The notes under the pieces were generated by a model. That model was given only the letters and a program-made list of their open reading frames with translations. It did no database searches and had not been told where the DNA came from. Source: Verrucomicrobiota bacterium (lineage in GTDB: Bacteria; Verrucomicrobiota; Verrucomicrobiia; Methylacidiphilales; JBCCWR01). From it: a stretch of 64,000 nt of DNA. The stretch covers positions 925 to 64,924 of the forward strand of contig JBCCXA010000009.1 of the NCBI GenBank assembly GCA_039192515.1, read 5' to 3'. Positions 1 through 64,000 of this stretch are shown here, piece after piece. Positions within the stretch are counted from its first letter, which is position 1; the number at the start of each line of letters is the position of its first letter. The position numbers and the translations under genes are program-made.

Positions 1-2
1 AT

Positions 3-611
3 CTCGATAGATGGGAAAAGTTTTATCATTCAGGCTATCCTGATCCTTTAGTTCAATTAGCAATTGTTCATGCTCAGTTTGAAATCATTCACCCTTTCTT
101 AGATGGCAATGGACGTTTAGGTAGAATCCTTGTCCCACTGTTTCTATATGAGAAAGAGATTCTCTCAAGCCCAATGTTTTATCTTTCAGCGTATCTAGAA
201 AAATATCGGAGACATTACATTGATTCACTTAGAGCATTGAATGAGCCAGATCACTGGAACCAATGGATAAAGTTCTTTCTCAAAGCTATTTATATTCAGG
301 CTCAGGATAATACAACAAAGGCCAGAGAAATTATGGTTCTATATGACAAGATGAAGACAACTATTTTAGAAATCACACGATCTCAATATGGTGTTCCTAT
401 GTTGGACTTTATGTTTGCGCACCCTATCTTCAAAAGCAGTCAGATAAGTTTTGCTAAAGCCACCCCAAGTAAACAGCTTATAGCGAAAATGGTTCGTGCT
501 TTGAAAGAAGCAAGGGTGTTGAAAATCATGAAGGAAGGAAGCGGAAGACAAGGGCAAGTATATGGATTTGCTGAGTTAGTAAACATTTCTGAAGGCAAGA
601 AAGTCCTGTGA
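3..611 (+). CDS. Fic-family protein with probable C-terminal HTH, 5'-truncated by the window edge
   Basis: The frame upstream of the ORF-track start (174) is open from base 3 and reads LDRWEKFYH...HAQFEIIHPFLDGNGRLGR, containing the canonical Fic motif HPFxDGNGRxxR. Confidence 0.9.
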   Translation, partial: LDRWEKFYHSGYPDPLVQLAIVHAQFEIIHPFLDGNGRLGRILVPLFLYEKEILSSPMFYLSAYLEKYRRHYIDSLRALNEPDHWNQWIKFFLKAIYIQAQDNTTKAREIMVLYDKMKTTILEITRSQYGVPMLDFMFAHPIFKSSQISFAKATPSKQLIAKMVRALKEARVLKIMKEGSGRQGQVYGFAELVNISEGKKVL

Positions 612-795
612 TTCTCTCTTTTAATTAAATCTTAATTATAGTTCTTTGAAATAACCTGATCTGGAGACAGGGGTCTTCATCACCAGAGATCCACTAGTAG
701 TGAGATGTTTGCTATATCTCAACATTTTTAAAGTTCTTCTATACAGATGGGAATTTCGCTTTCATTCCGTTTTGTCGGTGGCAGTCTATGGTATC

Positions 796-1875
796 ATGAG
801 ATTTCGGTTAGCTTTGGTGACAGGTGTGGCTTTATTGTTGGTGGCCGTGTATTTTGTTCGTTCATCTATCATCAACAAACATAATCCTTTGCCCAGTGAG
901 ACCTTCTTGACATATGAGGTTCCAAAAATAACGGATCGATCACCCGCCGCACAAGCAAAGGCAGCACATGATTTTCTGGGTCTTTTAAATGAAAAATTAA
1001 AGAAAAAAACACTTTTTAATTTAGACTCAGAAGAGCGAAGAAAATGGACGAACTATCCTCCTAAACGAAATGAAATGGGAGCTAGATTGGGTGAGCTAAA
1101 TGTAGAGCAGATTCAAGCAGCTATGCGACTTTTAGCGACGGTGCTAAGTGAAGCAGGTTATTATAAGGCTCGTAGTATTCCTCTGGGTGACGATCAAACC
1201 GTTCCCGAAGGGAAGCGATACCATGGATTTGGTACACAAGATTATCGGGTAGTAATATTTGGAAATCCATCTGAAAGTGAATCATGGGCGTTGCAGTTTG
1301 ATGGCCATCATCTTGCGATTAATGTGAGTATTCATGGTGAAAAAATGTCACTTTCGCCCTCTTTGTTTGGAACACAACCTCACTACTTTAAACTGGGAGA
1401 GCGTGAATTTCGTCCTATTGAGCCGTTTACCGATAAGGCGCATGCCGTAGTTAATACCCTTCAGCCAGAGCAACAGTCTCAAGCTATCTTGTCAGATGAA
1501 AGCAAGGACACAAGGTTGGCGTATCCTGAAAATGATGGCGAAATCCCCGAGCTTGTGGGTATTAAGGGTAGTGAGCTTAACCAAGAGCAAAAAGACTTGA
1601 TGATCAGTTTGATATCAGAATACGTAAATTGTTTGCCAGACCATGCTTCTCAGCCAAGGATCCAATCCTTAAGCAAAGAAGTGGATCAAATGTACTTTTC
1701 CTGGAACGGAGCGACTGCGAAAAAAAGTCCCATGTCCTATCGAATCCAAGGACCGTCTATTATCATAGAATATGCGTGCCAGTTATTTAGTCCGGACCCA
1801 CTGGATCAGATTGATCATATTCATACGGTGTATAGAGATCCAAGTAATGAGTATGGTCAGAAATTTATGAAGTGA
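796..1875 (+). CDS. DUF3500-family exported protein
   Basis: Motifs WALQFDGHHLAIN, YRIQGPSIIIEY and HIHTVYRDPSNEYG. ATG 796 (in frame with the ORF at 700) is followed by a signal/anchor-like MRFRLALVTGVALLLVAVYF. Confidence 0.75.
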   Translation: MRFRLALVTGVALLLVAVYFVRSSIINKHNPLPSETFLTYEVPKITDRSPAAQAKAAHDFLGLLNEKLKKKTLFNLDSEERRKWTNYPPKRNEMGARLGELNVEQIQAAMRLLATVLSEAGYYKARSIPLGDDQTVPEGKRYHGFGTQDYRVVIFGNPSESESWALQFDGHHLAINVSIHGEKMSLSPSLFGTQPHYFKLGEREFRPIEPFTDKAHAVVNTLQPEQQSQAILSDESKDTRLAYPENDGEIPELVGIKGSELNQEQKDLMISLISEYVNCLPDHASQPRIQSLSKEVDQMYFSWNGATAKKSPMSYRIQGPSIIIEYACQLFSPDPLDQIDHIHTVYRDPSNEYGQKFMK

Positions 1876-1947
1876 TACGGTGGTATCTTATCACTAAGAT
1901 GCGCCCATGCAAGAGGCACTGATAATGAGAAGTAATTAGAGAATGCT

Positions 1948-2718
1948 CTAATTCGCAGGCATTAATGTCTCCACATGGTGGAGCAATTGAGTAATAGTAT
2001 GAGCAAGTATTGGTGCGGGGAGGATATGAGGTTGGTTTTTGAGTATGGTTATGTCAAATGAACCATCAGCGTAGTCTTTCCATTTTTTGATATCTTCCAC
2101 TTCAAGAAGAGTATCTGAATCTGAAGCGGTTACGAAAATAGGGCAGGTTAATTTTTCAACTTTAGTACGTTGGTAGTTTTCACAGTTGCGAAAGTCACTT
2201 CGTAATAGAGGCTCGACGAGTGACATGGTTTCTTCATCCTCGATAATCGCTTGGGGGAGGCCTCCAAGTTTGGCGACAGCCTTGCGAAAGGCCGTAGTGT
2301 CAAGGTGAGCAAGCTTTTCGGAGAGGGGTTGATGAGGTGGCCGAGAGGCTAAAGGGAGAAAAGCAAGTGGCAAAGTCATTTGTAGGGATTGGAGACGGTT
2401 GATAATTTCATAACCAAGCAAAGCACCCATGCTGTAGCCTAATATCATAAAAGGCTGGTCCATATAAGGCATTAGTTCTTTCGTTAATTGGTTAGCGAGA
2501 CCTTCAAGAGATTGAGGAATGGGTTCTTTGGCACGACCCTCTCGCCCAGGATAACAAACTGGGCAGATGCTATATCCAGGAGAATCGAGGTTCATCAAGG
2601 GGTAAAAAATGCTGGCTCCACCACCTGCAGGTGGGAGGCAAAATAAACGCACACTTGTTTGTGGGAGAAGGCGTCCCATACGGTAGATAAGTACAACATT
2701 GCTATTTGGTGTGGTCAT
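1948..2718 (-). CDS. Stand-alone (type II-like) thioesterase
   Basis: LFCLPPAGGG, nucleophile motif GYSMG, LLRSDF, C-terminal His. Last gene of the NRPS operon. Confidence 0.85.
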   Translation of the reverse strand: MTTPNSNVVLIYRMGRLLPQTSVRLFCLPPAGGGASIFYPLMNLDSPGYSICPVCYPGREGRAKEPIPQSLEGLANQLTKELMPYMDQPFMILGYSMGALLGYEIINRLQSLQMTLPLAFLPLASRPPHQPLSEKLAHLDTTAFRKAVAKLGGLPQAIIEDEETMSLVEPLLRSDFRNCENYQRTKVEKLTCPIFVTASDSDTLLEVEDIKKWKDYADGSFDITILKNQPHILPAPILAHTITQLLHHVETLMPAN

Positions 2719-2745
2719 AAGCCATTGTCGGAATTTCTATGTCCC

Positions 2746-5700
2746 TTATATTTCAATTTCAATATGATCTTCGGATTTCTCGGACAGGTTACTCGAAATG
2801 AGTAGTGCATCAATGTGATTGGCTAAGTCTAAAAGGATAGGGCACTCGAAATGGACTCGAAGGGGCAATTCGACATCGAATTCTTTTCGTAGGCGGGTAT
2901 TGGCACGAGTAGCAGAGAGGGAATGGCCTCCTAGTTCGAAGAAATGAGCATTGGCTCCGATAGTTTCAATATTGAGCATTTCACTCCAAATTTTAGCGAT
3001 GGTTTCTTGAGTAGAATTTTCTAAGGGTTGGAATTCTTGTTTGCTTGAAATAGGATCTGGAAGGGCTTTGTGATCTATTTTACCGTTTGTGGTAAGAGGA
3101 AATTTAGATAGTACTACCCATCTATGAGGAATCATGGCTTCCGTTAAGTGAGCTTTGAGGTAGCCTTCAAAGTGTGCTCTTGGATTCTCGGCAATACTAA
3201 TAGATTTGTCTTCTAAGACAAGATAAGCAACTAGTTCTCTTGATGAAGGGAGTTGTGAGACATGTGATTGTTTTACAGATGGGTGCTCGTTGAGGGGGTA
3301 TTCAATTTCTGCGAGTTCAATACGTTGACCGCGAATTTTGATTTGATGGTCATTTCGGCCTAAAAACTCAATTGTTCCATCGGCAGCATAACGAGCGAGG
3401 TCTCCAGTGCGGTAAAGAACTTCAGAGGAGGAAGGTGTATTTTGCTTATAGTATGGATTGGGGATAAAGCGTTCTGCTGTTAGGTCAGCTCTTTGAGCAT
3501 AGCCACGCGCTAAGCCGATGCCACCAATATAGAGTTCGCCTTCGACTCCTGTAGGAAGCTCATTTAGGTCTTGATCGAGGATATGAATGCTTGTATTAGC
3601 AATAGGCTTGCCTATGGGCACCTGCGTCATAGCCTGCCCTTGGTCACAAGACCAATGGGTGACATCGATGGCCGCCTCGGTAGGGCCATAAAGGTTTTGC
3701 AAGGAGGTGTTGGGCAAGAGTTCTTTGCATTTGGCGACAGTAGAGGGATTCAACTTCTCACCACTGCAAATGATGAGACGCAGGCAGGTACACTTGACGA
3801 CTTCGGATATTTCTAAAAGCACTTCGAGCATTGGAGGTACAAAATGAAGTACGGTGATTTTTTCTTTTTGAATCAATTCGACTAAGGCTTGACCGTCTTT
3901 GTGTTGCTCTGGTTCCGCTAGTACTAAGGTTGCACCTGTCATGATAGGCCAGAAAAATTCCCAAACAGACACATCAAAGCCAACAGGGGTTTTCTGCAAA
4001 ACACGGTCAGAAGAGGTAAGTGAGTATTGTTCTTGCATCCATAGCAAACGGTTGGCAAGCGCTTGATGCGTATTAATCACCCCCTTTGGTTTGCCTGTAG
4101 AGCCGGAGGTATAAATGAGATAGAGTGCTTGGTCAGGATTTGGATTACTCGGAATGTGTGGGATGGAGAGTGTTTTCTCTAATTCCTTTTCGTTTGCCCA
4201 ATCGATCACTCTGCAGTTTGTTTTGAGCTCTTGTAGGTTTTGTCTTTGATCTGTAACTATGGCAACGGGCGTACTTTCCTCTAACAAGCTTTGTAGACGT
4301 GCTTTCGGGTAAGAAGGGTCTAATGGGAAGTAAACGGCATTGGCTTTGAGAATAGCCAAGAGAGTGATAGGTAGTTCTAGGGAGCGTTCTAGATAGACAG
4401 CAACGGGTTGTTCAGGTCCTGCTCCAGTTTTTTTGAGTAGTGCAGCAAGCTGTGATGCTTTTTCATGAATTTCTTTGTAGTTAAGGTTTATTCCTCTGAA
4501 GCGCAGTGCAGTCATTGCAGATTCAGCAAATTGTTCAATGGGTTCAGTAATTGAGAGGGCGTGCTCTTTCCAATTTTGTTCAGTTGCATTCCATGATTGA
4601 ACTATTTTTCGTTCTTCCTGTGTATAGAGGGTAATGGATGAGAGTGGTTGATCAGGGTTGCAGAGAATTTGTTGAAGGATTTCATTGAGATGTGAAAAGA
4701 GGTTATGAATCATTGACTGAGAAAAGCGAGGTTCCTGATACTTTGCTTTGATGGTAAGGGTATCATTTTCGATGGCTAATAAGGTCATTGGAAAGTGTGT
4801 CCATTCATCGAATTCAGTACCATCTAGTCTAAGATTATCTTGTTTTTCGTTACTGCCAGCGGGAAGGGGATAGCTTTCTAGCACAAATAGCCAATCGAAG
4901 AGTGGGTTACCTTGATTGGTCCAAGACTGGATATCACGCAGAGCAACATATTCATAGGAGGAAGCGTCAGCCTGGTGTTTCTGGAGGTCTTTTAGCCACG
5001 TGATGATGGGAGCTTGTGGTAGCAGTGAAAGAGAGACGGGAAGGGTATTAATGAAAAGGCCGACCATTTTCGTAGAATCAGGTAAATTACTAGGCCGTCC
5101 AGAAACAGTATGTCCTAATGTCACATTTCGGGAGTCTTGATATCGACCAAGAAGAATACCTATGATACCGAGTAAAAGGGTGTGTAGGGTAACCTGGTGT
5201 GTTTGTGTCCATTGACGAATAGCATTACTCTGTTCGGAAGAAAAGACAAACGACTCTTCGCCAAATTTTTTAGCATTTTCTTGGTGAGAACTAGAGGAAA
5301 ATGATTCTGCAACCAAGGATTCGGTCCAGAATTTTTCGGCCTGTTCAGCATTTTGTTTGAGTAGCCAGGCAATGTAGTCTTTGTAGCGGCTGCGAGAAGC
5401 TTGGATAGGTGATACTGTTAGACCTTTAGCAAGTGCGAAGTAGTCAGTGAGAACTTCTTGTAAGACTTGTCCAGCTGACCACCCATCTAAAATGAGGTGG
5501 TGATAACACCAGACTAATTTAAAGGAAGAGTCAGAGAGACGGATTAAATGAAATCTGGTTAATGGAGCAGATTGTAGATTGAAACCTTCACTTTGATTAG
5601 CTGCTTGCAAGGCCTTTAGTTTTTTATCTTGTTGCTTAGGACTATCTGACCAGTCTAGTTCGATCCACTGTAATGAAACTTCATGATAGACGACTTGGAA

Positions 5701-5919
5701 TGGTTCATCACGCTGCTCCCATTGAAAACCTGTGCGTAGGATTTCATGCCGATGTAAAGCTCTTTCCCAGGATTGCTTAAGGATTTGCGTGTCGAGATTT
5801 CCTGACAAAGAAAGAACAATTTGGGGAATGTAGATTCCTTTTTCAGGAGCCAGTAGTGAGTGGAATAAAAGCCCTTGCTGTGTTGAGGATAATGGGTAGA
5901 TGTCTGCGATATTTGGCAT
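2746..5919 (-). CDS. NRPS, C(DCL-type)-A(Ser)-PCP
   Basis: IYPLSSTQQGLLFH and HHLILDGWS (DCL-like). A-domain cores YTSGSTGKPKG and YGPTE. Specificity code read by eye is DVWHISLIDK (Ser-type). PCP GGHSL. No TE or R domain; ends EDHIEIEI. Confidence 0.92.
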   Translation of the reverse strand: MPNIADIYPLSSTQQGLLFHSLLAPEKGIYIPQIVLSLSGNLDTQILKQSWERALHRHEILRTGFQWEQRDEPFQVVYHEVSLQWIELDWSDSPKQQDKKLKALQAANQSEGFNLQSAPLTRFHLIRLSDSSFKLVWCYHHLILDGWSAGQVLQEVLTDYFALAKGLTVSPIQASRSRYKDYIAWLLKQNAEQAEKFWTESLVAESFSSSSHQENAKKFGEESFVFSSEQSNAIRQWTQTHQVTLHTLLLGIIGILLGRYQDSRNVTLGHTVSGRPSNLPDSTKMVGLFINTLPVSLSLLPQAPIITWLKDLQKHQADASSYEYVALRDIQSWTNQGNPLFDWLFVLESYPLPAGSNEKQDNLRLDGTEFDEWTHFPMTLLAIENDTLTIKAKYQEPRFSQSMIHNLFSHLNEILQQILCNPDQPLSSITLYTQEERKIVQSWNATEQNWKEHALSITEPIEQFAESAMTALRFRGINLNYKEIHEKASQLAALLKKTGAGPEQPVAVYLERSLELPITLLAILKANAVYFPLDPSYPKARLQSLLEESTPVAIVTDQRQNLQELKTNCRVIDWANEKELEKTLSIPHIPSNPNPDQALYLIYTSGSTGKPKGVINTHQALANRLLWMQEQYSLTSSDRVLQKTPVGFDVSVWEFFWPIMTGATLVLAEPEQHKDGQALVELIQKEKITVLHFVPPMLEVLLEISEVVKCTCLRLIICSGEKLNPSTVAKCKELLPNTSLQNLYGPTEAAIDVTHWSCDQGQAMTQVPIGKPIANTSIHILDQDLNELPTGVEGELYIGGIGLARGYAQRADLTAERFIPNPYYKQNTPSSSEVLYRTGDLARYAADGTIEFLGRNDHQIKIRGQRIELAEIEYPLNEHPSVKQSHVSQLPSSRELVAYLVLEDKSISIAENPRAHFEGYLKAHLTEAMIPHRWVVLSKFPLTTNGKIDHKALPDPISSKQEFQPLENSTQETIAKIWSEMLNIETIGANAHFFELGGHSLSATRANTRLRKEFDVELPLRVHFECPILLDLANHIDALLISSNLSEKSEDHIEIEI

Positions 5920-5934
5920 GATTATAAAGACTTG

Positions 5935-6642
5935 TTAGAATTCAAGGTTGGGATGGTTAATGTGAAGGGTATGTGTTTTGGCAGATGCTTCACAAAATTT
6001 TGTGAGTAGGCTCAAAATAAGCTCAGTACCTTTTTTCGCATTTGATGCAGCAGAGTCACCTAGGCAGTCGACGTTCATGATGATTTTAGAAGTGTCCGGA
6101 GAAATGAGAGTTTGACAGGAATTTCGCCAATTCCAACGTCGGCACATGACCTCGTTGCCTACTACATAAATGAGTTCTTCTGGCTCTGGAGATTCTTGTT
6201 TGGCATCTTTGCCCAACGGTAAAAAGGATTCCTGTCCAGTTGCTTTTCTTAGCTGCAAAGCATCGCCATATGATTGTGCACGTTCGACATCATCTCCTCC
6301 AACAGGAATTTGTAATCTAAGAGAGGCTATATTCATAATAGCAACAACTTTCGAGATAAAAGGGAGTTGAACCTCAAGTTTTTGAACCCTTTTGAGCAAA
6401 TTTTTGTGGGCAGGAGGAAATTTATTCGGGTTTGATCCGAATTGGCGATGAACTTTATCCCAAGATTGCACACTGGAAAGGTCATTGGGTGTGCTTAAGC
6501 TTTTGACTATAGCCTCTGCTTCTCTTAGCAGCTCAGTTAGCTCAGCACTTTCGCCTTGATTGTTGATTCCTTCTGCAATCACGATTCCTCGGTGAAAATG
6601 CGGTGCTAATTCGAATACTTCTGGTTTTAATTCTATTTTCAT
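5935..6642 (-). CDS. Stand-alone B3/B4 (PheRS editing-like) domain protein
   Basis: WDKVHRQFGSNPNKFPPAHKNLLKR, ISKVVAIMNIASL..QIPVGGDD, ELIY and VMCRRWNWR match the stand-alone B3/4 family pattern. Confidence 0.8.
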   Translation of the reverse strand: MKIELKPEVFELAPHFHRGIVIAEGINNQGESAELTELLREAEAIVKSLSTPNDLSSVQSWDKVHRQFGSNPNKFPPAHKNLLKRVQKLEVQLPFISKVVAIMNIASLRLQIPVGGDDVERAQSYGDALQLRKATGQESFLPLGKDAKQESPEPEELIYVVGNEVMCRRWNWRNSCQTLISPDTSKIIMNVDCLGDSAASNAKKGTELILSLLTKFCEASAKTHTLHINHPNLEF

Positions 6643-6660
6643 TAATTTTAAATTGCTTAT

Positions 6661-9600
6661 CTAGAGATCTTTCAGGAGCTGGTCAAGTTCACCGGGTTTG
6701 AAATCCATAAGAGAAAAATCAGATTCGCTGTAACCGGATCCTGATTGAGGATTGATGCAGAAATCTGTGAGTTCTTTAATCTCTTTTTCAAGTCTTTCCA
6801 CAAGGGTTTGGATGGTTTTGCTCTGATGAAGGCTTGGATTGTACATCCAATAAATTTTTAAAGTTTTCTCTGAAATAATTGCGTTAATGTCGAAGAAAAC
6901 ATCACGTTTATCCTCCGGATGGCGAGCCTTACCAGAAGATTCAGTTGCTCTTCCGAAAAAGGAAGAATTATTTAGGAGTTGATCGGTCTGGCCTAGATAA
7001 TTAAAGCGAATAGATGGCAAACTAGATTTAGCGTAACCTCTTAAAACGCCATAGCTTAGCCCTTCATCAGGAAGCTGGTGAAATGCTTCTTTCACACTTT
7101 TTAATGAATCATCTAAAGTCTGATTAGTATTTGTTGGAAAGGATACAGGGAAGAGGCTAGTCAGCCAACCTACGGTTCGTGAAAGGTTAAGGTTGGAGTC
7201 TCCTTGTTGGCGCCCATGGCCTTCTAATTGGATGCCTAAGGAGTGATGCTTAGTCCAGGAGGTAACTGTCCGGGCAAGTGCAGCCAAAAGAAGTTCGTCT
7301 ACTTTGATTTTATAGTTTTTAGGAACTTCATTGAGTAGTTTCGCCGTTGCATCCTCGTTTATAATAAGGGAAGCTGTTTCTGCTTCACCCATGAAGATCT
7401 TGCCTGATGGGTCATCGACGGGTAAAGGTGATTGCAATGAGTTTTCTTCAATTTGTTTCCAAGTTTTTTCTGTTCCTTTGAATGCACGTCGGTTTAAGTC
7501 TTCCACCCATTTTGAGACTGTTGAAGAAGGAGGCATGAGTTCCGCGCTGCCAATTTTACCGATTTGAGCATAGAAGTTCTGAAGATCAAAGAGTAGAATG
7601 CGCCAGGAAATACCATCGATAAGTAAGTGATGGCAGACAATGAGAAGGCGGCGGCAAGGTGACTTGGTATTTGCATTTAGTTCAAAATAAACAAGGTGCC
7701 ATAGAGGACCGTTTGTGAGGTTAAAACCCGATTGTATAGAAGCAGCAACCTCTTCTATTTTTTTTTGTGGTTCATCTGTTGTTTCAACAATTTTTGTGAA
7801 TGGTGCTTTTTTAGGAATTGGAGTGTAAGTTTGTTTCCAACTACCATTTGTTTTAGTGTATATTGATCGGAGGGCGGGATGTTGGCGGTAGAGGGTATGT
7901 GCTGCTTGTTCCAATTGGTCGATATTAAGAGGCTCAAGAATACTGAGCAGAATAGATTGATTCCAGTGATTAGGATGATTTAAGGGAAGTTTGAAGAACC
8001 ATTCCTGGATAGGTGTTAAGGGCACCACGATTTCTTGATCTTCTGGGAGATGTTCCTGAGTGTGATTCTGACCAACCTGTGCTACGGTTGCAAGACCTTC
8101 GATAGTTGGATGTTGGAAGAGGTCTCGCGGAGTAAAGCTAATACCTTCTTGTTGAGCTTTAGCAATGACTTGTAAGATAAGAATGGAATCTCCACCTCGT
8201 TGGAAAAAATTATCTTTTATACCAATCTTTTCTACTCCAAGAACAGTTTTCCAAATAGCTAGTAGCTGTGTTTCGCAGTGATTTCTTGGAGAGTAGATTC
8301 GCGCACTTGTCAAATTCTCTAGGTCAGGAAGAGCGCCACGATCGATCTTACCATTAGAAGTTAGAGGGAGTTTTTTAATGGCACGAATAGCTGAGGGGAT
8401 TATCTGTTGAGGCAGTTGCTCCGATAAAAATTGTATTAGCTTATCTTCTGATATATCACTTTCAACAAAAGCGACGAGCTGGTTTTTGCGAAGGACAACA
8501 CAAGCATCTTTGATACCCTTGTGACTGCGAAGGACGGACTCAATCTCTCCTGGTTCGATACGGAAACCTTTGAATTGAAATTGCTCATCATACCTTCCCA
8601 AGTATTCAAGTATTCCATCTTGGCGGAGTAATGCCTGGTCACCCGTCCGATACATAATAGCTCCGACTGATGGGTTTGAAGCGAATGGGTTGGGTAGAAA
8701 TTTCTCTTTGGTTAATTCCTGTTGATTCCAGTAACCCTGAGCAACACCGCTCCCAGAAATATATAATTCTCCAGCGATGCCAATAGGCTGTAGATTTAAG
8801 CTTTCATTGAGAACATAAAGTTGAGTGTTGGCGATTGGTAAGCCTATGGGAATATTCTCATAGGTGAGGTTTTTTTCTTGGACCTCATAAATACAACAAC
8901 CCACAACCGTTTCTGTAGGACCATACTCATTGAAAATTCGAACTTGGGGGTAGTTCTCGCGCCAGAATTTGACATGTCCTGCGGTCAATGCTTCGCCACC
9001 TACAACTATGGCTTTGGGCAGTTGATCAGTAGCTAAATCTTTTGGGAAGATAGGTTCTAAAGCAGATAGGTGAGCAGGCGTTAGTTTGACTACACTAGGG
9101 CCAGTTTGCATCACTTCTGATAGTGCTAAGATCACATTCTCTTCAGGAAGCAAATGAACGGCTTTGCCTGTGAGTAGGGGTGCTAGAAGGCTAGTAATGG
9201 TTGCATCGAATCCGATGGAGCTTTGGACCGGTGACCCCCAACCTTCTGTATATGGATAGCTTTCCAAAGCGTGGTGGAGGTAGTGCATGAGTCCTTCATG
9301 AGAAACAGTAACTCCTTTGGGTTTTCCAGTTGATCCAGATGTATAAAGAATATAACAAGAGAGGTTATTTCTCAAAGCCGGAAGAGGAAGCTCGTTCTTA
9401 GTAAGAGGTAGTGCAGCTAACGAATCTAAGACCAATGTGCATCCAGCATTCTCAGTCATGTAGTCTTGCCTAGCCTTTGGGAGCTGAGGATCTATAGGAA
9501 CGTAGATGCCACCAATTTTCATAACGGCAATTACGGCGATGACTAGATCGGGAGTTCGAGGTAATTTAAGCCCCACGGTATTTCCGGATTCTATTCCTTT

Positions 9601-12600
9601 GGCTTTTAGGCCTTGGGCGACAAGATTAGATTTTAGATCGAGTTCACGATAAGTAATTACATCTTGATTCCAGCGAACTGCGATAGCAGTAGGCTGAAGT
9701 GTTGCTTGTGTTTGAAATGCGTCGATAAAGGTCCCGGATTTGAAAGACTTTTGTTCCCCCTTTGAGTATCTAAGGATACAAGATCGTTCCTCTTCAGGAA
9801 TAAAAGCCAAGGATGTAACAGGTTTTTCTGAGTTTTGAGTAAGGGCTTCAAGAAGCTTTTTGAAATGCTTAGCCATGCGTTCAATACGTGCATGAGCAAA
9901 CAAATCACTTCGGTATTCAAACCGTCCTGTTAATGAACCATCGTTATTTTGTGACATCGAGAGCGTGAGATCAAATTTCGCAGTAGAGGCGGGAAGGGGG
10001 AAAGGTTCTATGGTAAGGTCGTGGTTGGTAAATTGAGGAATCTTAGTGTCAGTTTGCCAAAGGAAAAATGTCTGAAAGACAGGTGAGTGGTCCCAACTTC
10101 TCTCAGCTCCTAAAGAAGAGACTATTTGCTCAAAGGGTACACTTTGATTCTCAAAGCCATCCAAGACTGTTTGTCTAACGAGTCTTAAAATATCATGGAA
10201 ACTTTGATGTTTTTGAATGCGAGTGCGTAGCGCTAGTGTATTGACAAACATGCCAACGACTTCTTCCCATTCAGAATTGGGGCGGTGTCCTATGGGACTG
10301 CCTATGATCAAATCTGTTTGATTCGTGTAACGGAACAAGAGTACTTTGAAAGCAGCTAGCAAGGCCATATAGAGTGTAGCCTCATGATCTTTTGACAGAT
10401 TACTGATTTGCTTAGTTAGTTCCCTCGAGATAGTAAAACGCAATTCTGAAGCAACTGGTTTTGCATCAGTATGACGAGGGAAATCAAGCGGCAAATCAAG
10501 AGTGGGGGGTAGATTTTCTAGCTGTTTTTTCCAATATTGTAAGCTGTCGGCTTGGTCTCCTTTTTGCTCATTATAGGCGTAGTCACTATATTGAAGTTTT
10601 AATGTTTTTAGCTCCTCTTTTTGGGCGATAGTTAAGAGATCTCTTAATAAAATTCTTAAGGACCAAGCATCACCGATTAGGTGAGGGATAACTAATAAGA
10701 TAATATGTTGATTAGGTTGTGATTTAAAACAGGAAATTCTTAAAAGGGGTGTATCTGAAAGGTCGAAAGGTTTGTAAGCTATCTTTTGTAATGCGTTACG
10801 AATCTCTTGCTGTCTTTTTTCTTCAGGTAGATGGCTTAAGTCTAAATAATTTAATGAAGGTAGCTTGGCTTTATCTTGCAATACTGGCTTGGGTTTTCCT
10901 GCTTGGTCAGCTGGAAAAGATGTATGAAGTACTTCGTGACGTTGGCAAAGTGTCTGCAGTGCTTGCTCAAGTTGATTGGTATTGAGTGATCCTTGGACTT
11001 GGATTGCTACTGGAATATTATACGAAGGGTTGTCGGGATCAAGTTGTGTAAGAACCCATTGCCTTTGTTGTGCGTGTGATAGAGTAATCGGAATGTTTTT
11101 TGGGCGTTTCTGAATAGGCTTGCTTTGTATTCTATGTGAAGAATCAATAGCTTGGGCAAATTCATGAATAGTAGGATCATCAAATATTGTACGAAGCGGG
11201 AGTTCAACGGAAAAATTTGATCTAACTTGCGCGATCATACGAGCTGCAAGAAGGGAGTGTCCACCAGCTTCAAAAAAGTTAGTGTTACCGTTTGTTAAAG
11301 GGCGTTCTAAAAGTTCTCCCCAAATCTTAGCAAGCTTTTCTTCCGTTTCGGTGACTAAGGGTGAGATAATTTCTTCAAGCTCATGTTGGAATTGTTCTCC
11401 AGGCTGAGGGAGTTTTTTTCGGTCAACTTTGCCATTGGGGTTTAAAGGAAAGGTTTTCAGAACTTGGTATTCTGAGGGAATCATATAACTTGGAAGTTGT
11501 TTGACCAAAAATTGTTTGAGCTTAGGAATAGATAAGTCGGTACTGGGAGATTGGCACCAAGCAACAATGCGCTTTTGTGTTTCAGATCCATGAAGAGATA
11601 CCACAACTGCTTCAATATTTGGGAATTCTAATAGCCTGGATTCAATCTCACTGAGTTCGATGCGGAAGCCTCGTAATTTTATTTGGTGATCGATTCTCCC
11701 CAAAAACTCAAGTGTGCCGTTTGCTTTGAACCTGGCGCGGTCACCTGTGGCATAAAGTCGAGTGCCTCTAAAACTTGTGAACTTCTTCGCTGTTAGACTT
11801 TCTTGCTTGTGATAGCCAGGGCTTAGACCAAGACCTGATAAGTAGAGCTCTCCAGGGATACCAATAGGCATTTCATTATATTGCTCATCCAAGATATGGA
11901 ACCCTGTATTGGCTAATCTTCCACCAATGGGAATACTTTCCTGGTTTAGATGGCCTTTCGTAATTTCTAAAGCACCAGACCAAATGGTGGTTTCTGTTGG
12001 CCCATAAAGATTCCAAAGTGCAGAACCAGAGGCAAAAAGTTGTTTAGCTAAGCTGGAGTCTAAAGCTTCTCCACCACATAATATCTTGAGGTCAGGTGAG
12101 CCTCTCCAGCCGCACTCAAGGAGTAGCCTCCAGCTTGCAGGTGTTGCCTGCATGATGGTGGCTTGGGATTTCTCAAGCAGATGGGTTAAAGCAAATCCAT
12201 CCGAAGCTGTTTCTTCATCAGCAATCCAAAGATGTGCACCAACCATCAGAGGCAATAACAATTCCAATGTTGCGATGTCAAAGGCAATAGTTGTGACAGC
12301 TAAAAGAGTATCTGATGCATTTATGCCAGGTGCCTCAGCCATCGACTCAAGAAGGTTGACGAGGCTCCCATGCTGAATGGGAACGCCTTTGGGTTTTCCA
12401 GTGCTTCCACTGGTGAAAATAATATAGGCAAGAGCGTCTTGTTTTACTGTGATAGGTAGAGGTTCTTTTGAATTTTGGGCAATGAGGGCGGCATCACAGC
12501 TGAGATCAATTACTCGAATACTTTTGTCCGATGATGGAGGTGAGTTACCATTTACAATGATTGTTTTTGCTTCCGAGTCCTCCAGAATCATCTTGAGTCG

Positions 12601-14355
12601 TTCTTCGGGGTGTGATGGGTCCAGCGGCACATAGGGGGATCCACTTTTAAGTATGGCAAGAAGCGAGATCACAAGTTGTTCCGAGCGTGGCAAGCAAAGA
12701 GCGATAGGTGAATTTGAGTTTTGGCTTTGAGAGTGTAGGTAATGGGCAAGTTGATTAGACTTATTTTCTATTTCTTCATAAGTGTAGTGCTGTTTATCAA
12801 AACTAACTGCGGTATCTTTAGGCTTGAGTTGAACTATTTGAGAAATTAATTCATGGATACTTAAGGAAGAAATTTCTTTGGCTGTGCAGTTCCAATTATT
12901 AATCTGTTGCTGCTCTTTGGGGGTAATGAGATTGTGCTTGGAGATAGCTTGGTCAGGAGCATTTACGGCTGCATGTAAGAGAAGCTTAAGATGTTCTGCA
13001 AGCCGTGAAATGGTTTCTTGGTCAAACAAGTCGACGTTGTATTCCAAAAATCCTTGATAACCGTTTTTGGTTTCTCCTACTTCTAGGCTCAAGTCAAAGC
13101 GAGAGCTTATTTTGTCTGGCGCAATGGATTCAAAGTGTAAGGATTGCTTGGCTTTTCCATGGGAGTCTGACTCGGTCTCAGTTCTTAGCAAAAATTGAAC
13201 TTGGAATAGGGGGTTATGGCTCAATTGGCGGTCAATCTTTAAAACATCCACCACTTGTTCGAAAGGGATTTGTTGATGTTGGAAGGCTTCGAGAACTTCT
13301 TTGTGTGTGTTGTTTAGCCATTGACGGAAAGTCCATTGAGAAGTTGGCTGACATCGGAAGACTAGATTGTTGACGAAAAGCCCTATAAGGTTGCGTGTCT
13401 CCTCTCGTTCACGATTAGAAACAGTGGAACCAATACAAAAGTCTTCTTGGCCTGAATAACGAAATAAAAGAGCTTGTAAGATAGAGAGTAGTGCACTGAA
13501 GCATGTCGTACGTTCTGCTTTTGCTAACAAAGCTAAAGCTTCCGAATCCTTTTTTGAGAATTCAATAGGTAGGCGTGATCCATTGAAAGTTTGGCGTTTT
13601 AGCCTAGGACGGTCTGATGGAAGTTTGAGTAGAGGGGAGACACCGTCTAATTTTGTTTTCCAGTAATCGAGTTCAGATTGCAATTTGTCTTGTTGGCTTT
13701 CTTGCCAAACGGCATAGTCGACATATTGGATTTCTAAGGGTGGCAGTTTACTTTTTTCGTTTGAGAGATAGCAGCCGTAGATATATTGCAATTCTCCCAT
13801 AAGGACGCGAAGTGACCAAAAATCAGCAATGATGTGATGAATGACGAGGTGGAGAAGCGTACAACCGCAATCATCCTTACCTAGTTTGGCTCGAATCAGG
13901 GGCAGCTCAGATAGAGTGAAAGGGGATTGGTAAAGTTGTTCTATATCGTTGGCATGGCCCGATCGTAATGCAGGCAATACATACTGTGGTTCAATGATTT
14001 GCCAAGGTGTTCCTTCTTCGGAAATGAAGCGAGTACGCAAAATTTCATGGCGAGAAATGATATCATTAAAGGACTTATAAAGAATCGTTTCGTTAACCTC
14101 ATCTGCGATTTTAAGTGTCGCAGGGATATGATAAACTGTTAAGCCAGGTTGAAGCTGGTCAATAAACCAAAGCCTTTGCTGGGCTGGAGATAGTGGGAAT
14201 CGTTTTTTTTTGTGCGACGCTTTTGAAGTCTTAGTGTCAGTAGATTTTTCAGCAAGAAGTTTAGCTAGAAGCTGGCGCTTTTCTTCAGCACTCAGCTTGG
14301 ACAGATCTGCTTTCTCATGGGCAGATTTAGAAAGTAAATTGTTCTCGTCCTTCAT
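6661..14355 (-). CDS. NRPS, C-A(Gly)-PCP-C-A(Asn)-PCP-E
   Basis: Codes read by eye: DILQLGLIWK (Gly) and DATKVGEVGK (Asn-type). PCPs GGHSL and GGDSI. The terminal E domain has HHLLIDGISW, EGHGR and RTVGWLTS. Start placed at ATG 14355 (AGGA RBS upstream), overlapping the upstream gene's stop. Confidence 0.92.
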   Translation of the reverse strand: MKDENNLLSKSAHEKADLSKLSAEEKRQLLAKLLAEKSTDTKTSKASHKKKRFPLSPAQQRLWFIDQLQPGLTVYHIPATLKIADEVNETILYKSFNDIISRHEILRTRFISEEGTPWQIIEPQYVLPALRSGHANDIEQLYQSPFTLSELPLIRAKLGKDDCGCTLLHLVIHHIIADFWSLRVLMGELQYIYGCYLSNEKSKLPPLEIQYVDYAVWQESQQDKLQSELDYWKTKLDGVSPLLKLPSDRPRLKRQTFNGSRLPIEFSKKDSEALALLAKAERTTCFSALLSILQALLFRYSGQEDFCIGSTVSNREREETRNLIGLFVNNLVFRCQPTSQWTFRQWLNNTHKEVLEAFQHQQIPFEQVVDVLKIDRQLSHNPLFQVQFLLRTETESDSHGKAKQSLHFESIAPDKISSRFDLSLEVGETKNGYQGFLEYNVDLFDQETISRLAEHLKLLLHAAVNAPDQAISKHNLITPKEQQQINNWNCTAKEISSLSIHELISQIVQLKPKDTAVSFDKQHYTYEEIENKSNQLAHYLHSQSQNSNSPIALCLPRSEQLVISLLAILKSGSPYVPLDPSHPEERLKMILEDSEAKTIIVNGNSPPSSDKSIRVIDLSCDAALIAQNSKEPLPITVKQDALAYIIFTSGSTGKPKGVPIQHGSLVNLLESMAEAPGINASDTLLAVTTIAFDIATLELLLPLMVGAHLWIADEETASDGFALTHLLEKSQATIMQATPASWRLLLECGWRGSPDLKILCGGEALDSSLAKQLFASGSALWNLYGPTETTIWSGALEITKGHLNQESIPIGGRLANTGFHILDEQYNEMPIGIPGELYLSGLGLSPGYHKQESLTAKKFTSFRGTRLYATGDRARFKANGTLEFLGRIDHQIKLRGFRIELSEIESRLLEFPNIEAVVVSLHGSETQKRIVAWCQSPSTDLSIPKLKQFLVKQLPSYMIPSEYQVLKTFPLNPNGKVDRKKLPQPGEQFQHELEEIISPLVTETEEKLAKIWGELLERPLTNGNTNFFEAGGHSLLAARMIAQVRSNFSVELPLRTIFDDPTIHEFAQAIDSSHRIQSKPIQKRPKNIPITLSHAQQRQWVLTQLDPDNPSYNIPVAIQVQGSLNTNQLEQALQTLCQRHEVLHTSFPADQAGKPKPVLQDKAKLPSLNYLDLSHLPEEKRQQEIRNALQKIAYKPFDLSDTPLLRISCFKSQPNQHIILLVIPHLIGDAWSLRILLRDLLTIAQKEELKTLKLQYSDYAYNEQKGDQADSLQYWKKQLENLPPTLDLPLDFPRHTDAKPVASELRFTISRELTKQISNLSKDHEATLYMALLAAFKVLLFRYTNQTDLIIGSPIGHRPNSEWEEVVGMFVNTLALRTRIQKHQSFHDILRLVRQTVLDGFENQSVPFEQIVSSLGAERSWDHSPVFQTFFLWQTDTKIPQFTNHDLTIEPFPLPASTAKFDLTLSMSQNNDGSLTGRFEYRSDLFAHARIERMAKHFKKLLEALTQNSEKPVTSLAFIPEEERSCILRYSKGEQKSFKSGTFIDAFQTQATLQPTAIAVRWNQDVITYRELDLKSNLVAQGLKAKGIESGNTVGLKLPRTPDLVIAVIAVMKIGGIYVPIDPQLPKARQDYMTENAGCTLVLDSLAALPLTKNELPLPALRNNLSCYILYTSGSTGKPKGVTVSHEGLMHYLHHALESYPYTEGWGSPVQSSIGFDATITSLLAPLLTGKAVHLLPEENVILALSEVMQTGPSVVKLTPAHLSALEPIFPKDLATDQLPKAIVVGGEALTAGHVKFWRENYPQVRIFNEYGPTETVVGCCIYEVQEKNLTYENIPIGLPIANTQLYVLNESLNLQPIGIAGELYISGSGVAQGYWNQQELTKEKFLPNPFASNPSVGAIMYRTGDQALLRQDGILEYLGRYDEQFQFKGFRIEPGEIESVLRSHKGIKDACVVLRKNQLVAFVESDISEDKLIQFLSEQLPQQIIPSAIRAIKKLPLTSNGKIDRGALPDLENLTSARIYSPRNHCETQLLAIWKTVLGVEKIGIKDNFFQRGGDSILILQVIAKAQQEGISFTPRDLFQHPTIEGLATVAQVGQNHTQEHLPEDQEIVVPLTPIQEWFFKLPLNHPNHWNQSILLSILEPLNIDQLEQAAHTLYRQHPALRSIYTKTNGSWKQTYTPIPKKAPFTKIVETTDEPQKKIEEVAASIQSGFNLTNGPLWHLVYFELNANTKSPCRRLLIVCHHLLIDGISWRILLFDLQNFYAQIGKIGSAELMPPSSTVSKWVEDLNRRAFKGTEKTWKQIEENSLQSPLPVDDPSGKIFMGEAETASLIINEDATAKLLNEVPKNYKIKVDELLLAALARTVTSWTKHHSLGIQLEGHGRQQGDSNLNLSRTVGWLTSLFPVSFPTNTNQTLDDSLKSVKEAFHQLPDEGLSYGVLRGYAKSSLPSIRFNYLGQTDQLLNNSSFFGRATESSGKARHPEDKRDVFFDINAIISEKTLKIYWMYNPSLHQSKTIQTLVERLEKEIKELTDFCINPQSGSGYSESDFSLMDFKPGELDQLLKDL

Positions 14356-17300
14356 GATTATTTTCCTGATCTGCTGGAGTAAGAGATGCGATCTGTTGTT
14401 TCCGGTCGATTCGTTTGCTAAGCGTAGATACAGTAGGTGCATCAAAGAGGTCGATTACGGTAAGTTCGACTCCAAATGTTTCTACAACTTTGGCGATCAG
14501 TTGGGTTACTAAAAGCGAATGTCCACCGAGCTCGAAGAAATTTTCTTCGACTCCAATCTCATCTATTTCCAGCGTAGCGGTAAAAATATCGGCAAGTTTG
14601 ATTTCAGTAAGTGTTTGCGGAGGTGTTCTGACTGTTACTCGATTATCATTTGGTTCCGGTAGTGCTTTTTCGTCAAGCTTTCCATTCGGAGTAAGAGGTA
14701 GTTCATCTAGCCAAATGAAGGCAGAAGGAATCATGAATTTGGGCATTTTTTGTGAGAGATATAATTTAATTTCCTCATCACTTTCGTGTTGTTTCTTGTG
14801 GGGAATTGCATAAGCCACGAGTCGCTTATTACCCTTATCAGATGTTTTGACCCTAACGAGGCCAACCTTGATGTCTGGATGTGTTTCTAAAACAGTTTCT
14901 ATTTCTTGTAGCTCAATGCGGTAGCCACGGATTTTTGTTTGGTGATCAGTTCTTCCCAGAATTTTAATTCGTCCATCAGAAAGGTACGAAGCAAGATCTC
15001 CACTTTTATAAAGTAGTGGGATATTGTAGTTACGTCCTTTGACCGGAGGAAATGGATTCGGAATAAATCTCTCTGCTGTAAGTGATGGACGATGATGGTA
15101 TCCACGAGCGAGACCTATACCCCCAATATGAAGTTCACCAACAACTCCTGGTGGGCATATTTCCAAAGAGTCATTTAGTACGTATAATTGTTTATTTGCA
15201 CTAGGTGTGACTGTGGGTGTGAGTGGAGCACCATTTCCGCAGGTTACCATACTAGCATTGACACTTGTCTCTGTAGGACCGTAAGCGTTGATGAATTTTC
15301 GGCCTTGGCTCCAGTGCTCAATTAACTCCTGTGGGGGCGCTTCACCTCCCACTAGAACCATCTTCAGTGAAGGATATTTATGTGCAGGAAGAGCATTTAG
15401 GGCAGATGGTGTTATGGTGATATGACTTACCTGGTGCTTATTAATCAAATCGCGCAGTGAGGGGCCGGGAAGTAAGTTTTCGGCTGGTGCAAGGAGTAGC
15501 TTAGCTCCAGCGGCGAGTGTCATAACAAATTCAGGAACAGAGCCATCAAAACTGAATGAGAAAAATTGAAGAATACAATCATCTGAGGTTATCTCACAAA
15601 CCCGAATTTTATCCTCTGTTAAGTTAACAAGTCCGCGATGTTGAATAAGTGTGCCTTTAGGTTTTCCAACGGAACCTGAAGTATAGATAAGATAGGCTAG
15701 ATTATCAGGTTGGACATTTGTTTTTGGATTTTTTGAAGAATAAGATGAGAGTGAGATTGTGTCTAGATTGATACGAGTCAGAGTTTTTTCAACTGAATCC
15801 TCAATAGTGAAATCACCGGTGGTAATGAGTGCTGATGAACCTGAGTCGGATAAAAGGAAGCGGAGCCGTTCTTCGGGGTAAGTGCGATCAAGAGGTAAGT
15901 AGGCAGCTCCAGCTTTTAGAACAGCAAGTAATGAAATGACCATTTCAAATGAGCGCTCTACAGCTATGCCAACGACACTTTCGGGTTTAATTCCCTTTTC
16001 GATGAGGAAATGAGCTAGCTGATTGGCACGTTCATTTAGCTTTCGATAGTTGAGTTCGGTAGAGCTTCCGTTGTCAAAAACTAGAGCAATAGCTTCAGGT
16101 GTGCGTTCGACTTGAGCTTCAAAAAGCTGGTGATAGCAAAGTGAATCTTTGAATGGCTTATCATGCGAATTCCATGATTGAAGATAAGCTTGTTCTTCTG
16201 TTTTAGTAAAAATGGAAAGCCCGGAAATGGGTGAAGTTGAGTTTTGGATAATCGATTTTAAAAGACCAAGAAAATGGTTGGACATTCTATCAACAGTCTC
16301 TCTTTTGAAGAGATCGGAGTTGTATTCGAATCCTCCAACAAGTCCTTCATCTGTTTCATAGAGATCGAGTCCTAAATCATGTTTGGCAGAAATCTGTTCT
16401 TGTGCAAGGGGCTTAAGACTTAAGCCTGGGAGCTGTAGTTCTGAGGTGGAAGCTCTCTCTAACTGAAATTTTACTTCGAAGATAGGACTTCTACTCATAT
16501 CCCGTTCAGGCTGAATCGCTTCAACGAGTTTTTCAAAGGGAAGGTCTTGATTTTCGTAAGCAGATAGAGTTGTGGAACGAACTTGTTTTAGTGTGTCTAT
16601 AAAGCTTGCTGTCGGAGAAATTTGAGTTCGTATGACAATGGAGTTGACGAAAAAGCCTATCAAGCTTTGGACTTCGTATCGGTGCCTATTGGCAATGGGG
16701 CATCCGACTAGGAGGTCATTTTGTCCAGTGTAGCGGTTCAAAAGTAATTTGTATGCGGTTAGCAAAACCATGAATAGGCTCGCCGATTGGTGCTGGCCAA
16801 TTTCTCGAAGTTGTTGAGTTATTTTATCAGGAATATTGAAGTGAACCATATCACCATTCGAGGTTTGCATTCTCTGGCGCGGGTAGTCAGTGGGTAGGTC
16901 AAGAGTTGGAAGTTCTCCAGAGAGTTGTTTTTTCCAATAATCTAATTGGTTTTTGAGTCCTGCATCATCCAAGGACTTGTGTTGCCAGATAGCAAAGTCA
17001 GCATATTGGATGGGAAGAGGAGTAAACTCAGGTTTAGTTCCTAAGAGGTGCGAGCGATAAGCCTGAACCAGTTCCTTGATTAGAACTTCAAAAGACCAAC
17101 CGTCAGTAATTATATGATGAAAACAAAAAAGGATCACAAATTTTTCATCCTTTATTTGATAAGCTGATGCTCTGAAAAGAGGTGCTTGATCTAGGGAGAA
17201 GGGGGTTGTTGCCATGATCTCAATTTCCTCCTTAATATGAGACTCAGGGCTTGGCTGGTCGCGGTGGTCATCAAAGATAAAATCGATAATTGCTCGGCTG

Positions 17301-17740
17301 AGAATTTCTTGAACTGGTTCACCTTTAATTGAAATAAAACGGGTTCGTAGTATTTCATGTCGTTCTATGAGTGTGTTTAGACTCTCTTCTAGAATTTCTA
17401 GATCTAAAGTACCTTGCAGCTCTAGAGCAAAGGGGACATTATAGGTCCAGGATTCAGGTTGCATTTCTTGCAGAAACCAGAGTCTTTGCTGCGAAAATGA
17501 GAGTGGAATTTTCTGTGGGCGAGGGTCACAACGCTCAATTTGAGCTGTTTTCGGCGTGTCTCTGGGAGCCGATAAAAAGGAAATAATTTCGGCTTTTTGC
17601 TGAGAAATTTGCTCTTTAAACTCATTAATAATCTTGGCAGAACCGCTGATTTTCAATTTGCCTTTAACGACCTGTAGGTTAATACCCCGATTTTGTAAGT
17701 CTGCTAAAAATGAAGTAATATTGGAGCTTTTAGCTTTCAA
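14327..17740 (-). CDS. NRPS, N-terminal docking domain-C(LCL)-A-PCP, substrate unclear
   Basis: LSFSQQRLWFL, HHIITDGWS, YTSGSVGKPKG, YGPTE, GGHSL. Code read as DGPTLGAVNK. The N-terminus ITSFLADLQNRGINLQVVKGKLKISG resembles a beta-hairpin (TubC-N type) docking domain. TTG start. Confidence 0.92.
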   Translation of the reverse strand: MKAKSSNITSFLADLQNRGINLQVVKGKLKISGSAKIINEFKEQISQQKAEIISFLSAPRDTPKTAQIERCDPRPQKIPLSFSQQRLWFLQEMQPESWTYNVPFALELQGTLDLEILEESLNTLIERHEILRTRFISIKGEPVQEILSRAIIDFIFDDHRDQPSPESHIKEEIEIMATTPFSLDQAPLFRASAYQIKDEKFVILFCFHHIITDGWSFEVLIKELVQAYRSHLLGTKPEFTPLPIQYADFAIWQHKSLDDAGLKNQLDYWKKQLSGELPTLDLPTDYPRQRMQTSNGDMVHFNIPDKITQQLREIGQHQSASLFMVLLTAYKLLLNRYTGQNDLLVGCPIANRHRYEVQSLIGFFVNSIVIRTQISPTASFIDTLKQVRSTTLSAYENQDLPFEKLVEAIQPERDMSRSPIFEVKFQLERASTSELQLPGLSLKPLAQEQISAKHDLGLDLYETDEGLVGGFEYNSDLFKRETVDRMSNHFLGLLKSIIQNSTSPISGLSIFTKTEEQAYLQSWNSHDKPFKDSLCYHQLFEAQVERTPEAIALVFDNGSSTELNYRKLNERANQLAHFLIEKGIKPESVVGIAVERSFEMVISLLAVLKAGAAYLPLDRTYPEERLRFLLSDSGSSALITTGDFTIEDSVEKTLTRINLDTISLSSYSSKNPKTNVQPDNLAYLIYTSGSVGKPKGTLIQHRGLVNLTEDKIRVCEITSDDCILQFFSFSFDGSVPEFVMTLAAGAKLLLAPAENLLPGPSLRDLINKHQVSHITITPSALNALPAHKYPSLKMVLVGGEAPPQELIEHWSQGRKFINAYGPTETSVNASMVTCGNGAPLTPTVTPSANKQLYVLNDSLEICPPGVVGELHIGGIGLARGYHHRPSLTAERFIPNPFPPVKGRNYNIPLLYKSGDLASYLSDGRIKILGRTDHQTKIRGYRIELQEIETVLETHPDIKVGLVRVKTSDKGNKRLVAYAIPHKKQHESDEEIKLYLSQKMPKFMIPSAFIWLDELPLTPNGKLDEKALPEPNDNRVTVRTPPQTLTEIKLADIFTATLEIDEIGVEENFFELGGHSLLVTQLIAKVVETFGVELTVIDLFDAPTVSTLSKRIDRKQQIASLTPADQENNHEGREQFTF

Positions 17741-17859
17741 TGGTGTAGAAGGTTGGGGTTGACTGGTGGTTTTTAGGCGAGTATTTTTAGGGTATCAGCC
17801 TTGTCAATTGCAAGGCTTTGAGTAGTTGATTTAAATTCTCTCTTTGCGTCTATTTATTC

Positions 17860-19890
17860 ATGAAAAGTATAAATGAAACATTATATGATCACTTTCGCAA
17901 GCTTTTTGAGATTGAGTCTAAATCTAAACAAGAGGCTTTTTTAGTTTACAACTCTAATTATTCGGAAGGGGAATGGGAAAAACAATATGACGTTTTTACC
18001 TACTCGGACCTGTATGAGAGGGTTATGATTATTTCTCAGCACATGAGGGAAAAAAAATTGCATGGGCAGATTTTAATTGCACAGGATACGGGTATCGAAT
18101 TTGTAGCTTCTTTTTTGGCCTGTCTTTTTACTGGAAGGATTGCCGTGCCCATTCCCAAGCCAAAGATGGCAAAAGAGGGGCAGAGGTGGGTGCATGTAGC
18201 AAAGGATGCTGGGGCAGTTGCAGTATTATCCGATATGAAGGCCCAGCAATTTTTCCGACCTCTAAATGGCTTGGAATGTATTTGTACGGCGGAGCTAACC
18301 GAAAAAGCAGAAATGAATCTGGAAAGGCCTCGGCTAGAAGATGTGGCCTTTTTGCAATACACCTCAGGTTCTACAGGGTTGCCAAAGGGAGTCATGGTGA
18401 CGCATGCAAATATCATGCATAATCTATCTGCAATTCAGCAGCGTTTTGGCCATACCGAGGATAGTAAGGGGGTGATATGGCTTCCGCCGCATCACGATAT
18501 GGGCCTTATTGGGGGGATTTTGCAGCCGATTTTTGTTGGCTTTCCTGTGGTATTGATGTCTGCGAGCACCATTGTAAGAGCTCCTTATAAGTGGCTAGAA
18601 GCTATTCATCAATTCAAAGCGACAACCAGCGGGGGGCCTGCCTTCGCCTACCAACTTGCTGCTCAAAGGATAACTCCTGAAAACAAGCAATTACTGGACT
18701 TGTCATCCTGGGAACTAGCATTTGTCGGTGCAGAAACAGTTCGGGCAAATGTTTTGCAAGAATTTGCAACTGCATTTGTAGAGTGTGGTTTCAATCCGAA
18801 AGCTTTTCTACCTTGTTATGGCATGGCGGAGGCTACCTTAATGGTCAGTGCGCCAGAAAAAGGAACGGGTTGGCGCCTAGCTCAAGCGAAGCAGGCGGGA
18901 GAAGTGCCACGAGTTTCTTGTGGGCATGTCTCTGAGGGGATACAGGTATTGATTGTTGACTCAGACAATAAAATCGAGAAAGAGAACGGAGAAATAGGTG
19001 AGATTTGGGTTTCAGGTTCGAGTGTTGCCAGAGGGTATTGGAATAACGAACAAGCGACCCAAGATATCTTTAGAGCAAGTCTGTTTTCGTCGCTAAGCTC
19101 TGAGAACTATCTAAGGACCGGTGATCTTGGCTTTCTCGATCAAAATGAACTAGTGATCTGTGGCAGGCTCAAGGATTTGATCGTGATTCATGGTCAAAAT
19201 TACATACCTACGGACCTTGAGGAGTCTGCAGCAAAAGCGATAGGTCTGAATGCTAGTTCGATCGTAGCATTTGCTATTGAAAATGGGATAGAAGAACAGG
19301 TCGTCATGGTTTATGAAATGCGGCCGAGTCAAAGAAATGGGCGGTCATGGGAAGAAATATCTATGAACGTCTATGATTGTATTCTTAGCGAGTGGGCTTT
19401 AGCAATTGCTTATTGTATAGCTGTGAATCCGGTCAGTTTGCCTCGAACAACTAGTGGTAAATTGCAAAGAAGGCAGTGCTGCCAAAATTTCCAAGAAAAA
19501 AGATTGAGCACTTTGTTTGAGCAGAGTTTTCTTGGAGATGATACCGCGGGCGACTTACTTGATCTTCCTCAGGATCAGGAGTCATTCAACCACTTTGTTT
19601 GTGATCAGTTTGCCAGAGTATTGGGACTAAGTGGGAGTCAACTTGATCACCGTAAGGGCTTTTTTGAAATGGGACTTACTTCCGTGACCGGTATGGAATT
19701 AAAAGCTCGCTTAGAAAGGAGTCTCAAAATGGAGCTCCCTGCCACTCTTATAATTGATTATCCAAATCTTGAGACGCTTCTACTTTATCTAGGGAACCAG
19801 CTATTTGATAAAAGAGAAAAATCTGAAAACTATTTTGAAGTAGTGGACAAGCAACTGGACGAGTTAGAAGCCTTGCTAGATGATTCTTGA
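17860..19890 (+). CDS. Fatty acyl-AMP ligase (FAAL) fused to ACP
   Basis: FLQYTSGSTGLPKGV, WLPPHHDMGLIG, FLPCYGMAEATL, LRTGDLGF, LPRTTSGK. C-terminal ACP FFEMGLTS. Confidence 0.92.
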   Translation: MKSINETLYDHFRKLFEIESKSKQEAFLVYNSNYSEGEWEKQYDVFTYSDLYERVMIISQHMREKKLHGQILIAQDTGIEFVASFLACLFTGRIAVPIPKPKMAKEGQRWVHVAKDAGAVAVLSDMKAQQFFRPLNGLECICTAELTEKAEMNLERPRLEDVAFLQYTSGSTGLPKGVMVTHANIMHNLSAIQQRFGHTEDSKGVIWLPPHHDMGLIGGILQPIFVGFPVVLMSASTIVRAPYKWLEAIHQFKATTSGGPAFAYQLAAQRITPENKQLLDLSSWELAFVGAETVRANVLQEFATAFVECGFNPKAFLPCYGMAEATLMVSAPEKGTGWRLAQAKQAGEVPRVSCGHVSEGIQVLIVDSDNKIEKENGEIGEIWVSGSSVARGYWNNEQATQDIFRASLFSSLSSENYLRTGDLGFLDQNELVICGRLKDLIVIHGQNYIPTDLEESAAKAIGLNASSIVAFAIENGIEEQVVMVYEMRPSQRNGRSWEEISMNVYDCILSEWALAIAYCIAVNPVSLPRTTSGKLQRRQCCQNFQEKRLSTLFEQSFLGDDTAGDLLDLPQDQESFNHFVCDQFARVLGLSGSQLDHRKGFFEMGLTSVTGMELKARLERSLKMELPATLIIDYPNLETLLLYLGNQLFDKREKSENYFEVVDKQLDELEALLDDS

Positions 19891-19892
19891 TC

Positions 19893-22800
19893 ATGAATAA
19901 ACCACAGGAGGTATCTACCCAATATAAAGAACGCTTAGAGCGTGCGATGACACTTATTGAACGACTCAAAGGAAAGCTATCACAACAGAACCAGAGCTCT
20001 GCATCCACTGAGCCAATTGCCATTGTAAGTATGGCATGTCGGTTTCCTGGCAGTGTAGCAGATCCTGAGGGGCTGTGGGAATTGTTAGAAAATGGACGTG
20101 ATGCTATTACGCAAGTGCCTTCGGATCGGTGGGATGCTGAGGAACTATATGATGGAGCTCCGGCTGTTCCGGGAAAAGTCATTAACAAGCAAGGTGGCTT
20201 CATTGATAAAGTAAAGGAATTTGATCCCCTATTCTTTGGAATATCGCCCAAAGAGGCACATACTATGGATCCTCAACAGCGGATATTAATGGAGGTTTCT
20301 TATGAGGCACTTGTCCGCTTAGGTATGAATCCCAAACAAGCTTCAAGTATTGAGGCTGGAGTTTTTGTTGGAGTGAGTGGCACGGACTATGCCAGACATT
20401 TATCTCAGCTTTCAGGAGAGCAAATAGATCCTTATTTAGCTACAGGAAATTCTGCAAGTGTGTTAGCGGGACGCCTTTCTTACGTGCTTAGAATGACGGG
20501 TCCAAGTCTTAGTATAGATACCTCGTGCTCGTCTTCTTTGGTAGCTGTTCATTTGGCTTGCCAGAGTCTTCAGAATCAGGAATGCGAACTTGCTTTAGCC
20601 GGCGGTGTGAATTGCATTCTGACGCCGGAAGTAAGTATCGCCTTTTCTCAGGCTCGGATGCTTTCGCCGAGAGGGCGTTGTCATACCTTTTCAAGTAAGG
20701 CAGATGGTTTTGTGCGAGCAGAAGGTTGTGGGATGGTTGCTCTCAAAAAGCTATCTAAAGCACGAGTTGATGGAGATCAGGTTCTTGGGATTATTCGCGG
20801 TTCGGCTATCAACCAAGACGGAGGGAGTGGGGGTCTTACAGTTCCCAATGGGCACTCCCAACAAAAGCTTATTCAATCTGCTTTAAAGACATCAGGAGCA
20901 TCACCAGAAGATCTTTACTATCTAGAAGCTCATGGCACTGGAACCGAGTTGGGAGACCCCGTCGAGCTGAATGCGTTGAGTGAAGTCTTTAAAGAGAGCC
21001 ATTCTCCAGAACGTCCACTTTTGATTGGGTCAATAAAAACTAATCTTGGGCATATGGAAGCTGCAGCAGGCATAGGGGGGTTGATGAAAGTAGTTCTTTC
21101 TATGCAGCATGGAATGTTACCTAAGCATCTCCATTTTTCGGAACCGACTCCTCATGTAAAATGGGATAAGATTCCAATCAAAGTGACTGACCAAAAAGTG
21201 GAATGGCCTAGAGGGTCTTCTTCTCTAGCGGGAGTGAGTTCTTTCGGTTTTAGTGGCACCAATGCTCATGTTATTTTAGAACGATCAGAGGGCTCTCTAA
21301 AAAATTTAGAGCCAGTTCCTTCTACTTCAAATCATAAAAGAAGGTATTGGGTAGATATACCTAAAAACAAGAAAAGACGCCCATTACTTTCTCATCCCTG
21401 GCTGCAAGAAATGCTTTCTGTGGCACGCATTAACTCGAAGCATCTTGTTGTTTCTCAAAGTCTCTTTCGTGATGATGTTCTGAAACAACACCAAGTTCTT
21501 GGACAAGCTGTTTTTCCAGGGGTTGGTTTTCTCGAATTGCTATCCGCTGCATTCAAACATGTTTATGGATCTAAGAATATTTCCTTAAAGGATGTGAGCT
21601 TTGCTCGGGTACTATCATTGGATTCTGAGATGCCAGTTCAAATTGTTCTCAAGCAAGATACCGCGGAAGTTCTGCAACAAACTGAAACAGGTGAATGGCA
21701 AACATTGTGTGTTACGATGCTAGATCAAAGCTATCAAAAGGTTCACAATTTATCCATAAGTGATTTTCCTAGGTATGAGCTTTCTGAGGTGGCGCCAAGC
21801 CATGTTTATGAGCGGCTAGCAAGCCAAGGGGTTTCTTATGGGGAAGCATGGAAATTAATTGAATCTCTCCAAACAAAAGATGGCTATATTCGGGCTCATA
21901 TTAAGGCTCCTCAAGAGTCAGGAGGCTTTCATTATCACCCGTTTCTATTAGATGCTATTCTACAGACAATGGCTGCTGGCTTCTTGGAGAAGGAAGATGA
22001 TAAATATACCTATATTCCAGAGGGCGTAGGCCAAGTTATCTTTCATGTCGAAAAACTCTGTGGTGAGGTATTTACCGTGTTAGGAAAGATGAAATCTGGA
22101 GAGGGTTGGGTTAGTGCAGATTTTCTTTTGCAAGACGAAGAGGGAGCCGACTTAGTAACTTTCAAAGATATTCGTTTGCGTCCTCTCACTAAAAACTGGA
22201 TTACCAGAGTCAATCGGGCTTCGGTTAAGGATTGGTTTTATTCAGTGGACTGGAAGCTCGATAATATTCCCTCTAGGGAAAAAGGACACACTCCAGAACA
22301 ATTAGCTCGTCAGCTTATGGATGATGCAAAAGAGGCTCTCGAGGTTGAAGAAATCAAACGGTACCGAGAGGGATTACCTAACTTAGAGCGAGCTGCGGCT
22401 CAGCTGGCAGGAATTATTTTATCTAAGGTAGACTCGGAAAAAGTTATTCCGGAACAAAAAGTGCTGTGGAGGCATTTGCATAATAGAGCCCAAACAGAAA
22501 TTTTAGAAACCTCAACGTTTACCGACGAATTGCAGGCTGTCTTCCCGCAGGAAATCAAGCTGATCCAACGTTGCGCAAGTGAAGCTGTTGCCGTGGTGGA
22601 AGGAGACCAGGATCCTATGGAAGTTCTTTTTCCTAAAGGTGATAGCTCCGAATTAACCTGGCTCTACCAAAAATCAGACGCAGCACAACTGCTCAACAAA
22701 CAAATGTGTCTGAGCTTTGCTCAAATACGAAAGGGTCTAGGGCGTCCTCTTAAAATTCTGGAAGTTGGTGGGGGAACCGGCGGAACTACTGCGTTACTTA

Positions 22801-25800
22801 TCGAACTCTTGGGTAAGGATGATGAGTATGTTTTCACGGATGTTTCACCCTTTTTAGTAGACGAAGCCAAACAAAAATTTGGTCATTCAGAACAAATGCT
22901 TTTCAAAACACTCGACCTAAGTCAAAGCCTATTAGAGCAAGGATTTGATAGAAATACGTACGATTTGGTCATCGCGGCGAATGTCTTGCATGCAACTCCT
23001 GACATAGATAGCTCTGTTCGCAAGATTGGAGAACTTCTTTTGACTAACGGATATTTGCTTTTATTAGAGGGAGTTAAACCACTCCTTTGGCTAGATCTTA
23101 TATTCGGTTTGACCAAAGGCTGGTGGTCTTTTAACGACGAGTGGAGAGTCGATTATCCTCTTTTGTCCAGCACTACATGGCATAAGCTCTTTAATAGCAT
23201 GGGTTGGGAATCATCAACGATTACAGTTGGCGATTTGCCTCAAGCCGTCATGGTTGCTCAAAAAAGGGCGGAAAAAAATGAGAAGCTAGTCATATGGGCT
23301 GAGCATCGTCAAGGAGCTGGAACATTTGCCGAGCAAATACAAGCCGGAGTTCGGAACCTGTTGTCGCAGGTTAAAGCATGTCTAAGTGGGAAGCCACCCT
23401 GGCCGCAACTTGTGCTAGTGACTCAGGGTGCCACTGATTTACACGCTTTTCACCCTGAGCAAGCAACTCTATGGGGATTATCAAGAACCATTGAACTGGA
23501 ATTTCCTGGACTACAATGCCTGCGCATCGATCTCGACCCCACGAAAACGCTTGCTGAACAGAGAGATTTAGTCAATCAAGAACTAGAAAACTTGAGTCGA
23601 GGCTCGGTTCGGTTCCGAGATGGAAAACGATATGTAGCAAGGTTGCAACACGCAGAAAAAATAGAGTCTCTAAAAATTCCAGAAACGGATGCTTACGAAC
23701 TGAAATTGGAGAATACGCCAACTCGTTCATTGACCCTTGCTGAAGTTGAGCGAGAAAAACCAATATGTGGTGATATCGAAATTCGTGTGCAGGCCGCTGG
23801 GATCAATTTTATCGATGGGTTAGATATTGCAGGTATGCTTCCTTTCGAAAGAGGTTGGTTGGGAGTTGAATGCGCGGGCGAAGTGGTGTCAGTTGGTGAT
23901 AGTGTCACTGATTTTAAGATAGGTGATAAAGTTATGGCATTGGCTCCACGGGCATTTCGCACTTATGTCAATGTACCATCTGTTCTAGTAGCAAAGTGGC
24001 CAAATAATATTAAGACCGCACAGGCTGCCGCTACATTGCCGGTTAATTTCCTGACAGCCCAGCGCGCTCTTTGCGATATAGCACATTTGAAAAAAGGAGA
24101 GTCTGTTCTTATTCATTCGGGTGCGGGAGGTACAGGGATGGCAGCCATTCAAGTCGCACAACATCTGGGAGCTACGGTTTATGCCACATCGAGCCGTGCT
24201 AAGTGGCCAGTTCTGAAGCGATTAGGCGTTAAGAATATTTTTGATAGCCGCAGTTTAGGCTTTGCTGTGGAAGTAATCAAAGCCACGCAGGGGCAAGGGG
24301 TTCAGGTTGTTCTTAACTCATTAACAGGTGACTATATTGAAAAAGGTCTTTCTATTTTAGCCAAGGATGGACGGTTTATTGAATTAGGAAAGCGAGGCAT
24401 TTGGACCAAGGAACAAATCGGTGAATTTCGATCCGATATTCAGTATCACATTGTGGATTTATTTTCTGAAAGTGAACAACGCATCAAGCTTTGGCGATCT
24501 GAGGGTAAAGGGGATTCTATTTTCAAGGGTTTGCTTCCAGTTCAGGCATTACCAGAAACTTCATTTCCTATTCAAGAGGCTCCTCGAGCTGTAAAGTTTT
24601 TCCAGCGTTCCCGCCATGTGGGAAAGGTAGTGCTAGATTTTGATCGGACCCAAAGTCCGGTTCGTCAAGATGCTTCTTATGTGATTACTGGAGGAGCTGG
24701 AGGGCTGGGGCTTGAAACAGCTCGTTGGTTGGTGGAGCAAGGCGCCAGGCACGTTTTGTTACTAGGCCGAAATATTCCAAAGTCGGATGATCCTAGATTA
24801 CTCATCATAAAAGAAGCCATTGAGAAGAATTGGGTGTGGTTTGAGAGTGCAGATGTTTCTGAGCGTGCTGCAGTTGAGGGAGTCTTGAAGCATGCTCAAG
24901 AACGTGCACCATTGCGCGGTATTTTTCATAGTGCGGGTGTCTTGTCTAATGCCACGATTCAGGAGTTATCTTGGGATGAGGTGAATTATGTTTTTGGTCC
25001 CAAGGTTTGGGGAGGTTGGCATTTGCATGAATTGACAGCTCATCTGGAGCTTGATTTATTTGTTTTGTATTCATCTGCAGCTTCTTTGCTCGGTTCTCCA
25101 GGCCAGGGAAATCATGTCGCAGCAAATGCTTTCCTGGATGCACTGGCGCATCATCGAAGATCACTCGGTTTACCTGCCCAAAGTTTCAATTGGGGAGCTT
25201 GGTCTCAGGTTGGATCGGCAGCCTCTCAGTCAACCCAAATGGAATTGGCAAAACGAGGGATTTCTATGATAGATCCTCAAAGTGGAATTAAATGCCTATC
25301 ACTTGCCCTCCAAAGGCCAGATTGTTGCCAGTTAGGGTTGGTTCGGGTTGACTGGAAAACTTTATTAAAAGCAGGTTTGTCTCTTGATCCATTTTTTGAA
25401 TATTTTGCTCGGTCCATATCAAAAGAAAGGCATGAAAATAAAGCATTAAAAACCGGGAAGGAAGGAGAATGGATTAAAGAATTAAAGAATCTTCCCAGAG
25501 GGCAATGGAGTCATTACCTAAACAAGAAAATTCGAGAAGAATTGGCTCAAGTCATCGGATTACAGGCTGGGGACTTGCCACCGGCTGACGCAGGATTTTT
25601 CGATCTTGGGGTGGATTCATTGATGAGTGTCGATTTAAAAAATCGGTTAGCGTTGTATCTGGCCACTGATATTTCTCCTACGCTTATCTTTCAGCATCCA
25701 ACCATCAGCGCTCTCGCACAAAAACTTACTGAGTTGTTAGAGAATCAAATGAATGTCTTAGGAAAAAACAAAATTCAAAGCAAACAATCGATTGATGTCT

Positions 25801-25916
25801 CTACTCTAAAACTAGATGACGATTCGGAGACAAAACTTTTAGTGTCCGAAGTTTCTGGCAAGGACATTGCCTCTGAGCTCTTAGCTCTTGAAGAGTTATT
25901 AGAGGAGTCCTCATAA
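19893..25916 (+). CDS. Type I PKS module KS-DH-cMT-ER-KR-ACP lacking an AT domain
   Basis: KS: DTSCSSS, HGTGT, KTNLGH. DH: HQVLGQAVFP and LLDAILQ. MT: LEVGGGTGG and ANVLHAT. ER: LIHSGAGGTG. KR: TGGAGGLG. ACP: FDLGVDSL. Only about 40 aa separate the KS end from the DH start, with no GHSxG. Confidence 0.9.
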   Translation: MNKPQEVSTQYKERLERAMTLIERLKGKLSQQNQSSASTEPIAIVSMACRFPGSVADPEGLWELLENGRDAITQVPSDRWDAEELYDGAPAVPGKVINKQGGFIDKVKEFDPLFFGISPKEAHTMDPQQRILMEVSYEALVRLGMNPKQASSIEAGVFVGVSGTDYARHLSQLSGEQIDPYLATGNSASVLAGRLSYVLRMTGPSLSIDTSCSSSLVAVHLACQSLQNQECELALAGGVNCILTPEVSIAFSQARMLSPRGRCHTFSSKADGFVRAEGCGMVALKKLSKARVDGDQVLGIIRGSAINQDGGSGGLTVPNGHSQQKLIQSALKTSGASPEDLYYLEAHGTGTELGDPVELNALSEVFKESHSPERPLLIGSIKTNLGHMEAAAGIGGLMKVVLSMQHGMLPKHLHFSEPTPHVKWDKIPIKVTDQKVEWPRGSSSLAGVSSFGFSGTNAHVILERSEGSLKNLEPVPSTSNHKRRYWVDIPKNKKRRPLLSHPWLQEMLSVARINSKHLVVSQSLFRDDVLKQHQVLGQAVFPGVGFLELLSAAFKHVYGSKNISLKDVSFARVLSLDSEMPVQIVLKQDTAEVLQQTETGEWQTLCVTMLDQSYQKVHNLSISDFPRYELSEVAPSHVYERLASQGVSYGEAWKLIESLQTKDGYIRAHIKAPQESGGFHYHPFLLDAILQTMAAGFLEKEDDKYTYIPEGVGQVIFHVEKLCGEVFTVLGKMKSGEGWVSADFLLQDEEGADLVTFKDIRLRPLTKNWITRVNRASVKDWFYSVDWKLDNIPSREKGHTPEQLARQLMDDAKEALEVEEIKRYREGLPNLERAAAQLAGIILSKVDSEKVIPEQKVLWRHLHNRAQTEILETSTFTDELQAVFPQEIKLIQRCASEAVAVVEGDQDPMEVLFPKGDSSELTWLYQKSDAAQLLNKQMCLSFAQIRKGLGRPLKILEVGGGTGGTTALLIELLGKDDEYVFTDVSPFLVDEAKQKFGHSEQMLFKTLDLSQSLLEQGFDRNTYDLVIAANVLHATPDIDSSVRKIGELLLTNGYLLLLEGVKPLLWLDLIFGLTKGWWSFNDEWRVDYPLLSSTTWHKLFNSMGWESSTITVGDLPQAVMVAQKRAEKNEKLVIWAEHRQGAGTFAEQIQAGVRNLLSQVKACLSGKPPWPQLVLVTQGATDLHAFHPEQATLWGLSRTIELEFPGLQCLRIDLDPTKTLAEQRDLVNQELENLSRGSVRFRDGKRYVARLQHAEKIESLKIPETDAYELKLENTPTRSLTLAEVEREKPICGDIEIRVQAAGINFIDGLDIAGMLPFERGWLGVECAGEVVSVGDSVTDFKIGDKVMALAPRAFRTYVNVPSVLVAKWPNNIKTAQAAATLPVNFLTAQRALCDIAHLKKGESVLIHSGAGGTGMAAIQVAQHLGATVYATSSRAKWPVLKRLGVKNIFDSRSLGFAVEVIKATQGQGVQVVLNSLTGDYIEKGLSILAKDGRFIELGKRGIWTKEQIGEFRSDIQYHIVDLFSESEQRIKLWRSEGKGDSIFKGLLPVQALPETSFPIQEAPRAVKFFQRSRHVGKVVLDFDRTQSPVRQDASYVITGGAGGLGLETARWLVEQGARHVLLLGRNIPKSDDPRLLIIKEAIEKNWVWFESADVSERAAVEGVLKHAQERAPLRGIFHSAGVLSNATIQELSWDEVNYVFGPKVWGGWHLHELTAHLELDLFVLYSSAASLLGSPGQGNHVAANAFLDALAHHRRSLGLPAQSFNWGAWSQVGSAASQSTQMELAKRGISMIDPQSGIKCLSLALQRPDCCQLGLVRVDWKTLLKAGLSLDPFFEYFARSISKERHENKALKTGKEGEWIKELKNLPRGQWSHYLNKKIREELAQVIGLQAGDLPPADAGFFDLGVDSLMSVDLKNRLALYLATDISPTLIFQHPTISALAQKLTELLENQMNVLGKNKIQSKQSIDVSTLKLDDDSETKLLVSEVSGKDIASELLALEELLEESS

Positions 25917-25948
25917 TTTCAGAACGCTTCTCTAAAATATCATGCAAC

Positions 25949-25986
25949 AAAAAACCTATCTCTCACTAGGGCGAGATAGGTTTTTT
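25949..25986. terminator. Bidirectional intrinsic terminator
   Basis: AAAAAACCTATCTC-tcactagggc-GAGATAGGTTTTTT, lying between the convergent PKS and PEP-CTERM genes. Confidence 0.85.
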
Positions 25987-26006
25987 GAGTGACGGTATTT
26001 ATTAAG

Positions 26007-26693
26007 TCATTTCCTAGCGCTACGACGAAGAAGCGCTAGGGCAGCTGCGCCTACAGCAAGCAGAGCATATGTAGAAGGTTCTGGAACCACTTCAATGCTG
26101 GCTGTACCATCAGCATCCCATTGATGACGAACAAAAACGAAAGCGCCTACTTGATCATCGACATCTAAATCGAAGGAACTTTCTGTTAGTATAAGGCCAC
26201 TAGTTTCGCTAAATACACCTGGACCAAAACCACTTTGAAATGTGAATGAAACATCTGCATCTAGGCTTAAGCTAGTCAGTAACCCATCAGTGAAAGACGC
26301 CGATCCTGAATTAATGGCAAGAGTCGTCGTATAATTGGTATCGTTAAGGACTGAGAATGTCCCGCTAATATATTGTGCAAAATCAAAAGTAGCATCAGTG
26401 ATATTGAAACTTTCAGATCCAGAACCAATGAGATCACCGTCTAGGCTTAAGCTTCCCACACTATTCCAGTTTCCTTCGCTAGGAAAAACGTCGAGGTCTC
26501 CCCCTAGTTGATTATTAGTATCAATGTCATACATGCCATCTGGTTCCAGGTCTACCTGAGCATATCCGTTAGAGAAATAGTCATAGACACGACTGCTCCC
26601 ATTAGCCGTCAGATCAACATTTAATACAGTTACTGCTTGAGCACTAACAGACATAACACTGATCATACACGTTAGTAATAATGATTTTTTCAT
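26007..26693 (-). CDS. PEP-CTERM surface protein
   Basis: Signal peptide. C-terminal VVPEPSTYALLAVGAAALALLRRSARK. Confidence 0.9.
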   Translation of the reverse strand: MKKSLLLTCMISVMSVSAQAVTVLNVDLTANGSSRVYDYFSNGYAQVDLEPDGMYDIDTNNQLGGDLDVFPSEGNWNSVGSLSLDGDLIGSGSESFNITDATFDFAQYISGTFSVLNDTNYTTTLAINSGSASFTDGLLTSLSLDADVSFTFQSGFGPGVFSETSGLILTESSFDLDVDDQVGAFVFVRHQWDADGTASIEVVPEPSTYALLAVGAAALALLRRSARK

Positions 26694-26706
26694 CTTTCTT
26701 CTCCTA

Positions 26707-27576
26707 TTATTTATTAAAATTTGATGTACGAGTTACATCTATCTTTTTCTTGATTGAAATTAGTAATGTTGCCAGGCCAATGACGAGCATGGCCCATGTC
26801 GAAGGTTCCGGAATAACATAATTACCCTGTGCATCAAATACCAAGTGTGTGTTCTCTAAAGGCCCCAAGGCAGTTGTGTTATCTTGTATAACATCAACAT
26901 CAAATGCAAAGGAGTTTCCAGAAAAGGTGAGTAAACCATCGTATGAGCTGCCAAAGGGCAGAGATCCTAGCAACTGAGGGGTGATGGCAATGTCAGCGAC
27001 GAAATCGATGCTCGTTAATTCACCATTTACAAAAGTTAGACCAGCACCTGTCAAATCTCCGATACTGGCAGCATAGTCCCAGGCGAATTCGTTGTTGATA
27101 TTTCTGGGACTAAACAAAGGCGAAAAATCGGCTAGGTCTAAAGAGAGTGTAAAGTCTGATAACCCTAATACTTCTGTCCCGCTGCCTGTAAGTAAAGTGT
27201 CATCGTAGCTGATATCACCCACATCAAATATGCCAAAGTCACTATCCGTAATCGTCTTTTGTAAGACATTGAAATTGGCTTCCTCAAAGCTATAAGTAGT
27301 AGAAGCCGACAATTGTTCAGATACAATCATAACCCATACCCCTGCTCCGCCGTTCTTACTTGGATCCCAATAGTAAGGATATTCGAAGGGTTTTGAACCG
27401 GGTAAACCAGAGTTTGGTTCAACTAACTCTGATTGGATATTTGTAATATACAAAGAGCCTGTTCCATTATTTGTGCTGAGATCAACAAATTGAGTCGTGG
27501 AATGCGCTGCTGTGTTCAAAAGTAATACCGTGCTTGTTAAATAAAGTAAGTTTTTAAGCAGACCTTTTTTAATCAT
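26707..27576 (-). CDS. PEP-CTERM surface protein
   Basis: Signal peptide. C-terminal VIPEPSTWAMLVIGLATLLISIKKK. Confidence 0.88.
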   Translation of the reverse strand: MIKKGLLKNLLYLTSTVLLLNTAAHSTTQFVDLSTNNGTGSLYITNIQSELVEPNSGLPGSKPFEYPYYWDPSKNGGAGVWVMIVSEQLSASTTYSFEEANFNVLQKTITDSDFGIFDVGDISYDDTLLTGSGTEVLGLSDFTLSLDLADFSPLFSPRNINNEFAWDYAASIGDLTGAGLTFVNGELTSIDFVADIAITPQLLGSLPFGSSYDGLLTFSGNSFAFDVDVIQDNTTALGPLENTHLVFDAQGNYVIPEPSTWAMLVIGLATLLISIKKKIDVTRTSNFNK

Positions 27577-27593
27577 GCCGAGAAAATACTTAA

Positions 27594-27612
27594 ACTGAGA
27601 CTCATGTGCAAT
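27594..27612. promoter_or_regulatory. Fur-like 19-bp operator
   Basis: ACTGAGACTCATGTGCAAT, 18 bp upstream of the 27576 start. 16/19 identical to the box at 32137. Confidence 0.55.
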
Positions 27613-27718
27613 AAGAAATTTAATTAATTAATGAAATACTTATTTAAACCACTGGATAGGACGTCTCGAGCTCGATAGACACCTGTAATGAAAAAGTCTA
27701 AGCTTATACTGAAAAGAT

Positions 27719-28498
27719 TTAGAGATTTAATGAGAATGCAATGGGGACAACTAGAGGCATCTCAACCGGAAAATCGTTGATTGTTCCAGGGTAAAACTTC
27801 CATCGGAGTGCAGTCTGATAAGCCTTTTGATCTAGGACTTCATGACCGGAACCCTCGATAATATCAATGTCTAAAACCGATCCTTCACTTGAAATCATTA
27901 ATTTAAGAAGTACGCGACCTTCATATTTATTTCTCCTAGCAAGGACAGGGTAGCTAGGAGCTGGGCAATCCTTATAAGTAGGTCGCTTGCGAACTTTAAT
28001 CGCTTTTTGGCCGTGACTATTCAGAGGCCGAGAATAAGTAATCATGGATCTACTGCTATTAGAATTCGCCGCGCCTTGATTGGCTGGGGAAGCCATGACC
28101 TCAAATAACTCAGAACTAACAGTGGGTCCGTCATAGGAAACGATTACATCCAGCATATGACTCTCCAAAGCATCATCATTCAGGTTTTCAAAGGCCTTCT
28201 CAGTCAATATCTCTTCCATCTCTCTCTCAAATTCTAGGTCTTCACGATTATCTAAAACCAGAGCATTTGTTTCTTCTACTTGTATTTGAGGCGAACTCAG
28301 TTCCTCTTCAGGTATTTCCTGTGGTTCATCTACGATCAGAGGCTCAACCTGAATGGCCTGGAATTGCAGTCTTGGTTGGAAATGAAGGCCCTGGGTTCTA
28401 AATAAGATGATCCCACCGACAGCAGCAAAGAGAACAGAGTGAAATGCAATGGAAAGTAGCAGGCCCAATACTCCGGATGATCTTAGGGTTAACTTCAT
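27719..28498 (-). CDS. tonB: Energy transducer TonB
   Basis: N-terminal TM with SIAFH, acidic/Pro linker, and a C-terminal TonB domain PSYPVLARRNKYEGRVLLKLMISSEG...SGHEVLDQKA...WKFYPG. Confidence 0.88.
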   Translation of the reverse strand: MKLTLRSSGVLGLLLSIAFHSVLFAAVGGIILFRTQGLHFQPRLQFQAIQVEPLIVDEPQEIPEEELSSPQIQVEETNALVLDNREDLEFEREMEEILTEKAFENLNDDALESHMLDVIVSYDGPTVSSELFEVMASPANQGAANSNSSRSMITYSRPLNSHGQKAIKVRKRPTYKDCPAPSYPVLARRNKYEGRVLLKLMISSEGSVLDIDIIEGSGHEVLDQKAYQTALRWKFYPGTINDFPVEMPLVVPIAFSLNL

Positions 28499-28533
28499 GA
28501 GTAGGATTTATGTATCGATCGGAATGTAAAGTT

Positions 28534-28552
28534 ATTGAGATTGATTTTCAAG
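28534..28552. promoter_or_regulatory. Fur-like 19-bp operator between divergent tonB and receptor
   Basis: ATTGAGATTGATTTTCAAG, an imperfect 9-1-9 palindrome. Confidence 0.5.
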
Positions 28553-28579
28553 TATTAAGGCCTTAATAATCCTTTCTTC

Positions 28580-30991
28580 ATGATGCGACTTCTTAAGCTT
28601 AACTGCGTAATAAGTCTATTTATTTCCACTGTTTTTTGCCAATCTGAGGAAAGCGCTAACTTGTATACTGATCCCAACACAGGTGAGAAAATTTTTGTAT
28701 TAAAGGAAATTCTTGTGCAAGCAGATGCAATTATTGCTGTAGAGGATACAAAATTCCGAGCCAAGAAGAATACTTCAGGAATAGGTCTTGAGGTAGATCG
28801 CATGAATTCGCCAGTTACTGTTAACACCTTAACCTCAGAACTTCTTGAAACGCAGCAAACGGTGGATATTCGGGAAGCTTTTGATAATATTGCTGGGGTC
28901 ACTCAGTCAGGGAGTGGTAGTAAGGAGTTACCTATTATTCGAGGGTTTGATGCGAGGCGTTCTATTTTTAAAAATAACTCACGCGTAGGTGGTGCAGCGC
29001 CTCTTGGAGAGCTATTAGCTCCCACGACGGAGGTTAGTAATATCGAAAGAGTTGAAGTTCTAAAAGGTCCTTCAGCTATTCTATATGGTAACATGGAACC
29101 TGGTGGAATTATTAACTATATAACGGAATCCCCGGAGCAGTTTTTTGGTGCTGAGGCCAAGGCATTTTACGGATCAGAAGATTTTCTCAAAGGCTTGCTG
29201 GACATTACTGGCCCAATTGGAGAAAGTGATTTCTCTTACCGGGTTAATGCCTCTTGGACAGAACAAGATACCTATCGAGGATCTCTTAGAGATCAGGATA
29301 GGCTTTTCCTAGCTCCTGCTTTAAGCTGGCAGCCCTCAGAGGACACCCTTATGCTTTTTAGAGGTGAATTTACTCAAGATAATGTTCCTACGGATGCGGG
29401 TTTATTCTATGACCGTGGCAATGCAGTGCCCAATACAAATCAATCAACGGTTTATGGGGTGCCTAACATCAATATAGAGGAGACCGAGATCGTAAGAGGT
29501 GATCTTGACTTTGAACACCGTTTCTCGGATTTTTTTAAAATTGACTATCACGGTAGCTTTAATCAGATGAGAAAAAGAATTAATCAATCAGCATTAGTTC
29601 CTATCCAAGAGGTTTTAGATTCTGCAGCAATTCTTGCTACATTATTTGGTGGCACACCGAGAGTCTCAAACTTCGATTCCAGTGCTATGCTCATTGATGA
29701 TACTGTTATACAAGAGGGCAACTATACAGGCTTCACTGTCTTCGCAGTGGCTGAATTACTTGAGTTAGGATTCCTAGGAGATCCTCCACTTACCTATGGC
29801 ACGGCCCAAGAAGGTAGTGTTCTAGTGCTTCATCAGAATAACAAAGTTTATACAAATGAATATGGGGCTCAGGCTAATCATATCTTTGAGTTTGAAACGG
29901 GTGAAGCTTTTGATCAGGCAATATCCCACCAAATGTTAGTCCGTTTCGATATGGAGTTTTTACCTTACGAGTTCTACTCTAGCGACTCTGGGTTAATATT
30001 CGGTCTTCAGGATGCAATCGATCCTGTTTATCCTGAGACTCTTGATTTTCTACCACTTCAGCTTACCACAGATGAGGAGACTTTTTCTTATGGTATCTCT
30101 GCTCAACATTTGATTTCTTTTGGTGAATATTTACATATTTTATTAGGTGGGCGTTTTAGTCATTTTGATCGAGATTATAAGGATCAAGATATTATCTTAG
30201 AAAATGGTGATGTAGACACTGGTCTTGGGTTTACAGACACATCAGATTCCATTGACCCACGCTTCGGTGTGGTGTTGAGGCCTATCGAGGAAATGTCTGT
30301 CTATGGTGCTTTTTCAACTGCGTTTAATACAGAGAATAGAATAACTAGAGTTGGAGCACCTGTAAAACCTACCACTTCAGAGCAAATCGAGGTAGGAATG
30401 AAGTTCGATCTCCTAAAAAGTAGGCTAGGTATCGAGTTCTCATTATTCCAAGTGATCAAACAAGACTTAGTCGTTGTCGATCCCACGAATGATCGTTTTG
30501 CTGAGCCTGCCGAAAATTTTTATCTCAACATTGGGGAAGAAACAACCCGAGGCTTAGAATTAGAAATCACAGGAGAACTTTTTAGTGGCTTCGATCTTCA
30601 GCTCAGTTACGCCTATCTCGACGCAAGGCTTAGTAATGATGAAACGCGTGGCTATACAGGGAATCGCAAAAAAGGCGTCCCTTACCACAGTGGAAGTATT
30701 TCAGCCGTTTATGAGGTGCAGGAGGGTGCTTTGAAAGGGTTTGGTATGGGCACGAGCTGTTTTTTACGTGATACGGTGCAAAATGATGACGCCAATACCT
30801 TTACGCTATATGGCTGGGTGCGTAACGATGCATTGATCTACTACCGGCAAGAGCACTGGAAAGCCCAAATTAATTTTAAAAACATCTTTGATGTAGAATA
30901 CTTACTTCCCGCTGGAACGGAATCGACTCCTAATACCGTTTTTCCTGCTCCTCCTTTTACAATTATTGGCTCTTTAGGAGTTAATTTTTGA
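28580..30991 (+). CDS. TonB-dependent receptor (siderophore-receptor-like)
   Basis: Plug motifs IIRGF and NIERVEVLKGPSAILYGNMEPGGIINYIT. Barrel strands, NFKNIFDVEY, C-terminal Phe. Confidence 0.92.
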   Translation: MMRLLKLNCVISLFISTVFCQSEESANLYTDPNTGEKIFVLKEILVQADAIIAVEDTKFRAKKNTSGIGLEVDRMNSPVTVNTLTSELLETQQTVDIREAFDNIAGVTQSGSGSKELPIIRGFDARRSIFKNNSRVGGAAPLGELLAPTTEVSNIERVEVLKGPSAILYGNMEPGGIINYITESPEQFFGAEAKAFYGSEDFLKGLLDITGPIGESDFSYRVNASWTEQDTYRGSLRDQDRLFLAPALSWQPSEDTLMLFRGEFTQDNVPTDAGLFYDRGNAVPNTNQSTVYGVPNINIEETEIVRGDLDFEHRFSDFFKIDYHGSFNQMRKRINQSALVPIQEVLDSAAILATLFGGTPRVSNFDSSAMLIDDTVIQEGNYTGFTVFAVAELLELGFLGDPPLTYGTAQEGSVLVLHQNNKVYTNEYGAQANHIFEFETGEAFDQAISHQMLVRFDMEFLPYEFYSSDSGLIFGLQDAIDPVYPETLDFLPLQLTTDEETFSYGISAQHLISFGEYLHILLGGRFSHFDRDYKDQDIILENGDVDTGLGFTDTSDSIDPRFGVVLRPIEEMSVYGAFSTAFNTENRITRVGAPVKPTTSEQIEVGMKFDLLKSRLGIEFSLFQVIKQDLVVVDPTNDRFAEPAENFYLNIGEETTRGLELEITGELFSGFDLQLSYAYLDARLSNDETRGYTGNRKKGVPYHSGSISAVYEVQEGALKGFGMGTSCFLRDTVQNDDANTFTLYGWVRNDALIYYRQEHWKAQINFKNIFDVEYLLPAGTESTPNTVFPAPPFTIIGSLGVNF

Positions 30992-31055
30992 TTTTTTGAT
31001 CAAAAATTTGGACTGATTGCAGGAGGTTAGACGGCGATTGAGCAATTTTATTGCT

Positions 31056-31074
31056 ATTGAGACTTAATCTCTTT
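31056..31074. promoter_or_regulatory. Fur-like 19-bp operator
   Basis: ATTGAGACTTAATCTCTTT, 14 bp upstream of ATG 31089. Confidence 0.5.
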
Positions 31075-31088
31075 ATACACGTTAGCGC

Positions 31089-32069
31089 ATGAAGAAACCG
31101 AAGTTTAGACTCTCTTTAGTTTTAGCAACAATACTAGGAATAGCAACGCCATCCTATTCTGCGACTTTTGATCTAGATTTGACCGCAGATGGTGATAGCC
31201 GTTGGTTTGAATATTTTGCGGACGCCTTCGCTCAAATCGATCAAGGCTTCTTTAATGGTACGACAATACCCAATCCAGATCCAGTTCTTGATGGATTCTT
31301 CTTCATCAGTGAACTTCCCAATTTAGTTCCTATCCAGGGCGGGAGTACGGGGACAGGCGGTGCTGCTACTGGTGCAGATATTTTTCCTTTTGAGGAAAAT
31401 TTTTCGAACATTGGTTCTATTACCTATGATGATTCTGGTCTGACAAACATTGGCGTGGAGATTGCCCCAATCACGGGCATTATCATGGATTGGGTAACTT
31501 ATGTTTCGGATCTCGGTACTATCATCGAGAATGCCAACTCGCAAGATGATGGTGAAAACTCATATGAAACCTTTTTCTCTAATTTAGTTGGTGAGGTGAA
31601 GTTATTAGATGGTGCGGTAATAGACATTAGTCTGACAGCGGATATCACATTTACTTATGTCGACTTTAAAATAAGTCCTTCTGCACCTACAGAAGATATT
31701 GATTTCCAAGGTGTGTTTACCATAAGTGACGGTGAATTTGATCTCTTTGTTGATGAAACAGAAAACTACATACTTTTCTCTGATAACGTTCGAGTAGCCT
31801 GGGACGTTGAGGGTATTGTCAATAATTTGGCAACCCCTCGTATAGCTCCTGACATTGAATTTGTCTCTGCACCATCGCTTGGTGTAAGATTAAGTTGGCC
31901 TTCAGTGACAGGCTGCAGCTATCAAGTCAAAAGATCGACAACGGGAGTTGATGGTGCAGACTTCCAAGACTTTGGCAGTTCCATTGCTGGAGACGGCACG
32001 ACCAAGGAAATAACAGACAGCGCGTTAGGCGCAAATGCCTTTTACACCGTCGAGGTGTTTTTTCCATAA
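31089..32069 (+). CDS. Exported protein paralogous to the PEP-CTERM proteins but with a different C-terminal beta-domain
   Basis: Signal peptide. DLTADGDSRWFEYFADAFAQID aligns with DLTANGSSRVYDYFSNGYAQVD of 26007..26693. Ends LSWPSVTGCSYQVKRS...FYTVEV instead of PEP-CTERM. Confidence 0.85.
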   Translation: MKKPKFRLSLVLATILGIATPSYSATFDLDLTADGDSRWFEYFADAFAQIDQGFFNGTTIPNPDPVLDGFFFISELPNLVPIQGGSTGTGGAATGADIFPFEENFSNIGSITYDDSGLTNIGVEIAPITGIIMDWVTYVSDLGTIIENANSQDDGENSYETFFSNLVGEVKLLDGAVIDISLTADITFTYVDFKISPSAPTEDIDFQGVFTISDGEFDLFVDETENYILFSDNVRVAWDVEGIVNNLATPRIAPDIEFVSAPSLGVRLSWPSVTGCSYQVKRSTTGVDGADFQDFGSSIAGDGTTKEITDSALGANAFYTVEVFFP

Positions 32070-32136
32070 TCACTTCGTTTTAATTCTATTAAATGATGGA
32101 TACCACATTTAGCTTACAACCCAATAAATTTTTGTA

Positions 32137-32155
32137 AATGAGACTCATTTGCATT
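32137..32155. promoter_or_regulatory. Fur-like 19-bp operator
   Basis: AATGAGACTCATTTGCATT, 14/18 match to AATGATAAT-n-ATTATCATT. Directly abuts a TTGACT -35-like hexamer. Confidence 0.6.
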
Positions 32156-32227
32156 TGACTCCTCCACGAATTCTGTTATTTAAATGTCATAGTCTAGTTA
32201 GACATAACAACTAAAATAATAAAAAAT

Positions 32228-33154
32228 ATGAATAGATACCTAATAATTGCAATGGCCGCTATGGTCTCGTTGGCGACTGCGCCAAACACATCAAAAGCTG
32301 ATGAATTCTTGTTAACCTTCAACGCTACTCTTAATAGCTATTCTGGACCCGCAGGAGCTGATCCATTTAACCCCACAAGCCTATTAGGGTCGCAAATTGC
32401 TGCCAATCCGGATTTAGGGATTCTTGAGGGCCAATTTATTGTAAAAGACTTTGATGCCAACTTCACAGGCACAATTACGACTGCTACATCAGGTGCCGAG
32501 CTCTTTATTCATTCGCCTGTTCTTGAGCGTGTTGAGGCTTACACAACACGAGTAAGTAGTTCATCTCCTCTCGGAACACCAGTAAATACAAAGTATCTAC
32601 TACCAAGAACCGCAACAACTACCACCACTGATGAAAATGGCCTTACCTCAACAGGATTCTTCGGAACTGCAACAGCGACCTTTGTAAACGGTGAAGTTAC
32701 ATCATTTAGTTACAGCCAGGGTCCCGATACTTTAGCATCGTTTGACTTCCGCTTCGACCCCTTTAGTATCGAAGGTTTAGACATCACCACAGGTGATGAG
32801 ACTGGCTTTGAATTAGTTGGAACTTTTGATCTAGATACGCCTGGCGATGCTGATGCTGTGCCTTACGGTTTCTTCAACACTCTGACACCTGCACCAAGTA
32901 GCACCGTTTTGCAAACAACACGTGGTGATCTAGCAATTGAGTTGGCAGCTGGTGCAATATTAGATGGAAGAGAGAGCAGCGGAGGTCAGCCTCTTGATTT
33001 TGATCCATTAGATGGAACAGGCACACTTTACTATTACGACACGACATCACTTGACGCTAGTCTTGAAGTCGTTCCTGAGCCTAGCACCTATGCTTTACTA
33101 GGTTTTGGAGGTGCAGCTTTATTTGCTCTTAGGCGGTTTCGTCGTCGCAAGTAA
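32228..33154 (+). CDS. PEP-CTERM surface protein
   Basis: Signal peptide. C-terminal VVPEPSTYALLGFGGAALFALRRFRRRK. Confidence 0.9.
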   Translation: MNRYLIIAMAAMVSLATAPNTSKADEFLLTFNATLNSYSGPAGADPFNPTSLLGSQIAANPDLGILEGQFIVKDFDANFTGTITTATSGAELFIHSPVLERVEAYTTRVSSSSPLGTPVNTKYLLPRTATTTTTDENGLTSTGFFGTATATFVNGEVTSFSYSQGPDTLASFDFRFDPFSIEGLDITTGDETGFELVGTFDLDTPGDADAVPYGFFNTLTPAPSSTVLQTTRGDLAIELAAGAILDGRESSGGQPLDFDPLDGTGTLYYYDTTSLDASLEVVPEPSTYALLGFGGAALFALRRFRRRK

Positions 33155-33185
33155 AATATTTAACCATTAACTTTATCTAAGTTTT

Positions 33186-33218
33186 GAAAGAGCCCTTAGT
33201 TACTACGAGGGCTTTTTC
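33186..33218 (+). terminator. Intrinsic terminator
   Basis: gaaagAGCCCT-tagttactacg-AGGGCTttttc, downstream of the 33154 stop. Confidence 0.7.
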
Positions 33219-33405
33219 AATGTATCGCGACTTACCGAGATTTGATTACGGCCTAGCAGGAAGCAGGCTTATGCGTGATATCAAAATAGGATTTTCCTGA
33301 AACCTTTCGTTGATAAAACTTTTAAAGAGAGAAGAGAATTTGGAGAGGTTCTGAAGAGTTAACCATTAAGTGAGTTAGAGGCGTTAAGGAATCAAAAGAA
33401 AGCTT

Positions 33406-33684
33406 TCATTTCTGCGAGTCGCCATAGGAGCGCCAAGGTTGAAAAGCTATGACGATGGTCATCATTTCACTAAGTCGCATCTTACTCCTTCTGTTGCGTT
33501 GCCTCTTGGATCCTCGTGGCAACCCTTTTTGTTTCCACTTATGCTGGTGCTCCAGACAATAATCGTCTATCTCTACACAGAGTTCTGTGAAAGGAACTCT
33601 GGACTCTTGGTGTTGTTTTCTTTTCATACATTAAACTTCTTCCAAGAGTCTTTTTTTGTACAGATTCTTATCCCGAACTCAGGT
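33406..33684 (-). mobile_element. IS982-family remnant (left end plus truncated transposase N-terminus)
   Basis: ELCVEIDDYC...KRQRNRRSKMRLSEMMTIVIAF resembles an IS982 transposase start. ACCTGAGTTCGGGATAAG at 33684-33667 resembles an IS982-type terminal repeat. The ORF stops after 73 aa. Confidence 0.7.
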
Positions 33685-33775
33685 TTATAAATAATCAGAT
33701 AGTTGCCATGACTTAAAACCCTCAAGTTATTATAAATTTTGTGGCGATAAGGTTTCCCAATAAAAGGAGATTTGC

Positions 33776-33901
33776 TTAATGATTGAGCTCTATCAAAGAT
33801 TCATCACGAATAGGATCATCTTGAAAAGTATATTCTGCGATTCCTCTAAGATGTATTTTGGCTTCAGGAGTAATAGCTACTTGAAAGAATTTTTGATCCA
33901 T
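33776..33901 (-). pseudogene. Truncated ParE/RelE-like toxin
   Basis: MDQKFFQVAITPEAKIHLRGIAEYTFQDDP... resembles a ParE N-terminus. It stops after 41 aa and overlaps the upstream antitoxin-like gene. Confidence 0.55.
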
Positions 33902-34070
33902 TCAGAAAATTCTTTCCTAGCATCTTCTAGAGTGATTGTTTGAACAGCCTCACTTTGTGACGACTGCGTTCTAAAGAGTCGTGAAGACGGGTGTCCTGTA
34001 TAATATCTTCCACAGTTACATCATCAGGAGCATTCTCCATAACGTTGTATACTATTTCCTTCACCCTCAT
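33877..34070 (-). pseudogene. Frameshifted addiction-module antitoxin
   Basis: MRVKEIVYNVMENAPDDVTVEDIIQ... continues in another frame as EAVQTITLEDARKEFSEW, typical of the small antitoxins found upstream of parE. Confidence 0.55.
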
Positions 34071-34260
34071 ATTATTGTCCAAGCTAAGAATTCGGAGTTT
34101 TCCAAAGAAAATCACCTTTACATTATCGACGGTTAGTAGATTTCTAAGACGAAAAATACCCGTAGCACTTTCAGGTTGTATTTGTAAATCATTGATTTAT
34201 GACAAGTTAGATTATTATTAAGTGTATTCAATAATTTCTGTTTTAAAGAACAATCTTAGG

Positions 34261-34635
34261 TCCAGAATGCGCCAGAGCTATTAACAAAGGCACCATTACG
34301 GTTCTCTCAGATCCTACCAATCCAGATAATGCAGAAATCGAAATCTCACCTCTTATTCTAAGTGAAGCGGCGGCGCTGTCGTGCTATGGGAGAAAGAATC
34401 TCCGGTAGCAACACCTGATGCACCCTCTGCACAATGGACCTGGCAACAAAAAGATCTGACTGATCTCTTACCCGATTCCGAAGCCAACGGCTTACAAAGA
34501 CTCACCTATGCCACCGATATCTCCAACACCGGCTGGATTACCGCTAAGGGCGTGGATCATGAAGGCAAGGAGCTTGAGGTGGCATTGTATATGGCAGTTT
34601 TTGGTTTTATACCGGTCCAGCAAGGTCGGAGATGA
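34261..34635 (+). pseudogene. Fragment of an extracellular beta-propeller/HAF-repeat-like protein
   Basis: KDLTDLLPDS..LQRLTYATDISNTGWITAKG resembles the last blade of HAF/DUF3466-like proteins. No convincing start or signal peptide. Confidence 0.3.
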
Positions 34636-34754
34636 GTGTAGGTATTGGTGAATTGCGTTTTTGTAAAGTGCCGGTAATCACCGACGTTTAAACTATTTGC
34701 CATTATTCAGCTGCAAAGTAGCAACAACTTATCCATTGACACTTACTTTCTTTA

Positions 34755-35420
34755 TCAAAGAATGCTTATTTCATGAATCCATTTCAGAGATCGATTATTT
34801 CGATGGGCCCCAGGCTTCCTTTCGTAATGATTATATTTTATTTGTTTCATCTCTGCGTACTCCACAAAAATGGCAGCTAATAAGCTTTCATTTTGAGGTA
34901 TCTTTAAATATTCAAAGATCTCAGGGCTTCTCAATTTACCTCCACTTGACCAATACGTCCCCATCCCATATGCAGTCAACATCAGTAAGAGATTTTGCAC
35001 CATTGCAGAAGACGCAGCCAAATGTTCTTCATTTCGCATCTTAATTTGTACTTCTTGATCGGGGTTGAAAGAAGAAGAAGGTTCCTCAGGAAGCCAGGTT
35101 ATAAGGATCAAGGCACTACAAGCGGTGGCAAGTTTAGGTTCCTTAGTTTTAATACCTAATTTCTCCACTAGATATTTAGCGGCTTGGTAAGCTTCTTCTT
35201 TCCACAAAATGTAGGCTCTCCAAGGCTCAGAAACATCATTGATATCTCTTGGATAGTGAAATGGAGCCCAACCGGCTATTTCTAAGGAGTAGTGTACAGA
35301 TTTACGGTTTTTTTCATCAATATGGGATGGAATAGCTTCATAATGCTCGAGAGAGCACATGACTTTTTCTGTGACTCGTTCTCGGATTATCCTTTGCATA
35401 GTTTGCACATCATTTGACAT
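34755..35420 (-). CDS. Nitroreductase-family protein
   Basis: IIRERVTEK, LEIAGWAPFH, EPWRAY and SSAMVQNLLLMLTAYGMGTYWSSG. Start placed at MSNDV. Confidence 0.8.
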   Translation of the reverse strand: MSNDVQTMQRIIRERVTEKVMCSLEHYEAIPSHIDEKNRKSVHYSLEIAGWAPFHYPRDINDVSEPWRAYILWKEEAYQAAKYLVEKLGIKTKEPKLATACSALILITWLPEEPSSSFNPDQEVQIKMRNEEHLAASSAMVQNLLLMLTAYGMGTYWSSGGKLRSPEIFEYLKIPQNESLLAAIFVEYAEMKQIKYNHYERKPGAHRNNRSLKWIHEISIL

Positions 35421-35712
35421 AGCTATAAACATACCTGGGGAATTTGAAGATGATAGCCTGGAATAGGCCACATTATTTTATCTGTGACATTGGATGTAAT
35501 TTTTAGGTGATATCTAAGGCTAGAAAATTGCTTGGTATCTGTATGGCGAGTTGTCATCTCAGAATAAAGAAGCTACTGAAAAATGAACTAAGTCTAAGCT
35601 AATTTTTTTGAAGCAGTTCTTTCATATTTCTCTTTCAACCCGATTATTTCTCAAGGGTGAGACTTTCTAAGCGAGAATTGATAAAAAACGATCTATAGTC
35701 TAGAGTTGTAAT

Positions 35713-36174
35713 GTGAAGTGCATATTTCTTCTATTTTTTCTTCAACTGTCTGTTTCTAATCTTTTTGCCTTACGAGGCAAAGTGGTAAGTGTTATCGAGG
35801 GAGATGTGATTCATTTTAAGGCAGATTCAAATCACGAATATAAGATAAGGCTCTATGGTATTGATGCTCCTGAGATGAAGCAGCAGCATGGGAAAGAGGC
35901 TAAGAAGGTGTTGGCTGATAAGATATTAAAGAAGAGCGTGAGGATTGAGGTAAATGGTATGGATCGCTATGGCCGCACGACTGGCATTGTTGTCCTAGAC
36001 AAAATAAGTATCAACCGCTGGCTTGTTGAAAATGGATGGGCATGGCAATACAGACAATATGACCAATCAGATGTTCTCCGCGATGCACAGAAATCAGCTC
36101 ATAGGAAAAGGCTGGGTTTATGGCAGGGAACAAATCCTATCCCACCTTGGGAATTTAGGAAGAATGTTAAATAA
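35713..36174 (+). CDS. Thermonuclease (SNase-like) family exported protein
   Basis: GKVVSVIEGD, IRLYGIDAPE, DRYGRTTG, LVENGWAW, LGLWQGTNPIPPWEFR. Confidence 0.88.
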   Translation: MKCIFLLFFLQLSVSNLFALRGKVVSVIEGDVIHFKADSNHEYKIRLYGIDAPEMKQQHGKEAKKVLADKILKKSVRIEVNGMDRYGRTTGIVVLDKISINRWLVENGWAWQYRQYDQSDVLRDAQKSAHRKRLGLWQGTNPIPPWEFRKNVK

Positions 36175-36632
36175 ATGGGCGGTCTATATTTCAAGGTTAC
36201 AACTGCCTTAAACTCACATAATGCTATAGACACTTAAAGATCTGCGCAAGATCTTGGCCTCAAGGAGCACTGATACTACTCAAAATATCACCTTTGAATA
36301 TGTCTTTGCAGACCCTGTTTAAGAAAATATCCAAAATCCTTAGGCGTATCTGGGTTATAGGTAAGAAGATGATAACCAACATGAAAATAAATAGAGCCAA
36401 GAGAAGTGCAATTGGAGTTGTTACTCGTGGTATTGACTTTCATTAGGAATGCTCAAGATAGTCATTGAGTTCGATAAGAAAAAGAAGTGACTTGGGCAAT
36501 TGAGAAGGAAATACCGTAGAGATTAAACATTTTATTAAAATGGTAACCACAGTGTGACATAATTAGTTTGAAAATGTCTTTATAAATTTTGAAAGGAAGC
36601 TAATTCATTTAAATAAGAGAACGAGAATAGCT

Positions 36633-37490
36633 ATGGAAAATGATATTGTATACATCTCTACCGACTGTGGGACCTCCTATACAACTAAATCCAAACAACA
36701 GATACATAAGGAATGGAAAGAAGGGTCCATCAATGACGACCGATTGGTTTGGCATGATGAGAAATGGATTCAAATCAAGGATCTATTTGCCGGTTTTAAG
36801 GAAACGGCAAAGCTGGCAAAGCAGAGGATTAAGAGGCTTACCCAGAAGATTACGGCGGTGAATCTTGAGCAAGCCCAGCAGCCCCATTCTTCAAAATACG
36901 AAGTGAAGCAGGTGTCTGCTGCAGCAGTGCCCCAAGCTGGATATAGATCTTCATACCAGAGTCCTTTGATTAAGAAGAAAGGAAATTATCTTAGTAAGCT
37001 AACCTTTATTTTATTCATTCCATTTAGTTTTATAGTAGCTTATGGATGCTACTCCACGATTGTTTTTTTTCCGCAAACACTAGATCAAATTCCTTTATCG
37101 CAGGAAGTTGGGGTGACATTAAAATTACAAAACTATATCAAGGCAAATGTCTTGGAGGTTAATTTATCAGGTCGTTATGCAAGTCCTTCTGCTCTTATCC
37201 AGGATCTTAACTCTATAGCCCAAGGAGCGCAACAAGCTCCACTATTTGGTATTCAATACGATTATGTTAGAATAGTTGCGGGAGATAAAGTTTTCCTTAT
37301 TCAAGATGAGGGATGGAATGCTGTTTCAAACTTAAATGGTGAAGTGAAACAAGCCAAAGAGCAAATTGGCGCAGTAATTTATGACAACAACGGCCATCTC
37401 CTTTCAAATGAACATACTTTAGAAGACAAGGACGTGGCTCATTTAAAAGCCTTTAATGATTTTTATGCTCATGTCTCAATTAGTATGTAG
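36633..37490 (+). CDS. Hypothetical membrane protein, possible N-terminal GYF_2-like domain
   Basis: N-terminal EGSINDDRLVWHDEKWIQIKDL and one central hydrophobic segment. Confidence 0.6.
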   Translation: MENDIVYISTDCGTSYTTKSKQQIHKEWKEGSINDDRLVWHDEKWIQIKDLFAGFKETAKLAKQRIKRLTQKITAVNLEQAQQPHSSKYEVKQVSAAAVPQAGYRSSYQSPLIKKKGNYLSKLTFILFIPFSFIVAYGCYSTIVFFPQTLDQIPLSQEVGVTLKLQNYIKANVLEVNLSGRYASPSALIQDLNSIAQGAQQAPLFGIQYDYVRIVAGDKVFLIQDEGWNAVSNLNGEVKQAKEQIGAVIYDNNGHLLSNEHTLEDKDVAHLKAFNDFYAHVSISM

Positions 37491-37647
37491 CGGATCATTT
37501 TGAATTTTTGATTTCTAGATATGCATTGAGGAAGTTATGGATGTCTGCTGTCTGGCAATCCGAAGACCAAATCTAGCATTCCAGGTAAAAATCTATCAGA
37601 ATATTACGCTAGCAAGGTGGCGTCTTTCGGCATAGTATGATTGTTAC

Positions 37648-38238
37648 GTGGACATGATACAAAAAGTAAGAATGCATGCTGCATTAGTGCTAGCACTCTT
37701 TAGCTTCTCTGAGTTACCTTGTTGTGCTGTAGGGCCTCCCATCGATCTATCAAACGGCTATACTGCTGAAACAACGACTACGACACAGGGTATGGAGGTA
37801 AAAAGCAAAATTTATTTTGCCTCTAATAAAATGCGTACAGAATCAAATATTATGGGGCAGTCTATCATTACCATCGTTCGTCAAGATAAGAAAGTGATTT
37901 GGAATTTGATGGAGCAGATGAAAACTTATATGGAAATGCCTCTTACTGAGATGACTAGCCAACCACTAGCTTATCAACCCGCCTCAGATGCTAAGTGGGA
38001 AAACTTAGGAGAAGAGAGCATTGATAACCAAGCTGCTGTTAAATGGTCAGTGACATTTGATGTAGATGGTAAAAAGCAACTGGCTTATTATTGGTTGCGT
38101 CAAGAGGATGATGTTCTTATTCGCTCTGAAGTCCAAGGTGTGGTGACAACATGGAAAAATGTAAAATTAGGACAGCCCGATGCGAAGCTTTTCGAGTTAC
38201 CAACAGGTTACACAAAAATCTCAGTACCAGGTATGTAG
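37648..38238 (+). CDS. Exported DUF4412/LolA-fold-like protein
   Basis: Signal peptide. KIYFASNKMRTE, IIVRQDKKVIW, LGEESIDNQAAVKW and PDAKLFELPTGY. Confidence 0.65.
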   Translation: MDMIQKVRMHAALVLALFSFSELPCCAVGPPIDLSNGYTAETTTTTQGMEVKSKIYFASNKMRTESNIMGQSIITIVRQDKKVIWNLMEQMKTYMEMPLTEMTSQPLAYQPASDAKWENLGEESIDNQAAVKWSVTFDVDGKKQLAYYWLRQEDDVLIRSEVQGVVTTWKNVKLGQPDAKLFELPTGYTKISVPGM

Positions 38239-38261
38239 TGCGAGAGAAGTTAGGACTATGA

Positions 38262-38744
38262 GTGAGAAAGAAAAGTGATATAGAGAAAGCTTATCCAAGC
38301 AAAGAAGCACTAGAGATTCCTAGCGAATGGTCTCTCATGATAGTCGAAGACGAAGAAGGGCCCATGGTTCTTAGAATGAACCACGGCTATAAAGACTTAA
38401 TAGGTCATCCAGAATATAACTTTCAGGTTGGGGTAGCAGTGCCTCTCAACAATCCGACAGAGGCCGGATTTCATGAAGAAGAAGAAGGACTAGAGGTAGC
38501 AGTCATTGAAGAACAATTGGTGGAGCTTTTACAAAACGACAAGTTGGCACTTTTTGTTTTTTCCCAGTGCAGTGGGGGAGGTAAAGAATGGGTTTTCTAT
38601 ACAGGTAATCCTGATGAAGTGGAAAAACGTATAGAAGCTGTTCGCAACAGCGTCACCACTCATACCTTACAAAATTTCTCTCAAGAAGATCCTGACTGGG
38701 AAATTTATCAAGAGTTTGGTGGTGGATCTGATCAAGATTTGTGA
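38262..38744 (+). CDS. DUF695-like protein
   Basis: Acidic protein with EWVFYT and FSQEDPDWEIYQEF motifs. GTG start. Confidence 0.6.
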   Translation: MRKKSDIEKAYPSKEALEIPSEWSLMIVEDEEGPMVLRMNHGYKDLIGHPEYNFQVGVAVPLNNPTEAGFHEEEEGLEVAVIEEQLVELLQNDKLALFVFSQCSGGGKEWVFYTGNPDEVEKRIEAVRNSVTTHTLQNFSQEDPDWEIYQEFGGGSDQDL

Positions 38745-38780
38745 GCGCAATGCTTTCCTTTTTAAGTTCTAACCCAGTTA

Positions 38781-38808
38781 TTGACTCATGCTATTAGTTC
38801 GCTATACT
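38781..38808 (+). promoter_or_regulatory. Sigma70-like promoter, probably producing a leaderless mRNA
   Basis: TTGACT-16 nt-TATACT. The ATG at 38815 begins 7 nt after the -10 hexamer, with no Shine-Dalgarno. Confidence 0.55.
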
Positions 38809-38814
38809 TTATTC

Positions 38815-39168
38815 ATGAGTAATCAATCTATTTCCAAAGAGGATCACCAGCACGTGCATGGTAAAGACTGCGGTCACACAGCCATTCAACATGAAGATCA
38901 CGTCGATTATCTTCATGACGGACATTTGCATCATCAGAATGAGGATGGCTCCGTGGAGAGTCACGTGCTACCAGTTACTGAAGTAAATCCTGATTCTTGC
39001 TCTTGTGAGCAGCATGTGAGGCATGATGACGGGCATGTTCATGGTCCGGGTTGTGGTCATGAAGCTGTTCCTCACGGTGATCACATTGACTATATTGTCA
39101 ATGGGCGTCTTCATCATCCTCATGGTGATCATTGTGATGATCATGGGCCTGTTACGGTAGTAAGGTGA
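38815..39168 (+). CDS. Small His/Cys-rich putative metal-binding protein with two internal repeats
   Basis: HVHGKDCGHTAIQHEDHVDYLHDGHLHH and HVHGPGCGHEAVPHGDHIDYIVNGRLHH. Confidence 0.8.
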   Translation: MSNQSISKEDHQHVHGKDCGHTAIQHEDHVDYLHDGHLHHQNEDGSVESHVLPVTEVNPDSCSCEQHVRHDDGHVHGPGCGHEAVPHGDHIDYIVNGRLHHPHGDHCDDHGPVTVVR

Positions 39169-39351
39169 TCTATTTTCTGACTCAATGAGCAATAGCATAG
39201 AAAGCCTTTCAAGCTATTGCTCATTTGTAAGAAACGATATATGGACGCTCTGAGATACTTATGTTTCTCCCAATTCCTGAGCATGAGTTACGGAACATTT
39301 GGATTGCTCTCGTCTTAGCAGCATTCAAATCTTTCTTTCTAAGAATACAAA

Positions 39352-40491
39352 ATGCGTCGCTCAAAGTTAGTTATTAACTGTGCCCCTACTATCACCCCAA
39401 TACTCAAAAAAGAGGTAGAGTCTTTAGGTTACGAAAACATAAGGATCGAAAGAAGTGGCGTAACTTTAGAAGGTGGCTGGAAGGAGGTTATTCACCTCAA
39501 TATTCATTTAAGGACAGCGTCTCGCGTGCTTTGGCAGATTAAGTCTTTCGAGGCAAAGACTCCTGATAGGTTATATCAAGAAGCAAAAAAAATACCTTGG
39601 CACAAATTGATTCCCAAGAATGGGTATCTTTCTATCCAGTCATTTGTAAAGAACGATTCTATACGAGATACCCGTTTCGCCAATTTAAAACTAAAAGATG
39701 CCGTTGTGGATCAAATGTTGGAGCAAAATGGGATCAGACCTAATTCTGGAAAAGAGTGTGATCAAACGGTACTGTTTCTCTTTTGGCATGGGAGCCTTGT
39801 GCATATTTACTTTGATACGTCAGGGCAAACAATAGCCAAACATAATTATCGAAAAATACCCTTCAAAGCACCGATAGCTGAGTCTTTGGCTTCAGCTTGT
39901 CTTTATTCCGCTGGTTGGAGCGATGCCAAGGGATCTTTTGTTAATCCTATGTGTGGCAGTGGCACGTTAGCCATAGAAGCGGCTTTAATAGCTGCTGGTC
40001 GTCCACCAGGTCTGCTACGTGATAATTATGGTTTTATGCACATTCAGGGGTATGAGGAAGCGAATTGGAAAAATGCTTTGTCAAAAATTGAAGCAAAGGA
40101 TGAGATCGATTCACCGATTATCGCTACAGATATTGACGGAAAGGCTATAGAGTCGGCGCAAGAGAATGCCAAGATGGCAGGAGTGGAAAAGATGATTGAA
40201 TTTGACCAGGTTCCCTATGAAAAAACGTCTGTACCCAATGGCCCCGGTATTGTGATGTTGAATCCTGAATACGGAGAGAGATTGGGTAATGAAAAAGAAT
40301 TAGGAGAAGTTTATGCGGGAATTGGTAATTTTTTTAAAAAGTTCTGCCAAGCTAAAACAGGGTATGTTTTCACTGGGAATTCTAAGCTGGCAAAGAAAAT
40401 TGGTCTGAAAGCAAAAAGCCGCACGACTTTTAACCATGCAAAAATTGATTGTAAACTTTTAGCTTATGATCTCTATGCGGGTTCTAGGTAA
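39352..40491 (+). CDS. THUMP-domain class I SAM RNA methyltransferase (RlmL N-terminal type)
   Basis: LRTASRVL, DTSGQTIAKHNYR, APIAESLA, VNPMCGSGTLAIEAA, IIATDID, NPEYGERLG. Confidence 0.85.
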   Translation: MRRSKLVINCAPTITPILKKEVESLGYENIRIERSGVTLEGGWKEVIHLNIHLRTASRVLWQIKSFEAKTPDRLYQEAKKIPWHKLIPKNGYLSIQSFVKNDSIRDTRFANLKLKDAVVDQMLEQNGIRPNSGKECDQTVLFLFWHGSLVHIYFDTSGQTIAKHNYRKIPFKAPIAESLASACLYSAGWSDAKGSFVNPMCGSGTLAIEAALIAAGRPPGLLRDNYGFMHIQGYEEANWKNALSKIEAKDEIDSPIIATDIDGKAIESAQENAKMAGVEKMIEFDQVPYEKTSVPNGPGIVMLNPEYGERLGNEKELGEVYAGIGNFFKKFCQAKTGYVFTGNSKLAKKIGLKAKSRTTFNHAKIDCKLLAYDLYAGSR

Positions 40492-40493
40492 GA

Positions 40494-41153
40494 TTAAATC
40501 CGCTTGGTGTCATAGCTTGTGAATGTTAGTTGATGTTCCTTCGCCCAAAGGATTAAATTTTCTACGGCATCTGGTAGCCAAGATTTGTCAATAGAGACAC
40601 TGTGACAGTTTTCATGCAACACTATGGCGCCGCCTTTGTTTTTTAGAAGTCTCTTTTTGATTTGATCCATTTTCTGTTTGCCAGATGCCGGGTCGGACCA
40701 AGCTTCGCTGATAAAGAAAGTTAGGTAGGCAGTGTCTAAAGATAACTCTTTTAATAAGTGTTTCACTGCCGGAGTGACTATTCCCCATGGAGGGCGGAAA
40801 AGTTTTGGAGACTTGTTATGAGCTTTCGTTATTGTTTTAAATAATTTCTGTGTTTTATCTGTTTCGTGTAAGAGGCGTTTTTTAGACAGAAGGGGCCAGG
40901 GAGTATGCGAATAGGTGTGATAAGCAACGGAATGGTTTTCATCGATAGCTCTTTTAACAATCGCAGGATGTTTTTTTATATTTCTTCCAATGTAGCAGAA
41001 AGTTGCAGGTATCTGGTGGCTTTTAAGCACATCGAGCAGTTGATTCGATATGCTTATATTTGGATTTGGACCATCATCAAAAGTCAAAATGATTTTGCCT
41101 TCTCCAGCTGGCCAATGCTTTGGTTCTAAAATGGTTGAAAGCATGCAGCTCAA
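40494..41153 (-). CDS. Polysaccharide deacetylase (NodB/CE4)
   Basis: LTFDDGP, HTYSH, LFRPPWG, IVLHE. Confidence 0.88.
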   Translation of the reverse strand: MSCMLSTILEPKHWPAGEGKIILTFDDGPNPNISISNQLLDVLKSHQIPATFCYIGRNIKKHPAIVKRAIDENHSVAYHTYSHTPWPLLSKKRLLHETDKTQKLFKTITKAHNKSPKLFRPPWGIVTPAVKHLLKELSLDTAYLTFFISEAWSDPASGKQKMDQIKKRLLKNKGGAIVLHENCHSVSIDKSWLPDAVENLILWAKEHQLTFTSYDTKRI

Positions 41154-41194
41154 TTAAAAGGCGTGGAATTCATTTTGTAAACAGCTGCGTTTTT

Positions 41195-42592
41195 CTAAAC
41201 CCTGTAAGTAAGATCCTTGTAAGTAGTGAGTGGCCACTGCTCTGGTGATTGGCAAATATCTTGTAGTAAAATGAGTAGCCAAGAGCAATCTTGGTATTGA
41301 TGCATGCCAGTTTTAATGAGCTTTAGAAGTTTATTTGTCTCTTTGTTTATAATTGTACTTTTACAAGAGCAGAGCCAAGCCAGTAGGCCTTTAGCATCTA
41401 GGCTAAATTCGTTAAGCTCTGCCTTGTCTTTAGCAATCTTGGAGTTAGATAAAAGCCATTCAATTTGGTGGCTATTGTCAAGGGGTAGGATAGAAAGCTG
41501 CTCACCTTTTCTTTCTTTTGCAAATAAAAGAACAGAGAGAGATATTGGATCCCAGTCATTGAGATCTGTTTGTTTTGAGGTGTTTTGTTCCAGGAAAAAA
41601 TGAGCGAGCCATAACCATGACGTAGCGAATGCTTGGTATAACTCAGGCTGGCAATAAACGCCAACCTCAATGGTATTTTCAAGATCCTTTAGCACCTGCT
41701 TGGAAAATCTTTTGAGCTCGATCCAGTTTTCTTGTTTCATGTAATACTGGCAAAGGTAAAAGGATGCTGAGATGTAGTGAGGGTAAGCCTTAAGGATTTC
41801 TTGTGCGCTACGAAGTCCCATCTCGTATTTATTCTGTTGTGAAAAATAAACTAAAAAATTTCCAAAATCTTGTCTCCAGTAATTATTTAACAGGCGCTCT
41901 TCAGTGGAGTAAGTTTGGTTAATGAGCTGGAAACGTTGTTCAAACTCTTTGTTTTCACCAGTGATAAGGAGATAAGACATAAGCTGGCAAAGGCGAGACA
42001 AATCAGGCTTATCTCCTTTGACAAGAGGTCGTAGACGCTTGAGCATTCGTTCCCCTTTTTCTTGGCGCAATTTGGCGTCCCACATGTATCCATAGTGAAT
42101 CATCTTTCCATTTAAATGGACCATGCCTTGTCTTTGGTTTAGCTGTGGGTGAACCTCTCCTTCAAATCGTAAATCATCAAAACGCCGGAAAACTCGTGTC
42201 GTTCGCACAGTGTTAGATGTGCCTTGTGGCATCTTGTTCTCTTCTAGAAATGTTATGGCATTAATACTGTTGTCTTGGTTTATATTACGAAGTTTGTTAA
42301 TCAACTCTACTTGTAGCCCGGAGGAAAGTTCCTGGTCAGCATCCAAAACCAAAACCCAGCTCCCGGTGGCGATTTTGAGAGACTCATTACGTGCGGCAGC
42401 CTCATCTCCATTCCAGGCAAAGAAACCCGTTTTAGCCTGATAACTCTCAGCAATTTCTAGTGTTTTATCAGTGGAGCCTGTGTCGATAATCACGATCTCC
42501 TGCGCAATTTCTTTGACGCTATCCAAGCAGCGAGGAAGATTCTTTTCCTCATCTTTAACGATCATAACAACACTAAGCAATAGATTTGACAT
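41195..42592 (-). CDS. GT2 glycosyltransferase with helical (TPR-like) C-terminus
   Basis: LSVVMIVKDEEKNLPRCLDSV, DTGSTD, AARNESL, LVLDADQ, FEGEVHPQL, HYGY. Start placed at ATG 42592. Confidence 0.88.
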   Translation of the reverse strand: MSNLLLSVVMIVKDEEKNLPRCLDSVKEIAQEIVIIDTGSTDKTLEIAESYQAKTGFFAWNGDEAAARNESLKIATGSWVLVLDADQELSSGLQVELINKLRNINQDNSINAITFLEENKMPQGTSNTVRTTRVFRRFDDLRFEGEVHPQLNQRQGMVHLNGKMIHYGYMWDAKLRQEKGERMLKRLRPLVKGDKPDLSRLCQLMSYLLITGENKEFEQRFQLINQTYSTEERLLNNYWRQDFGNFLVYFSQQNKYEMGLRSAQEILKAYPHYISASFYLCQYYMKQENWIELKRFSKQVLKDLENTIEVGVYCQPELYQAFATSWLWLAHFFLEQNTSKQTDLNDWDPISLSVLLFAKERKGEQLSILPLDNSHQIEWLLSNSKIAKDKAELNEFSLDAKGLLAWLCSCKSTIINKETNKLLKLIKTGMHQYQDCSWLLILLQDICQSPEQWPLTTYKDLTYRV

Positions 42593-42630
42593 AGTATTTT
42601 GAGCGCTGTGTCGCTCTACCAAGATGGTGC

Positions 42631-44544
42631 TTAACTAGAAGAAATAAAGATGTTATATCTTTCCAGTAAAGTGCCAGCAGTCTCAAAGAGTCTGATATAG
42701 GCCTTGTTGAGATCAACAGTTGCTGCTAGCTCCCGAACTTTAGCTTTATGAAGATCACGTCTAAACTTAAAAAGAGTATTTTCAGTGGTGAGACCTTTTT
42801 CAAGGCGTATTTCTTCCTCTTCATAGGAACGTTGAGCATTGGCATGAAAGAGTTGCATGGCCTCAAGGCGTTCTCGGTTAGATTCTATGATGGCAATAAG
42901 TTGTTGAAAGGCCAATGAGGTTTGTAGTTCGAGATTTTTTAGTTCTAGTATACTTTGTCTCTTTCGGTGTTGTGCTTCGTGCTTGCGACCAATGGCTTCG
43001 TCATTGCCGAGGGGAATGGAGAAGACCGCTCCGACGGACCATTCGGAGCCTTGACCTCCGAAAGATCGCGTGTAGCTACCCCCAATGCTAGGAGACAAGC
43101 CATTTATTCCGTAGGTGCCTTTAAGATCGAGTTGAGGCCAGACCTGGTTCTCGGCAAAAACGAGTCTGATATCTTCTCGCTCAACTTTTCGTTTAGCGAT
43201 TTTATATGCGGGGCTCGAGCTGAAGGCCTCGGCAACCAGATTGTTATAATCTAGATCAATATGGGGGATGATAAGCTTAGTTGTTGGAATAAAGACTGAA
43301 GTTCTATTAGGTGTGGGGTGGTTAGTCGTGAGAATTTGAAGTTCGGTCTGTTTGGCAAAGACTTCATTACGAGCTAGGACTAGTTCTTCAATGACTTCGG
43401 CAAGAGTTGCTTCTGCTTTATTGAGGTCGCCGGGGGAAACAAGCCCTTTTTCGAGTAGTTCCCTTTTTTCTTTGGCTAACTCAGAGGCTAGATCTTGCTC
43501 AAGCTCCTTGAGCTTTAAATTTCTCACGTGATACATGAGATCAAAGTAGGCTTTTAAGGTTTCGCTAACTGTTTCGAGCATAGCTGCTTCTAGCTCGAGC
43601 CTAGAGATCAATTTGTTTTTTCTAGCAACACGGATTTCTGCGAGGTTTACATCTGTTCCAAAATTACGGAGTAGCGGCTGGGTAAGTGTCATCCCGGTAA
43701 AGGTGCTATATTCTGGGCTAAATAAAGAAAGAGCGCTTTGCTGGGGACCTGACTCAATCAAGGTATTTCTTAGAATGTCTTGTTTAGTAAAGAGATCATA
43801 TTCAGTGCCCGTAGGGAGTTTGCCCTCTAACGATAGTTCATAGCTCCAGTTTTCTTCAGTGAAAATACGAGGATCGCTACTTAGAATAACTGCATTACCA
43901 CCACTACTAATAAATTCCTCGGTATTTTGAGGAGTACGTATCTTTTCATACTGTCCTTCAAAGGAGAGCTCGGGGTTAAATCCCCCAATCTGTTGTCGAA
44001 GAACATCTTGGGCGATGGAGATATCCAGTTTCTTCACTTCAACATCTAAGTTTTTTGTTAGAGATGAAGAAATAGCAGATGGCAAGTCCAGTGTAATTTC
44101 TGGCAGAGCTTCTAAAGTTGGGATTTTGTATTCATCTTCCGAGGAACTAGATGAGCCGTAGTATGTCGGCAAAGAATTCGGAGGCACGGAATCTGACTCT
44201 GGGATATCAGGTGGTGAGCCTGTAGGGGATTCGTTCAGTTCGGTTGTTTCTGTGGTTAGAGTTGGCTCTGTATTAGAACTGACAGCATCCAGGCCATCCG
44301 GCTCAAAAGGGTCGTCGTCCGAGCTAGTAGTGGTCGTTGTTGTTGAACTACTGGTGCTAGCAATCAAGCTTCCTGCAAGAAGCGCATGTTTCTTGGCTAG
44401 TGGAGACTCGAGTTTAGCAACCTGAGTAGAAGAGGATTTAGAGCAACCGACAACAACAACAGCAAAAATGAAGCTAGAGAGCAAAACATATATGCTCGTT
44501 ATCTTTAGTTTATTTTTATTTCCAAGCATGACATTTTTTAACAA
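42631..44544 (-). CDS. TolC-family outer membrane channel with long Ser/Thr/Pro-rich N-terminal extension
   Basis: TLTQPLLRNFG, AENQVWPQLDL, WSVGAVFSIPLG and heptad helices. Lipobox-like VVVVGC followed by a low-complexity linker. Confidence 0.88.
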   Translation of the reverse strand: MLKNVMLGNKNKLKITSIYVLLSSFIFAVVVVGCSKSSSTQVAKLESPLAKKHALLAGSLIASTSSSTTTTTTSSDDDPFEPDGLDAVSSNTEPTLTTETTELNESPTGSPPDIPESDSVPPNSLPTYYGSSSSSEDEYKIPTLEALPEITLDLPSAISSSLTKNLDVEVKKLDISIAQDVLRQQIGGFNPELSFEGQYEKIRTPQNTEEFISSGGNAVILSSDPRIFTEENWSYELSLEGKLPTGTEYDLFTKQDILRNTLIESGPQQSALSLFSPEYSTFTGMTLTQPLLRNFGTDVNLAEIRVARKNKLISRLELEAAMLETVSETLKAYFDLMYHVRNLKLKELEQDLASELAKEKRELLEKGLVSPGDLNKAEATLAEVIEELVLARNEVFAKQTELQILTTNHPTPNRTSVFIPTTKLIIPHIDLDYNNLVAEAFSSSPAYKIAKRKVEREDIRLVFAENQVWPQLDLKGTYGINGLSPSIGGSYTRSFGGQGSEWSVGAVFSIPLGNDEAIGRKHEAQHRKRQSILELKNLELQTSLAFQQLIAIIESNRERLEAMQLFHANAQRSYEEEEIRLEKGLTTENTLFKFRRDLHKAKVRELAATVDLNKAYIRLFETAGTLLERYNIFISSS

Positions 44545-44596
44545 CCCGCGAAAGTCTTTCAGATTCGCAAAGGCTTGTCAACTTTTGCTGGTTAAC

Positions 44597-46573
44597 CTAG
44601 ACCGCAGAAGATTTCCCGGAAAAGGATAGGTTTTCGTCTAACCAGGTGTCATGTTTCAGAACACGCTTTCTTGTCTTAAAAGCCATGCTTGAGGCCATCC
44701 ACTGAGCCCATGCGAATAAATGAATAATCCAACTGGGCAAAGGTTTAGGTAAGGTTCCACCCACAGCTTTTAAGAGAGAAAGTGGTAAAAACCGTAGGGT
44801 TAATTCGTCGTTAATAGATACAATAAACCGGGCGCTCCCAGGATCTCCTTGTCGGCCTGATCTACCAATGAGTTGTCTATCAATGCGAGATGACTCATGG
44901 ATCTCAGTAGCAATGACGTGAAGTCCTCCTAATTCTCTCACTCCGTGTCCGAGCTTTATATCTGTGCCACGTCCAGCCATGTTTGTGGCAATGGTTATCC
45001 GGCCAAGTTGTCCGGCTTTAGAGATAATTTGAGCTTCGTCTTCCTGCCGGAGGGCATTGAGGATTTCGAATTGTAACCCCATCTTACTGAGATGTTTGGC
45101 CACCAACTCGCTGCTTTGAACAGACCGTGTGCCGATTAGGAGGGGGCGATCCTTTTGATGCAATTTTTTTGCCTCGCAAGCAACAGCTTTCCATTTGTCG
45201 TTCTGAGAGGCAAAAATTTGGTCAGGGTATCTTTTGCGTAATGCAGGGCGGTGTGTAGGAATTTTTAGGACTGCTAGATGGTAGATTTGCCAGAGTTCTT
45301 CCTTGGATTCATATGCGGTTCCAGATAGACCCGAGAGGTTTGGATAACAACGAAAAAATCTTTGAAAGCTCATAGAAGCTATAGATTCATTAGGAGGTGT
45401 GATTTCTACGTTTTCTTTAGCTTCCACCGCTTGGTGCAATCCTTGTTGCCACGTGCGATGCTCCATAATCCGACCAGTGAATTCATCTATGAGTTCTATT
45501 TTTCCCTCGTTTATGGCATAATGAACATCTTTTAGATAAAATTCTCTTGCAATTAAAGCGGTACGAATGAGGTCGTGGAAGCGCTCCCTGTTTCGCCAAG
45601 CAGCAGGGAGAATCGAAGCTTTGCTAAAGAGTCGATCATTAATTTGAGATACGATACTGATTTCTCGGAACTTGAAATCAACCTGATAGTCTTGACCACG
45701 TTTTAGGGGTGCAATCAGCTTTTTAGCGTGAATACTGGCTGATTCGAGATCTTTATTCCTGACGCGTTGTGAAATAATAAGTGGTGTCACGGCTTCGTCA
45801 ATGAGGACGCTATCTGCTTCATCCACAATGGCAAAATGTAAACCACGCATGACTACACTTTGATGGCGGTTTTGTCTTTTTGCCAGATTACGAATCAGGC
45901 GGCGAGTGGGGTCATAGGGAGTACTTAAGGCTATACGATCTCTTAAAAAATCAGCTAAAGCTTCTTTTGGTGTAGTGTAGGTGATATGTGCTGCATAGGA
46001 TTTCTCGCGCTCATTAGCAGGCATGTGACCAGTGACGGATCCAACCGATAAGCCGAAAAAACGGAATAAAGCCTCCATCTCTTGACTGTCGCGTGAGGCT
46101 AAGTAATCGTTGGCTGTAATGACATGGCAAGGTCTACCTGTGCTTCCCATGAGAGTAGCAGCTAGTGCGACAGTAAGTGTTTTCCCCTCTCCGGTGGCCA
46201 TTTCAGCTAAATATCCATGGAATAGGCTGGCCGCACTAGCAAGTTGAACCGGGTAAGGACTTAGTTGTAGTGCTCGCTTTGCTCCGAGAACTAGCATAGC
46301 AAGACCTTCTGCTACGGCTTTATCTGTGGCAGGGAATTTGAGGAAATGAAGGCGCAGGTTTTTTAAACGGGATACAACCTCTTTGTCTGTAATGGACTCA
46401 TTTCGCTCAGCTATATGCTGAGCTTTCTTAGCTAATTCTAAAAAGTATTTTAGTGAACTTTTGCGGCGCTTGTATTTACCATGGAGTGAAAAAATAAAGG
46501 CATCAAGGCCTTGATAGCTTTTGCATTTTTCACTTGCTTTGAGCCGCCAATAATCTAACTGGAAATTTGACAT
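44597..46573 (-). CDS. Truncated SecA-like DEAD ATPase (NBD1-PPXD-NBD2 only)
   Basis: EMATGEGKT, TANDYLASRD, IVDEADSVLIDEA, GLHQAVEAKE, ATNMAGRGTDI and RIDRQLIGRSGRQGDPG. The protein ends about 70 aa after NBD2, so it lacks the wing domain and two-helix finger. Confidence 0.88.
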   Translation of the reverse strand: MSNFQLDYWRLKASEKCKSYQGLDAFIFSLHGKYKRRKSSLKYFLELAKKAQHIAERNESITDKEVVSRLKNLRLHFLKFPATDKAVAEGLAMLVLGAKRALQLSPYPVQLASAASLFHGYLAEMATGEGKTLTVALAATLMGSTGRPCHVITANDYLASRDSQEMEALFRFFGLSVGSVTGHMPANEREKSYAAHITYTTPKEALADFLRDRIALSTPYDPTRRLIRNLAKRQNRHQSVVMRGLHFAIVDEADSVLIDEAVTPLIISQRVRNKDLESASIHAKKLIAPLKRGQDYQVDFKFREISIVSQINDRLFSKASILPAAWRNRERFHDLIRTALIAREFYLKDVHYAINEGKIELIDEFTGRIMEHRTWQQGLHQAVEAKENVEITPPNESIASMSFQRFFRCYPNLSGLSGTAYESKEELWQIYHLAVLKIPTHRPALRKRYPDQIFASQNDKWKAVACEAKKLHQKDRPLLIGTRSVQSSELVAKHLSKMGLQFEILNALRQEDEAQIISKAGQLGRITIATNMAGRGTDIKLGHGVRELGGLHVIATEIHESSRIDRQLIGRSGRQGDPGSARFIVSINDELTLRFLPLSLLKAVGGTLPKPLPSWIIHLFAWAQWMASSMAFKTRKRVLKHDTWLDENLSFSGKSSAV

Positions 46574-46584
46574 CGGAAGGGTAG

Positions 46585-48738
46585 TTACAACTTGAGTCTG
46601 TCTTGAAGAACTTGCCTGATCAATCTCCAGCCTTGTTTGAGTAATGGTTCGTAACCAATATGAAAGCGAATTTGTCCTCTACGGTGTTGGACAAAATAAA
46701 CATTTTCTTGATTCTCAAGCTCTGCATAAATCATAAAGAAAGGCTCTTTGCTTGTAACCCCCTGAGGATCTTCTTGTGAAACTTCGATTTCACCACCACC
46801 ACCCCAACCTAGAGCGGGTGAAGGCAATGCTTTCTGCTCTCCGGGAATTCGAATCATATTGAGCACTTCAATTTCTTTACCAGCTTGACCTATCAGTCGG
46901 ACTGAAGCACCGCGTATCGATTGAAAGAAAACATCCGCAGCTTGTGGTTGCTCTACGATAGCAACAAAGCGATAGCTAGTAGGTTTGAGGAAGACTCCGA
47001 TTGGGGTGCCCTTGTGAAACCAGGCGCCGATTTGCTGGTCTAATTCAGGGGCGGCCCAAACTCCGTCATAGGGAGCTGTTATATTGAGGCGTTCTTTTTC
47101 CTCCAGATAGAATTTTAGATTTTTCCGTGCGCTTTCCAGTTTAAGCTGGACGGGTTTGATGCGAACATTTTCTTTAAAGGCTAGATTTTGCAAGGTAGCC
47201 CTAGATGCGCGTATCTCGGCCTGAGCTTGTTCAATTTTCCAGTCTAGTGCTAAGTCGCTAAACACCATGAGCTTATCACCTGCCTCTACTTTGGTGCCTG
47301 GACGCGTATAAACTTGCTCTAAGCGACCAGAGGTAGGCGCAAATAGCCGAAGGAATTTATCAGCTTCTACCACCCCGTGTGCTCTGGCATGCAGTGGAAA
47401 GGGTATAATGGCCAATAGGGTGATCGTGCCTACGAGAATTGAAAAAACGATGGTCAGGGCTCGGTTTCTAGTAGCGTCTAAGCCCGGGTCTGTAAACAGA
47501 TAGTAAAAAAATTTGTACAAAGGCATAGCTAACCAAATAAATGAAGTGATAGCTGCTAAGACAATACCTAGCCCAAAGAATTGGTCAGCCACGATGAGAG
47601 CAATACTCGTTAATAGAAAAATACGATAAAGGCCTGCACTTATTCCATAGATAGCCAACCAAATGCTTTCCGAGTTAGATTGTGCAGCAGGGAGCATGTG
47701 ACGGCATTTAAAGATAAATTTTTCCAAAAGGTATTTCAATTGCTGGTTGGAGCGTTGAGACATATTAGGGATTTCGATAAGGTCTGAGAGAATGTAATAG
47801 CCATCAAAACGCAAAAGAGGATTTATGTTAAATAAAAAGGTAGTGATGGATGCGATGACCATCAAATTATAGGCCATGGCATTCATAGTGGTATCCGAGG
47901 TATTGGCCCAAATGATGACAGCAATAGCTGCGAGGAAGAATTCAAAGATCATTCCGGCGGCTGCGACGTAAATGCGATTCCATTTACTGCGAAAGCCCCA
48001 ACTTGTTGTAGCGTCGACATAGGGAATGGGTGTGAAGATTAGTAACATGACACCTAACGTGCGCACTTCTCCTCCTAAGACCCGGCATATCAAACCATGA
48101 CCGAGTTCATGCCAAAACTTTGCAATCACACCACAGAGATAGAGCAGGAAAAGGTTTCCAGGAGATAGAAGGCCCTCTGTTTGATCAAGCGCAGCGTCCC
48201 AGTTTTCAAAGAGTTCTTTAGCTCCTAGAAAAATAACAATGGACCAAAGGATCATTCCCCAACGATTTAAGAGAGGCCTGAAAAAGGGAAGCAGTGCATT
48301 AATAAATGGAGTAGGGTCACAAAGAGAAATTTTAATAAAGAGGAAATTAAGAAATTTGCTTCGTAACTCCTTATGTTCTGCTTTACGGCGTCTTTCTGAC
48401 ATAGCTGAGACATCAGGAGGAAAGTCGGAGTGAATGAGGTTACCCTGTGTCAATTGGGCAAGAAGTCGGACGACTTCTTGCTGTCCGGGCGTTTCATCAG
48501 GATAAATTTCTAAACATTCATTCCAGACTTCTTCGATTGTTCGTTCGATTCGTAGTCTAGCTACAAAATGGTAGCCAGCAGGAGAAAGACGGAAGAATTT
48601 ATTGCTAAATGGTTCGCTTAAAACATACCAAGGCACTCCTCTATAGCTTTGACGTTCAACTCGAACACTGGGATGTAGCTGCGCACTACGACTAGCAATA
48701 CGGTGCCAAGACTCACTGAATAATGAACTCCGATTCAT
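46585..48738 (-). CDS. M50 (site-2 protease) membrane protein fused to an HlyD-like adaptor; PqqD/RRE-like N-terminus
   Basis: HELGH and NINPLLRFDGYY motifs, several TMs, and a C-terminal barrel-sandwich (APTSGRLEQV...ITAPYDGVW). Confidence 0.85.
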   Translation of the reverse strand: MNRSSLFSESWHRIASRSAQLHPSVRVERQSYRGVPWYVLSEPFSNKFFRLSPAGYHFVARLRIERTIEEVWNECLEIYPDETPGQQEVVRLLAQLTQGNLIHSDFPPDVSAMSERRRKAEHKELRSKFLNFLFIKISLCDPTPFINALLPFFRPLLNRWGMILWSIVIFLGAKELFENWDAALDQTEGLLSPGNLFLLYLCGVIAKFWHELGHGLICRVLGGEVRTLGVMLLIFTPIPYVDATTSWGFRSKWNRIYVAAAGMIFEFFLAAIAVIIWANTSDTTMNAMAYNLMVIASITTFLFNINPLLRFDGYYILSDLIEIPNMSQRSNQQLKYLLEKFIFKCRHMLPAAQSNSESIWLAIYGISAGLYRIFLLTSIALIVADQFFGLGIVLAAITSFIWLAMPLYKFFYYLFTDPGLDATRNRALTIVFSILVGTITLLAIIPFPLHARAHGVVEADKFLRLFAPTSGRLEQVYTRPGTKVEAGDKLMVFSDLALDWKIEQAQAEIRASRATLQNLAFKENVRIKPVQLKLESARKNLKFYLEEKERLNITAPYDGVWAAPELDQQIGAWFHKGTPIGVFLKPTSYRFVAIVEQPQAADVFFQSIRGASVRLIGQAGKEIEVLNMIRIPGEQKALPSPALGWGGGGEIEVSQEDPQGVTSKEPFFMIYAELENQENVYFVQHRRGQIRFHIGYEPLLKQGWRLIRQVLQDRLKL

Positions 48739-48754
48739 ATTTTCTGATTGTATC

Positions 48755-50176
48755 CTAAAGCCACAATTTTAATCTTAAGAAATCAATAAGGCGATGGGTC
48801 ATCATGTAAAGGGGAGGCTTGGTGCCAGCATTGATTTTGACAATACCTGTCATGCCTGGGCGCCACCATTCATCCGGTGGACATTCGATGCTGCAGCGAA
48901 CATAAAAGACATTTTTTTTGTCGCGAGCAACTGCACTGGGCTCGATGAGTCTCACGGTGATGGGGTACTTGATTTCCGGGCGGCTCTTAAAAGCAATAGC
49001 TCCATCAGCTTTGACTAGGACTTCTTGAATATCCTCCTCTGGGATCATTGCTTGAGTATAAAGGTCTTCTAAACGGGCGATTTTCATAAGGACATCACCC
49101 TTTTCAACTGGAGCACCAATTTGTTCAGTAAGAGCTCCTTCGACGATGACACCGTCAAATGGGCTCACGATTTTTGAACGGCTTAATTTATAGCGGGTTT
49201 GTTTGAGTTCTGATTCAGACTGAGCTGCTTTAGCTGTGGCTATATGCATGTCACCAAGACTACTTTGACCAAGTGCGACTTGGGCTTCGCTTCGGTAGCG
49301 TTGCATAGTAGCCATGACTTCACTTTCTTGGAGTTTAAGTTCGCGAGTATCTAGGGCAATGAGTGGTTCCTCCTTTTTTACTTCCTTACCGGGAATGACA
49401 TGGACTTCTTTGATGTAGCCTTGGAAAGGAGCGGGTAGGTTGATGAGGGCATCCGTTTTTAAAATAAACTCTCCACTGACTTTGTAAGGCCATGGGTATA
49501 GGCATAAAAAAAGAAGCACGATTGTAACGAGTAGGCCCCCAAATTTCCACCATGTGTGTTCTGGTCCAAGAACGGTAGCCAACCAGCTGCGTGTTTTGTT
49601 CTCTCCGAGAAACCACCAACCTCTAGCGTATTTATGAAGTTCTTCGAGCCTTGGTGTAACTAGGTCACAAATTAACCGAAGTGCTTCTACTTCTGTTTCT
49701 TTAAACTGCGCGTTTTCTCTTTGCAAAGTGAGTGTACCAATGACTTGGGAATTTATTCTCAACGGCATTGACAGCATATTTGTTGCACCAAATTTTTGAT
49801 GAAAGTTTTGATGTTCTCGAGTGATGGTGAGTTCGTTGTCTTTAGTGGGCCAAACAACATTTTCATCTTGATCGGATGCTTCCAGCATTACCCGTTCGAG
49901 TTCTTGTGCGATCTCAGTTCTTTTTTCGATTTTATTTGAGTGACTTGTTGCTTTAAGTCTCATTTCATCGTCTTGCAAGCGGCCAATAGAAACACGTGTA
50001 CAACGAAAGTGAAAAACCAATTCATTGCAAAGAGAGAGTGCTGCGTGATCGTACCGACTACTTTGGTTGAGTAACGAGATCAGGTCCAGGGTGATCCATA
50101 GAGGTCCTTCTGGCATTTGATTATGCGTCTTAGAGGGCAATGAGGATGTTGTTTCAGACTCTATACTTTCTGACAT
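48755..50176 (-). CDS. GAF-domain / HlyD-family periplasmic adaptor fusion
   Basis: N-terminal GAF-like region (LSMPLRINSQVIGTLTLQR), one TM, then LPAPFQGYIKEVHV..G..V and IVSPFDGVIVEG. Confidence 0.85.
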   Translation of the reverse strand: MSESIESETTSSLPSKTHNQMPEGPLWITLDLISLLNQSSRYDHAALSLCNELVFHFRCTRVSIGRLQDDEMRLKATSHSNKIEKRTEIAQELERVMLEASDQDENVVWPTKDNELTITREHQNFHQKFGATNMLSMPLRINSQVIGTLTLQRENAQFKETEVEALRLICDLVTPRLEELHKYARGWWFLGENKTRSWLATVLGPEHTWWKFGGLLVTIVLLFLCLYPWPYKVSGEFILKTDALINLPAPFQGYIKEVHVIPGKEVKKEEPLIALDTRELKLQESEVMATMQRYRSEAQVALGQSSLGDMHIATAKAAQSESELKQTRYKLSRSKIVSPFDGVIVEGALTEQIGAPVEKGDVLMKIARLEDLYTQAMIPEEDIQEVLVKADGAIAFKSRPEIKYPITVRLIEPSAVARDKKNVFYVRCSIECPPDEWWRPGMTGIVKINAGTKPPLYMMTHRLIDFLRLKLWL

Positions 50177-50283
50177 CTAAGTAGAGACTATCTCAAGGTG
50201 TGGGTGTAGTCCTAGTAAATTTTGTTTTGGGAAAACAAGAAAAGAGAGTTAAGGTTTTAAGATAAGTCTTAGATAAGAAAAAG

Positions 50284-51039
50284 ATGTTCATGCGATGGAA
50301 TTTGATATGGTTGATCAGCTTCTTTGGGGTAGTGGAGACACAAGCGCAGAAGTCAGATTTTAAAAATAGCTTAGGTATGTTGTTTGTGACAGTTCCGAAC
50401 ACAGAAGTTTATTTCTCTGTCTATGAAACAAGCGTAAAAGATTATCAGGTTTTTGTAAAAGAAACGAAGCGCACAGTTAAAAAGCCTTCTTTTAAGCAGA
50501 ATGGGAATCATGCAGCAGTCAATGTCAGCTGGGAGGATGCGAAAGCTTTCTGTTACTGGCTAACGGCAAAGGAGAGAAAAGAGAAAATTATCTCAGCTAA
50601 ACAGTATTATCGATTACCCAACGATAAGGAATGGAGCTTAGCTTCTGGGATTAAGGGTGCAGCAGATGAATTCTCTTTCGAAGATAATTTAGATTTTGAA
50701 TATCCTTGGGGAAAAGAATGGCCACCGCCCCCAGATGCTGGAAATTACAGCCCTGATTTGTTTGTAGATAACTACTCCCATACCTCTCCGGTAGGCAGTT
50801 TTAAGCCTAACAAACTTGGTATTTATGATCTTGGAGGCAATGTTTGGGAGTGGTGTGAAGATATTTTTAATCAATCTCCAGATTATCGAATTCTTCGAGG
50901 GGCCTCCTGGCGTATGCGTTTGCCAAATGACCTTCTCTTGACCAATAAAATCGGTAACCGTCCGGACCTTAGGCTTTCCGTGTATGGCTTCCGAATTGTT
51001 TTGACGAAAGATAAAAAAGAAGAAGACGCACTTCAGTAG
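50284..51039 (+). CDS. Exported FGE-sulfatase (SUMF1/EgtB/PvdO) domain protein
   Basis: VNVSWEDAKAFCYWL, YRLPNDKEW, YPWG, PVGSFKPNKLGIYDLGGNVWEW, GFRIVL. Confidence 0.88.
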   Translation: MFMRWNLIWLISFFGVVETQAQKSDFKNSLGMLFVTVPNTEVYFSVYETSVKDYQVFVKETKRTVKKPSFKQNGNHAAVNVSWEDAKAFCYWLTAKERKEKIISAKQYYRLPNDKEWSLASGIKGAADEFSFEDNLDFEYPWGKEWPPPPDAGNYSPDLFVDNYSHTSPVGSFKPNKLGIYDLGGNVWEWCEDIFNQSPDYRILRGASWRMRLPNDLLLTNKIGNRPDLRLSVYGFRIVLTKDKKEEDALQ

Positions 51040-51043
51040 GTTG

Positions 51044-51838
51044 CTAACTGGCAGCACCCACTTTTTTAGCATATCCTTGAACACTTGCTAGCAGCGTAGC
51101 AAGAAAGCCTGCAATGGTAACTAAGGAGCCAATCATTTCGCCTTTGTTCAATTCTAATTGATCACCTTCTTTAAATTGGCGAGTGTGGTCGGACATTTTG
51201 CGAGTTAGGCCGAGGATGGGCTCTCCGGAATCTGATTTAGCAGGCGTTTGCGACAAAGTAATCGTTCTAATTTTAAAGATATATTTGCCATCTTGGCAGA
51301 TCTCTTTTGTTGCTTTTCCTTCAAACATAATCATGCCTCTAGAAAAATCCATTAGGCTAAGAATTTGTTCTTGGAGCTCAGAAGATGCTGAGTATTTATC
51401 TTTCAAAAACTTGAATTTATCTGGGACTGGAAGATTCATAAACTCTTGACGGTCTTTGCCAGTGATTTTTTGGATTTCAGTGGCGTCGTTTTTGCCAGCA
51501 GATTTGTAATCACATAGGGCTAGCACAGTTCTGCAATCCTCTAATAGTGGCACAATGGTCGACAAAGCCTCTGTGATAAGATTTCGAGTAAGCCAATCTT
51601 GAGAAGCATTTTTTGCTGCCTCAAAGGAGCGTCTTTCTTTTTGTTGGGGTTGAACAGGAAATTGATTGGTAACACTATCGTAATCCTCTTCACTAACTTT
51701 GCGATATCCCGCGAGGTTCACCATCGCGATATCGAAAAGACGTTGATAAACATTTAGGTAACGATCTGCGATCTCGTTTAAACTAATCTTTTGTCCTGTA
51801 GGAGCTTCTTTTGTTTGGTTAGGCATGTTTGACATCAT
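51044..51838 (-). CDS. Hypothetical protein
   Basis: 264-aa ORF with normal composition and no recognised motif. Confidence 0.7.
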   Translation of the reverse strand: MMSNMPNQTKEAPTGQKISLNEIADRYLNVYQRLFDIAMVNLAGYRKVSEEDYDSVTNQFPVQPQQKERRSFEAAKNASQDWLTRNLITEALSTIVPLLEDCRTVLALCDYKSAGKNDATEIQKITGKDRQEFMNLPVPDKFKFLKDKYSASSELQEQILSLMDFSRGMIMFEGKATKEICQDGKYIFKIRTITLSQTPAKSDSGEPILGLTRKMSDHTRQFKEGDQLELNKGEMIGSLVTIAGFLATLLASVQGYAKKVGAAS

Positions 51839-52139
51839 TATCTAAAACCGCAGAAGGTCAATAGTTTGTTCAGTAAGCATGCGATTATTGTATTTTTCAT
51901 AAATTAATATAATTACAATAATGAAATAGAATTTATACATAAACTTTAGCATAGTTCGATGATGATTGGAGAGTTGAAATTAATCCAGTTTTATCTGATT
52001 AATACTTGATTATAACAGTGCTGTCTTCAGAATCAAACAAGTCTTTGGTTGCGAAAGACTGTTAATGTTGGGAGGGTTTAGATGGCAGGAATATTACCTG
52101 TCATCGTATCCCTATTTATACCAAAAAGAGGTAATAAAT

Positions 52140-55100
52140 ATGGCTAAGACAAAAACTAAAAATCGGAATCGCTGGAAACAACCCCGAAAGCACAAGAAAA
52201 TCCCAAGGCATCTGCAATATGATTTGCAAACATTAGAGCCGAGGCTTTTATTTTCTGCCGCCTTGTATGATCCTGGAGATGGCGGCGGTTCTGGGGATAG
52301 TGATGTCGCAACGAATATAGAAACGCAGTTAACGGATACTTTTACTTTTCTCGGCAAGTATGCAGACGAGATAGGAACCGAAGAGGCAGCAGATTCCTCA
52401 GCAGTTCCTTTTTTCCAATCAAGCGTTGAGGATTTATTAGGTTTTGAGATTGAAGACTTTTTAAAGGGTGGGTCAGGTAGTGATGCATATAGCCAAGTAG
52501 TTGATGACTACTTTGACAATGCGAGTCCGGATTCCACAGGCCTTGCTGCTGACCTACAGAGCGCAGTGCAGAACACCTTTGGAGTTGGATCTGTTACGGA
52601 TACAGGCTCGGACAATGATAATCTGATATTAAATTTCTCTATCGATCTGAATGAAGTTACAAAGGACCTAAAATTTGGCACCGAAGCTCAGGAGTTTTTC
52701 TTAGAATATGGAGCAGGTGCCCAAGTAAAGTTTAATGCGGATGCCATAACGTTCTCTATTAAAGCTGATTTAAGTGGAGTGGATAATGTGGCAACAGATG
52801 AAACAGATAACTCCTCTAACGATAGCCTTTATTCAGTCGAGTTTGGTGGCAGTGATAAAGACACGTTATCTATAATGGGTTCTTCGAGTCATACCAATAG
52901 TCTAGATCCCTTAACCGGATTTGGAGTTGGTTTTGGACTCATTGATGCTCGGGATGATGTAATGGACTCGGGTGGTTATGTTGCTAACACAGGCGGGACT
53001 TTCTCTTTTAATCTTCAACTTGATTTTATCTTGGAGAGTTCTTTGTCTGCTGATAGTAAGCTCAGTCTGGATGAGCTCAGAGCAATTGATACTGCTTCAT
53101 CATATGAAAGCATCTACAGAGTGGATACTCCAACCGGTGCGGGTGTTAATGAAGGTGAACTCTTTTTACCAATCCAAGTAGCTAACCCAGCAGGGGATGA
53201 GTTTATTAGCGGTATTGATGGTATCACCGGAGACTTTACCTTTACCGATAACGATCTTTTTGATAGCCGTTCACCCTTGGTTCAAGCAAGTGATCAGACA
53301 TTAGCTTCTTTTTCGAGGATGACTGCTGATGATCTTTTACAGTTTGTTAAAAACGCTACCTATCTCTTTGGTCAGAGTTCAGATCTAACAGAGATGCAAA
53401 ATTTTCTTCCATTACTTGATCTTAACCTGGGCCAAGCGTATGATTTCCTGGAGGCTTCAGAAAAAGCATTAGTTGATCCTTTAGTCATCATTGAGAATGT
53501 ATTACGCATCAAAGATGCGCCATCAACAAGTGGTGATCCACTTGATTACACGGGTAATAGTAGCTTTCAAATTTATGTCTTTTACCAAGGTGTCTTAGAA
53601 GGTGGTGCCTTGCAAATCATTACTCTCAATGCGAATAGCTCCCGTGCTTCACTGCAAGATGTTGCCGATGACTTAAATATTGCGCTCGCTGCCGCTGCCG
53701 CAGGGACCCAAAGAGTCTTCGCACGGGTAACCGAAACCGCTTCTCCTCGGCTAGAGTTGTATGGTGTAGATGCGGATACGACCTTCTTCATTAGTAGTGT
53801 GAATCCAAGTGGAGAAACATTAGATCTTGGTATTGATCCTTATGGACTGGTCTTTGCTCGAAACAATGGAACGATCTCGAGCAATCAAAATGAGAAATAT
53901 CAGCTACAAGAAGTTAAGGTAGAGTCTTCCACCGCCATAGAGGTAAGTCATTTTACAACACTAAAGACTTTTACTGTAGCAATTGGCTCTGACAGCGCGA
54001 CCACCATTACTTTGCCTCCAAGTGTTTATGGCTCTATGGCAGATTTTGTATTTGCCTTACAATCGGCTTTAGCGGAGGCTGGCGTCTACGATGCGAGCAC
54101 GGGCGAGGGAATTGAGGTGGATGAAGCTACTTCCGGGGATAGTCAGGGCTTCGGGGTAACTTTTTCTATTAGTGGTTCTCGTTCAGGGGAAACACTAACG
54201 CTTGGGGGTAGTGATGTGGGGATTTTCCAGTTAAGTGCGACAAGTGGAGCGAGCTCCTATACCTCGGCAACTCCTGTAGAACTCTCTCCTTTTGAGTCGG
54301 GGTTATCTCTGACTATTTCATTCAGCTCTCAGCAGGCTGGGCTATTGGCGACAACTACAGAGACTATTTCGATTCCCGCAGGAAAATATGCGTCCGTCGA
54401 TGATGTGATTTTTGCTATTCGCGAAGCTCTTCAAAGCAATGGTCTTTATGATGCTTTTACGAATACGGGGATATTGATTGAGAAGATTCCTGTGGGTGGT
54501 GGCGAAGGTATACGTTTTTATACCTCGGCAGAGGTTTATGAGCTAACCATTTCTACCTCTAGTAATAGCCTCATAGGATTATCCAGTACGAGTGAAAGCG
54601 CTACGGCGGCTTACATTGATATTGATGTGAAGCAAGATGGCAATGCATCCGCAACGACTACTCGAGTTTACATCAATGGCAACACAACGACAGATCTTTT
54701 AGGAAATTCCACCAACACCTCTGTTTCAGACTTTGTTAGTGATGTGCAAAGTGCTTTGACTCGAGCAGGTTTAAGGGACTCTCTTTCTGGAACTGGAGTG
54801 GATATTCGCTCCTTTGACCAGAATGGGAGTTCAACTGATTATTTAGAATTCTTTGCATTAAATCCAGGTGCCGGTTCTGGCTTTATCCAAGAAATTTCGA
54901 CTGGAGCTTCTGCTTCATTTGGTATGGATGACTATAACTTAGATGGATTGGCTGCCCAAGTAATGGCTTTATCTGCCGAGGATCAAAAACCTCGGTTTAG
55001 TAATGTGCAAGAATTTGTCGCGCTCCTTAATCAATCTACGGGATTACCACAGGTCAGTGTGGACCTTAATGGCTCCGCTGATGGTGTGGAGATCAGCCGT

Positions 55101-58100
55101 TGGTCTGCAAATACGACCAGTGTTGAGGTTACAGGTGGAACCGGGAAAGGTTTTCTCAATTTAGATGCGGATTTAGTAGATAATGCTAACACAGAAATCA
55201 CTTCATCCAGTGCTGTAGATCTAAGTAACTTTACGGTCGATACGACCTTATTCGTTTCTGTAAATGGGGCTGCTGCAGTGACAGCTACCATTAAAGGAGA
55301 TACATATAATTCTATGGCTGATTTAGTGGACGCTATATCCATAGCGCTACGTGAAGCAGGGTTGGCAGATGGTCTTCTTTCCTCCCCTGCAGTCTATAAT
55401 GGCGGGGACATTGTCAATGGGGTCTCTCCTTATTTCACCTTTCCCATCCACCTCTACGTAGACGAATACTTTGGGGATGAAGGGTTGGCAGATCTCACTG
55501 ATGTCGATATGCGATTTGAGTCCAGCTATGGAGAAACAGCGACGGGGCAGATAAGTAATCTATCAGCCGAAAAACAAGTCACGGTATCCCGCTCCTCAGA
55601 AATTAGTTTTGATTTGGGCCTCAATTTAATTCAGCCGAAAACAAGCAGTGAGGAGCTTGTCGTAGAACTACCCGTTATCATTCAAGACTGGGATGGGCAG
55701 CTTGATTCGTACGATGCTCTCTTTAAGGTGATACTTGACGATGGTGTGGTACACGACGTTCTCGTTTTAGCGAGTGATACGGCTCTTAACACAAGCACAG
55801 AAGACTTTGTTGCGAATATTAATGCCGCACTGAGTGCAGTTGATATCGGTGGTGGAGTTATGCTTAGCTCGCTGGTAGTAGCTTCTTTGGACATGGTCAA
55901 CGACTTTGAACGAGATGTGATTCGCTTCACAACCGTGGCGGGGTCAAGTCGTAGCTTAGCAGTCGAAGTTCCTGAATACATTTCAGAAGATACGACCTAT
56001 AATAATGATGCTGCCGTTAAGTTAGGTTTTACGACGAATGTTTCAACAGGTAATCTCGATGATTTTGATGTATTAGCGGGTGCTACGCAGATCGATGCTT
56101 CAGGAGTTCTTCCCAACAATCCGGATTATGATGTCTACTACCGCGTTAAGCTAGAGGACTCAGTTACGGGGGCAACAGATGCTTTTGTCTTTTCAACTAA
56201 GGCTACTGACACTTCGGGTAATACGAACCTAGCCCAGTTGATTGTTGACATAAACAATGCCCACAGCTCTGTAGATTTTGAGGCATTTGATAATGGAGGA
56301 AACTTAGGGTTCCAAATTCTTGGAGTAAATTACGATATTATTAGAGTTGATGTGGCTAAAAATCAATACTTGGCTACGGAAACAGACCCCATCATTGCCG
56401 ACAACCCCGTTGATGTAAGCGATTTTGTTCTAGCTACGGATGCATTTTTTGAGTTTATCCTACCTGATGGAACCAGTCAGATACTGACCATTGAAGTCGA
56501 GGACACAACAGATAACGCCAGTTTAGATGACTTGGTCAATGACCTCAATCAGGCGATCCAAGCAACTTCCGCCCTCATGGACAATGGGGTTTATCAAAAG
56601 ATTATCGCCTTCATTGAAGGCGTTGGGGGTAATAATCATTTAGCTTTCCGTTTAGATACGACAAATGTCTATCCCTCTGGTGGTGATTGGCGTATGACGG
56701 TCATTGCTCAATACAACGAGTCTGTTACGAATGCTGCAAGCTTTGAGCTGGCAATGGCGGAAGAGACTTATCGTGACACAAGGTATGCATTGATCGGACC
56801 TATTATTGGAAGCTTAGCTGATGCAGACAGTATTTTGGTTAATGATTTTCTATTGGATATTTCAATTAATGGCTCAGATTATGAAACAGTTACGGTTTTG
56901 GCCTCTGACACCTCGGCAAATACCAGCATTGGAGATCTCATTGCAGACATCAATACTTCCCTGGCTAATACTTCAATTACCGTGGCGGGCAATAGCTACA
57001 CGGTTAGCCAATTCATTGATGCTATTGCTTTGAGTGGAGGAGATGTAGTCCAGCTTGCAGTTAGGGATGATGCACCTGTGCCTTTGCTTAATGTTCGTTT
57101 TGATCCAACTACTGATTCTAACAATGGCTATATAGATTTAGGCTTTTCTTCAGAAGAGTCACAGATAGGTATCCGCGGTTCTGATGCCACTCTCGATAAT
57201 ATTTTCTTAACTGGCCGAGCGGAAGTTAGAGATGCAGACGTAAGTGGAAAAGGTTCCCTAGGTTTTGCAGATTTCAGCTTTGATCATACCGATTTTGATG
57301 CCATTACCGAAACAACTCTAGGACTCACTGGCAATATGACAAGTATGCTGGATTTAATGAGATACCTAGGGTCTTATGAAGCTGAGTATAGCGCAGTAGA
57401 GATAGATCATAGCCTAACCATTGAAGACGATACTTTTGCAAGAGTAGAGTTTCAGGATCTGGCTTTCTTGGAAGATAGTGTTACGGAAAATACTCTAACT
57501 GGCCTAACCTTTGATCCAACAAGCACGATAGTGCTTGCCTATCAACCTAATGGGAATGGGGCCTCTTCGAGCATAGGAGTAGGTGGCTCGGATTTATTCA
57601 AACTTCCTGAAGCTGACCTTTCTTTTAATAACACAAATGACATCGAGTTAATCAGTCGGCTGACTTTTGATGACATTGCGCTTTCTCTCTGGCATGTAGG
57701 GGATTTCATCAGTGACTGGATGAATAATGATCCTAATGGGCCATTTGCAGCTAATCTCTTTTTTGCCAAGACGGGAATCGTTGATGTTCAAGATTTTGGG
57801 GAAGAATTCAGCGCCATCATGGCGCAACTATGGGCTAATCCTCCTGAAAATTTACAGGAGGTACAGCGCGCTCTAGAGTCTGGACTAAACTTAGATGCGG
57901 GGGATGTGACGGTTGAACTGGTGACATCTGGAAGCGGTTCCACTTTCAATGCGAGTTTACGTGTGGCATTCGACTTCATCACGACCTTTGCCTCAACGCT
58001 TCCCCTTTACATTGATCTGGCAATGTTATCGGATCGCAGCTCTAACTCTGGCTTAGTCAAGCAGAGTTTACTAGGTCTCTCTTCATTATCGAGTAGTTTG

Positions 58101-61100
58101 TCTGATCCCATGGAAGTGGAGTTGGAGGGACTCTCTAAGCTCCAACTAGATATGGATCTTGTGCTAGTAGAGAACGGAGAAGTTATAGAACCAAAGGCTA
58201 TCCTGAATCAACCAAATTCAGGTGAGTTTTTTGAAACGAAATTTTTTGTAACTGGAGATTCGTACACAGGAGACCTTCCTGCCGGAGCTAACCGACTTAG
58301 ACTTGGTTACAGCTGGTTTGATGAGACAGGACGTGAAGTTCTAGCCCCTGACACAGGAACAGCCCCTGTTGGTGCAACTGTTGCGACGACAGGCGAGCTC
58401 GCAGCTACTTATGATGATGCAACAGATAGACTTACTTCTACGAGTGTCGGAGCCCTTGTCGTAGATGGAATCACGCTTACAGAACAAGGAAGCGACGGAG
58501 CACCTGGTGATTATGTCCTTGTAAAGGACCAAAGTGATCCTACGCAAAATGGTCTTTATGAAGTGATCGAATCTGGTGATGGCGCAACCGCTTGGATACT
58601 AGAACGCACTGATAGTGATTTGTCCTGGCTCAAGGTCAGTGTGAATTCAGGGTCTATCTTTGGGGACCGCATCTTCATGGTGAAAGATATTTCTAATGTT
58701 GATGTTGTTGCTGCTGCCACGACCTCTGTAGGAAATTCTTACAATCTTCAGTCATATCCTTTCCTCAATTATATTGATGCAGGTTCTAGCTTAACCATTG
58801 ATGGAGTGACCCCTGAGCATGGGGACTTTGTTTTACTTACAGGACAGCAATTGGGATCAACGGGTGCTCCTAATGGAGTTTATCAGGTTCAGATCAATTC
58901 AGGTACTTATGAGCTGTATCTTATGGACATTGGCCAAGGGACTATTGGGCAAGCGGATGTCACGGGTGGCTCTCTTGCCGGGAATTCTTATTTTGTCGAT
59001 TTCAATAATATTACAAACAACATTCAGCAGCGCGGTGTTGCAGAATTGACACCTTACAACGTTGTAGAGCTTCGCTCAGCTGCTGTAGCCGTGAGCGAAG
59101 GTGGAGAGGTGGCTTTACCAGATGTGAATGGCACACCGCAAATTTATGATACTGACGAAACGACTCTGGATGAAAATGATATTCCTGCAGCAGACTTTAC
59201 AGTTGAAGTTTCTACAACTGAGGAAGTCGCTGGTACATTTAGCGGCGGCACCATCACTTTGAATGTATTGTCCGCCCCAGTAATAGATGGTGTGACTTTA
59301 GCTGCAGGTGATTTGGTCATGGTGAATCATCAAGGGGATGGCTCTCAGAACGGTATTTACCAATTAACTGAATCCAGCGGAATTTGGACTTTAACTCGTG
59401 TGAGTACTTATGATGATTTATCAGATACCCTTAATGTAAAGGTCACGGTTGCTAGTGGGACGACATATGGCGGTTTCGAATTTAAAATGGCGGAGACAAT
59501 CTCTGAATTTAATGCCTCAATTGTTCGTTTTTCTAAGTTGATAAAGCCTGCTTCCTTTATCATCAACTTATCTGATTTTAATGGGACGAAAGATAAACAG
59601 CTCCCTTATCATGCGGTAGCCGCTTCTACATCAGATCTTTTGGTGAGTGCCGATGGCAGTTCGACTGCTTCTTTTGATTTATCAACGGGAACCATAACAG
59701 CAGACCAAAATGGCTCACTCAATCGCTACGTCACTCAAGTTTGGGACGAACAGACGGGGCAAGTGATTAATATTATCGGTATTGATGGGGTGACTAATTT
59801 ACGAGTGGGAGATCGAGTTTTGTTGAAGGATATTGGTCGAACCGAGCTCAATCCCTCAGGAGCTAGTTATGGTTCCTACACCGGTGATTATCGAAATGGT
59901 ATTTACGAGGTGGTATCTTTGGGAGGCAGCACCTCCCAATGGGAGTTAAAGCGCGTTGATTTTGCCGACGAGGCCTCTGAATTTGACCAGTTGAAGATTG
60001 GGGTTCAGCGTGGTAGCTACAATTTAGATACGCGTTATATTCAAACACTTTTTAATCCTCTCAGCTTAGGTGCAGGAACGAATATTGGATTCACGGATGA
60101 TATTGCTTTTGTTTATGGGAACTACGATAGTAACGGCAACTTAGTTGGTAGTTGGGTTGATTTTTCTGCTGACGGAAATGCGGCCGCCGCACTTCCCTTG
60201 AGTGTTGTCATGGTTCCATCTGGTGGCGGAGAGACGGTGATTACCAAAAACCTGGCTAGCCTAACTGATGATGAAAAAGAGGCACTAGGTCAACTTGGTG
60301 AAGCTATTCTGGAAGATGATCTTTATCTTGCGGCACCAGATCTAGATGCGTTGAAAATCTTTGTTGCAGATGATACCGATGCGTCTGACGATGGATTTGC
60401 TGGTTCTGGCCTGGAGAAATTTTTCGATACTTCAGATATAGCGGTGACTTTTGATCCACTACCGGATTTATTTCGCACGGTACCTCCCTCGGACGTACTT
60501 TCATTAGTTCGAGATTGGGTTTTTATGGGGGATGCATTAGATCTCGCCTTGTTTAATCTTCAATTTGCCATGGATCAGGCGCTAGGTATTGAGGTGCCTT
60601 TGCTCGGAACCAGTCTGCCTAGTTATACCGGCTTTATCGAGGAGTTTCGAGACGATTTAACAACCCGAGTACGTGAGAATTTGCGCCTAGACACTTTAAA
60701 GCCTGCCAATGCTATCCGCGATGCTCTCTACGCCGCACTTGGACCTAATGGTCTGGGGTATCTCACAGATATCACCGATATTGTGGTAATGGCAGGCGAT
60801 ACGGTTTGGGATATTGATAATACTTCGGATACGACTTTTTATGGGACAACGGCTGAAGGGCTCTTGTTTGAGAAGGTGAGTCAGAGTTCACTAGAGTTTT
60901 CCTTTAGCATTAGTAAGTCTTTGGATACTGATGCAACAGCAGTGGCGATTGACTCCATAGAAAGTGGAGATCAAAGTATCGGGCTGTCTATATCCAATAG
61001 CACGGTTTCTCAAAACAGTGACGGGGTGGTGACATCGACTACGGGCGGTGTTCAGCTCAAACGTTCGTTTGAGCTTAATTTTGGTTTCGGTATGGATATC

Positions 61101-64000
61101 TTAGACGGATTCTATATTTTTAATCCAACTCAGACTGACTCTTTAAGTCCTCCAACTAGCGATCTAATAGAAATTGGAATAGAAGCTCAACTAGATGGAG
61201 ATATCAACACCCCTGGGATTCAAGCTTTTGTTCAAAGCGATAGCATTAGTCAGTTGAATCAGTTATCTATGTCTGTGGCAGATGGACGAATTGATTACAG
61301 CACGGATGGTCGTGCTTCAGGATTTTTTGGAACCTACGAGTTTAATTTAAATGTAGATGATACTCAACTTGCCACTGGATCCCATAGCAGAGTTGGGCGC
61401 AATAGTGTCGGAGTGACGACCGATCAACTCCGCAATAACGAAGTGCTCGGGCCTGAATCTGAAGCAGATACCTTGTTGAATTTTGAAATTAATGCGGATG
61501 CCGACATTCATTTATTAGCAGAGACAGCACGTGACTCTTTGATTCCTTCCTATCAAATGGATATCATCATGGCCAAGCGCTATGGAACGGGTTACGCGCC
61601 TTTGGTGTTTGATAATAAGTTAGCAGGCTTGGGAACCAGCGCTGAGGCTCAAGCTTTGGGAGATAAGATTATCGATGCTGCTAATGGAGTCACCGTGGAA
61701 GGAGATGCTGACTACCCTACAGATGCAGATTTCCAATCCTCTTCACCAGATTGGAGAGTCAATAGAGATACTCTTACGGATAATGCTCAGGAGGGGCAAA
61801 CATTCCTTGCTTTCCAGAACATTACTATTGATATCAGAGATTATCTCAGTGGACCTATCTATACGTTGCTTCAGTACTATGATGAGGGGACCGAAGAAAT
61901 TCGCCCTTATATTGAGTTTCTAACAAGTCCTGTTCCCGGAACAGAGTGGATGGCCGAGCCTTTCACAGTTGGAGATTTCTTGGGTCCTGAATTCCAAATA
62001 TTTCTATCAGTTATTAGTACGCTAGACAGCTTGCTAGGACCAGTCGTCCAATATGCTCAGGTTAATGAAAGTGGCTCGAGTCGATCTCGAGTAGGCATAG
62101 GAGGAACCTCTGATGGAATTTCCTTGGGTGTTGAAAAGGCATTTGAAAATAATGCTTCTTCATCCGGGAACAAAGAACGCTTTGATCGATATGATGAAGC
62201 ATCAGATCAACGTGCTTACGACGAGCAAACACGAGGGTTGTTAGATGAACTTCCTGCAGGTGAAAGTGAAAGCTCATCTGACAATCGCAGTGCTCTCAGT
62301 AAGTTTGGAGATACATTAAATGAGAAGCTGACAACACCCAATAAGTTTAGCGAGAAATTTGAGCAAGTCAGAGATGGAGATGTTGGTTGGTTAAAAAATA
62401 ATGACAATCCGACGGGCGTAAAAGACAAACTTTTAAATGATGTTAAATCACAAACTCGTGATTCCCTGGAGTCTGATGACCAAGGCACCTCGAAACAGAT
62501 TGAGGCGGGTATTTCCGGTGGAGGCTTCCAGCTCGAAGCGCTTTCCGTTAATACCGCACTGACTTTATTTAATGGGGGAACAGCTGATTTATTGCGCATA
62601 GAAGTTCCTCAGGTCTCCGTATCCTTTACCATATCCAGATATTTTCCGCTGCCTGCGTTTCCACCTCTGGGAGTCACTCTTGGCTTTACCATAGAAATTT
62701 TTGTTCAATTGAGTTTTGGATTTGATGATAGAGGATTCTACTGGACAGATCGTGATACTTCAGGATTAACGCTTGAGGAGAGCGAGCGCATTCCAACTTT
62801 TGGTTTTGCAGGAACATTTTCAGTGGGTGTTGCCCTGAATTTAGGATTGATTGAAGCGGGCATAGAAGCCTTCTTTGAAGTTGGAGTAGAGTTTTATTGG
62901 AATACACCAGAGAACAGCAGTAAGTTGAGGCAAGAGGAGATTAACTGGTTGTTTGACAACGGGAGGTCTCTCTTTGATATCCGAGTCTATGGTAAAGTAG
63001 GGGTGGAAATCTATGTCGACCTAACGATTCCCATTCCATTTGTCGGCCCGATTACAAAGCGTATTTTCTCACAAACCTTCGAAGTTTTTCTTTTCGATGA
63101 GTTCATTGACTTTGATAGTGGCGTGATTCAGCTTGCTCAGCAATCAGGTGATACGTTGCGCCTCAATATGGGGACTTATGCGAGTGATCGTATCTTTATT
63201 GATGTAGATGATATCAGTGAAGTTTACAGAATCTACAGTATTGATACAGATGGCTCTGCCAATGGTGAAGATATTATTGTGGCCTACTATGGAGCGGATC
63301 GAACCTATTACAGTAAGTATACAGGTATTAAACACATCTATGGCTATGCCGGAGACGGACAAACGATTATAGATGCTGGAGGTTCTCTGTCCGGTGTGGA
63401 TATTGACTTTGAAGAGGGTGGAAGTTTTTCTGGTGACCTTTCGGCTCTGAAATATGCCAGTGTGAATTTCTTTGGCGGTGACGGTTCTACCTTTTTACGC
63501 ACAGCAGGAACTTCTCAATGGGGACGTTCTCGTTTAGACGCAAAAGAAAGCTCAGGAACTCTGGATGCTACCCAAGCTACACGAGGCACTGTCCTAATAG
63601 CTGGTCAAGGCAATACCGTTATTCAAGGTAGCCAGTATGATGATGACATTGTTTCTAATATAGGTTCGGATATTCTGAGAGGTAATGGAGGCGGAGATAC
63701 TTTTCATTTCTTAACAGAATTCGGTCGCGACAGAATTTATGTGAGTGGAGACAATAATACGGTTTCCTTTGATGATGGTTCTTTAAGCGGTTTTGCAGTA
63801 GGCGGTGACTATGTCTTACCGACTCATACAGTTGGAGCTAAATTTCAGTTTGGGCCATTAGTCCAGAGTGTTAAATTGGACACACACACCGCATTTTTTG
63901 CGGTTGATCCGAGTGGTGTTGATCGCATTGATACTTGGGTAGGAACTGCGGGTGATGATATTTGGAATGTTTTTTACTTTGCTCCAGGTACTAAGAATGA
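52140..64000 (+). CDS. Giant (>3950 aa) extracellular repeat protein with LEPRxLL leader, 3'-truncated by the window edge
   Basis: ATG 52140 has RBS AAGAGG. N-terminus MAKTKTKNRNRWKQPRKHKKIPRHLQYDLQTLEPRLLFSA. The ORF track has no ORF in this frame, consistent with no stop before the window end. Frame checked at 52233, 58380 and 63663 (GSDILRGNGGGDTF, RTX-like). Confidence 0.88.
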   Translation, partial: MAKTKTKNRNRWKQPRKHKKIPRHLQYDLQTLEPRLLFSAALYDPGDGGGSGDSDVATNIETQLTDTFTFLGKYADEIGTEEAADSSAVPFFQSSVEDLLGFEIEDFLKGGSGSDAYSQVVDDYFDNASPDSTGLAADLQSAVQNTFGVGSVTDTGSDNDNLILNFSIDLNEVTKDLKFGTEAQEFFLEYGAGAQVKFNADAITFSIKADLSGVDNVATDETDNSSNDSLYSVEFGGSDKDTLSIMGSSSHTNSLDPLTGFGVGFGLIDARDDVMDSGGYVANTGGTFSFNLQLDFILESSLSADSKLSLDELRAIDTASSYESIYRVDTPTGAGVNEGELFLPIQVANPAGDEFISGIDGITGDFTFTDNDLFDSRSPLVQASDQTLASFSRMTADDLLQFVKNATYLFGQSSDLTEMQNFLPLLDLNLGQAYDFLEASEKALVDPLVIIENVLRIKDAPSTSGDPLDYTGNSSFQIYVFYQGVLEGGALQIITLNANSSRASLQDVADDLNIALAAAAAGTQRVFARVTETASPRLELYGVDADTTFFISSVNPSGETLDLGIDPYGLVFARNNGTISSNQNEKYQLQEVKVESSTAIEVSHFTTLKTFTVAIGSDSATTITLPPSVYGSMADFVFALQSALAEAGVYDASTGEGIEVDEATSGDSQGFGVTFSISGSRSGETLTLGGSDVGIFQLSATSGASSYTSATPVELSPFESGLSLTISFSSQQAGLLATTTETISIPAGKYASVDDVIFAIREALQSNGLYDAFTNTGILIEKIPVGGGEGIRFYTSAEVYELTISTSSNSLIGLSSTSESATAAYIDIDVKQDGNASATTTRVYINGNTTTDLLGNSTNTSVSDFVSDVQSALTRAGLRDSLSGTGVDIRSFDQNGSSTDYLEFFALNPGAGSGFIQEISTGASASFGMDDYNLDGLAAQVMALSAEDQKPRFSNVQEFVALLNQSTGLPQVSVDLNGSADGVEISRWSANTTSVEVTGGTGKGFLNLDADLVDNANTEITSSSAVDLSNFTVDTTLFVSVNGAAAVTATIKGDTYNSMADLVDAISIALREAGLADGLLSSPAVYNGGDIVNGVSPYFTFPIHLYVDEYFGDEGLADLTDVDMRFESSYGETATGQISNLSAEKQVTVSRSSEISFDLGLNLIQPKTSSEELVVELPVIIQDWDGQLDSYDALFKVILDDGVVHDVLVLASDTALNTSTEDFVANINAALSAVDIGGGVMLSSLVVASLDMVNDFERDVIRFTTVAGSSRSLAVEVPEYISEDTTYNNDAAVKLGFTTNVSTGNLDDFDVLAGATQIDASGVLPNNPDYDVYYRVKLEDSVTGATDAFVFSTKATDTSGNTNLAQLIVDINNAHSSVDFEAFDNGGNLGFQILGVNYDIIRVDVAKNQYLATETDPIIADNPVDVSDFVLATDAFFEFILPDGTSQILTIEVEDTTDNASLDDLVNDLNQAIQATSALMDNGVYQKIIAFIEGVGGNNHLAFRLDTTNVYPSGGDWRMTVIAQYNESVTNAASFELAMAEETYRDTRYALIGPIIGSLADADSILVNDFLLDISINGSDYETVTVLASDTSANTSIGDLIADINTSLANTSITVAGNSYTVSQFIDAIALSGGDVVQLAVRDDAPVPLLNVRFDPTTDSNNGYIDLGFSSEESQIGIRGSDATLDNIFLTGRAEVRDADVSGKGSLGFADFSFDHTDFDAITETTLGLTGNMTSMLDLMRYLGSYEAEYSAVEIDHSLTIEDDTFARVEFQDLAFLEDSVTENTLTGLTFDPTSTIVLAYQPNGNGASSSIGVGGSDLFKLPEADLSFNNTNDIELISRLTFDDIALSLWHVGDFISDWMNNDPNGPFAANLFFAKTGIVDVQDFGEEFSAIMAQLWANPPENLQEVQRALESGLNLDAGDVTVELVTSGSGSTFNASLRVAFDFITTFASTLPLYIDLAMLSDRSSNSGLVKQSLLGLSSLSSSLSDPMEVELEGLSKLQLDMDLVLVENGEVIEPKAILNQPNSGEFFETKFFVTGDSYTGDLPAGANRLRLGYSWFDETGREVLAPDTGTAPVGATVATTGELAATYDDATDRLTSTSVGALVVDGITLTEQGSDGAPGDYVLVKDQSDPTQNGLYEVIESGDGATAWILERTDSDLSWLKVSVNSGSIFGDRIFMVKDISNVDVVAAATTSVGNSYNLQSYPFLNYIDAGSSLTIDGVTPEHGDFVLLTGQQLGSTGAPNGVYQVQINSGTYELYLMDIGQGTIGQADVTGGSLAGNSYFVDFNNITNNIQQRGVAELTPYNVVELRSAAVAVSEGGEVALPDVNGTPQIYDTDETTLDENDIPAADFTVEVSTTEEVAGTFSGGTITLNVLSAPVIDGVTLAAGDLVMVNHQGDGSQNGIYQLTESSGIWTLTRVSTYDDLSDTLNVKVTVASGTTYGGFEFKMAETISEFNASIVRFSKLIKPASFIINLSDFNGTKDKQLPYHAVAASTSDLLVSADGSSTASFDLSTGTITADQNGSLNRYVTQVWDEQTGQVINIIGIDGVTNLRVGDRVLLKDIGRTELNPSGASYGSYTGDYRNGIYEVVSLGGSTSQWELKRVDFADEASEFDQLKIGVQRGSYNLDTRYIQTLFNPLSLGAGTNIGFTDDIAFVYGNYDSNGNLVGSWVDFSADGNAAAALPLSVVMVPSGGGETVITKNLASLTDDEKEALGQLGEAILEDDLYLAAPDLDALKIFVADDTDASDDGFAGSGLEKFFDTSDIAVTFDPLPDLFRTVPPSDVLSLVRDWVFMGDALDLALFNLQFAMDQALGIEVPLLGTSLPSYTGFIEEFRDDLTTRVRENLRLDTLKPANAIRDALYAALGPNGLGYLTDITDIVVMAGDTVWDIDNTSDTTFYGTTAEGLLFEKVSQSSLEFSFSISKSLDTDATAVAIDSIESGDQSIGLSISNSTVSQNSDGVVTSTTGGVQLKRSFELNFGFGMDILDGFYIFNPTQTDSLSPPTSDLIEIGIEAQLDGDINTPGIQAFVQSDSISQLNQLSMSVADGRIDYSTDGRASGFFGTYEFNLNVDDTQLATGSHSRVGRNSVGVTTDQLRNNEVLGPESEADTLLNFEINADADIHLLAETARDSLIPSYQMDIIMAKRYGTGYAPLVFDNKLAGLGTSAEAQALGDKIIDAANGVTVEGDADYPTDADFQSSSPDWRVNRDTLTDNAQEGQTFLAFQNITIDIRDYLSGPIYTLLQYYDEGTEEIRPYIEFLTSPVPGTEWMAEPFTVGDFLGPEFQIFLSVISTLDSLLGPVVQYAQVNESGSSRSRVGIGGTSDGISLGVEKAFENNASSSGNKERFDRYDEASDQRAYDEQTRGLLDELPAGESESSSDNRSALSKFGDTLNEKLTTPNKFSEKFEQVRDGDVGWLKNNDNPTGVKDKLLNDVKSQTRDSLESDDQGTSKQIEAGISGGGFQLEALSVNTALTLFNGGTADLLRIEVPQVSVSFTISRYFPLPAFPPLGVTLGFTIEIFVQLSFGFDDRGFYWTDRDTSGLTLEESERIPTFGFAGTFSVGVALNLGLIEAGIEAFFEVGVEFYWNTPENSSKLRQEEINWLFDNGRSLFDIRVYGKVGVEIYVDLTIPIPFVGPITKRIFSQTFEVFLFDEFIDFDSGVIQLAQQSGDTLRLNMGTYASDRIFIDVDDISEVYRIYSIDTDGSANGEDIIVAYYGADRTYYSKYTGIKHIYGYAGDGQTIIDAGGSLSGVDIDFEEGGSFSGDLSALKYASVNFFGGDGSTFLRTAGTSQWGRSRLDAKESSGTLDATQATRGTVLIAGQGNTVIQGSQYDDDIVSNIGSDILRGNGGGDTFHFLTEFGRDRIYVSGDNNTVSFDDGSLSGFAVGGDYVLPTHTVGAKFQFGPLVQSVKLDTHTAFFAVDPSGVDRIDTWVGTAGDDIWNVFYFAPGTKN
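53640..56970 (+). repeat. About 10 divergent protein-level repeats with a helical 'S..DLV.DIN.AL' motif in the giant protein
   Basis: Examples: SRASLQDVADDLNIAL, YGSMADFVFALQSAL, NTSVSDFVSDVQSAL, YNSMADLVDAISIAL, NTNLAQLIVDINNA, NASLDDLVNDLNQAI and NTSIGDLIADINTSL, spaced about 100-160 aa apart. Confidence 0.7.
58370..59970 (+). repeat. Four protein-level repeats 'A.T...IDGVT..GD.VL....Q....NG.Y.V....W.L.R' in the giant protein
   Basis: Copies near 58370, 58700, 59200 and 59610, for example VDGITL..GDYVLVKDQSDPTQNGLYEV..WILER and IDGVTLAAGDLVMVNHQGDGSQNGIYQL..WTLTR. Confidence 0.8.

Follow-up and report, generated by a model that had tools for sequence, protein, structure and literature searches.

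A compact orphan gene cluster for a predicted lipotetrapeptide in a Verrucomicrobiota genome, with a polyketide synthase module lacking a loading domain and a built-in tRNA-proofreading-type protein

Here we report the analysis of a biosynthetic gene cluster of about 25 kb, comprising seven or eight genes, in the genome of an uncultured bacterium of the Verrucomicrobiota. The cluster is intact and orphan, and its type of pathway is familiar; unusual are a polyketide synthase (PKS) module without a loading (AT) domain and a built-in protein of the tRNA-proofreading type. With a probability of about 0.7, we regard it as a working orphan assembly line of the hybrid type that makes a small lipopeptide by the pathway proposed below, the predicted product being a 2-methylacyl-X-Gly-D-Asn-Ser lipotetrapeptide. 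Almost no non-ribosomal peptides have been characterised from the Verrucomicrobiota, and a cluster of this size is small enough to be synthesised and expressed, which offers a practical way into the chemistry of a lineage that is not in culture. Should the unusual readings discussed here all fail, it is one more orphan lipopeptide cluster.

Layout and predicted product of the assembly line

The window, that is, the whole 64,000-nucleotide stretch of DNA analysed, carries the cluster at positions 1948-25916 as a divergent operon pair, with the genes for a FAAL-ACP protein and the PKS on the plus strand and those for NRPS1, NRPS2, a B3/4-domain protein, NRPS3 and a thioesterase on the minus strand. 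The first-pass annotation had listed FAAL-ACP, a single reducing and methylating PKS module, four NRPS modules and one E domain, and Pfam domains and motifs place all of them in this region, with E-values from 1e-9 to 1e-265, far beyond chance. The reading frames, about 24 kb in all, are open throughout, and every checked catalytic motif is intact except for the KR tyrosine. The intergenic gaps of 15-120 bp give a tight, operon-like spacing and therefore leave no space for extra genes. The 119-bp divergent intergenic region (17741..17859) contains back-to-back sigma-70-like sites, recognised by consensus matches only: TTGACA-16-AATACT on the minus strand (17807-17780, 10 of 12 consensus positions) and TTGACT-17-TATTTT on the plus strand (17759-17787). 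The verrucomicrobial origin that had been thought probable agrees with the genome's own RpoB, which is 91% identical to a protein annotated as 'MAG: Verrucomicrobiota' and 85% identical to those of Methylacidiphilales MAGs, and which places the genome, as judged from this protein, among uncultured Verrucomicrobiota near the Methylacidiphilales. A candidate Sfp-size PPTase gene is located on another contig (C4).

The plus-strand operon opens with a FAAL-ACP loading didomain of 676 aa (17860..19890; Pfam AMP-binding, AMP-dom_DIP2-like and PP-binding), with adenylation at ~17980-19512 and the ACP at ~19597-19788. In NCBIfam it matches fatty acyl-AMP ligases best, with scores of 346 and 339 bits that fall under the curated full-length cut-offs. 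The PKS follows at 19893..25916 (alternative start 19887) with the Pfam domain order KS-DH-cMT-ER-KR-ACP and a C-terminal docking tail; the two proteins are fused into one in orthologs P0004 and L008. The KS (~20010-21296) retains DTSCSSS, EAHGTGT and NLGH, and with them Cys-His-His, the DH (~21393-22193) HQVLGQAVFP and DAILQ, the cMT (~22722-23210) EVGGGTGG and VLHAT, the ER (~23769-24635) HSGAGGTG, and the ACP (~25527-25721) the holo-ACP serine motif GVDSL, while the KR (~24672-25205) is considered below.

On the minus strand, NRPS1 (14327..17740) contains module 1, with a TubC_N dock (~17570-17719), C (~16187-17515), A (~14678-16123) and PCP (~14408-14596) domains. NRPS2 (6661..14355) has the order C-A-PCP-C-A-PCP-E by Pfam and motifs, and comprises module 2 (C ~12886-14202, A for Gly ~11416-12831, PCP ~11146-11340) and module 3 (C ~9778-11088, A for Asn ~8347-9723, a GGDSI-type PCP ~8071-8268, E ~6664-8028). 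Its open reading frame begins at a TTG at 14445, but the start is probably the Met at 14355, because the resulting 29-nt overlap with NRPS1 equals that in the L035 ortholog. The third C-like domain of NRPS2, preceded by the GGDSI-type PCP, has the epimerase motifs HHLLIDGISW, LEGHGR, RTVGWLTSLFP and FNYLGQ and ends with a COM-donor-like tail. Module 4 is NRPS3 (2746..5919), with C (~4606-5907), A for Ser (~3055-4515) and PCP (~2812-3003) domains; its N-terminus, MPNIADIYPLSSTQQGLLFH, is a DCL-type start, typical for a C domain that follows an E domain. HHxxxD or xHxxxD is present in all four C domains, as are the A3, A5 and A10 motifs and four PCP serines. The tail of the PKS, ELLALEELLEE, would meet the TubC_N dock of NRPS1, and it is from this pair, the NRPS1-NRPS2 overlap, the COM-like tail of the E domain and the DCL-type start of NRPS3 that the module order is derived.

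The four A domains were aligned with MAFFT, and their Stachelhaus codes were read from the alignment. A2 (DILQLGLIWK) and A3 (DATKVGEVGK) are the textbook codes for Gly and Asn, an exact agreement that validates the alignment register, and A4 (DVWHISLIDK) is of the Ser type, a code that is kept in orthologs. The A1 code, DGPTLGAVNK, is unusual and recurs as DGPTLGGVNK in the L035 ortholog of NRPS1 (57.5% identity). Of the 20 A domains closest to A1, 14 carry Phe/Tyr-type codes, as against 10% of all 590 compared, with nearest-neighbour identities of only 44-48%; by this comparison the residue of module 1, X, is probably aromatic, Tyr- or Phe-like, and possibly non-proteinogenic. The earlier proposal of an alpha-methyl-acyl tetrapeptide with Gly-D-Asn-Ser and one undefined residue is supported as a prediction by the codes (X, Gly, Asn followed by E, Ser), the module order and the E domain.

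The thioesterase (1948..2718; 256 aa; Pfam Thioesterase, E 2e-30) is a stand-alone alpha/beta-hydrolase with a GYSMG serine motif, encoded by a separate gene and not as a domain, and has an ortholog of 54% identity in L038. Since NRPS3 ends in a PCP, we infer that it is the chain-release enzyme; its resemblance to type II (editing) thioesterases means that the chain may be released by another route.

According to the proposed pathway, the FAAL would adenylate a free fatty acid and load it onto the fused ACP, and the AT-less PKS would take malonate in trans, most likely from FabD, adding two carbons with C-methylation and reduction to give a 2-methyl-alkanoyl thioester. The C-terminal docking tail would pass this chain to the TubC_N dock of NRPS1, after which the four modules would add X, Gly, Asn and Ser, with epimerisation of Asn to D-Asn, and the product freed by the discrete thioesterase, most likely a linear acid, would be N-(2-methylacyl)-X-Gly-D-Asn-Ser. 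All hallmarks of a FAAL-primed hybrid PKS-NRPS lipopeptide line are present, namely a FAAL with its carrier, a KS with Cys-His-His and an ACP serine, and C-A-PCP modules with a thioesterase.

In Cylindrospermum alatosporum, PuwC (FAAL), PuwD (ACP) and PuwB (AT, DH, MT, ER, KR) are described as giving an alpha-methylated acyl chain (PMC4219810), which bears out the puwainaphycin analogy drawn by the first-pass annotation. The predicted starter logic is the same, running from FAAL and ACP through one methylating, presumably fully reducing PKS to an alpha-methyl-branched chain handed to NRPSs, and the puwainaphycin genes likewise have a bidirectional promoter region. However, PuwB has its own AT and the module here has none; puwainaphycins are cyclic decapeptides made with an in-line TE and a second PKS, whose aminotransferase and oxygenase domains lead to a beta-amino acid, whereas the present line has four modules only, a discrete TE and no aminotransferase. 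A PuwB-like cis-AT module and a puwainaphycin-type beta-amino lipopeptide were accordingly rejected, as there is no PF00698 match in the PKS and no aminotransferase domain or gene between 700 and 27000.

Loading and reduction in the AT-less PKS module

No match to PF00698 (Acyl_transf_1) was found in the PKS by Pfam, the KS ending at about residue 465 and the DH starting at about residue 503. The KS-to-DH distance of ~70 aa is the same in P0002, P0004 and P0005, which keep the AT-less layout at 51-54% identity, as compared with ~500 aa in AT-bearing homologues, and the homologous modules form a graded series from AT-bearing through linker-only to linker-less. By this comparison, AT-lessness is ancestral to the PKS family and not a recent deletion. 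The nearest AT-bearing homologues are cyanobacterial modules of PuwB architecture (35-38% identity), and the in-line ER, the order DH-cMT-ER-KR and the descent from AT-bearing homologues point to a cis-AT origin of the module.

The genome has six AT matches: five are parts of large PKS frames, and the sixth is FabD, the sole free-standing AT, encoded in a fabD-fabG-acpP-fabF operon. Neither the cluster nor the rest of the genome, which is 95.8% complete, yielded a dedicated free-standing trans-AT. By elimination, housekeeping FabD is most likely the loader of the PKS module. The cis-ATs of three other PKS loci (contigs C2, C21 and C32) are possible alternative loaders. That FabD can serve an AT-less module of an NRPS-PKS hybrid has been demonstrated biochemically for PipC of pseudotetraivprolide (PMC12828459) and through heterologous production for BrnF of barnesin A (PMC13096860). 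In both cases, as here, the module lacks an AT, the genome has no dedicated trans-AT gene and FabD is the sole free-standing acyltransferase; by analogy, the parallel supports FabD loading here. The reductive sets of these two modules are simpler, whereas the module described here retains the domain order of the cis-AT type, including an in-line ER, and a visible AT-bearing ancestry. The loading of AT-less cis-type modules by a moonlighting FabD is one of three recently testable mechanistic questions bundled in this cluster. A canonical trans-AT PKS is disfavoured by the cis-AT-like module architecture and by the lack of a dedicated trans-AT in cluster and genome. Characterised products of the phylum had been called scarce, and our literature search indeed gave only the trans-AT polyketides palmerolide (10.1101/2021.05.05.442870) and lasonolide A (PMC9600693), both from uncultured verrucomicrobial symbionts. 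Their PKS modules also lack a cis AT, but they are large multi-module systems of invertebrate symbionts with dedicated trans-ATs, as opposed to the small FAAL-primed, NRPS-dominated lipopeptide line described here.

Another reading is that the cluster is only half of a larger pathway, in which the FAAL-PKS-NRPS line works with a cis-AT PKS and an oxidase-containing NRPS like those flanking the copies in relatives, by receiving an AT in trans or by contributing to a joint product. In all four relatives concerned (L007, L008, L009 and L042), an NRPS of ~2,375-2,406 aa (C-A-PCP-C-A-Ox-PCP) is convergent with the AT-less PKS, with a KS-AT-KR PKS gene behind it in L007 and L042, that position being cut off or unannotated in L008 and L009. 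Contig C32 of the present genome has 51-56% identical orthologs of these PKS and NRPS genes together with an MbtH gene. Nevertheless, the two loci are on different contigs here, the cluster's own contig extending beyond the PKS for another 79 kb, with PEP-CTERM and TonB genes that are unrelated, the intervening genes vary among relatives, and the line by itself covers every step from loading to the thioesterase and has docking elements that match; we therefore consider such a partnership unlikely.

Full reduction by the module is not assured, given that the position of the catalytic KR tyrosine is occupied by His (GQGNHVAAN, aligned with GQPGYAAAN of the AmphB KR). If this residue blocked the reductive loop, the alpha-methyl acyl chain would stay beta-keto (or beta-hydroxy), with DH and ER idle; in line with this, Tyr is retained in the genome's KRs on C2 and C21, and the LDD stereo-motif reads LSN. 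On the other hand, His is present in 12 of 12 homologues inspected, including cis-AT cyanobacterial modules of PuwB architecture, and the KR Lys, Ser and Asn are conserved along with the DH, ER and cMT motifs, which is unexpected for a dead loop. Modules of the PuwB type yield saturated methyl-branched chains (PMC4219810), the residue of PuwB itself at this site not having been compared. A blocked loop thus appears improbable, and we retain full reduction in the proposed pathway. Whether such His-KRs are active bears on product prediction across a whole clade of cyanobacterial-type methylating modules.

A B3/4-domain protein within the NRPS operon and its DUF3500 neighbour

Between NRPS2 and NRPS3, with flanking gaps of 18 and 15 bp, lies a gene for a stand-alone B3/4-domain protein of 235 aa (5935..6642, minus strand; Pfam B3_4, E 9e-17), of which residues 5-186 are covered by PDB sequence matches to 9mkl_A (E 3e-18) and to CtdA, 9f7e_A (E 4e-17). 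Its closest homologues (58-65% identity) are all encoded directly upstream of an NRPS3 ortholog, and the protein is conserved in all orthologous clusters whose sequence extends over this site. It shares with the CtdA-family deacylases a single B3/4 domain of ~235 aa and three key residues, N105, G116 and C166 of Salmonella enterica CtdA corresponding to N104, G115/G116 and C167; it differs in having N174 for Q173, a residue that is not strictly conserved (PMC10018355, PMC12449066). The NRPS-linked subgroup also has substitutions of its own near the specificity region (Ser for Gly at 175, Cys for His at 176, Leu for Arg at 179) and a 3-aa insertion. An invariant core, MN...PVGGDD...MCRRWNWRN, is common to the protein and to more than 100 homologue clusters, and both of the two with inspected neighbourhoods are in non-biosynthetic contexts.

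All characterised relatives hydrolyse aminoacyl-tRNA esters (PMC10018355; PMC12449066), and tRNA deacylases within gene clusters, such as BesG and FthB, are an established marker of self-resistance, for which a Nat Chem study mined AlaX (PMC13149037). The position of the B3/4 gene inside a biosynthetic cluster fits the same self-protection logic as that of AlaX-type and FthB-type enzymes. Most likely, the protein protects the producer's translation by deacylating tRNA mischarged with an amino-acid analogue of the pathway; canavanine is unlikely to be involved. We found no description in the literature of a B3/4-family deacylase inside an NRPS cluster. As a tentative extension that we put forward with low confidence, this would be the first deacylase of the B3/4 type (CtdA/PheRS-editing-domain family) recruited into an NRPS cluster for self-protection: module 1, with its code DGPTLG(A/G)VNK of the Phe/Tyr clade, would use an aromatic non-proteinogenic residue that is otherwise mischarged, the deacylase would mark its existence and class, and the DUF3500 protein described below could be the missing oxygenase. 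If true, tRNA-deacylase-directed discovery would reach beyond AlaX and FthB to a further family, B3/4; whether editing proteins of the stand-alone B3/4 kind act as resistance genes of secondary metabolism is a question that has recently become testable.

The protein might instead act on the assembly line, hydrolysing mis-loaded aminoacyl-S-PCP or releasing the chain. This would suit its constant place next to NRPS3, the subgroup's substitutions and insertion, and the absence from the cluster of any recognised gene for non-proteinogenic amino acid biosynthesis. The aminoacyl-tRNA hydrolysis by all characterised relatives, the core shared with many homologues, including the two in non-biosynthetic contexts, and the availability of a thioesterase for carrier-protein editing speak against it, and we hold an assembly-line role to be doubtful compared with deacylation of tRNA.

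Adjacent to the thioesterase gene, and convergent with it, is a plus-strand gene for a DUF3500 protein with an N-terminal membrane anchor (796..1875, the frame being open from 700 and Met 796 the likely start; Pfam DUF3500, E 2e-75), which matches 9x86_A, 'Amc20', in the PDB (E 1e-26). In L038, L039 and L040, a 54% identical DUF3500 gene has a 4-bp overlap with the stop of the TE gene. A fungal DUF3500 protein has been proposed as a ring-cleavage enzyme (PMC10832562), and the protein here may tailor or process the product outside the cytoplasm, as a periplasmic enzyme and perhaps an oxygenase. The first-pass annotation had recorded the absence of a transporter and of a tailoring oxygenase. Inspection of genes and domains in 1948-25916 confirmed the former, while the latter is doubtful, as the DUF3500 gene (700-1875) sits right next to the cluster, a position conserved in relatives; with the B3/4 and DUF3500 genes in the conserved set, the view that tailoring is absent may be wrong.

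Related clusters and integrity of the locus

The best homologues of the cluster proteins, at 49-65% identity, are on metagenome contigs, and the named homologues include no characterised near-relative. A recurrent gene order is found on several of these contigs, with FAAL-PKS divergent from NRPS1-NRPS2, followed by B3/4-NRPS3-TE-DUF3500; relatives L036-L041 have in addition an RND pump between NRPS2 and the B3/4 gene, which is absent here. The lack of this pump and of an AT, the inverted DUF3500 gene and the absence of the cluster from a same-genus genome and from all relatives' genomes searched could be taken as signs of a decaying remnant that has lost its AT, efflux pump and partner cluster and makes no product. 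We think this quite improbable, as the frames are open and the motifs intact as described above, AT-lessness is ancestral in the family, the tight operon spacing is kept, and the GC content of 42.9% is close to the 42.4% of the genome; an intact line is the better reading.

That the product is an amphiphilic siderophore or another TonB-imported ligand is very improbable, for although TonB and a TonB-dependent receptor are encoded 1.8 kb downstream (27719-30991) and a TonB_C gene lies between the two PKS genes in L008, enzymes for hydroxamate, catechol or hydroxy-aspartate formation and A-domain codes to match are both lacking, two PEP-CTERM genes stand between the loci, and the linkage is not seen in L035-L041.

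N-acyl-D-Asn prodrug systems, such as those of colibactin (ClbN/ClbP) and xenocoumacin (XcnA/XcnG), also make an acylated N-terminal peptide with D-Asn from an A(Asn)-PCP-E module. A prodrug of this kind was rejected here: D-Asn would be residue 3, not directly acylated and followed only by Ser, no ClbP-like peptidase gene is present in the window, and module 3 of the relatives specifies Ala (D-Ala) instead of Asn. The relatives thus provide a natural series, differing in Ala or Asn at module 3, in the presence or absence of the RND pump and in a fused or separate FAAL, which helps in the assignment of functions.

Organization and integrity of the assembly line

ORF listing and Pfam scans bore out the gene and domain inventory of the first-pass annotation. 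Its finding is real and its reading of the cluster essentially correct: an uncultured verrucomicrobium carries an uncharacterised variant of the FAAL-PKS-NRPS type of lipopeptide cluster. On the plus strand, genes for a fatty acyl-AMP ligase with its carrier (FAAL-ACP, 676 aa, 17860-19890) and for a PKS of ~2,007 aa with KS, DH, C-methyltransferase (cMT), ER, KR, and ACP domains (19893-25916) are split by a 119-bp spacer, with promoter-like sites back-to-back, from a divergent five-gene minus-strand operon. The latter encodes NRPS1 (TubC_N dock-C-A-PCP, 17740-14327), NRPS2 (C-A-PCP-C-A-PCP-E, 14355-6661), a 235-aa B3/4-domain protein (6642-5935), NRPS3 (C-A-PCP, 5919-2746), and a stand-alone thioesterase (TE, 256 aa, 2718-1948). 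Its genes overlap or are separated by 15-27 bp, with no room for further genes in the interval, and Rfam and tRNA scans detected no Rfam families or tRNAs in the region. Four features, as read from sequence, make the cluster of interest: an AT-less cis-type module, a His in the KR, a non-standard code in the adenylation domain of NRPS1 (A1), and a conserved putative B3/4 editor.

Motif inspection found the Cys-His-His triad of the KS intact, both DH motifs (HxxxGxxxxP and DxxxQ) kept, the SAM motif and VLHAT in the cMT, the NADPH motif in the ER, the catalytic His in all four C domains, and the serine in six of six carrier proteins. The third C-like domain of NRPS2 bears the epimerase signature (HHLLIDGISW, LEGHGR, RTVGWLTSLFP, and FNYLGQ), is preceded by a GGDSI-type PCP, and has a COM-donor-like C-terminal tail. 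NRPS3 starts with MPNIADIYPLSSTQQGLLFH, which fits a DCL-type C domain, and the PKS ends in ...ELLALEELLEESS, the counterpart of which is the TubC_N beta-hairpin dock on NRPS1. From the E domain with its COM-like tail, the DCL-type start, and the match of PKS tail and TubC_N dock, the assembly order is FAAL-ACP, PKS, NRPS1, NRPS2, NRPS3, TE. Another contig of the same genome, C4, carries a frame for a candidate PPTase of Sfp size.

The AT-less PKS module and its ketoreductase

The PKS has no Pfam match to the AT family PF00698, and the KS end, GTNAHVILE, leads to the DH through ~35 residues. In its closest homologues (P0002, P0004, and P0005; full length, 51-54% identity) the KS-to-DH stretch is ~70 aa, as in the window; six others (P0006, P0009, P0010, P0012, P0013, and P0035) have no AT either but retain the linker between KS and AT and the post-AT motif YPFQR (~190 aa), and the cyanobacterial homologues retain the AT (~500 aa). 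These comparisons indicate that the absence of the AT is not a private deletion of this PKS. AT loss is graded within one PKS clade, as seen at 21260-21400 of the window, in the six homologues that keep the linker, and in P0022, P0051, and P0117. A frame of 2,450 aa (L021, G189:C1:2474949-2477306) from a complete genome in the same class (5,957,605 bp) is 39% identical to the query PKS over residues 13-790 and has no AT insert between KS and DH; AT-less cis-type modules may therefore exist elsewhere in the phylum.

No dedicated trans-AT was found anywhere in the 95.8%-complete genome. Five of its six AT matches fall within other PKS frames (contigs C2, C21, and C32), and the sixth is FabD, encoded in a fabD-fabG-acpP-fabF operon. 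The AT-plus-PPTase frame on C21 was dismissed as a dedicated trans-AT, being part of a PUFA-synthase-like locus. That locus (L047, C21:445-13406) consists of a pair of frames, one of 2,668 aa (NMO-KS-AT-ACP-KR) and one of 1,653 aa (KS-AT-DH with a C-terminal 4'-phosphopantetheinyl transferase domain). A role of FabD as the trans-AT of an AT-less NRPS-PKS module has been shown biochemically for pseudotetraivprolide (PMC12828459) and through heterologous production for barnesin A (PMC13096860); FabD is the best candidate loader of the window's PKS.

In the KR (24672-25205), GQGNHVAAN aligns with GQPGYAAAN of the AmphB KR, so the position of the catalytic Tyr is taken by His (codon near 25116), whereas the other KRs of the genome, on C2 and C21, keep the Tyr. 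This replacement keeps alive a rival reading in which the loop is not fully run and the product carries a beta-keto or beta-hydroxy group. Against it, the His occurs at the Tyr site in each of the 12 inspected homologues, among them AT-bearing cyanobacterial modules (KS-AT-DH-cMT-ER-KR), and the DH and ER are intact; because of this clade-wide conservation and these intact domains, we infer that the reductive loop works. If the clade is active, His must stand in for Tyr.

The predicted peptide and the B3/4 protein

The specificity codes, read from a MAFFT alignment of the window's four A domains, were DGPTLGAVNK in module 1 (residue X), DILQLGLIWK in module 2 (Gly), DATKVGEVGK in module 3 (Asn), and DVWHISLIDK in module 4 (Ser). 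The alignment register is valid, since three of the four codes match textbook codes, and with the E domain following module 3 the predicted peptide is X-Gly-D-Asn-Ser. Whole-protein ranking was unusable for A1, as giant multi-module NRPSs came out on top with summed scores; A1 was compared by per-domain blastp and code extraction with the A domains, 590 in all, of the 150 top-ranked representative NRPSs. Among the 20 domains closest to A1 (44-48% identity), 14 carry Phe/Tyr-type codes (e.g., DAWIIAAVCK and DASLIAAVCK), compared with 10% of all 590 domains. With DASTLGAICK, the beta-hydroxy-Tyr code, A1 has T278, L299, G301, and A322 in common and differs in G236, P239, and N331. The odd pocket is conserved, given that the module 1 ortholog in the related locus L035 has the code DGPTLGGVNK, and a literature search for DGPTLGAVNK, DGPTLGGVNK, and DGPTLG returned no match. 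These similarities point to an aromatic, possibly non-proteinogenic, amino acid as the most likely identity of X, a reading to which we assign a probability of about one half. A reading of the product as an N-acyl-D-Asn prodrug was discarded: the acyl group is not on Asn, a ClbP-like peptidase is lacking, and the corresponding residue is Ala in relatives; a siderophore reading was unsupported and likewise rejected.

The B3/4 protein is similar to CtdA, a canavanyl-tRNA deacylase of solved structure (E 4e-17), and to another B3/4 protein (E 3e-18); it retains residues corresponding to N105, G116, and C166 of CtdA, and the Q173 position is occupied by N. The proteins closest to it (58-65% identity) make up a small subgroup, and each examined member is encoded between NRPS2 (or a pump) and NRPS3. 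The next tier (<=50% identity, >100 clusters) has the same invariant core, and its two examined members lie in unrelated, non-biosynthetic neighbourhoods. The cluster-embedded subgroup is marked by substitutions of its own next to the specificity region and by an insertion of 3 aa. This pattern is consistent with a housekeeping-type editor having been co-opted by the cluster. The B3/B4 domain of PheRS edits Tyr and m-Tyr, and it would be coherent for a B3/4 editor to accompany an aromatic analogue used at module 1. In clusters for non-canonical amino acids, tRNA deacylases from other families have been proven to confer self-resistance (PMC13149037). The large family of stand-alone B3/4 proteins (~238 aa, with an invariant MCRRWNWRNGH motif) has a conserved neighbourhood at three loci (L048-L050, sampled for two family members; one annotated as Desulfobacterales), preceded by 7TMR-DISM histidine kinase and sigma-54 response regulator genes and followed by PilZ, LemA, and M48 peptidase genes.

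Distribution and cluster family

The RpoB protein of the genome is 91% identical to a protein labelled 'MAG: Verrucomicrobiota bacterium', 84-85% to those of Methylacidiphilales MAGs, and 80% to those of Verrucomicrobia bacterium LW23 and strain GAS474; the genome, which the first-pass annotation had called probably verrucomicrobial, is therefore that of an uncultured Verrucomicrobiota bacterium. A PKS ortholog is absent from a same-genus genome, 39 further genomes of the order, and 400 phylum-wide genomes (species representatives), and a B3/4 homologue was detected neither in 103 other genomes of the order (E <= 1e-20) nor in 400 genomes of the phylum (E <= 1e-15). The PKS search of contigs of named genomes yielded only generic actinobacterial and Saprospiraceae PKSs (40-52% identity) and no orthologous cluster. 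The patchy distribution among the genomes of the order and phylum argues for acquisition at some time. Composition does not support a recent horizontal transfer: GC content is 42.9% in the cluster and 42.4% in the genome, and the tetranucleotide distance of the cluster, in the top 4% of windows, may be accounted for by megasynthase amino-acid composition. The composition of the cluster is ameliorated.

Orthologous clusters were found solely on metagenome contigs. FAAL and PKS genes were seen in L007/L035, L008, L009, and L042, divergent from NRPS1 in L007/L035, L008, and L042, with NRPS2 visible in L007/L035; L036-L041 comprise NRPS2, an RND efflux set (OEP, MFP, and RND), the B3/4 gene, and NRPS3, followed by the TE in L036-L040 and further on by DUF3500 in L038-L040. 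The cluster in the window differs from these relatives in having no pump, an inverted DUF3500 gene, FAAL-ACP separate from the PKS, Asn instead of Ala (DLFNNALTYK) at module 3, and a location apart from the oxidase-containing NRPS found next to the PKS in four of four relatives examined (L007, L008, L009, and L042). It is a pared-down representative of a family that recurs, and the description 'compact' was apt. The Ala code is found in the NRPS2 orthologs at L035:13368-20954 and L038:1-4316, and the Asn code at 8347-9723 of the window, a natural A-domain exchange in an otherwise collinear family.

The RND set (e.g., L038:4313-9989) encodes an OEP of 456 aa, an MFP of 387 aa, and an RND protein of 1036 aa between NRPS2 and B3/4. 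At this position the window shows a gap of just 18 bp, and the closest paralogs in its genome, on contig C57, are only 27-38% identical. A cis-AT PKS stands behind the oxidase-containing NRPS where annotated (L007 and L042). On contig C32 of the window's genome, a second, larger NRPS/PKS locus (~3270-40249, with an MbtH gene at C32:24169-24309) includes orthologs of the oxidase-containing NRPS (51-56% identity), preceded by a cis-AT PKS (38% identity to that of L042).

The membrane-anchored DUF3500 protein is encoded at 700-1875, and its ortholog in L038-L040 (54% identical) is coupled to the TE at the level of translation. It matches Amc20, the one solved member of the DUF3500 family (E 1e-26); an AlphaFold2 model from a 3-sequence alignment was too poor for use (mean pLDDT 43). 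Because of this coupling in relatives and the ring-cleavage activity proposed for fungal DUF3500 proteins (PMC10832562), the earlier statement that the cluster has no tailoring oxygenase is not safe. Genes for TonB and a TonB-dependent receptor (27719-30991) lie 1.8 kb past the PKS, and L008 has a TonB_C gene (9477-9929) between two PKS genes; this proximity may be a coincidence or an uptake link.

Follow-up and report, generated by a model that had tools for sequence, protein, structure and literature searches.

We report that a stand-alone B3/4 protein (P0001), encoded between two NRPS genes in a 64,000-nucleotide stretch of Verrucomicrobiota DNA (hereafter the window), has the fold of the tRNA deacylase CtdA, retains its core and belongs to a clade tied to one family of FAAL-PKS-NRPS clusters. 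Our data suggest that P0001 is an aminoacyl-tRNA deacylase that would protect the producer from a pathway-associated analogue of an amino acid, a reading to which we assign a probability of about one half. Specifically, the ancestor of this cluster in Verrucomicrobiota would have captured a B3/4 gene of the CtdA sister family once, and the gene would be co-transcribed with the synthetases. With the pathway active, P0001 would hydrolyse tRNA that has been mischarged with the analogue, for which the best candidate may be the residue loaded by module 1 of the assembly line (code DGPTLGAVNK) or a derivative released from it, and the expected outcome is that the analogue is kept out of the proteins of the producer.

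The B3/4 gene and the surrounding cluster

The genes of the cluster as present in the window are the following, where the specificity codes of the A domains were read by alignment to GrsA.

700..1875, plus strand: DUF3500 protein with an N-terminal membrane anchor, a conserved cluster member (Pfam)
1948..2718, minus strand: free-standing thioesterase with the nucleophile motif GYSMG (PF00975)
2746..5919, minus strand: NRPS, C-A(Ser)-T, without an integrated TE, downstream of the B3/4 gene (Pfam, code DVWHISLIDK)
5935..6642, minus strand: stand-alone CtdA-like B3/4 protein P0001, 235 aa, ATG start (Pfam B3_4, PDB matches, AF2 and Foldseek)
6661..14445, minus strand: NRPS, C-A(Gly)-T-C-A(Asn)-T-E, upstream of the B3/4 gene (Pfam, codes DILQLGLIWK for Gly and DATKVGEVGK for Asn, which is then epimerised, and E motifs)
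14327..17740, minus strand: first NRPS module, TubC_N docking domain-C-A-T, code DGPTLGAVNK (Pfam, code extraction)
17860..19890, plus strand: fatty acyl-AMP ligase-type A domain and ACP, divergent from the NRPS operon (Pfam)
19887..25916, plus strand: PKS module KS-DH-cMT-ER-KR-ACP (Pfam)

The original prediction had placed the B3/4 gene between two NRPS genes on the same strand with gaps of 18 and 15 bp, and the list of open reading frames and Pfam agree with this. The gap of 18 bp separates it from 6661..14445 (2594 aa) and that of 15 bp from 2746..5919 (1057 aa), and the order of transcription is the C-A-T-C-A-T-E NRPS gene, the B3/4 gene and then the C-A-T NRPS gene. The match of P0001 to Pfam B3_4 (PF03483) covers residues 61-202 with 61.7 bits (gathering cut-off 29.3, E = 8.6e-17), and a search against NCBIfam gave no match. 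The N-terminus aligns residue for residue with those of the homologues, which supports the ATG start. Scanning positions 1-27000 of the window against Rfam gave no match, hence no guanidine riboswitch, and sequence scans for promoter- and terminator-like sites gave none above chance. Since there is no Rfam element and such sites are at the level of chance, the B3/4 gene is most simply regarded as part of the NRPS operon.

In the protein encoded by 6661..14445 the E domain carries the motifs E1, E2, E4 and E7 (PIQEWF, HHLLIDG, EGHGR and FNYLG), and its C-terminus is a COM-like tail. The first and second NRPS reading frames overlap by 119 bp as listed (14327-14445; the listing uses the first TTG); the true start of the 6661..14445 gene is probably further downstream, because the orthologous genes overlap by only ≈29 bp (L098). 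No AT domain was matched in the PKS (19887..25916) and no AT gene was found among the window genes scanned. The only PDB relative of the DUF3500 protein is 9x86 ('Amc20'), and a fungal DUF3500 protein has been proposed as a ring-cleavage enzyme (bioRxiv 10.1101/2023.06.06.543907).

Genes for TonB, a TonB-dependent receptor and several PEP-CTERM proteins adjoin the PKS end of the cluster (26007-33154), and it is possible that the lipopeptide is linked to these neighbours, e.g. as a metal chelator. The genome that the window comes from has a second, larger NRPS locus (G000 contig C32) with no B3/4 gene, and a reading frame starting at 52065, at first taken for a second NRPS, was ruled out for want of NRPS motifs.

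Fold, catalytic core and pocket compared with CtdA

The sole PDB sequence relatives of P0001 at E < 1e-3 are the CtdA structures 9mkl (S. enterica) and 9f7e (P. canavaninivorans), with E ≈ 1e-18 when the query is the single sequence and ≈ 1e-28 when it is the family profile. An AlphaFold (AF2) model of P0001, which was built on 34 homologues (pLDDT 95.2, pTM 0.91), superposes over its full length on both structures in Foldseek (TM 0.84-0.88 over 230 columns). The match to CtdA has a TM-score of 0.85 at ≈25% identity, and the next structural matches are PheRS-beta B3/4 domains with TM 0.5-0.6. Pfam B3_4, the CtdA sequence matches and the fold match hence agree in bearing out the call of a stand-alone B3/4 protein of the tRNA-editing type. 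P0001 and CtdA are both single-domain B3/4 proteins of ≈230 aa with a CtdA-type helical insert, and both are encoded beside genes handling an amino acid. They differ in that the identity is only 24-30% (local sequence and structural alignments) with a very long branch between them, and in that P0001 is embedded in a PKS-NRPS operon with neither canavanine-catabolism genes nor a guanidine riboswitch. The B3/4 domain of PheRS beta shares the superfold and is the second-best structural match, but its identity to P0001 is 10-15% and the topology of its inserts is another one. In PheRS beta this domain carries out post-transfer hydrolysis of Tyr- and m-Tyr-tRNA(Phe). CtdA-type proteins do not replace PheRS editing (PMC12449066).

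The pocket of CtdA is formed by N105, G116, E118, C166, Q173 and I189, and mutagenesis has shown that N105, G116, C166 and Q173 matter (PMC12449066). According to the alignment the equivalents in P0001 are N104, G115, D117, C167, N174 and N190; three of the six are identical to CtdA, E118D is conservative, and Q173N and I189N are changed, i.e. the full CtdA pocket is not present. Because three of the six residues differ, the specificity for canavanine cannot be transferred to P0001. The close family members that were compared all have the same six residues (122/122), and judged from the alignments the P0001 family is distinct from CtdA, to which it is a sister family, and its pocket is more polar.

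Moreover, 37 positions are common to the P0001 family and both characterised CtdAs, and nine or all ten of the cluster-linked proteins (see below) retain 33 of them, including N104 (CtdA N105), G115 (G116), C167 (C166), PVGG and CRRWNWR. With 33 of the 37 common positions retained, the shared catalytic core is intact. Some B3/4 domains in other proteins are non-catalytic, and P0001 might accordingly bind or sense an amino acid or a tRNA and thereby regulate or chaperone the pathway. We give this only a very slim chance, since the equivalents of the catalytic residues of CtdA (N105, G116 and C166; PMC12449066) are invariant in the cluster-linked proteins.

Cluster-linked clade, distant clusters and wider family

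The nearest homologues of P0001 (58-65% identity) are found on metagenome contigs, the named sources of which are Verrucomicrobiota or Verrucomicrobiales. After extension of the contigs by exact-protein look-ups, all nearest homologues with sufficient flanking DNA were in a syntenic cluster with the order FAAL/PKS divergent from NRPS_B, NRPS_C, B3/4, NRPS_D, TE and DUF3500, and at least four diverged cluster versions besides that in the window carry the B3/4 gene immediately before the Ser module. The module codes are kept across the cluster versions, i.e. DGPTLGAVNK, Gly, Ala (Asn in the window) and Ser. In three loci an inserted RND system (OEP-MFP-RND efflux) separates the B3/4 gene from NRPS_C, the second NRPS gene (L001 4319-10004, L004 4313-9989 and L012 4313-9989), and in these versions the start of the B3/4 gene overlaps or closely follows the stop of the pump gene. 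The DUF3500 gene (L004 14624-15712, L098 22235-23323) overlaps the TE gene by 4 bp in L004 and L095/L098, and in some versions it is replaced, in a mutually exclusive manner, by a gene for a His-rich polytopic membrane protein of 326-328 aa with no Pfam match and with the motifs LHFHYQKQNYG, AHGFQYL and WVHFILDAK. The only other B3/4 match in the genome of the window is PheT, on another contig, and there is no other free B3/4 gene. Among 60 genomes of the same order we found neither a B3/4 orthologue nor an orthologous cluster, the best NRPS match being 41% identical.

Following the His-rich membrane protein into other phyla led to more distant clusters that have the same Gly-Ala-E-Ser tail, the membrane protein, TE and MatE. 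In two Planctomycetaceae MAGs, whose NRPS_D is 48-52% identical to the Verrucomicrobial NRPS_D, only 2 bp separate the two NRPS genes, with no B3/4 gene at the junction. A contig of a Myxococcota MAG carries the PKS, an orthologue of NRPS_B (50% identity, DGPTLGAVNK) and a CmlA-like hydroxylase, and a second contig carries the rest of the cluster. No B3/4 gene was found in these two contigs (49 kb together) or in the rest of this MAG, which is incomplete and in which PheT was unmatched too. A reading frame of 234 aa beside the Myxococcota cluster (L110) was considered as a divergent B3/4 protein and ruled out (BLASTP E = 11). That homologous clusters carry the gene thus held for the Verrucomicrobiota versions, which keep it, and did not hold for the Planctomycetaceae junction and the ≈49 kb from Myxococcota. 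The distant clusters without the gene show that it is an accessory, dispensable for assembly and release of the peptide, and the distribution of the sequences indicates that it was acquired once, in the Verrucomicrobial branch of the cluster family.

When CtdA is used to root the tree, the ten B3/4 proteins of the cluster type group as a single clade with an SH-aLRT of 99, and the stem leading to it is long. For eight of them the position in the cluster was confirmed; the contigs of the remaining two are too short for a judgement. Comparisons between the main versions are saturated at synonymous positions. Unsaturated pairs gave dN/dS of 0.27-0.31, and these ratios indicate that the B3/4 gene is under purifying selection within the cluster. 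Several residues are particular to the clade, as placed by sequence adjacency to the pocket residues of CtdA. Following N174 the changes G175S, H176C and R179L are fixed, where residue 179 is Arg in CtdA and the non-cluster clade and Leu in the cluster clade. D117 is followed by a likewise fixed insert of three residues that includes an aromatic one, the hk-conserved N106 is A or S, and the cluster-clade proteins are somewhat more acidic than their relatives.

These changes bear on the possibility that the clade has left tRNA altogether and now serves the NRPS line as a hydrolase that proofreads or releases carrier-bound or ester-linked aminoacyl intermediates, so that P0001 would act on a mis-loaded aminoacyl-S-carrier protein, on an aminoacyl ester of the product, or in chain release. 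G175S, H176C, R179L and the three-residue insert would then mark the switch away from tRNA, and the gene is always located directly before the last module, which itself has no integrated TE. We consider such a role improbable. The motifs common to proven tRNA deacylases are fully retained and a dedicated thioesterase is present in every cluster version. A docking domain such as that of the trans-acting CmlA-like hydroxylase in sister clusters is absent from P0001, and COM-like termini point to direct docking between the two NRPS proteins. Furthermore, clusters that predict the same Gly-Ala-Ser tail lack the gene, which is therefore not needed for assembly or release, and a literature search turned up no published case in which a B3/4 fold acts on thioesters. 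The idea that P0001 is a repurposed editor of mis-loaded aminoacyl-PCP alongside the type II thioesterase, which formed part of the original prediction, hence found no support: there is no docking domain, a thioesterase is present, the core is untouched and homologous lines manage without the gene. Editing of aminoacyl-S-PCP nevertheless keeps a low residual probability, because the clade has lost the conserved Arg, has fixed G175S and is more acidic than its relatives. The analogy behind that idea is that a type II thioesterase is also an accessory hydrolase beside synthetases that removes wrong acyl groups. It is, however, an alpha/beta hydrolase with GxSxG and Ser-His-Asp, whereas the fold of P0001 is B3/4 and the chemistry is unrelated, and the PF00975 thioesterase of the cluster is a separate gene (1948..2718).

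In the tree the cluster clade is nested in a family with members from Desulfobacterota, Spirochaetota, Nostoc, Acidobacteriota and Proteobacteria. These are free-standing B3/4 proteins of ≈238 aa with invariant FGSNPNKFPPAH, PVGGDD and VMCRRWNWRN (loci L008-L011 and L015-L094), some of which carry the JGI label 'lysyl-tRNA synthetase class 2'. The sister family of CtdA comprises 612 cluster representatives at E ≤ 1e-10. Its members outside the biosynthetic clusters have at most 50% identity to P0001 and occur in unrelated contexts. An NRPS C domain within 10 kb was found in none of 80 reference-genome loci of the non-cluster family (0/80), and these loci have no conserved partner gene, the commonest neighbour family being present in just 15 of the 80. 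The neighbours in question (sensor kinase, PilZ and sigma-54 regulator genes) reflect synteny among close relatives, and a link of the non-cluster subfamily to membrane oxygenases or decarboxylases was not seen in the 80 loci.

The main rival to self-protection comes from this wider family. P0001 could be a generic editor acting in trans, without a specific tie to the chemistry of the pathway: a member of a widespread family of housekeeping type that landed in the operon and has been kept for general fidelity of translation or merely through co-expression, in line with all six pocket positions being identical between the cluster clade and 112 non-cluster proteins, with the varied, non-biosynthetic contexts of the non-cluster family in which no partner is conserved, and with the more distant homologous clusters that lack the gene. 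Such pathway-independent editing is unlikely, given that the gene is absent from the 60 genomes of the same order and in this lineage occurs only inside the cluster, and that its position was kept through saturating synonymous divergence and the insertion of an efflux system. The long stem of the cluster clade and the fixed substitutions adjoining the pocket residues likewise argue against it.

Proposed role and the module 1 residue

Self-protection by deacylation of tRNA was the other alternative in the original prediction and is the better fit of the two, in that the core is retained and the gene travels with the cluster. What it does not explain is the source of the analogue: among the conserved genes of the cluster, none could be recognised as producing a non-proteinogenic amino acid in free form. 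The DUF3500 protein and the His-rich protein that takes its place are both membrane-anchored, and the CmlA-like hydroxylase is of a family whose substrates are carrier-bound. Also counting against self-protection are the Myxococcota cluster with the same module 1 code and no B3/4 gene in ≈49 kb, the gene-free Planctomycetaceae junction, the three changed pocket residues, and R179L together with the more acidic character of the clade. Patchy presence in distant clusters is expected of an accessory for resistance or fidelity, because the need for it would be set by how well the synthetases of the host discriminate.

The same protective logic applies to CtdA, the gene of which adjoins canavanine catabolism (PMC10018355), and clustered tRNA deacylases as self-resistance to pathway amino acids were generalised in 2026 for AlaX proteins in BGCs (PMC13149037). 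In that survey of tR3D, which B3/4 proteins fall outside, 17% of the non-primary AlaX genes are near NRPS, PKS or RiPP genes (PMC13149037). The setting of P0001 resembles those of BesG (AlaX family) and the fluorothreonyl-tRNA deacylase (ProX family), where a free-standing editing gene is likewise conserved in a cluster and the same role is proposed. It differs in that the fold of P0001 is B3/4 and not AlaX or ProX, and in that the cluster has no recognisable enzyme making a free non-canonical amino acid. A literature search found no NRPS cluster described as containing a gene of the B3/4 or CtdA type; the kind of system is already known, since clustered tRNA deacylases have been published for AlaX, ProX and CtdA.

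If P0001 has the proposed role, it would provide the first functional handle on the large sister family of CtdA. The idea that a tRNA deacylase marks a pathway for a non-canonical amino acid would then extend from AlaX to the B3/4 family, and would reach PKS-NRPS clusters of uncultured Verrucomicrobiota. Moreover, knowing what the deacylase hydrolyses would directly indicate which residue the DGPTLGAVNK module loads. For this reason, studying the A domain and the deacylase as a pair would be a quick way to reach an antimetabolite amino acid that may be new.

The unusual A-domain code that had been noted in the cluster is that of module 1 (gene 14327..17740), DGPTLGAVNK, which to our knowledge has no equal among A-domain codes. 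It agrees with the codes for Tyr and beta-hydroxy-Tyr at five of ten positions, and a literature search found no published description of it. Exactly the same code is present in L098, in L099 and in the Myxococcota genome G061. The suggestion that the B3/4 gene fits with this code has to be given up as an obligatory link, since the Myxococcota cluster retains DGPTLGAVNK and the ≈49 kb of sequence obtained from it contain no B3/4 gene.

Finally, in two loci, on Verrucomicrobiota-type and Myxococcota contigs, a CmlA-like di-iron beta-hydroxylase gene is present directly after module 1 (L099 10001-11902; L121, G061:C29, 10621-12522), and the protein of L099 has a TubC_N docking domain of its own. 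The substrates of CmlA-type hydroxylases are aromatic or aliphatic residues bound to a carrier, and the presence of the gene suggests that in these versions the residue selected by DGPTLGAVNK is beta-hydroxylated on the carrier.

Follow-up and report, generated by a model that had tools for sequence, protein, structure and literature searches.

The PKS P0001, encoded in the window (by which we mean the whole stretch of DNA analysed, 64,000 nt in length), is a module that lacks an acyltransferase (AT) domain, and the reading that we regard as somewhat probable, on the basis of its sequence, is that it is a functional module, fully reducing and C-methylating, which derived from a cis-AT ancestor by excision of about 430 residues and whose ACP would be loaded by FabD. 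The region 19887-25916 of the plus strand translates into a single uninterrupted frame of 2009 aa; translation probably begins at the ATG at 19893, and the database record of the same protein (P0003) has 2007 aa. Pfam assigned KS to aa 42-417, DH to 503-769, cMT to about 946-1108, ER to 1295-1583, KR to 1596-1773 and ACP to 1881-1945, bearing out the order DH-cMT-ER-KR and the in-cis ER that the initial annotation had read from the letters, and the Pfam scan of P0001 gave no Acyl_transf_1 (PF00698). The KS C-terminal extension (KAsynt_C_assoc) was assigned to aa 420-470, where only the first 49 of its 111 positions match, and the nearest solved single KS is that of the cis-AT CurL (4mz0). The features of the module and of the cluster in which it lies are as follows, in positions of the window with the strand in parentheses.

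1948-2718 (-): stand-alone thioesterase (PF00975)
2746-5919 (-): NRPS 3, C-A-PCP (Pfam)
6661-14445 (-): NRPS 2, C-A-PCP-C-A-PCP and a third condensation-family domain (Pfam)
14327-17740 (-): NRPS 1, TubC-type N-terminal docking domain followed by C-A-PCP (Pfam)
17860-19890 (+): FAAL-ACP loading protein (P0002, 676 aa), with Pfam AMP-binding, AMP-dom_DIP2-like and PP-binding
19887-25916 (+): AT-less PKS P0001, KS-DH-cMT-ER-KR-ACP (translation, Pfam)
20010-21281 (+): KS domain, Cys-His-His triad intact (DTSCSSS, EAHGTGT, NLGH)
21282-21392 (+): fusion linker, consisting of a 17-aa spacer, HKRRYW and 14 aa to the DH (motif positions, alignment)
21393-22193 (+): DH domain, HxxxGxxxxP and DxxxQ both found
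22722-23210 (+): C-methyltransferase domain, motif I LEVGGGTGG
23769-24635 (+): enoylreductase domain, NADPH site GAGGTGMAA
24672-25205 (+): ketoreductase domain, His at the usual catalytic Tyr position (HVAAN)
25527-25721 (+): ACP domain, GVDSL, with a C-terminal docking tail after it

The hybrid cluster is transcribed divergently, the FAAL-ACP and PKS genes being on the plus strand and the NRPS genes on the minus strand. A small B3/4-domain gene accompanies the NRPS genes and the thioesterase. The top NCBIfam matches of P0002 are fatty acyl-AMP ligase subfamilies, every one of them below its own cut-off, and the protein is predicted to activate a fatty acid and then to tether it to its own carrier domain. 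The composition found here, namely a FAAL-ACP followed by a PKS and then by an NRPS starting with a C domain, in the corresponding docking order, is that of a FAAL-primed lipopeptide line; the docking tails are consistent with the order FAAL to PKS to NRPS, and NRPS 1 is the predicted acceptor of the acyl chain from the PKS. The ACP of P0001 is likewise predicted to be a carrier for which the malonyl group must be supplied in trans.

The loss can be located precisely at the KS-to-DH junction. NAHVILE, which marks the KS end, occupies aa 459-465 (nt 21261-21281), HKRRYW, with which the former post-AT linker ended, occupies aa 483-488 (nt 21333-21350), HPWL begins at nt 21393, and HQVLGQAVFP covers nt 21489-21518; on translation, all four motifs lie where the initial annotation had placed them. 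Its description of the junction also holds, with the length of the spacer between NAHVILE and HKRRYW corrected from about 18 to 17 aa (RSEGSLKNLEPVPSTSN). A BLASTP comparison with P0203, a 2612-aa cis-AT PKS of Oscillatoria sp. CS-180 (GCA_028330965.1), gave 57% identity between aa 9-482 of P0001 and aa 5-477 of P0203, and the match resumes from 477 onward in P0001 and 908 onward in P0203, where VPSTSNHKRRYW faces LPTYPFQRQRYW. The downstream arm is colinear in the two proteins through to the C-terminal docking tail (32% identity over DH-cMT and 42% over ER-KR-ACP), and the KS identity to cis-AT relatives is in the range of 57-62%. In a MAFFT alignment with the nearest cis-AT relatives, the difference appears as one gap, about 430 columns wide, into which fall the KS-AT linker domain, the AT and the greater part of the post-AT linker; of this linker, P0001 appears to keep only the final dozen residues or so, the rest having been cleanly removed. 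A flanking subdomain (AT docking region) was not found after the P0001 KS, the distance from the KS end to RYW being only the above 17 aa. An AlphaFold2 model of the KS-linker-DH region, built from a six-sequence alignment, had a mean pLDDT of 47.5 and was left out of the interpretation. The statement that the window encodes no AT is borne out by Pfam scans of all window ORFs of at least 150 aa and extends to the 105.7-kb contig containing the window (C9), in which neither a six-frame PF00698 search nor tblastn with AT queries detected an AT.

The junction is not restricted to this genome. A search targeted to it (aa 436-575) gave two full-length orthologues from independent metagenome assemblies, P0124 (Logan SRR31771853) and P0125 (JGI 3300009550), both of which carry the same KS-to-RYW-to-DH design without AT. 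Their KSs are 65-68% identical to that of P0001 (43-68% per domain), and in P0124 the FAAL-ACP is fused with the KS into one protein, while the NRPS layout is divergent as in the window. At one of the orthologous loci (L018), the counterparts of NRPS 1 and NRPS 2 are 57.5% and 49% identical, respectively, and a fumarase gene is 79% identical to one in the source genome (G000); because of these identities (79% for the fumarase and 49-57% for the NRPSs), we consider the L018 organism to be related to the source organism. In a contig scan with EF-Tu as query, Verrucomicrobiota MAGs were the best matches, at 80% identity, which agrees with an assignment of the source organism to this phylum but has little power to discriminate. 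None of 30 genomes from its order contained an orthologue of P0001, a contig scan with P0001 as query gave no close relative, an exact look-up of the window's own protein returned no entry, and in 400 genomes of the phylum contiguous junctions were otherwise found only in G215, which is remote (38% identity), and in G166, which is weaker (34%). On the evidence of these sequences, we regard the AT-less state as an older, conserved one that is common to at least three orthologous clusters, rather than a one-off event in this genome.

The phylogeny of KS domains was examined mainly with an IQ-TREE analysis of 103 KSs under LG+C20+F+G4. P0001, P0124 and P0125 form one clade (support 100/100), and its sister is the pair of cis-AT KSs of P0203 and P0175 (100/98), which reside in all-cis-AT clusters behind FAAL-ACAD-ACP; most KSs from proteins without any AT were placed far from the P0001 clade. 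A second tree (60 KSs, LG+F+G4) recovered the same sister pair with UFBoot 100. The cis-AT style that the initial annotation had recognized in the module is therefore what the KS phylogeny and the colinear arm both indicate. In regrafting tests, in which the P0001 clade alone was moved on the ML backbone, p-AU ranged from 0.008 to 3e-66: placement was rejected beside a canonical trans-AT clade (3e-66), so that a grouping with trans-AT clades does not hold, and likewise beside the Gammaproteobacteria-type short-linker core (2.6e-11), beside P0187 (7e-14) and beside P0013/P0085 (0.008). A first FastTree pass with a crude AT label had pointed to P0013 and P0085 as AT-less sisters, a result that was superseded by the IQ-TREE analysis and by improved detection of ATs. 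The replacement of the KR Tyr by His, which is rare (11 of 317 KRs sampled), occurs in P0001, its orthologues and the cis-AT sisters P0203 and P0175, and since it is shared with these sisters, it is an independent marker agreeing with cis-AT descent. The descent of P0001 from a cyanobacterial-type cis-AT module is, as a deduction from these comparisons, firm.

The initial annotation had further proposed an independent cis-to-trans transition, and here the cis-AT origin stands, while independence from the Gammaproteobacteria-type AT-less clade is favoured by the regrafts and receives mixed results from constrained searches. When a common origin with the whole Gammaproteobacteria/Legionellales-type AT-less assemblage was imposed, it was not rejected at an AU p of 0.505; a fast constrained search gave p-AU = 0.033, and a full constrained search with 60 KSs gave p-AU = 0.156, the uniting branch having zero length. 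Because the backbone of the KS tree is weakly resolved and a common origin is not formally excluded by the whole-tree constrained searches, an independent loss of the AT, as suggested by the KS sequences, is favoured and not proven.

As to the enzyme that loads the ACP, the initial annotation had suggested looking for further AT genes in the genome, and such a search was conducted on the source assembly (3.71 Mb, 107 contigs, 95.8% complete). It gave six ATs, five of which are embedded in cis-AT PKSs (one on C2, two on C21 and two on C32) and one of which is free-standing. The latter (C16:15106-16155) lies inside a fabD-fabG-acpP-fabF operon (C16:12708-16155), and the NCBIfam model that it matches best is TIGR00128 fabD, with 253.8 bits against a cut-off of 260.9, the scanned sequence being trimmed N-terminally at the first Met. 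Besides FabD, a PF00698 six-frame search and tblastn found no dedicated free-standing AT in this 95.8%-complete assembly. A weak AT-like tblastn match on C1 was, by its sequence, a phosphotriesterase-like protein and not an AT. FabD loading is plausible because the assembly contains no other free-standing AT and because there is recent experimental precedent, and by analogy FabD is the most likely loader of the P0001 ACP. In trans-AT PKSs, the flanking subdomain is the docking site of the AT. Since P0001 has lost it, the loader would have to recognize the ACP itself.

On this basis, the following route can be proposed. A fatty acid would be loaded by the FAAL-ACP protein, and the acyl chain would be transferred to the KS; the ACP of P0001 would be malonylated in trans by the housekeeping malonyl-CoA:ACP transacylase FabD, acting directly on the ACP. 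Condensation followed by the actions of cMT, KR, DH and ER would then yield a saturated 2-methyl acyl chain that is longer by two carbons, and transfer through docking domains to the four-module NRPS and the thioesterase would give an N-acyl tetrapeptide. A broader proposal, which we put forward tentatively and with less than even confidence, is that the clade represents an evolutionarily stable minimal excision, in which the KS-AT linker domain has been lost entirely along with the AT and FabD loads the ACP without a docking element.

Other suppliers of the malonyl group have to be weighed against FabD. It is unlikely, in our judgment, that one of the ATs embedded in other PKSs (C2, C21 or C32) acts in trans to malonylate the ACP. 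The genome does have the five embedded ATs, and at L018 a KS-AT-KR PKS, with a homologue on C32 of the source genome, is encoded about 9 kb away from the module orthologous to P0001; however, embedded ATs normally serve their own module, and P0001 has no remaining AT docking element after its KS. The proximity in L018 looks incidental, because a housekeeping fumarase gene intervenes between the two L018 clusters and the corresponding clusters are on separate contigs in the source genome. We give a similarly low probability to a dedicated free-standing trans-AT located in unassembled DNA, possibly together with the trans-AT-type PKS of C71. The completeness of 95.8% leaves room for such a gene, and the genome-wide search had brought out on the 6.5-kb contig C71 a fragment (C71:3-2075) in which a KS, represented by its C-terminal half, is followed by a flanking subdomain (about 170 aa) and a DH; the fragment has no AT and runs off the contig end. 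On the other hand, this trans-AT-type KS is without its N-terminal half, active-site Cys included, within the contig, the GC content of C71 is 0.50 versus 0.42 for the genome, so that the fragment may be a relic, may be chimeric or may have been mis-binned, and no discrete AT was found within 16-64 kb at any of the three orthologous loci (L018 and L019 included).

A different view is that the PKS module is a skipped, non-functional relic and that the FAAL-ACP passes its acyl chain directly to the first NRPS condensation domain. The missing AT, with no dedicated loader nearby, and the KR in which His replaces the usual Tyr would fit such a view, which we nevertheless consider very improbable. 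The 2009-aa frame is intact, and the KS triad, the DH motifs HxxxGxxxxP and DxxxQ, cMT motif I, the ER and KR cofactor motifs and the ACP DSL have been kept in all three orthologues in spite of per-domain identities of only 43-68%. Moreover, the direct fusion of FAAL-ACP to KS in P0124 and the fit of the docking tails to a line passing through the PKS speak against skipping, and the KR His is found also in the AT-bearing sister modules. That the absence is an artefact of assembly or binning, such as a collapsed or chimeric contig, is hardly credible even for an assembly fragmented into 107 contigs, because P0124 and P0125 share the deletion in independent assemblies, the frame is continuous and both flanks are colinear with relatives. 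The deletion is real, and we take the absence of the AT, as judged from these sequences, to be neither an assembly artefact nor a relic; the preferred reading thus remains a functional module to which FabD would supply the malonyl group.

AT-less modules and the moonlighting of FabD are already known, and the overall picture is unchanged by our finding: P0001 is a real and well-supported variation on a known theme rather than a new type of system. Its value is that of a clean evolutionary case, with intact cis-AT sisters, exact excision boundaries and three conserved orthologues, and it implies that a fully reducing module can dispense with the AT and the KS-AT linker domain, which bears on the origin of trans-loaded PKSs and on the choice of cut sites by PKS engineers. 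If the proposal of a minimal excision served by FabD is true, the clade would offer nature-tested cut points for turning cis-AT modules into compact AT-less ones, as well as a datable bacterial cis-to-trans transition outside the classical trans-AT lineage. In genome mining, such clusters should not be discarded as broken, and the extender supply is not necessarily encoded in the cluster.

When compared with known systems, P0001 shares with canonical trans-AT PKSs the lack of an integrated AT. These enzymes, such as those for bacillaene and leinamycin, reportedly consist of modules without integrated AT that are loaded in trans. Their KSs form clades of their own, a flanking subdomain usually follows the KS and a free-standing AT is present in the cluster; in most cases, their ER acts in trans and their cMT is located after the KR. 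P0001, in contrast, has a KS outside the trans-AT clades, no docking subdomain and no AT in the cluster, and lacks three of the four defining features; its ER is in cis and its cMT precedes the KR. With cis-AT modular PKSs, it agrees in the KS phylogeny and in the FAS-like loop order DH-cMT-ER-KR-ACP, and differs in having no integrated AT. To judge from its sequence, P0001 is by descent a cis-AT module minus its AT, and would work like a trans-loaded module. The likeness to P0203 and P0175 extends to the sister KS, the colinear DH-cMT-ER-KR-ACP arm with docking tail, the KR His and the fatty-acid-primed context, whereas these two possess the AT and the KS-AT linker, together about 430 aa, and belong to multi-module all-cis-AT lines behind FAAL-ACAD-ACP, as opposed to the single AT-less module between FAAL-ACP and NRPS in the present case.

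A short KS-to-RYW junction was found also in 14 of the 133 representative proteins taken from the top matches of the all-library junction search (140 aa), none of which has any AT. Giant multi-module proteins predominated among the matches of that search. Short-linker AT-less PKSs of this kind come from Gammaproteobacteria, Legionellales MAGs and others (P0092, P0123, P0126, P0128-P0130, P0145, P0157 and P0187), and the same short junction is present at L103 in G215, which belongs to the same class as the source organism. The Gammaproteobacteria/Legionellales type, whose clade has many members, resembles P0001 in that the KS end is followed by about 20-30 residues, F/Y-x-R-x-R-Y/F-W and the next domain, with neither flanking subdomain nor AT, but in the best trees its KSs form a clade apart from that of P0001, its proteins are mostly multi-module and without cMT, and it has a conserved linker of its own (EEAPEQDLTQ.K..LPKT.FNRQRYW). 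For algal type I PKSs, phylogenetic evidence points to trans-AT lines that arose by displacement of integrated ATs, separately from the trans-AT lineage of bacteria (Shelest et al. 2015, PMC4661987); these differ from P0001 in being eukaryotic multi-module enzymes, and neither a precise excision boundary nor an intact sister module is given for them.

AT-less NRPS-PKS modules served by FabD were published in 2025-2026 (PMC12828459, PMC13096860). In pseudotetraivprolide biosynthesis of Pseudomonas entomophila, FabD malonylates the ACP of the AT-less module of PipC, in a genome without trans-AT (PMC12828459), and for BrnF of barnesin biosynthesis in Sulfurospirillum barnesii, FabD was indicated as the trans-AT (PMC13096860). 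PipC differs from P0001 in retaining the AT docking domain after the KS, of which P0001 has none, and the processing loops of these modules are KR or DH-KR, compared with the full DH-cMT-ER-KR loop of P0001; the loading by FabD was measured or indicated for them, whereas for P0001 we infer it. The likeness consists in a lone AT-less PKS module within a lipopeptide-type NRPS-PKS line; as far as the 95.8%-complete assembly with its trans-AT-type fragment on C71 shows, it may extend to the lack of a dedicated trans-AT in the cluster and genome, with FabD as the only free-standing AT. In terms of function, the FabD-served hybrids of PipC and BrnF are the systems nearest to P0001.

The KR domain of P0001, the AT-less PKS module of the window, carries His at aa 1743 (window 25113-25115, in the motif GQGNHVAAN), in place of the usual catalytic Tyr. 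This substitution is common to P0001, its AT-less orthologues P0124 and P0125 from other metagenomes, and the cis-AT sister modules P0203 (Oscillatoria sp. CS-180) and P0175, and it is rare, having been found in only 11 of the 317 KRs sampled. The other His-type KRs that we looked at (P0137, P0169, P0227 and P0229) likewise belong to proteins with cMT and ER domains.

Three further regions of the window contain the following.

5935-6642, minus strand: stand-alone B3/4-domain protein, between two NRPS genes
26007-33154: PEP-CTERM proteins, a TonB protein and a TonB-dependent receptor, immediately downstream of the PKS
52065-63998, plus strand: giant open frame, 3978 aa inside the window, 3' end open

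The B3/4 domain occurs in the phenylalanyl-tRNA synthetase beta subunit; the stand-alone protein had no match in NCBIfam, and the giant frame had zero Pfam matches. No transporter or tailoring gene with a clear link to the lipopeptide cluster was seen in 26007-33154.

Outside the window, the same genome (G000) contains a PKS fragment on a small contig of 6.5 kb.

G000:C71:3-2075, minus strand: trans-AT-type PKS fragment

Of its KS only the C-terminal half is present, lacking the part around the active-site Cys; a flanking subdomain of about 170 aa and a DH come next, then the beginning of the following region, and the fragment continues past the contig end. The GC content of the contig is 0.50 vs 0.42 for the genome, and the fragment may be relict, chimeric or mis-binned.

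On L018, a related metagenomic contig, the orthologous AT-less cluster is adjoined by a gene for fumarase and by another cluster, composed of a KS-AT-KR PKS and an NRPS with an oxidase domain.

L018:17751-27668: second cluster beside the AT-less cluster
G000:C32:28581-40261: its homologues in G000

These homologues show 50-56% identity and are located on a contig separate from that of the AT-less module.

A KS joined to DH via a short linker was found also in a GC-rich genome (G215) belonging to the same class as the window's organism.

G215:C1:2474541-2478200 (L103): KS joined to DH via a short linker

At this junction, NAHVLIEE is followed after about 30 aa by YHRERF and then by HPLLG, and the KS-DH is located within a region of about 40 kb that contains multiple PKSs.

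What the first reader, a model, noticed from the sequence alone, without database searches (positions are those of the whole stretch)
26007..33154. Putative iron-regulated module: TonB and receptor surrounded by a paralogous family of unknown surface proteins
Seen: three exported acidic proteins share a core (DLTAxGxSR..YF....AQxD; D.FP.E.N...GS..YDD..LT..G.E; FDLxVD; WD..G), and a fourth has weaker similarity. They flank tonB and the receptor, and each transcription unit has a related 19-bp box. Established: surface helpers such as hemophores and Sus-like lipoproteins feed TonB receptors. Inference: an undescribed PEP-CTERM-anchored metal or ligand capture family.
Basis: partly seen in the sequence, partly recalled or inferred. 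Interest (0 to 1): 0.62.

Follow-up and report, generated by a model that had tools for sequence, protein, structure and literature searches.

The report
Surface helper proteins of siderophore receptors
Around an iron-type outer-membrane receptor, this bacterium encodes four very acidic exported proteins from three unnamed families that sit beside metal-uptake genes in four phyla, and one of their domains is built into the outer loop of some receptors, so they are most likely undescribed cell-surface helpers of siderophore or iron uptake.

Summary
The region encodes a dedicated TonB, a siderophore-class TonB-dependent receptor and four exported proteins of pI about 4.

- A and C share a full "A-type" domain.
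- B shares only its C-terminal ~150 residues with them.
- D is a separate family; it resembles the others only in the PEP-CTERM tail.
- C has no PEP-CTERM tail; it carries an extra C-terminal domain instead.
- None of the cores matches a Pfam or NCBIfam model, and A-type and D-type match no solved structure.

A palindromic Fur-like box (AATGAGACTCATT) lies upstream of B-A and of D. Weaker versions lie in the tonB/receptor promoter region and upstream of C. Its best matches elsewhere in the genome lie upstream of a flavodoxin gene and of a PEP-CTERM cluster between ChaN and ferritin genes.

A-, B- and D-type genes recur together in 16 loci from Verrucomicrobiota, Planctomycetota, Pseudomonadota and Bdellovibrionota. 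Their neighbours are TonB-dependent receptors, PepSY_TM, AraC, MatE, FNR-like reductase and NRPS/PKS genes. In about ten Pseudomonadota receptors with a FyuA-like fold, the A-type domain is inserted in extracellular loop 5.

Best reading: exosortase-sorted or receptor-embedded ligand-capture partners of siderophore uptake, functionally like ZepA, XusB, HmuY or SusD. Binding and the iron response are untested.

The parts
26007..26693 (-). Protein A: A-type domain with a PEP-CTERM tail (228 aa, pI 4.05)
   Evidence: PF07589 27.8 bits, TIGR02595 25.7 bits. 44% identical to P0008, which lies directly upstream of a receptor gene. Profile search found 424 representatives.
26707..27576 (-). Protein B: B-type protein with a PEP-CTERM tail, first gene of the B-A pair (13 bp gap to A)
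   Evidence: E 1e-28 to P0010, which precedes the A-type gene in L012. B-type vs A-type hhalign 99.2% over the C-terminal ~150 aa.
27594..27610 (.). Fur-like palindromic box upstream of B-A (ACTGAGACTCATGTGCA)
   Evidence: 2 mismatches to the 17-mer. Related boxes lie upstream of B-type genes in L012, L014, L043 and L044.
27719..28498 (-). Dedicated TonB
   Evidence: PF03544 TonB_C 70 bits; TIGR01352 59.6 bits.
28531..28549 (.). Weaker Fur-like box between the divergent tonB and receptor genes (GTTATTGAGATTGATTTTC)
   Evidence: 13/19 to the E. coli Fur consensus. About 5% of random 150-bp windows of this genome reach 13 or more. It overlaps promoter-like hexamers on both strands.
28580..30991 (+). 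TonB-dependent siderophore-class receptor (803 aa)
   Evidence: Plug and barrel domains. TIGR01783 236.4 bits against a cut-off of 223.5. One of only 3 Plug-domain genes in the genome.
31053..31071 (.). Weak related box upstream of C (GCTATTGAGACTTAATCTC)
   Evidence: 12/19 to the Fur consensus and shares the TGAGACT core. Not above background on its own.
31089..32069 (+). Protein C: A-type domain plus a ~70-aa C-terminal domain, no PEP-CTERM tail
   Evidence: No PEP-CTERM hit. Full-length match to the C-like protein next to the receptor in L048, E 1e-24. The same type lies adjacent to the receptor in L042 and L049.
32134..32153 (.). Best Fur-like box, upstream of D (GTAAATGAGACTCATTTGCA)
   Evidence: Exact 17-mer, palindromic, matches on both strands. 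13/19 to the Fur consensus.
32228..33154 (+). Protein D: D-type protein with a PEP-CTERM tail; a separate family
   Evidence: 47% identical over its full length to a Planctomycetaceae protein in the same module. E 2e-12 to the protein upstream of a fused receptor in L030. Similar to A/B only in the tail.
1948..25916 (.). Neighbouring FAAL-PKS-NRPS-TE assembly line, possible source of the cognate ligand (link inferred)
   Evidence: Domain content. Similar NRPS/PKS genes lie next to the module in planctomycete loci L010 and L019.

Best explanation
This is an uptake module for a siderophore-type ligand, probably repressed by a Fur-family regulator. It comprises a siderophore-class TonB-dependent receptor, its own TonB, and four exported acidic beta-rich proteins from three co-travelling unnamed families: A-type (A and C), B-type (B) and D-type (D).

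Proposed mechanism:
- After Sec export, A, B and D are processed by the genome's exosortase through their PEP-CTERM tails and end up at the cell surface.
- C lacks the tail. Its extra C-terminal domain probably keeps it on or near the receptor.
- At the outer mouth of the receptor, the A-type domain, helped by B and D, captures the ligand and hands it to the receptor. The ligand is most likely a ferric siderophore, possibly the lipopeptide made by the adjacent NRPS-PKS genes. TonB then energises import.

Shown here: gene content, homology, conserved neighbourhoods, and insertion of the domain into a receptor. Inferred from a high-confidence model: the insert lies in an extracellular loop. Inferred only: surface location after exosortase processing, ligand identity, binding and hand-over, and iron regulation.
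For: 1. Receptor fusion. About ten Pseudomonadota receptors of 909-957 aa carry the A-type domain as an insert. P0057 residues 1-371 and 612-935 align with residues 1-370 and 380-677 of the free-standing receptor that lies next to A-type protein P0008, at 40% and 38% identity. The insert, residues 395-579, matches P0008 at 35% identity, E 5e-18.
2. Location of the insert. The AlphaFold model of P0057 has pLDDT 86.3 and pTM 0.79. Its strand string gives 22 barrel strands with 2-7-residue periplasmic turns. By strand parity the insert lies between strands 9 and 10, which is extracellular loop 5, on a two-stranded stalk.
3. Receptor class. The best structural match of the model is the yersiniabactin receptor FyuA (target TM-score 0.87), followed by Fiu, PiuA, FoxA and FhuA.
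4. Conserved neighbourhoods in 16 loci from four phyla.
   - The B-then-A gene pair is followed by a receptor gene directly in L012 and L014, and after one further family gene in L042 and L048.
   - A C-like protein lies next to the receptor in L042, L048 and L049.
   - B- or D-type genes lie upstream of fused receptors.
   - Neighbours include AraC, MatE, FNR-like reductase, PepSY_TM, Fur and NRPS/PKS genes.
5. Chance adjacency is unlikely. This genome has 3 Plug-domain genes; two other Verrucomicrobiota genomes that carry the module have 15 and 17.
6. Regulation. The box is Fur-like. At 2 mismatches or fewer it occurs at four loci genome-wide, all upstream of genes: D, B, a flavodoxin gene, and a PEP-CTERM cluster between ChaN and ferritin genes. 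Related boxes lie upstream of B-type genes in other genomes, one of them 15/19 to the E. coli Fur box.
7. The genome has two exosortases and four Fur-family genes.
8. Precedent. ZepA is a PEP-CTERM exoprotein that mediates zinc uptake and is often encoded near TonB-dependent transporters (PMC10957091).
Against: - No binding, localisation or expression data exist.
- The fold of the A-type domain has no significant match in the PDB (best E 0.02, TM-score about 0.3, from a model with pLDDT 70), so no binding site can be named.
- The window's own receptor is only distantly related to the receptor subfamily that is fused or adjacent elsewhere (24% identity).
- In three Planctomycetota genomes the module exists with no TonB-dependent receptor at all. 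The families therefore do not strictly depend on a receptor.
- Two Verrucomicrobiota loci (L043, L044) have no receptor gene within 10 kb.
- The adjacent NRPS-PKS genes show no siderophore hallmark: no hydroxylase, monooxygenase or cyclisation domain was seen.
- Two of the four boxes are no better than background.
- With four Fur-family paralogs in the genome, the metal that is sensed is not proven.
Confidence: 0.6

Rival explanations
1. Protein metallophores. The acidic A-, B- and D-type proteins bind the metal cation themselves (Fe3+ or another hard cation such as Ca2+ or a lanthanide) through Asp, Glu and Tyr side chains, and deliver it to the receptor. This would parallel what ZepA is proposed to do for zinc, with no small-molecule siderophore involved.
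For: - The proteins are extremely acidic and have almost no His or Cys, with conserved Asp, Glu and aromatic positions.
- ZepA is a precedent.
- Five of the 16 loci have an NRPS/PKS cluster in the neighbourhood examined (window, L010/L046 and L019); the other loci show none there.
- The module persists in Planctomycetota that lack receptors.
Against: - The partner receptors have a siderophore-receptor fold, with FyuA the best match, and the window receptor passes TIGR01783.
- MatE exporters, AraC regulators, FNR-like reductases and PepSY_TM proteins are typical of siderophore systems.
- The proteins do not match the ZepA model NF040463.
Confidence: 0.2
2. Iron-regulated matrix or adhesion proteins. 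They are exosortase-sorted structural proteins of the cell envelope or exopolysaccharide layer. Under iron starvation they might attach cells to iron-bearing particles or retain an amphiphilic siderophore near the cell, without touching the receptor.
For: - PEP-CTERM proteins are classically linked to exopolysaccharide and floc formation. There are weak sub-threshold similarities to the floc protein PepA and to NF038129.
- Some relatives carry dockerin or Calx-beta domains.
- Some loci have no receptor gene.
Against: - The domain is inserted into a receptor loop in about ten proteins.
- C-like genes overlap or abut receptor genes.
- The neighbourhood is uptake genes, not polysaccharide-synthesis genes.
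Confidence: 0.12
3. Receptor shield. The proteins cover the exposed loops of the receptor to block phages or bacteriocins that use siderophore receptors as entry points.
For: Siderophore receptors are common phage and colicin targets; complexes of FhuA with phage T5 pb5 and with the exclusion lipoprotein Llp appear among the structural matches. The inserted domain sits on top of the barrel.
Against: - The module is conserved in receptor-free Planctomycetota together with PepSY_TM and NRPS/PKS genes.
- The core motifs are conserved across phyla, which is not what is expected of surfaces in an arms race.
Confidence: 0.04

Closest known systems
ZepA (All3515) of Anabaena sp. PCC 7120, NCBIfam NF040463 (PMC10957091)
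   Same: [quoted passage not shown] It is controlled by a Fur-family regulator, is often encoded near TonB-dependent transporters and other PEP-CTERM proteins, also occurs in the PVC group, and mediates uptake of a metal.
   Different: No sequence match to NF040463. ZepA uses histidines for zinc, whereas these proteins have 0-1 His. The context here is iron and siderophore genes, not zinc genes. Here three families travel together, and one of them occurs as a receptor-loop insert.
Surface lipoprotein partners of TonB-dependent receptors: SusD (with SusC), XusB (with XusA, enterobactin), HmuY (with HmuR, haem), TbpB (with TbpA), BtuG/BtuH (with BtuB)
   Same: Each is encoded next to its receptor, is displayed on the outer face, and captures the ligand for hand-over (this comparison rests on my own knowledge of those systems).
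   Different: Those proteins are lipid-anchored; these have an exosortase tail or no anchor. No sequence or fold similarity was found. None of those partners is known to me as a domain inserted in a receptor loop.
Secreted hemophores (HasA with HasR)
   Same: A protein that captures the ligand outside the cell for a specific receptor. Protein C, which has no anchor, could act this way.
   Different: No homology. HasA is secreted by a type I system. The ligand here is probably not haem, because the genome's haem cluster is elsewhere, on contig C44.
NF038129-family PEP-CTERM proteins and the floc protein PepA (NF033554)
   Same: Weak similarity over the C-terminal half plus the tail: A residues 110-224 against model positions 76-192 of NF038129, with 31 of 82 family members hitting that model.
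   Different: All scores lie far below the cut-offs (30 against 65 bits; 24 against 80 bits). The N-terminal A-type motif is absent from those families.

Membership tests
PEP-CTERM / exosortase substrates | C-terminal PEP motif, hydrophobic stretch and basic end, matching PF07589 / TIGR02595 | tested here: met
   A, B and D score above both cut-offs. C does not: it has SAPS at the aligned position and continues into a further domain.
PEP-CTERM / exosortase substrates | Exosortase (EpsH family) encoded in the same genome | tested here: met
   PF09721 matches above cut-off on contigs C34 and C16.
PEP-CTERM / exosortase substrates | Cleavage by the exosortase and delivery to the cell surface | not testable with these tools
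   Needs proteomics or cell fractionation.
ZepA / all3515 family (NF040463) | Match to the family model | tested here: not met
   No hit at E <= 0.1 for A, B, C or D.
ZepA / all3515 family (NF040463) | Histidine-based zinc site | tested here: not met
   0-1 His in the mature part of each protein.
TonB-dependent siderophore receptor (TIGR01783) | Plug and 22-strand barrel domains, with a score above the subfamily cut-off | tested here: met
   PF07715 62 bits, PF00593 146 bits, TIGR01783 236.4 against 223.5 bits.
TonB | C-terminal TonB domain behind an N-terminal membrane anchor | tested here: met
   PF03544 70 bits at residues 179-257. The hydrophobic N-terminus is visible in the sequence.
Fur regulon (iron) | Fur-box-like palindrome in the promoters, and the same box at classic iron-starvation genes | tested here: inconclusive
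   The boxes upstream of D and B, and the same box upstream of a flavodoxin gene and of the cluster between ChaN and ferritin genes, fit this. Identity to the E. coli consensus is only 12-13 of 19, two boxes are at background level, and there are four Fur paralogs.
Fur regulon (iron) | Derepression under iron limitation | not testable with these tools
SusD, HmuY, HasA and TbpB-type receptor partners | Sequence or fold membership in one of these families | tested here: not met
   No Pfam or NCBIfam hit. No PDB sequence hit for the A-type or D-type profiles. No significant Foldseek hit for the model of A.
NF038129 / PepA PEP-CTERM families | Score above the curated cut-off | tested here: not met
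   30 against 65 bits and 24.3 against 80 bits. No member among the 82 scanned reaches a named core family.

The most novel reading that the evidence does not exclude
A-, B- and D-type proteins form an undescribed, horizontally mobile extracellular capture complex for siderophore-type ligands that does not depend on one kind of outer-membrane gate. It can be exosortase-sorted next to a TonB-dependent receptor (Verrucomicrobiota), built into extracellular loop 5 of the receptor (Pseudomonadota), or paired with DUF1559-type pseudopilins and a PepSY_TM reductase-like protein in Planctomycetota whose genomes have no TonB-dependent receptor. The last arrangement would point to a route for metallophore import across the outer membrane that does not use a receptor.
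Probability: 0.25. Interest if true: 0.8.

Novelty: new variant of a known kind. Interest (0 to 1): 0.66.

Why it matters
Surface partners of TonB-dependent receptors are well studied as lipoproteins in Bacteroidota and Neisseria. In PVC-group and many environmental bacteria they are almost unknown, and ZepA (2024) is the only tested PEP-CTERM example that I found.

This work defines three unnamed families; the A/B-type profile alone finds about 420 clusters at 50% identity. They are genetically tied to siderophore-type uptake. A natural fusion places one domain on the outer face of a FyuA-like receptor, which gives a direct handle for biochemistry and structural work.

The module also occurs in Planctomycetota without any such receptor, next to DUF1559 pseudopilins. 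DUF1559 is a very large family of unknown function, and this offers a testable lead on how those bacteria take up metallophores. Iron acquisition by marine Verrucomicrobiota and Planctomycetota matters for ocean iron cycling.

Tried and rejected
- Fold of the A-type domain. The model of A from 11 sequences reached only pLDDT 70. Foldseek against the PDB gave no significant match; the best hits were PsbO-like barrels at E 0.02 and TM-score about 0.3. I do not assign a fold.
- Profile searches of the PDB by sequence for A-type and D-type found nothing.
- D as a distant paralog of A/B: rejected. hhalign aligns only the last strand and the tail.
- A Fur-like box for the NRPS-PKS genes. A TGAGATTGAGTCT match at 17907 lies inside the FAAL coding sequence, so I treat it as chance.
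- The promoter and terminator scan of the region was no better than shuffled sequence.
- The search for related loci with the full 11-sequence alignment failed for lack of a conserved stretch. It worked with A-type sequences only.
- Literature searches found no paper that describes these families or loop-inserted domains in TonB-dependent transporters.
- Whether the neighbouring NRPS-PKS product is a siderophore stays open. No chelating-group enzymes were seen.


Full report
**What is in the window**

The region 26007-33154 holds six genes in two divergent groups.
- Minus strand: tonB (27719-28498), then B (26707-27576), then A (26007-26693, only 13 bp after B).
- Plus strand: a TonB-dependent receptor gene (28580-30991), then C (31089-32069), then D (32228-33154).

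The TonB assignment rests on the C-terminal TonB domain (PF03544, 70 bits). The receptor has Plug and barrel domains and passes the curated cut-off of the siderophore-receptor subfamily TIGR01783 (236.4 against 223.5 bits).

A, B, C and D all begin with hydrophobic signal-like N-termini. They are extremely acidic: core pI 4.05, 28-49 Asp+Glu against 2-9 Lys+Arg, and at most one His or Cys. A, B and D end in a PEP-CTERM sorting signal that scores above the cut-offs. C does not. The genome encodes two exosortases and four Fur-family proteins. Earlier agents of this scan judged the genome to be a probable Verrucomicrobiota member, and the closest module carrier that has a name is a Puniceicoccaceae MAG.

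**How the four proteins are related**

- A and C are full-length paralogs (26% identity, E 3e-16). I call their shared domain A-type. Its signature is LxLTADGxSRxxDYFSDAFAQID ... DGFF ... DxFPxEG ... YxT ... GxVxLxDGxVxxIxLxADIxFT ... FxLxVD ... RxAWDxxG.
- B matches A only over the C-terminal 160 residues (E 5e-10). A profile of ten B-type proteins matches the A-type profile with 99.2% probability, again only over the C-terminal ~150 residues. The other three motifs are shared by A, B and C.
- D matches A/B/C only in the last strand and the PEP-CTERM tail, both pairwise and profile against profile. D is a separate family.
- C replaces the tail with a ~70-residue domain that ends ...AFYTVEVFFP. 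This architecture is conserved in C-like proteins of other Verrucomicrobiota (E 1e-24 over the full length).

**The families are undescribed**

Pfam finds nothing in the cores. NCBIfam gives only sub-threshold hits that are driven largely by the tail. The best is NF038129 at 30 bits against a cut-off of 65, and the same holds for 82 relatives. Profile searches against PDB sequences with the A-type and D-type alignments find nothing.

A full HMMER search with an A/B-type profile found 424 cluster representatives at 50% identity, 134 of them below 1e-30. The family is therefore sizeable. It is also patchy: only 4 of 301 sampled genomes of the window's own phylum carry it.

Architectures vary around the A/B-type domain:
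- PEP-CTERM or VPLPA-type tails;
- dockerin plus PEP-CTERM;
- Calx-beta repeats;
- lipoprotein-like N-terminal extensions;
- no anchor at all.

**Regulatory boxes**

The 17-mer AATGAGACTCATTTGCA is a near-perfect palindrome and a variant of the Fur-box core AATGATAATCATT. It is exact upstream of D and has two mismatches upstream of B. In the window there are 3 matches at up to 3 mismatches against 0.37 expected.

Across the whole genome, matches with two mismatches or fewer occur at four loci, all just upstream of genes:
- D;
- B;
- a flavodoxin gene (PF00258);
- a row of three further PEP-CTERM genes lying between a ChaN haem-uptake gene (PF04187) and a ferritin gene (PF00210).

Flavodoxin is a classic iron-starvation gene, so iron is the most likely signal.

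The candidate boxes in the tonB/receptor promoter region and upstream of C share the TGAGAYT core, but they reach only 13 and 12 of 19 against the E. coli consensus. That is within or near the background of random 150-bp windows.

Related boxes lie upstream of B-type genes in other genomes: GGTAATGAGACTCAATCTT in L012, and CATCATGATAATCATGATA in L044, which is 15 of 19, a score reached by 4 of 2000 random windows.

**Conserved neighbourhoods**

I examined 16 independent loci.

Verrucomicrobiota-type loci:
- The recurrent order is an AraC gene, then divergently B, A, sometimes C, and a receptor gene, with a MatE exporter and an FNR-like reductase nearby (L012, L014, L042, L048).
- L049 has a PEP-CTERM gene, a C-like gene and a receptor gene, with the last two overlapping by 4 bp.
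- The protein upstream of P0008 is a clear B ortholog (E 1e-28).
- L043 and L044 have the B-A pair with a pilin-like gene, an AraC gene (L043) or a MatE gene (L044), and no receptor gene within 10 kb.

Planctomycetota loci (L010/L046, L019, L016, L047, L051):
- A-, B- and D-type genes sit among DUF1559 pseudopilin-like genes.
- A PepSY_TM gene is adjacent in four of the five (not seen in L051), and large NRPS/PKS genes lie next to L010/L046 and L019.
- Window protein D is 47% identical over its full length to a protein in one such locus. This suggests transfer between phyla.

Other phyla:
- A Pseudobacteriovorax locus has an A-type gene, a reductase-like gene and a MatE gene.

Adjacency to a receptor gene is unlikely by chance. 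The window's genome has only three Plug-domain genes, and two other Verrucomicrobiota genomes that carry the module have 15 and 17.

**The fusion**

Some Pseudomonadota MAGs encode receptors of 909-957 aa, about ten clusters in all.
- P0057 aligns with the free-standing receptor that follows P0008 in L012 over residues 1-371 (to 1-370, 40% identity) and 612-935 (to 380-677, 38% identity).
- The ~240 residues in between are an A-type domain: residues 395-579 match P0008 at 35% identity, E 5e-18.
- A model of P0057 built from 61 sequences is confident (pLDDT 86.3, pTM 0.79).
- Its secondary-structure string resolves into 22 barrel strands. The turns on one side are all 2-7 residues long, and the long loops all fall on the other side. 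Counting from strand 1, the insert lies between strands 9 and 10, which is extracellular loop 5, at the tip of a two-stranded extension.
- The barrel resembles the yersiniabactin receptor FyuA most closely (target TM-score 0.87), then Fiu, PiuA, FoxA and FhuA.
- The fused receptors are preceded by a B-type gene (L028) or a D-type gene (L030). In L030 a PepSY_TM gene follows the receptor.

A domain that is a separate, surface-sorted protein next to a receptor in one lineage, and part of the same receptor's outer loop in another, most likely works at the receptor's external face.

**Mechanism proposed**

Under iron limitation a Fur-type repressor releases the B-A, D and probably the tonB, receptor and C units. 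A, B and D are exported and processed by the exosortase. C stays unanchored, and its extra domain may dock it on the receptor.

The A-type domain, probably with B and D, captures a ferric siderophore at the cell surface and passes it to the receptor. TonB then energises import. The adjacent FAAL-PKS-NRPS-TE genes could make the ligand as an amphiphilic lipopeptide. Supporting this, a PKS with the same domain order (38% identity over 1626 residues) lies next to the module in a planctomycete. Against it, no chelating-group enzymes were seen, so the link is weak.

I put 0.6 on this reading. The main rival, at 0.2, is direct metal binding by the acidic proteins, as proposed for ZepA. Matrix or adhesion roles (0.12) and receptor shielding (0.04) fit the fusion and the neighbourhoods less well.

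**Comparison with known systems**

In function this resembles the surface partners SusD, XusB, HmuY, TbpB and BtuG, and above all ZepA, a PEP-CTERM exoprotein for zinc uptake that is often encoded near TonB-dependent transporters (PMC10957091). It is not a member of any of these families. There is no match to NF040463, no histidine site, no lipid anchor, and no fold or sequence similarity.

Other agents of this scan have noted different PEP-CTERM families next to B12, haem and zinc receptors, and a different unnamed family next to iron and haem receptors in Proteobacteria. I did not test those notes. They agree with the general theme and are not independent evidence.

**An unexpected point**

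The three Planctomycetota genomes that carry the module (3.4-6.8 Mb) have no Plug domain at all. There the families accompany DUF1559 pseudopilins, and in two of the three also a PepSY_TM protein. Either these MAGs are incomplete in a consistent way, or the capture proteins serve a different outer-membrane route.

**Verdict**

This is a new variant of a known kind, namely receptor-associated surface capture proteins. The genomic evidence, from fusion and conserved neighbourhoods, is unusually good, but there are no biochemical data.

Noticed in passing
own genome, contig C44:11828-19519 (outside the window): A haem-uptake cluster: HemS/ChuX, ABC transporter, TonB-ExbB-ExbD, and an 826-aa receptor. 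It also carries a PEP-CTERM protein (C44:13004-13819). Four bp after the receptor gene comes a 301-aa CBM96-like protein that ends ...KRFYTIRYD, the same kind of C-terminal domain as window protein C. Two of the genome's three receptors thus have exported partners of this style.
   Followed up: partly
own genome, contig C30:25149-29756: Three tandem PEP-CTERM genes sit behind two Fur-like boxes (C30:26269 and 26303), between a ChaN haem-uptake gene and a ferritin gene. A Fur-family gene lies at C30:19066-19422. The first of the three is a weak paralog of A (E 3.6e-5).
   Followed up: partly
L046, L047, L051 (Planctomycetota genomes G301-G303): No Plug-domain gene in any of the three genomes (3.4-6.8 Mb). 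The A/B/D module sits with DUF1559 (N_methyl + SBP_bac_10) pseudopilin-like genes, with PepSY_TM in two of the three, and in two of the three with a small ~155-aa protein carrying a weak CarboxypepD_reg-like match.
   Followed up: partly
window 32228-33154 vs L046:5987-6958: Protein D is 47% identical over its full length to a Planctomycetaceae protein. That is far closer than A-type protein C is to the A-type protein of the same locus (34%). It suggests recent transfer of at least this gene between phyla.
   Followed up: no
window 19887-25916 vs L019:10765-17349: The AT-less PKS (KS-DH-cMT-ER-KR-ACP) is 38% identical over 1626 residues, in the same domain order, to a PKS adjacent to the A-type and PepSY_TM genes in a Tara Oceans planctomycete contig. 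The biosynthetic genes and the capture genes may travel together.
   Followed up: partly
window 33155-34750: About 1.6 kb between D and the nitroreductase-family gene (34755-35471, minus strand) holds only short ORFs of 83-115 aa with no obvious gene.
   Followed up: no
window 700-1875: A DUF3500 protein (254 bits) lies at the far left end, beside the thioesterase of the NRPS cluster. Its function is unknown and its relation to the cluster was not examined.
   Followed up: no
P0092, P0096, P0126, P0130 (relatives): The A-type domain also occurs at the N-terminus of very large proteins (up to 3211 aa), with Calx-beta repeats, and at the C-terminus of lipoprotein-like proteins of 650-1340 aa. 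Their gene neighbourhoods were not examined.
   Followed up: no
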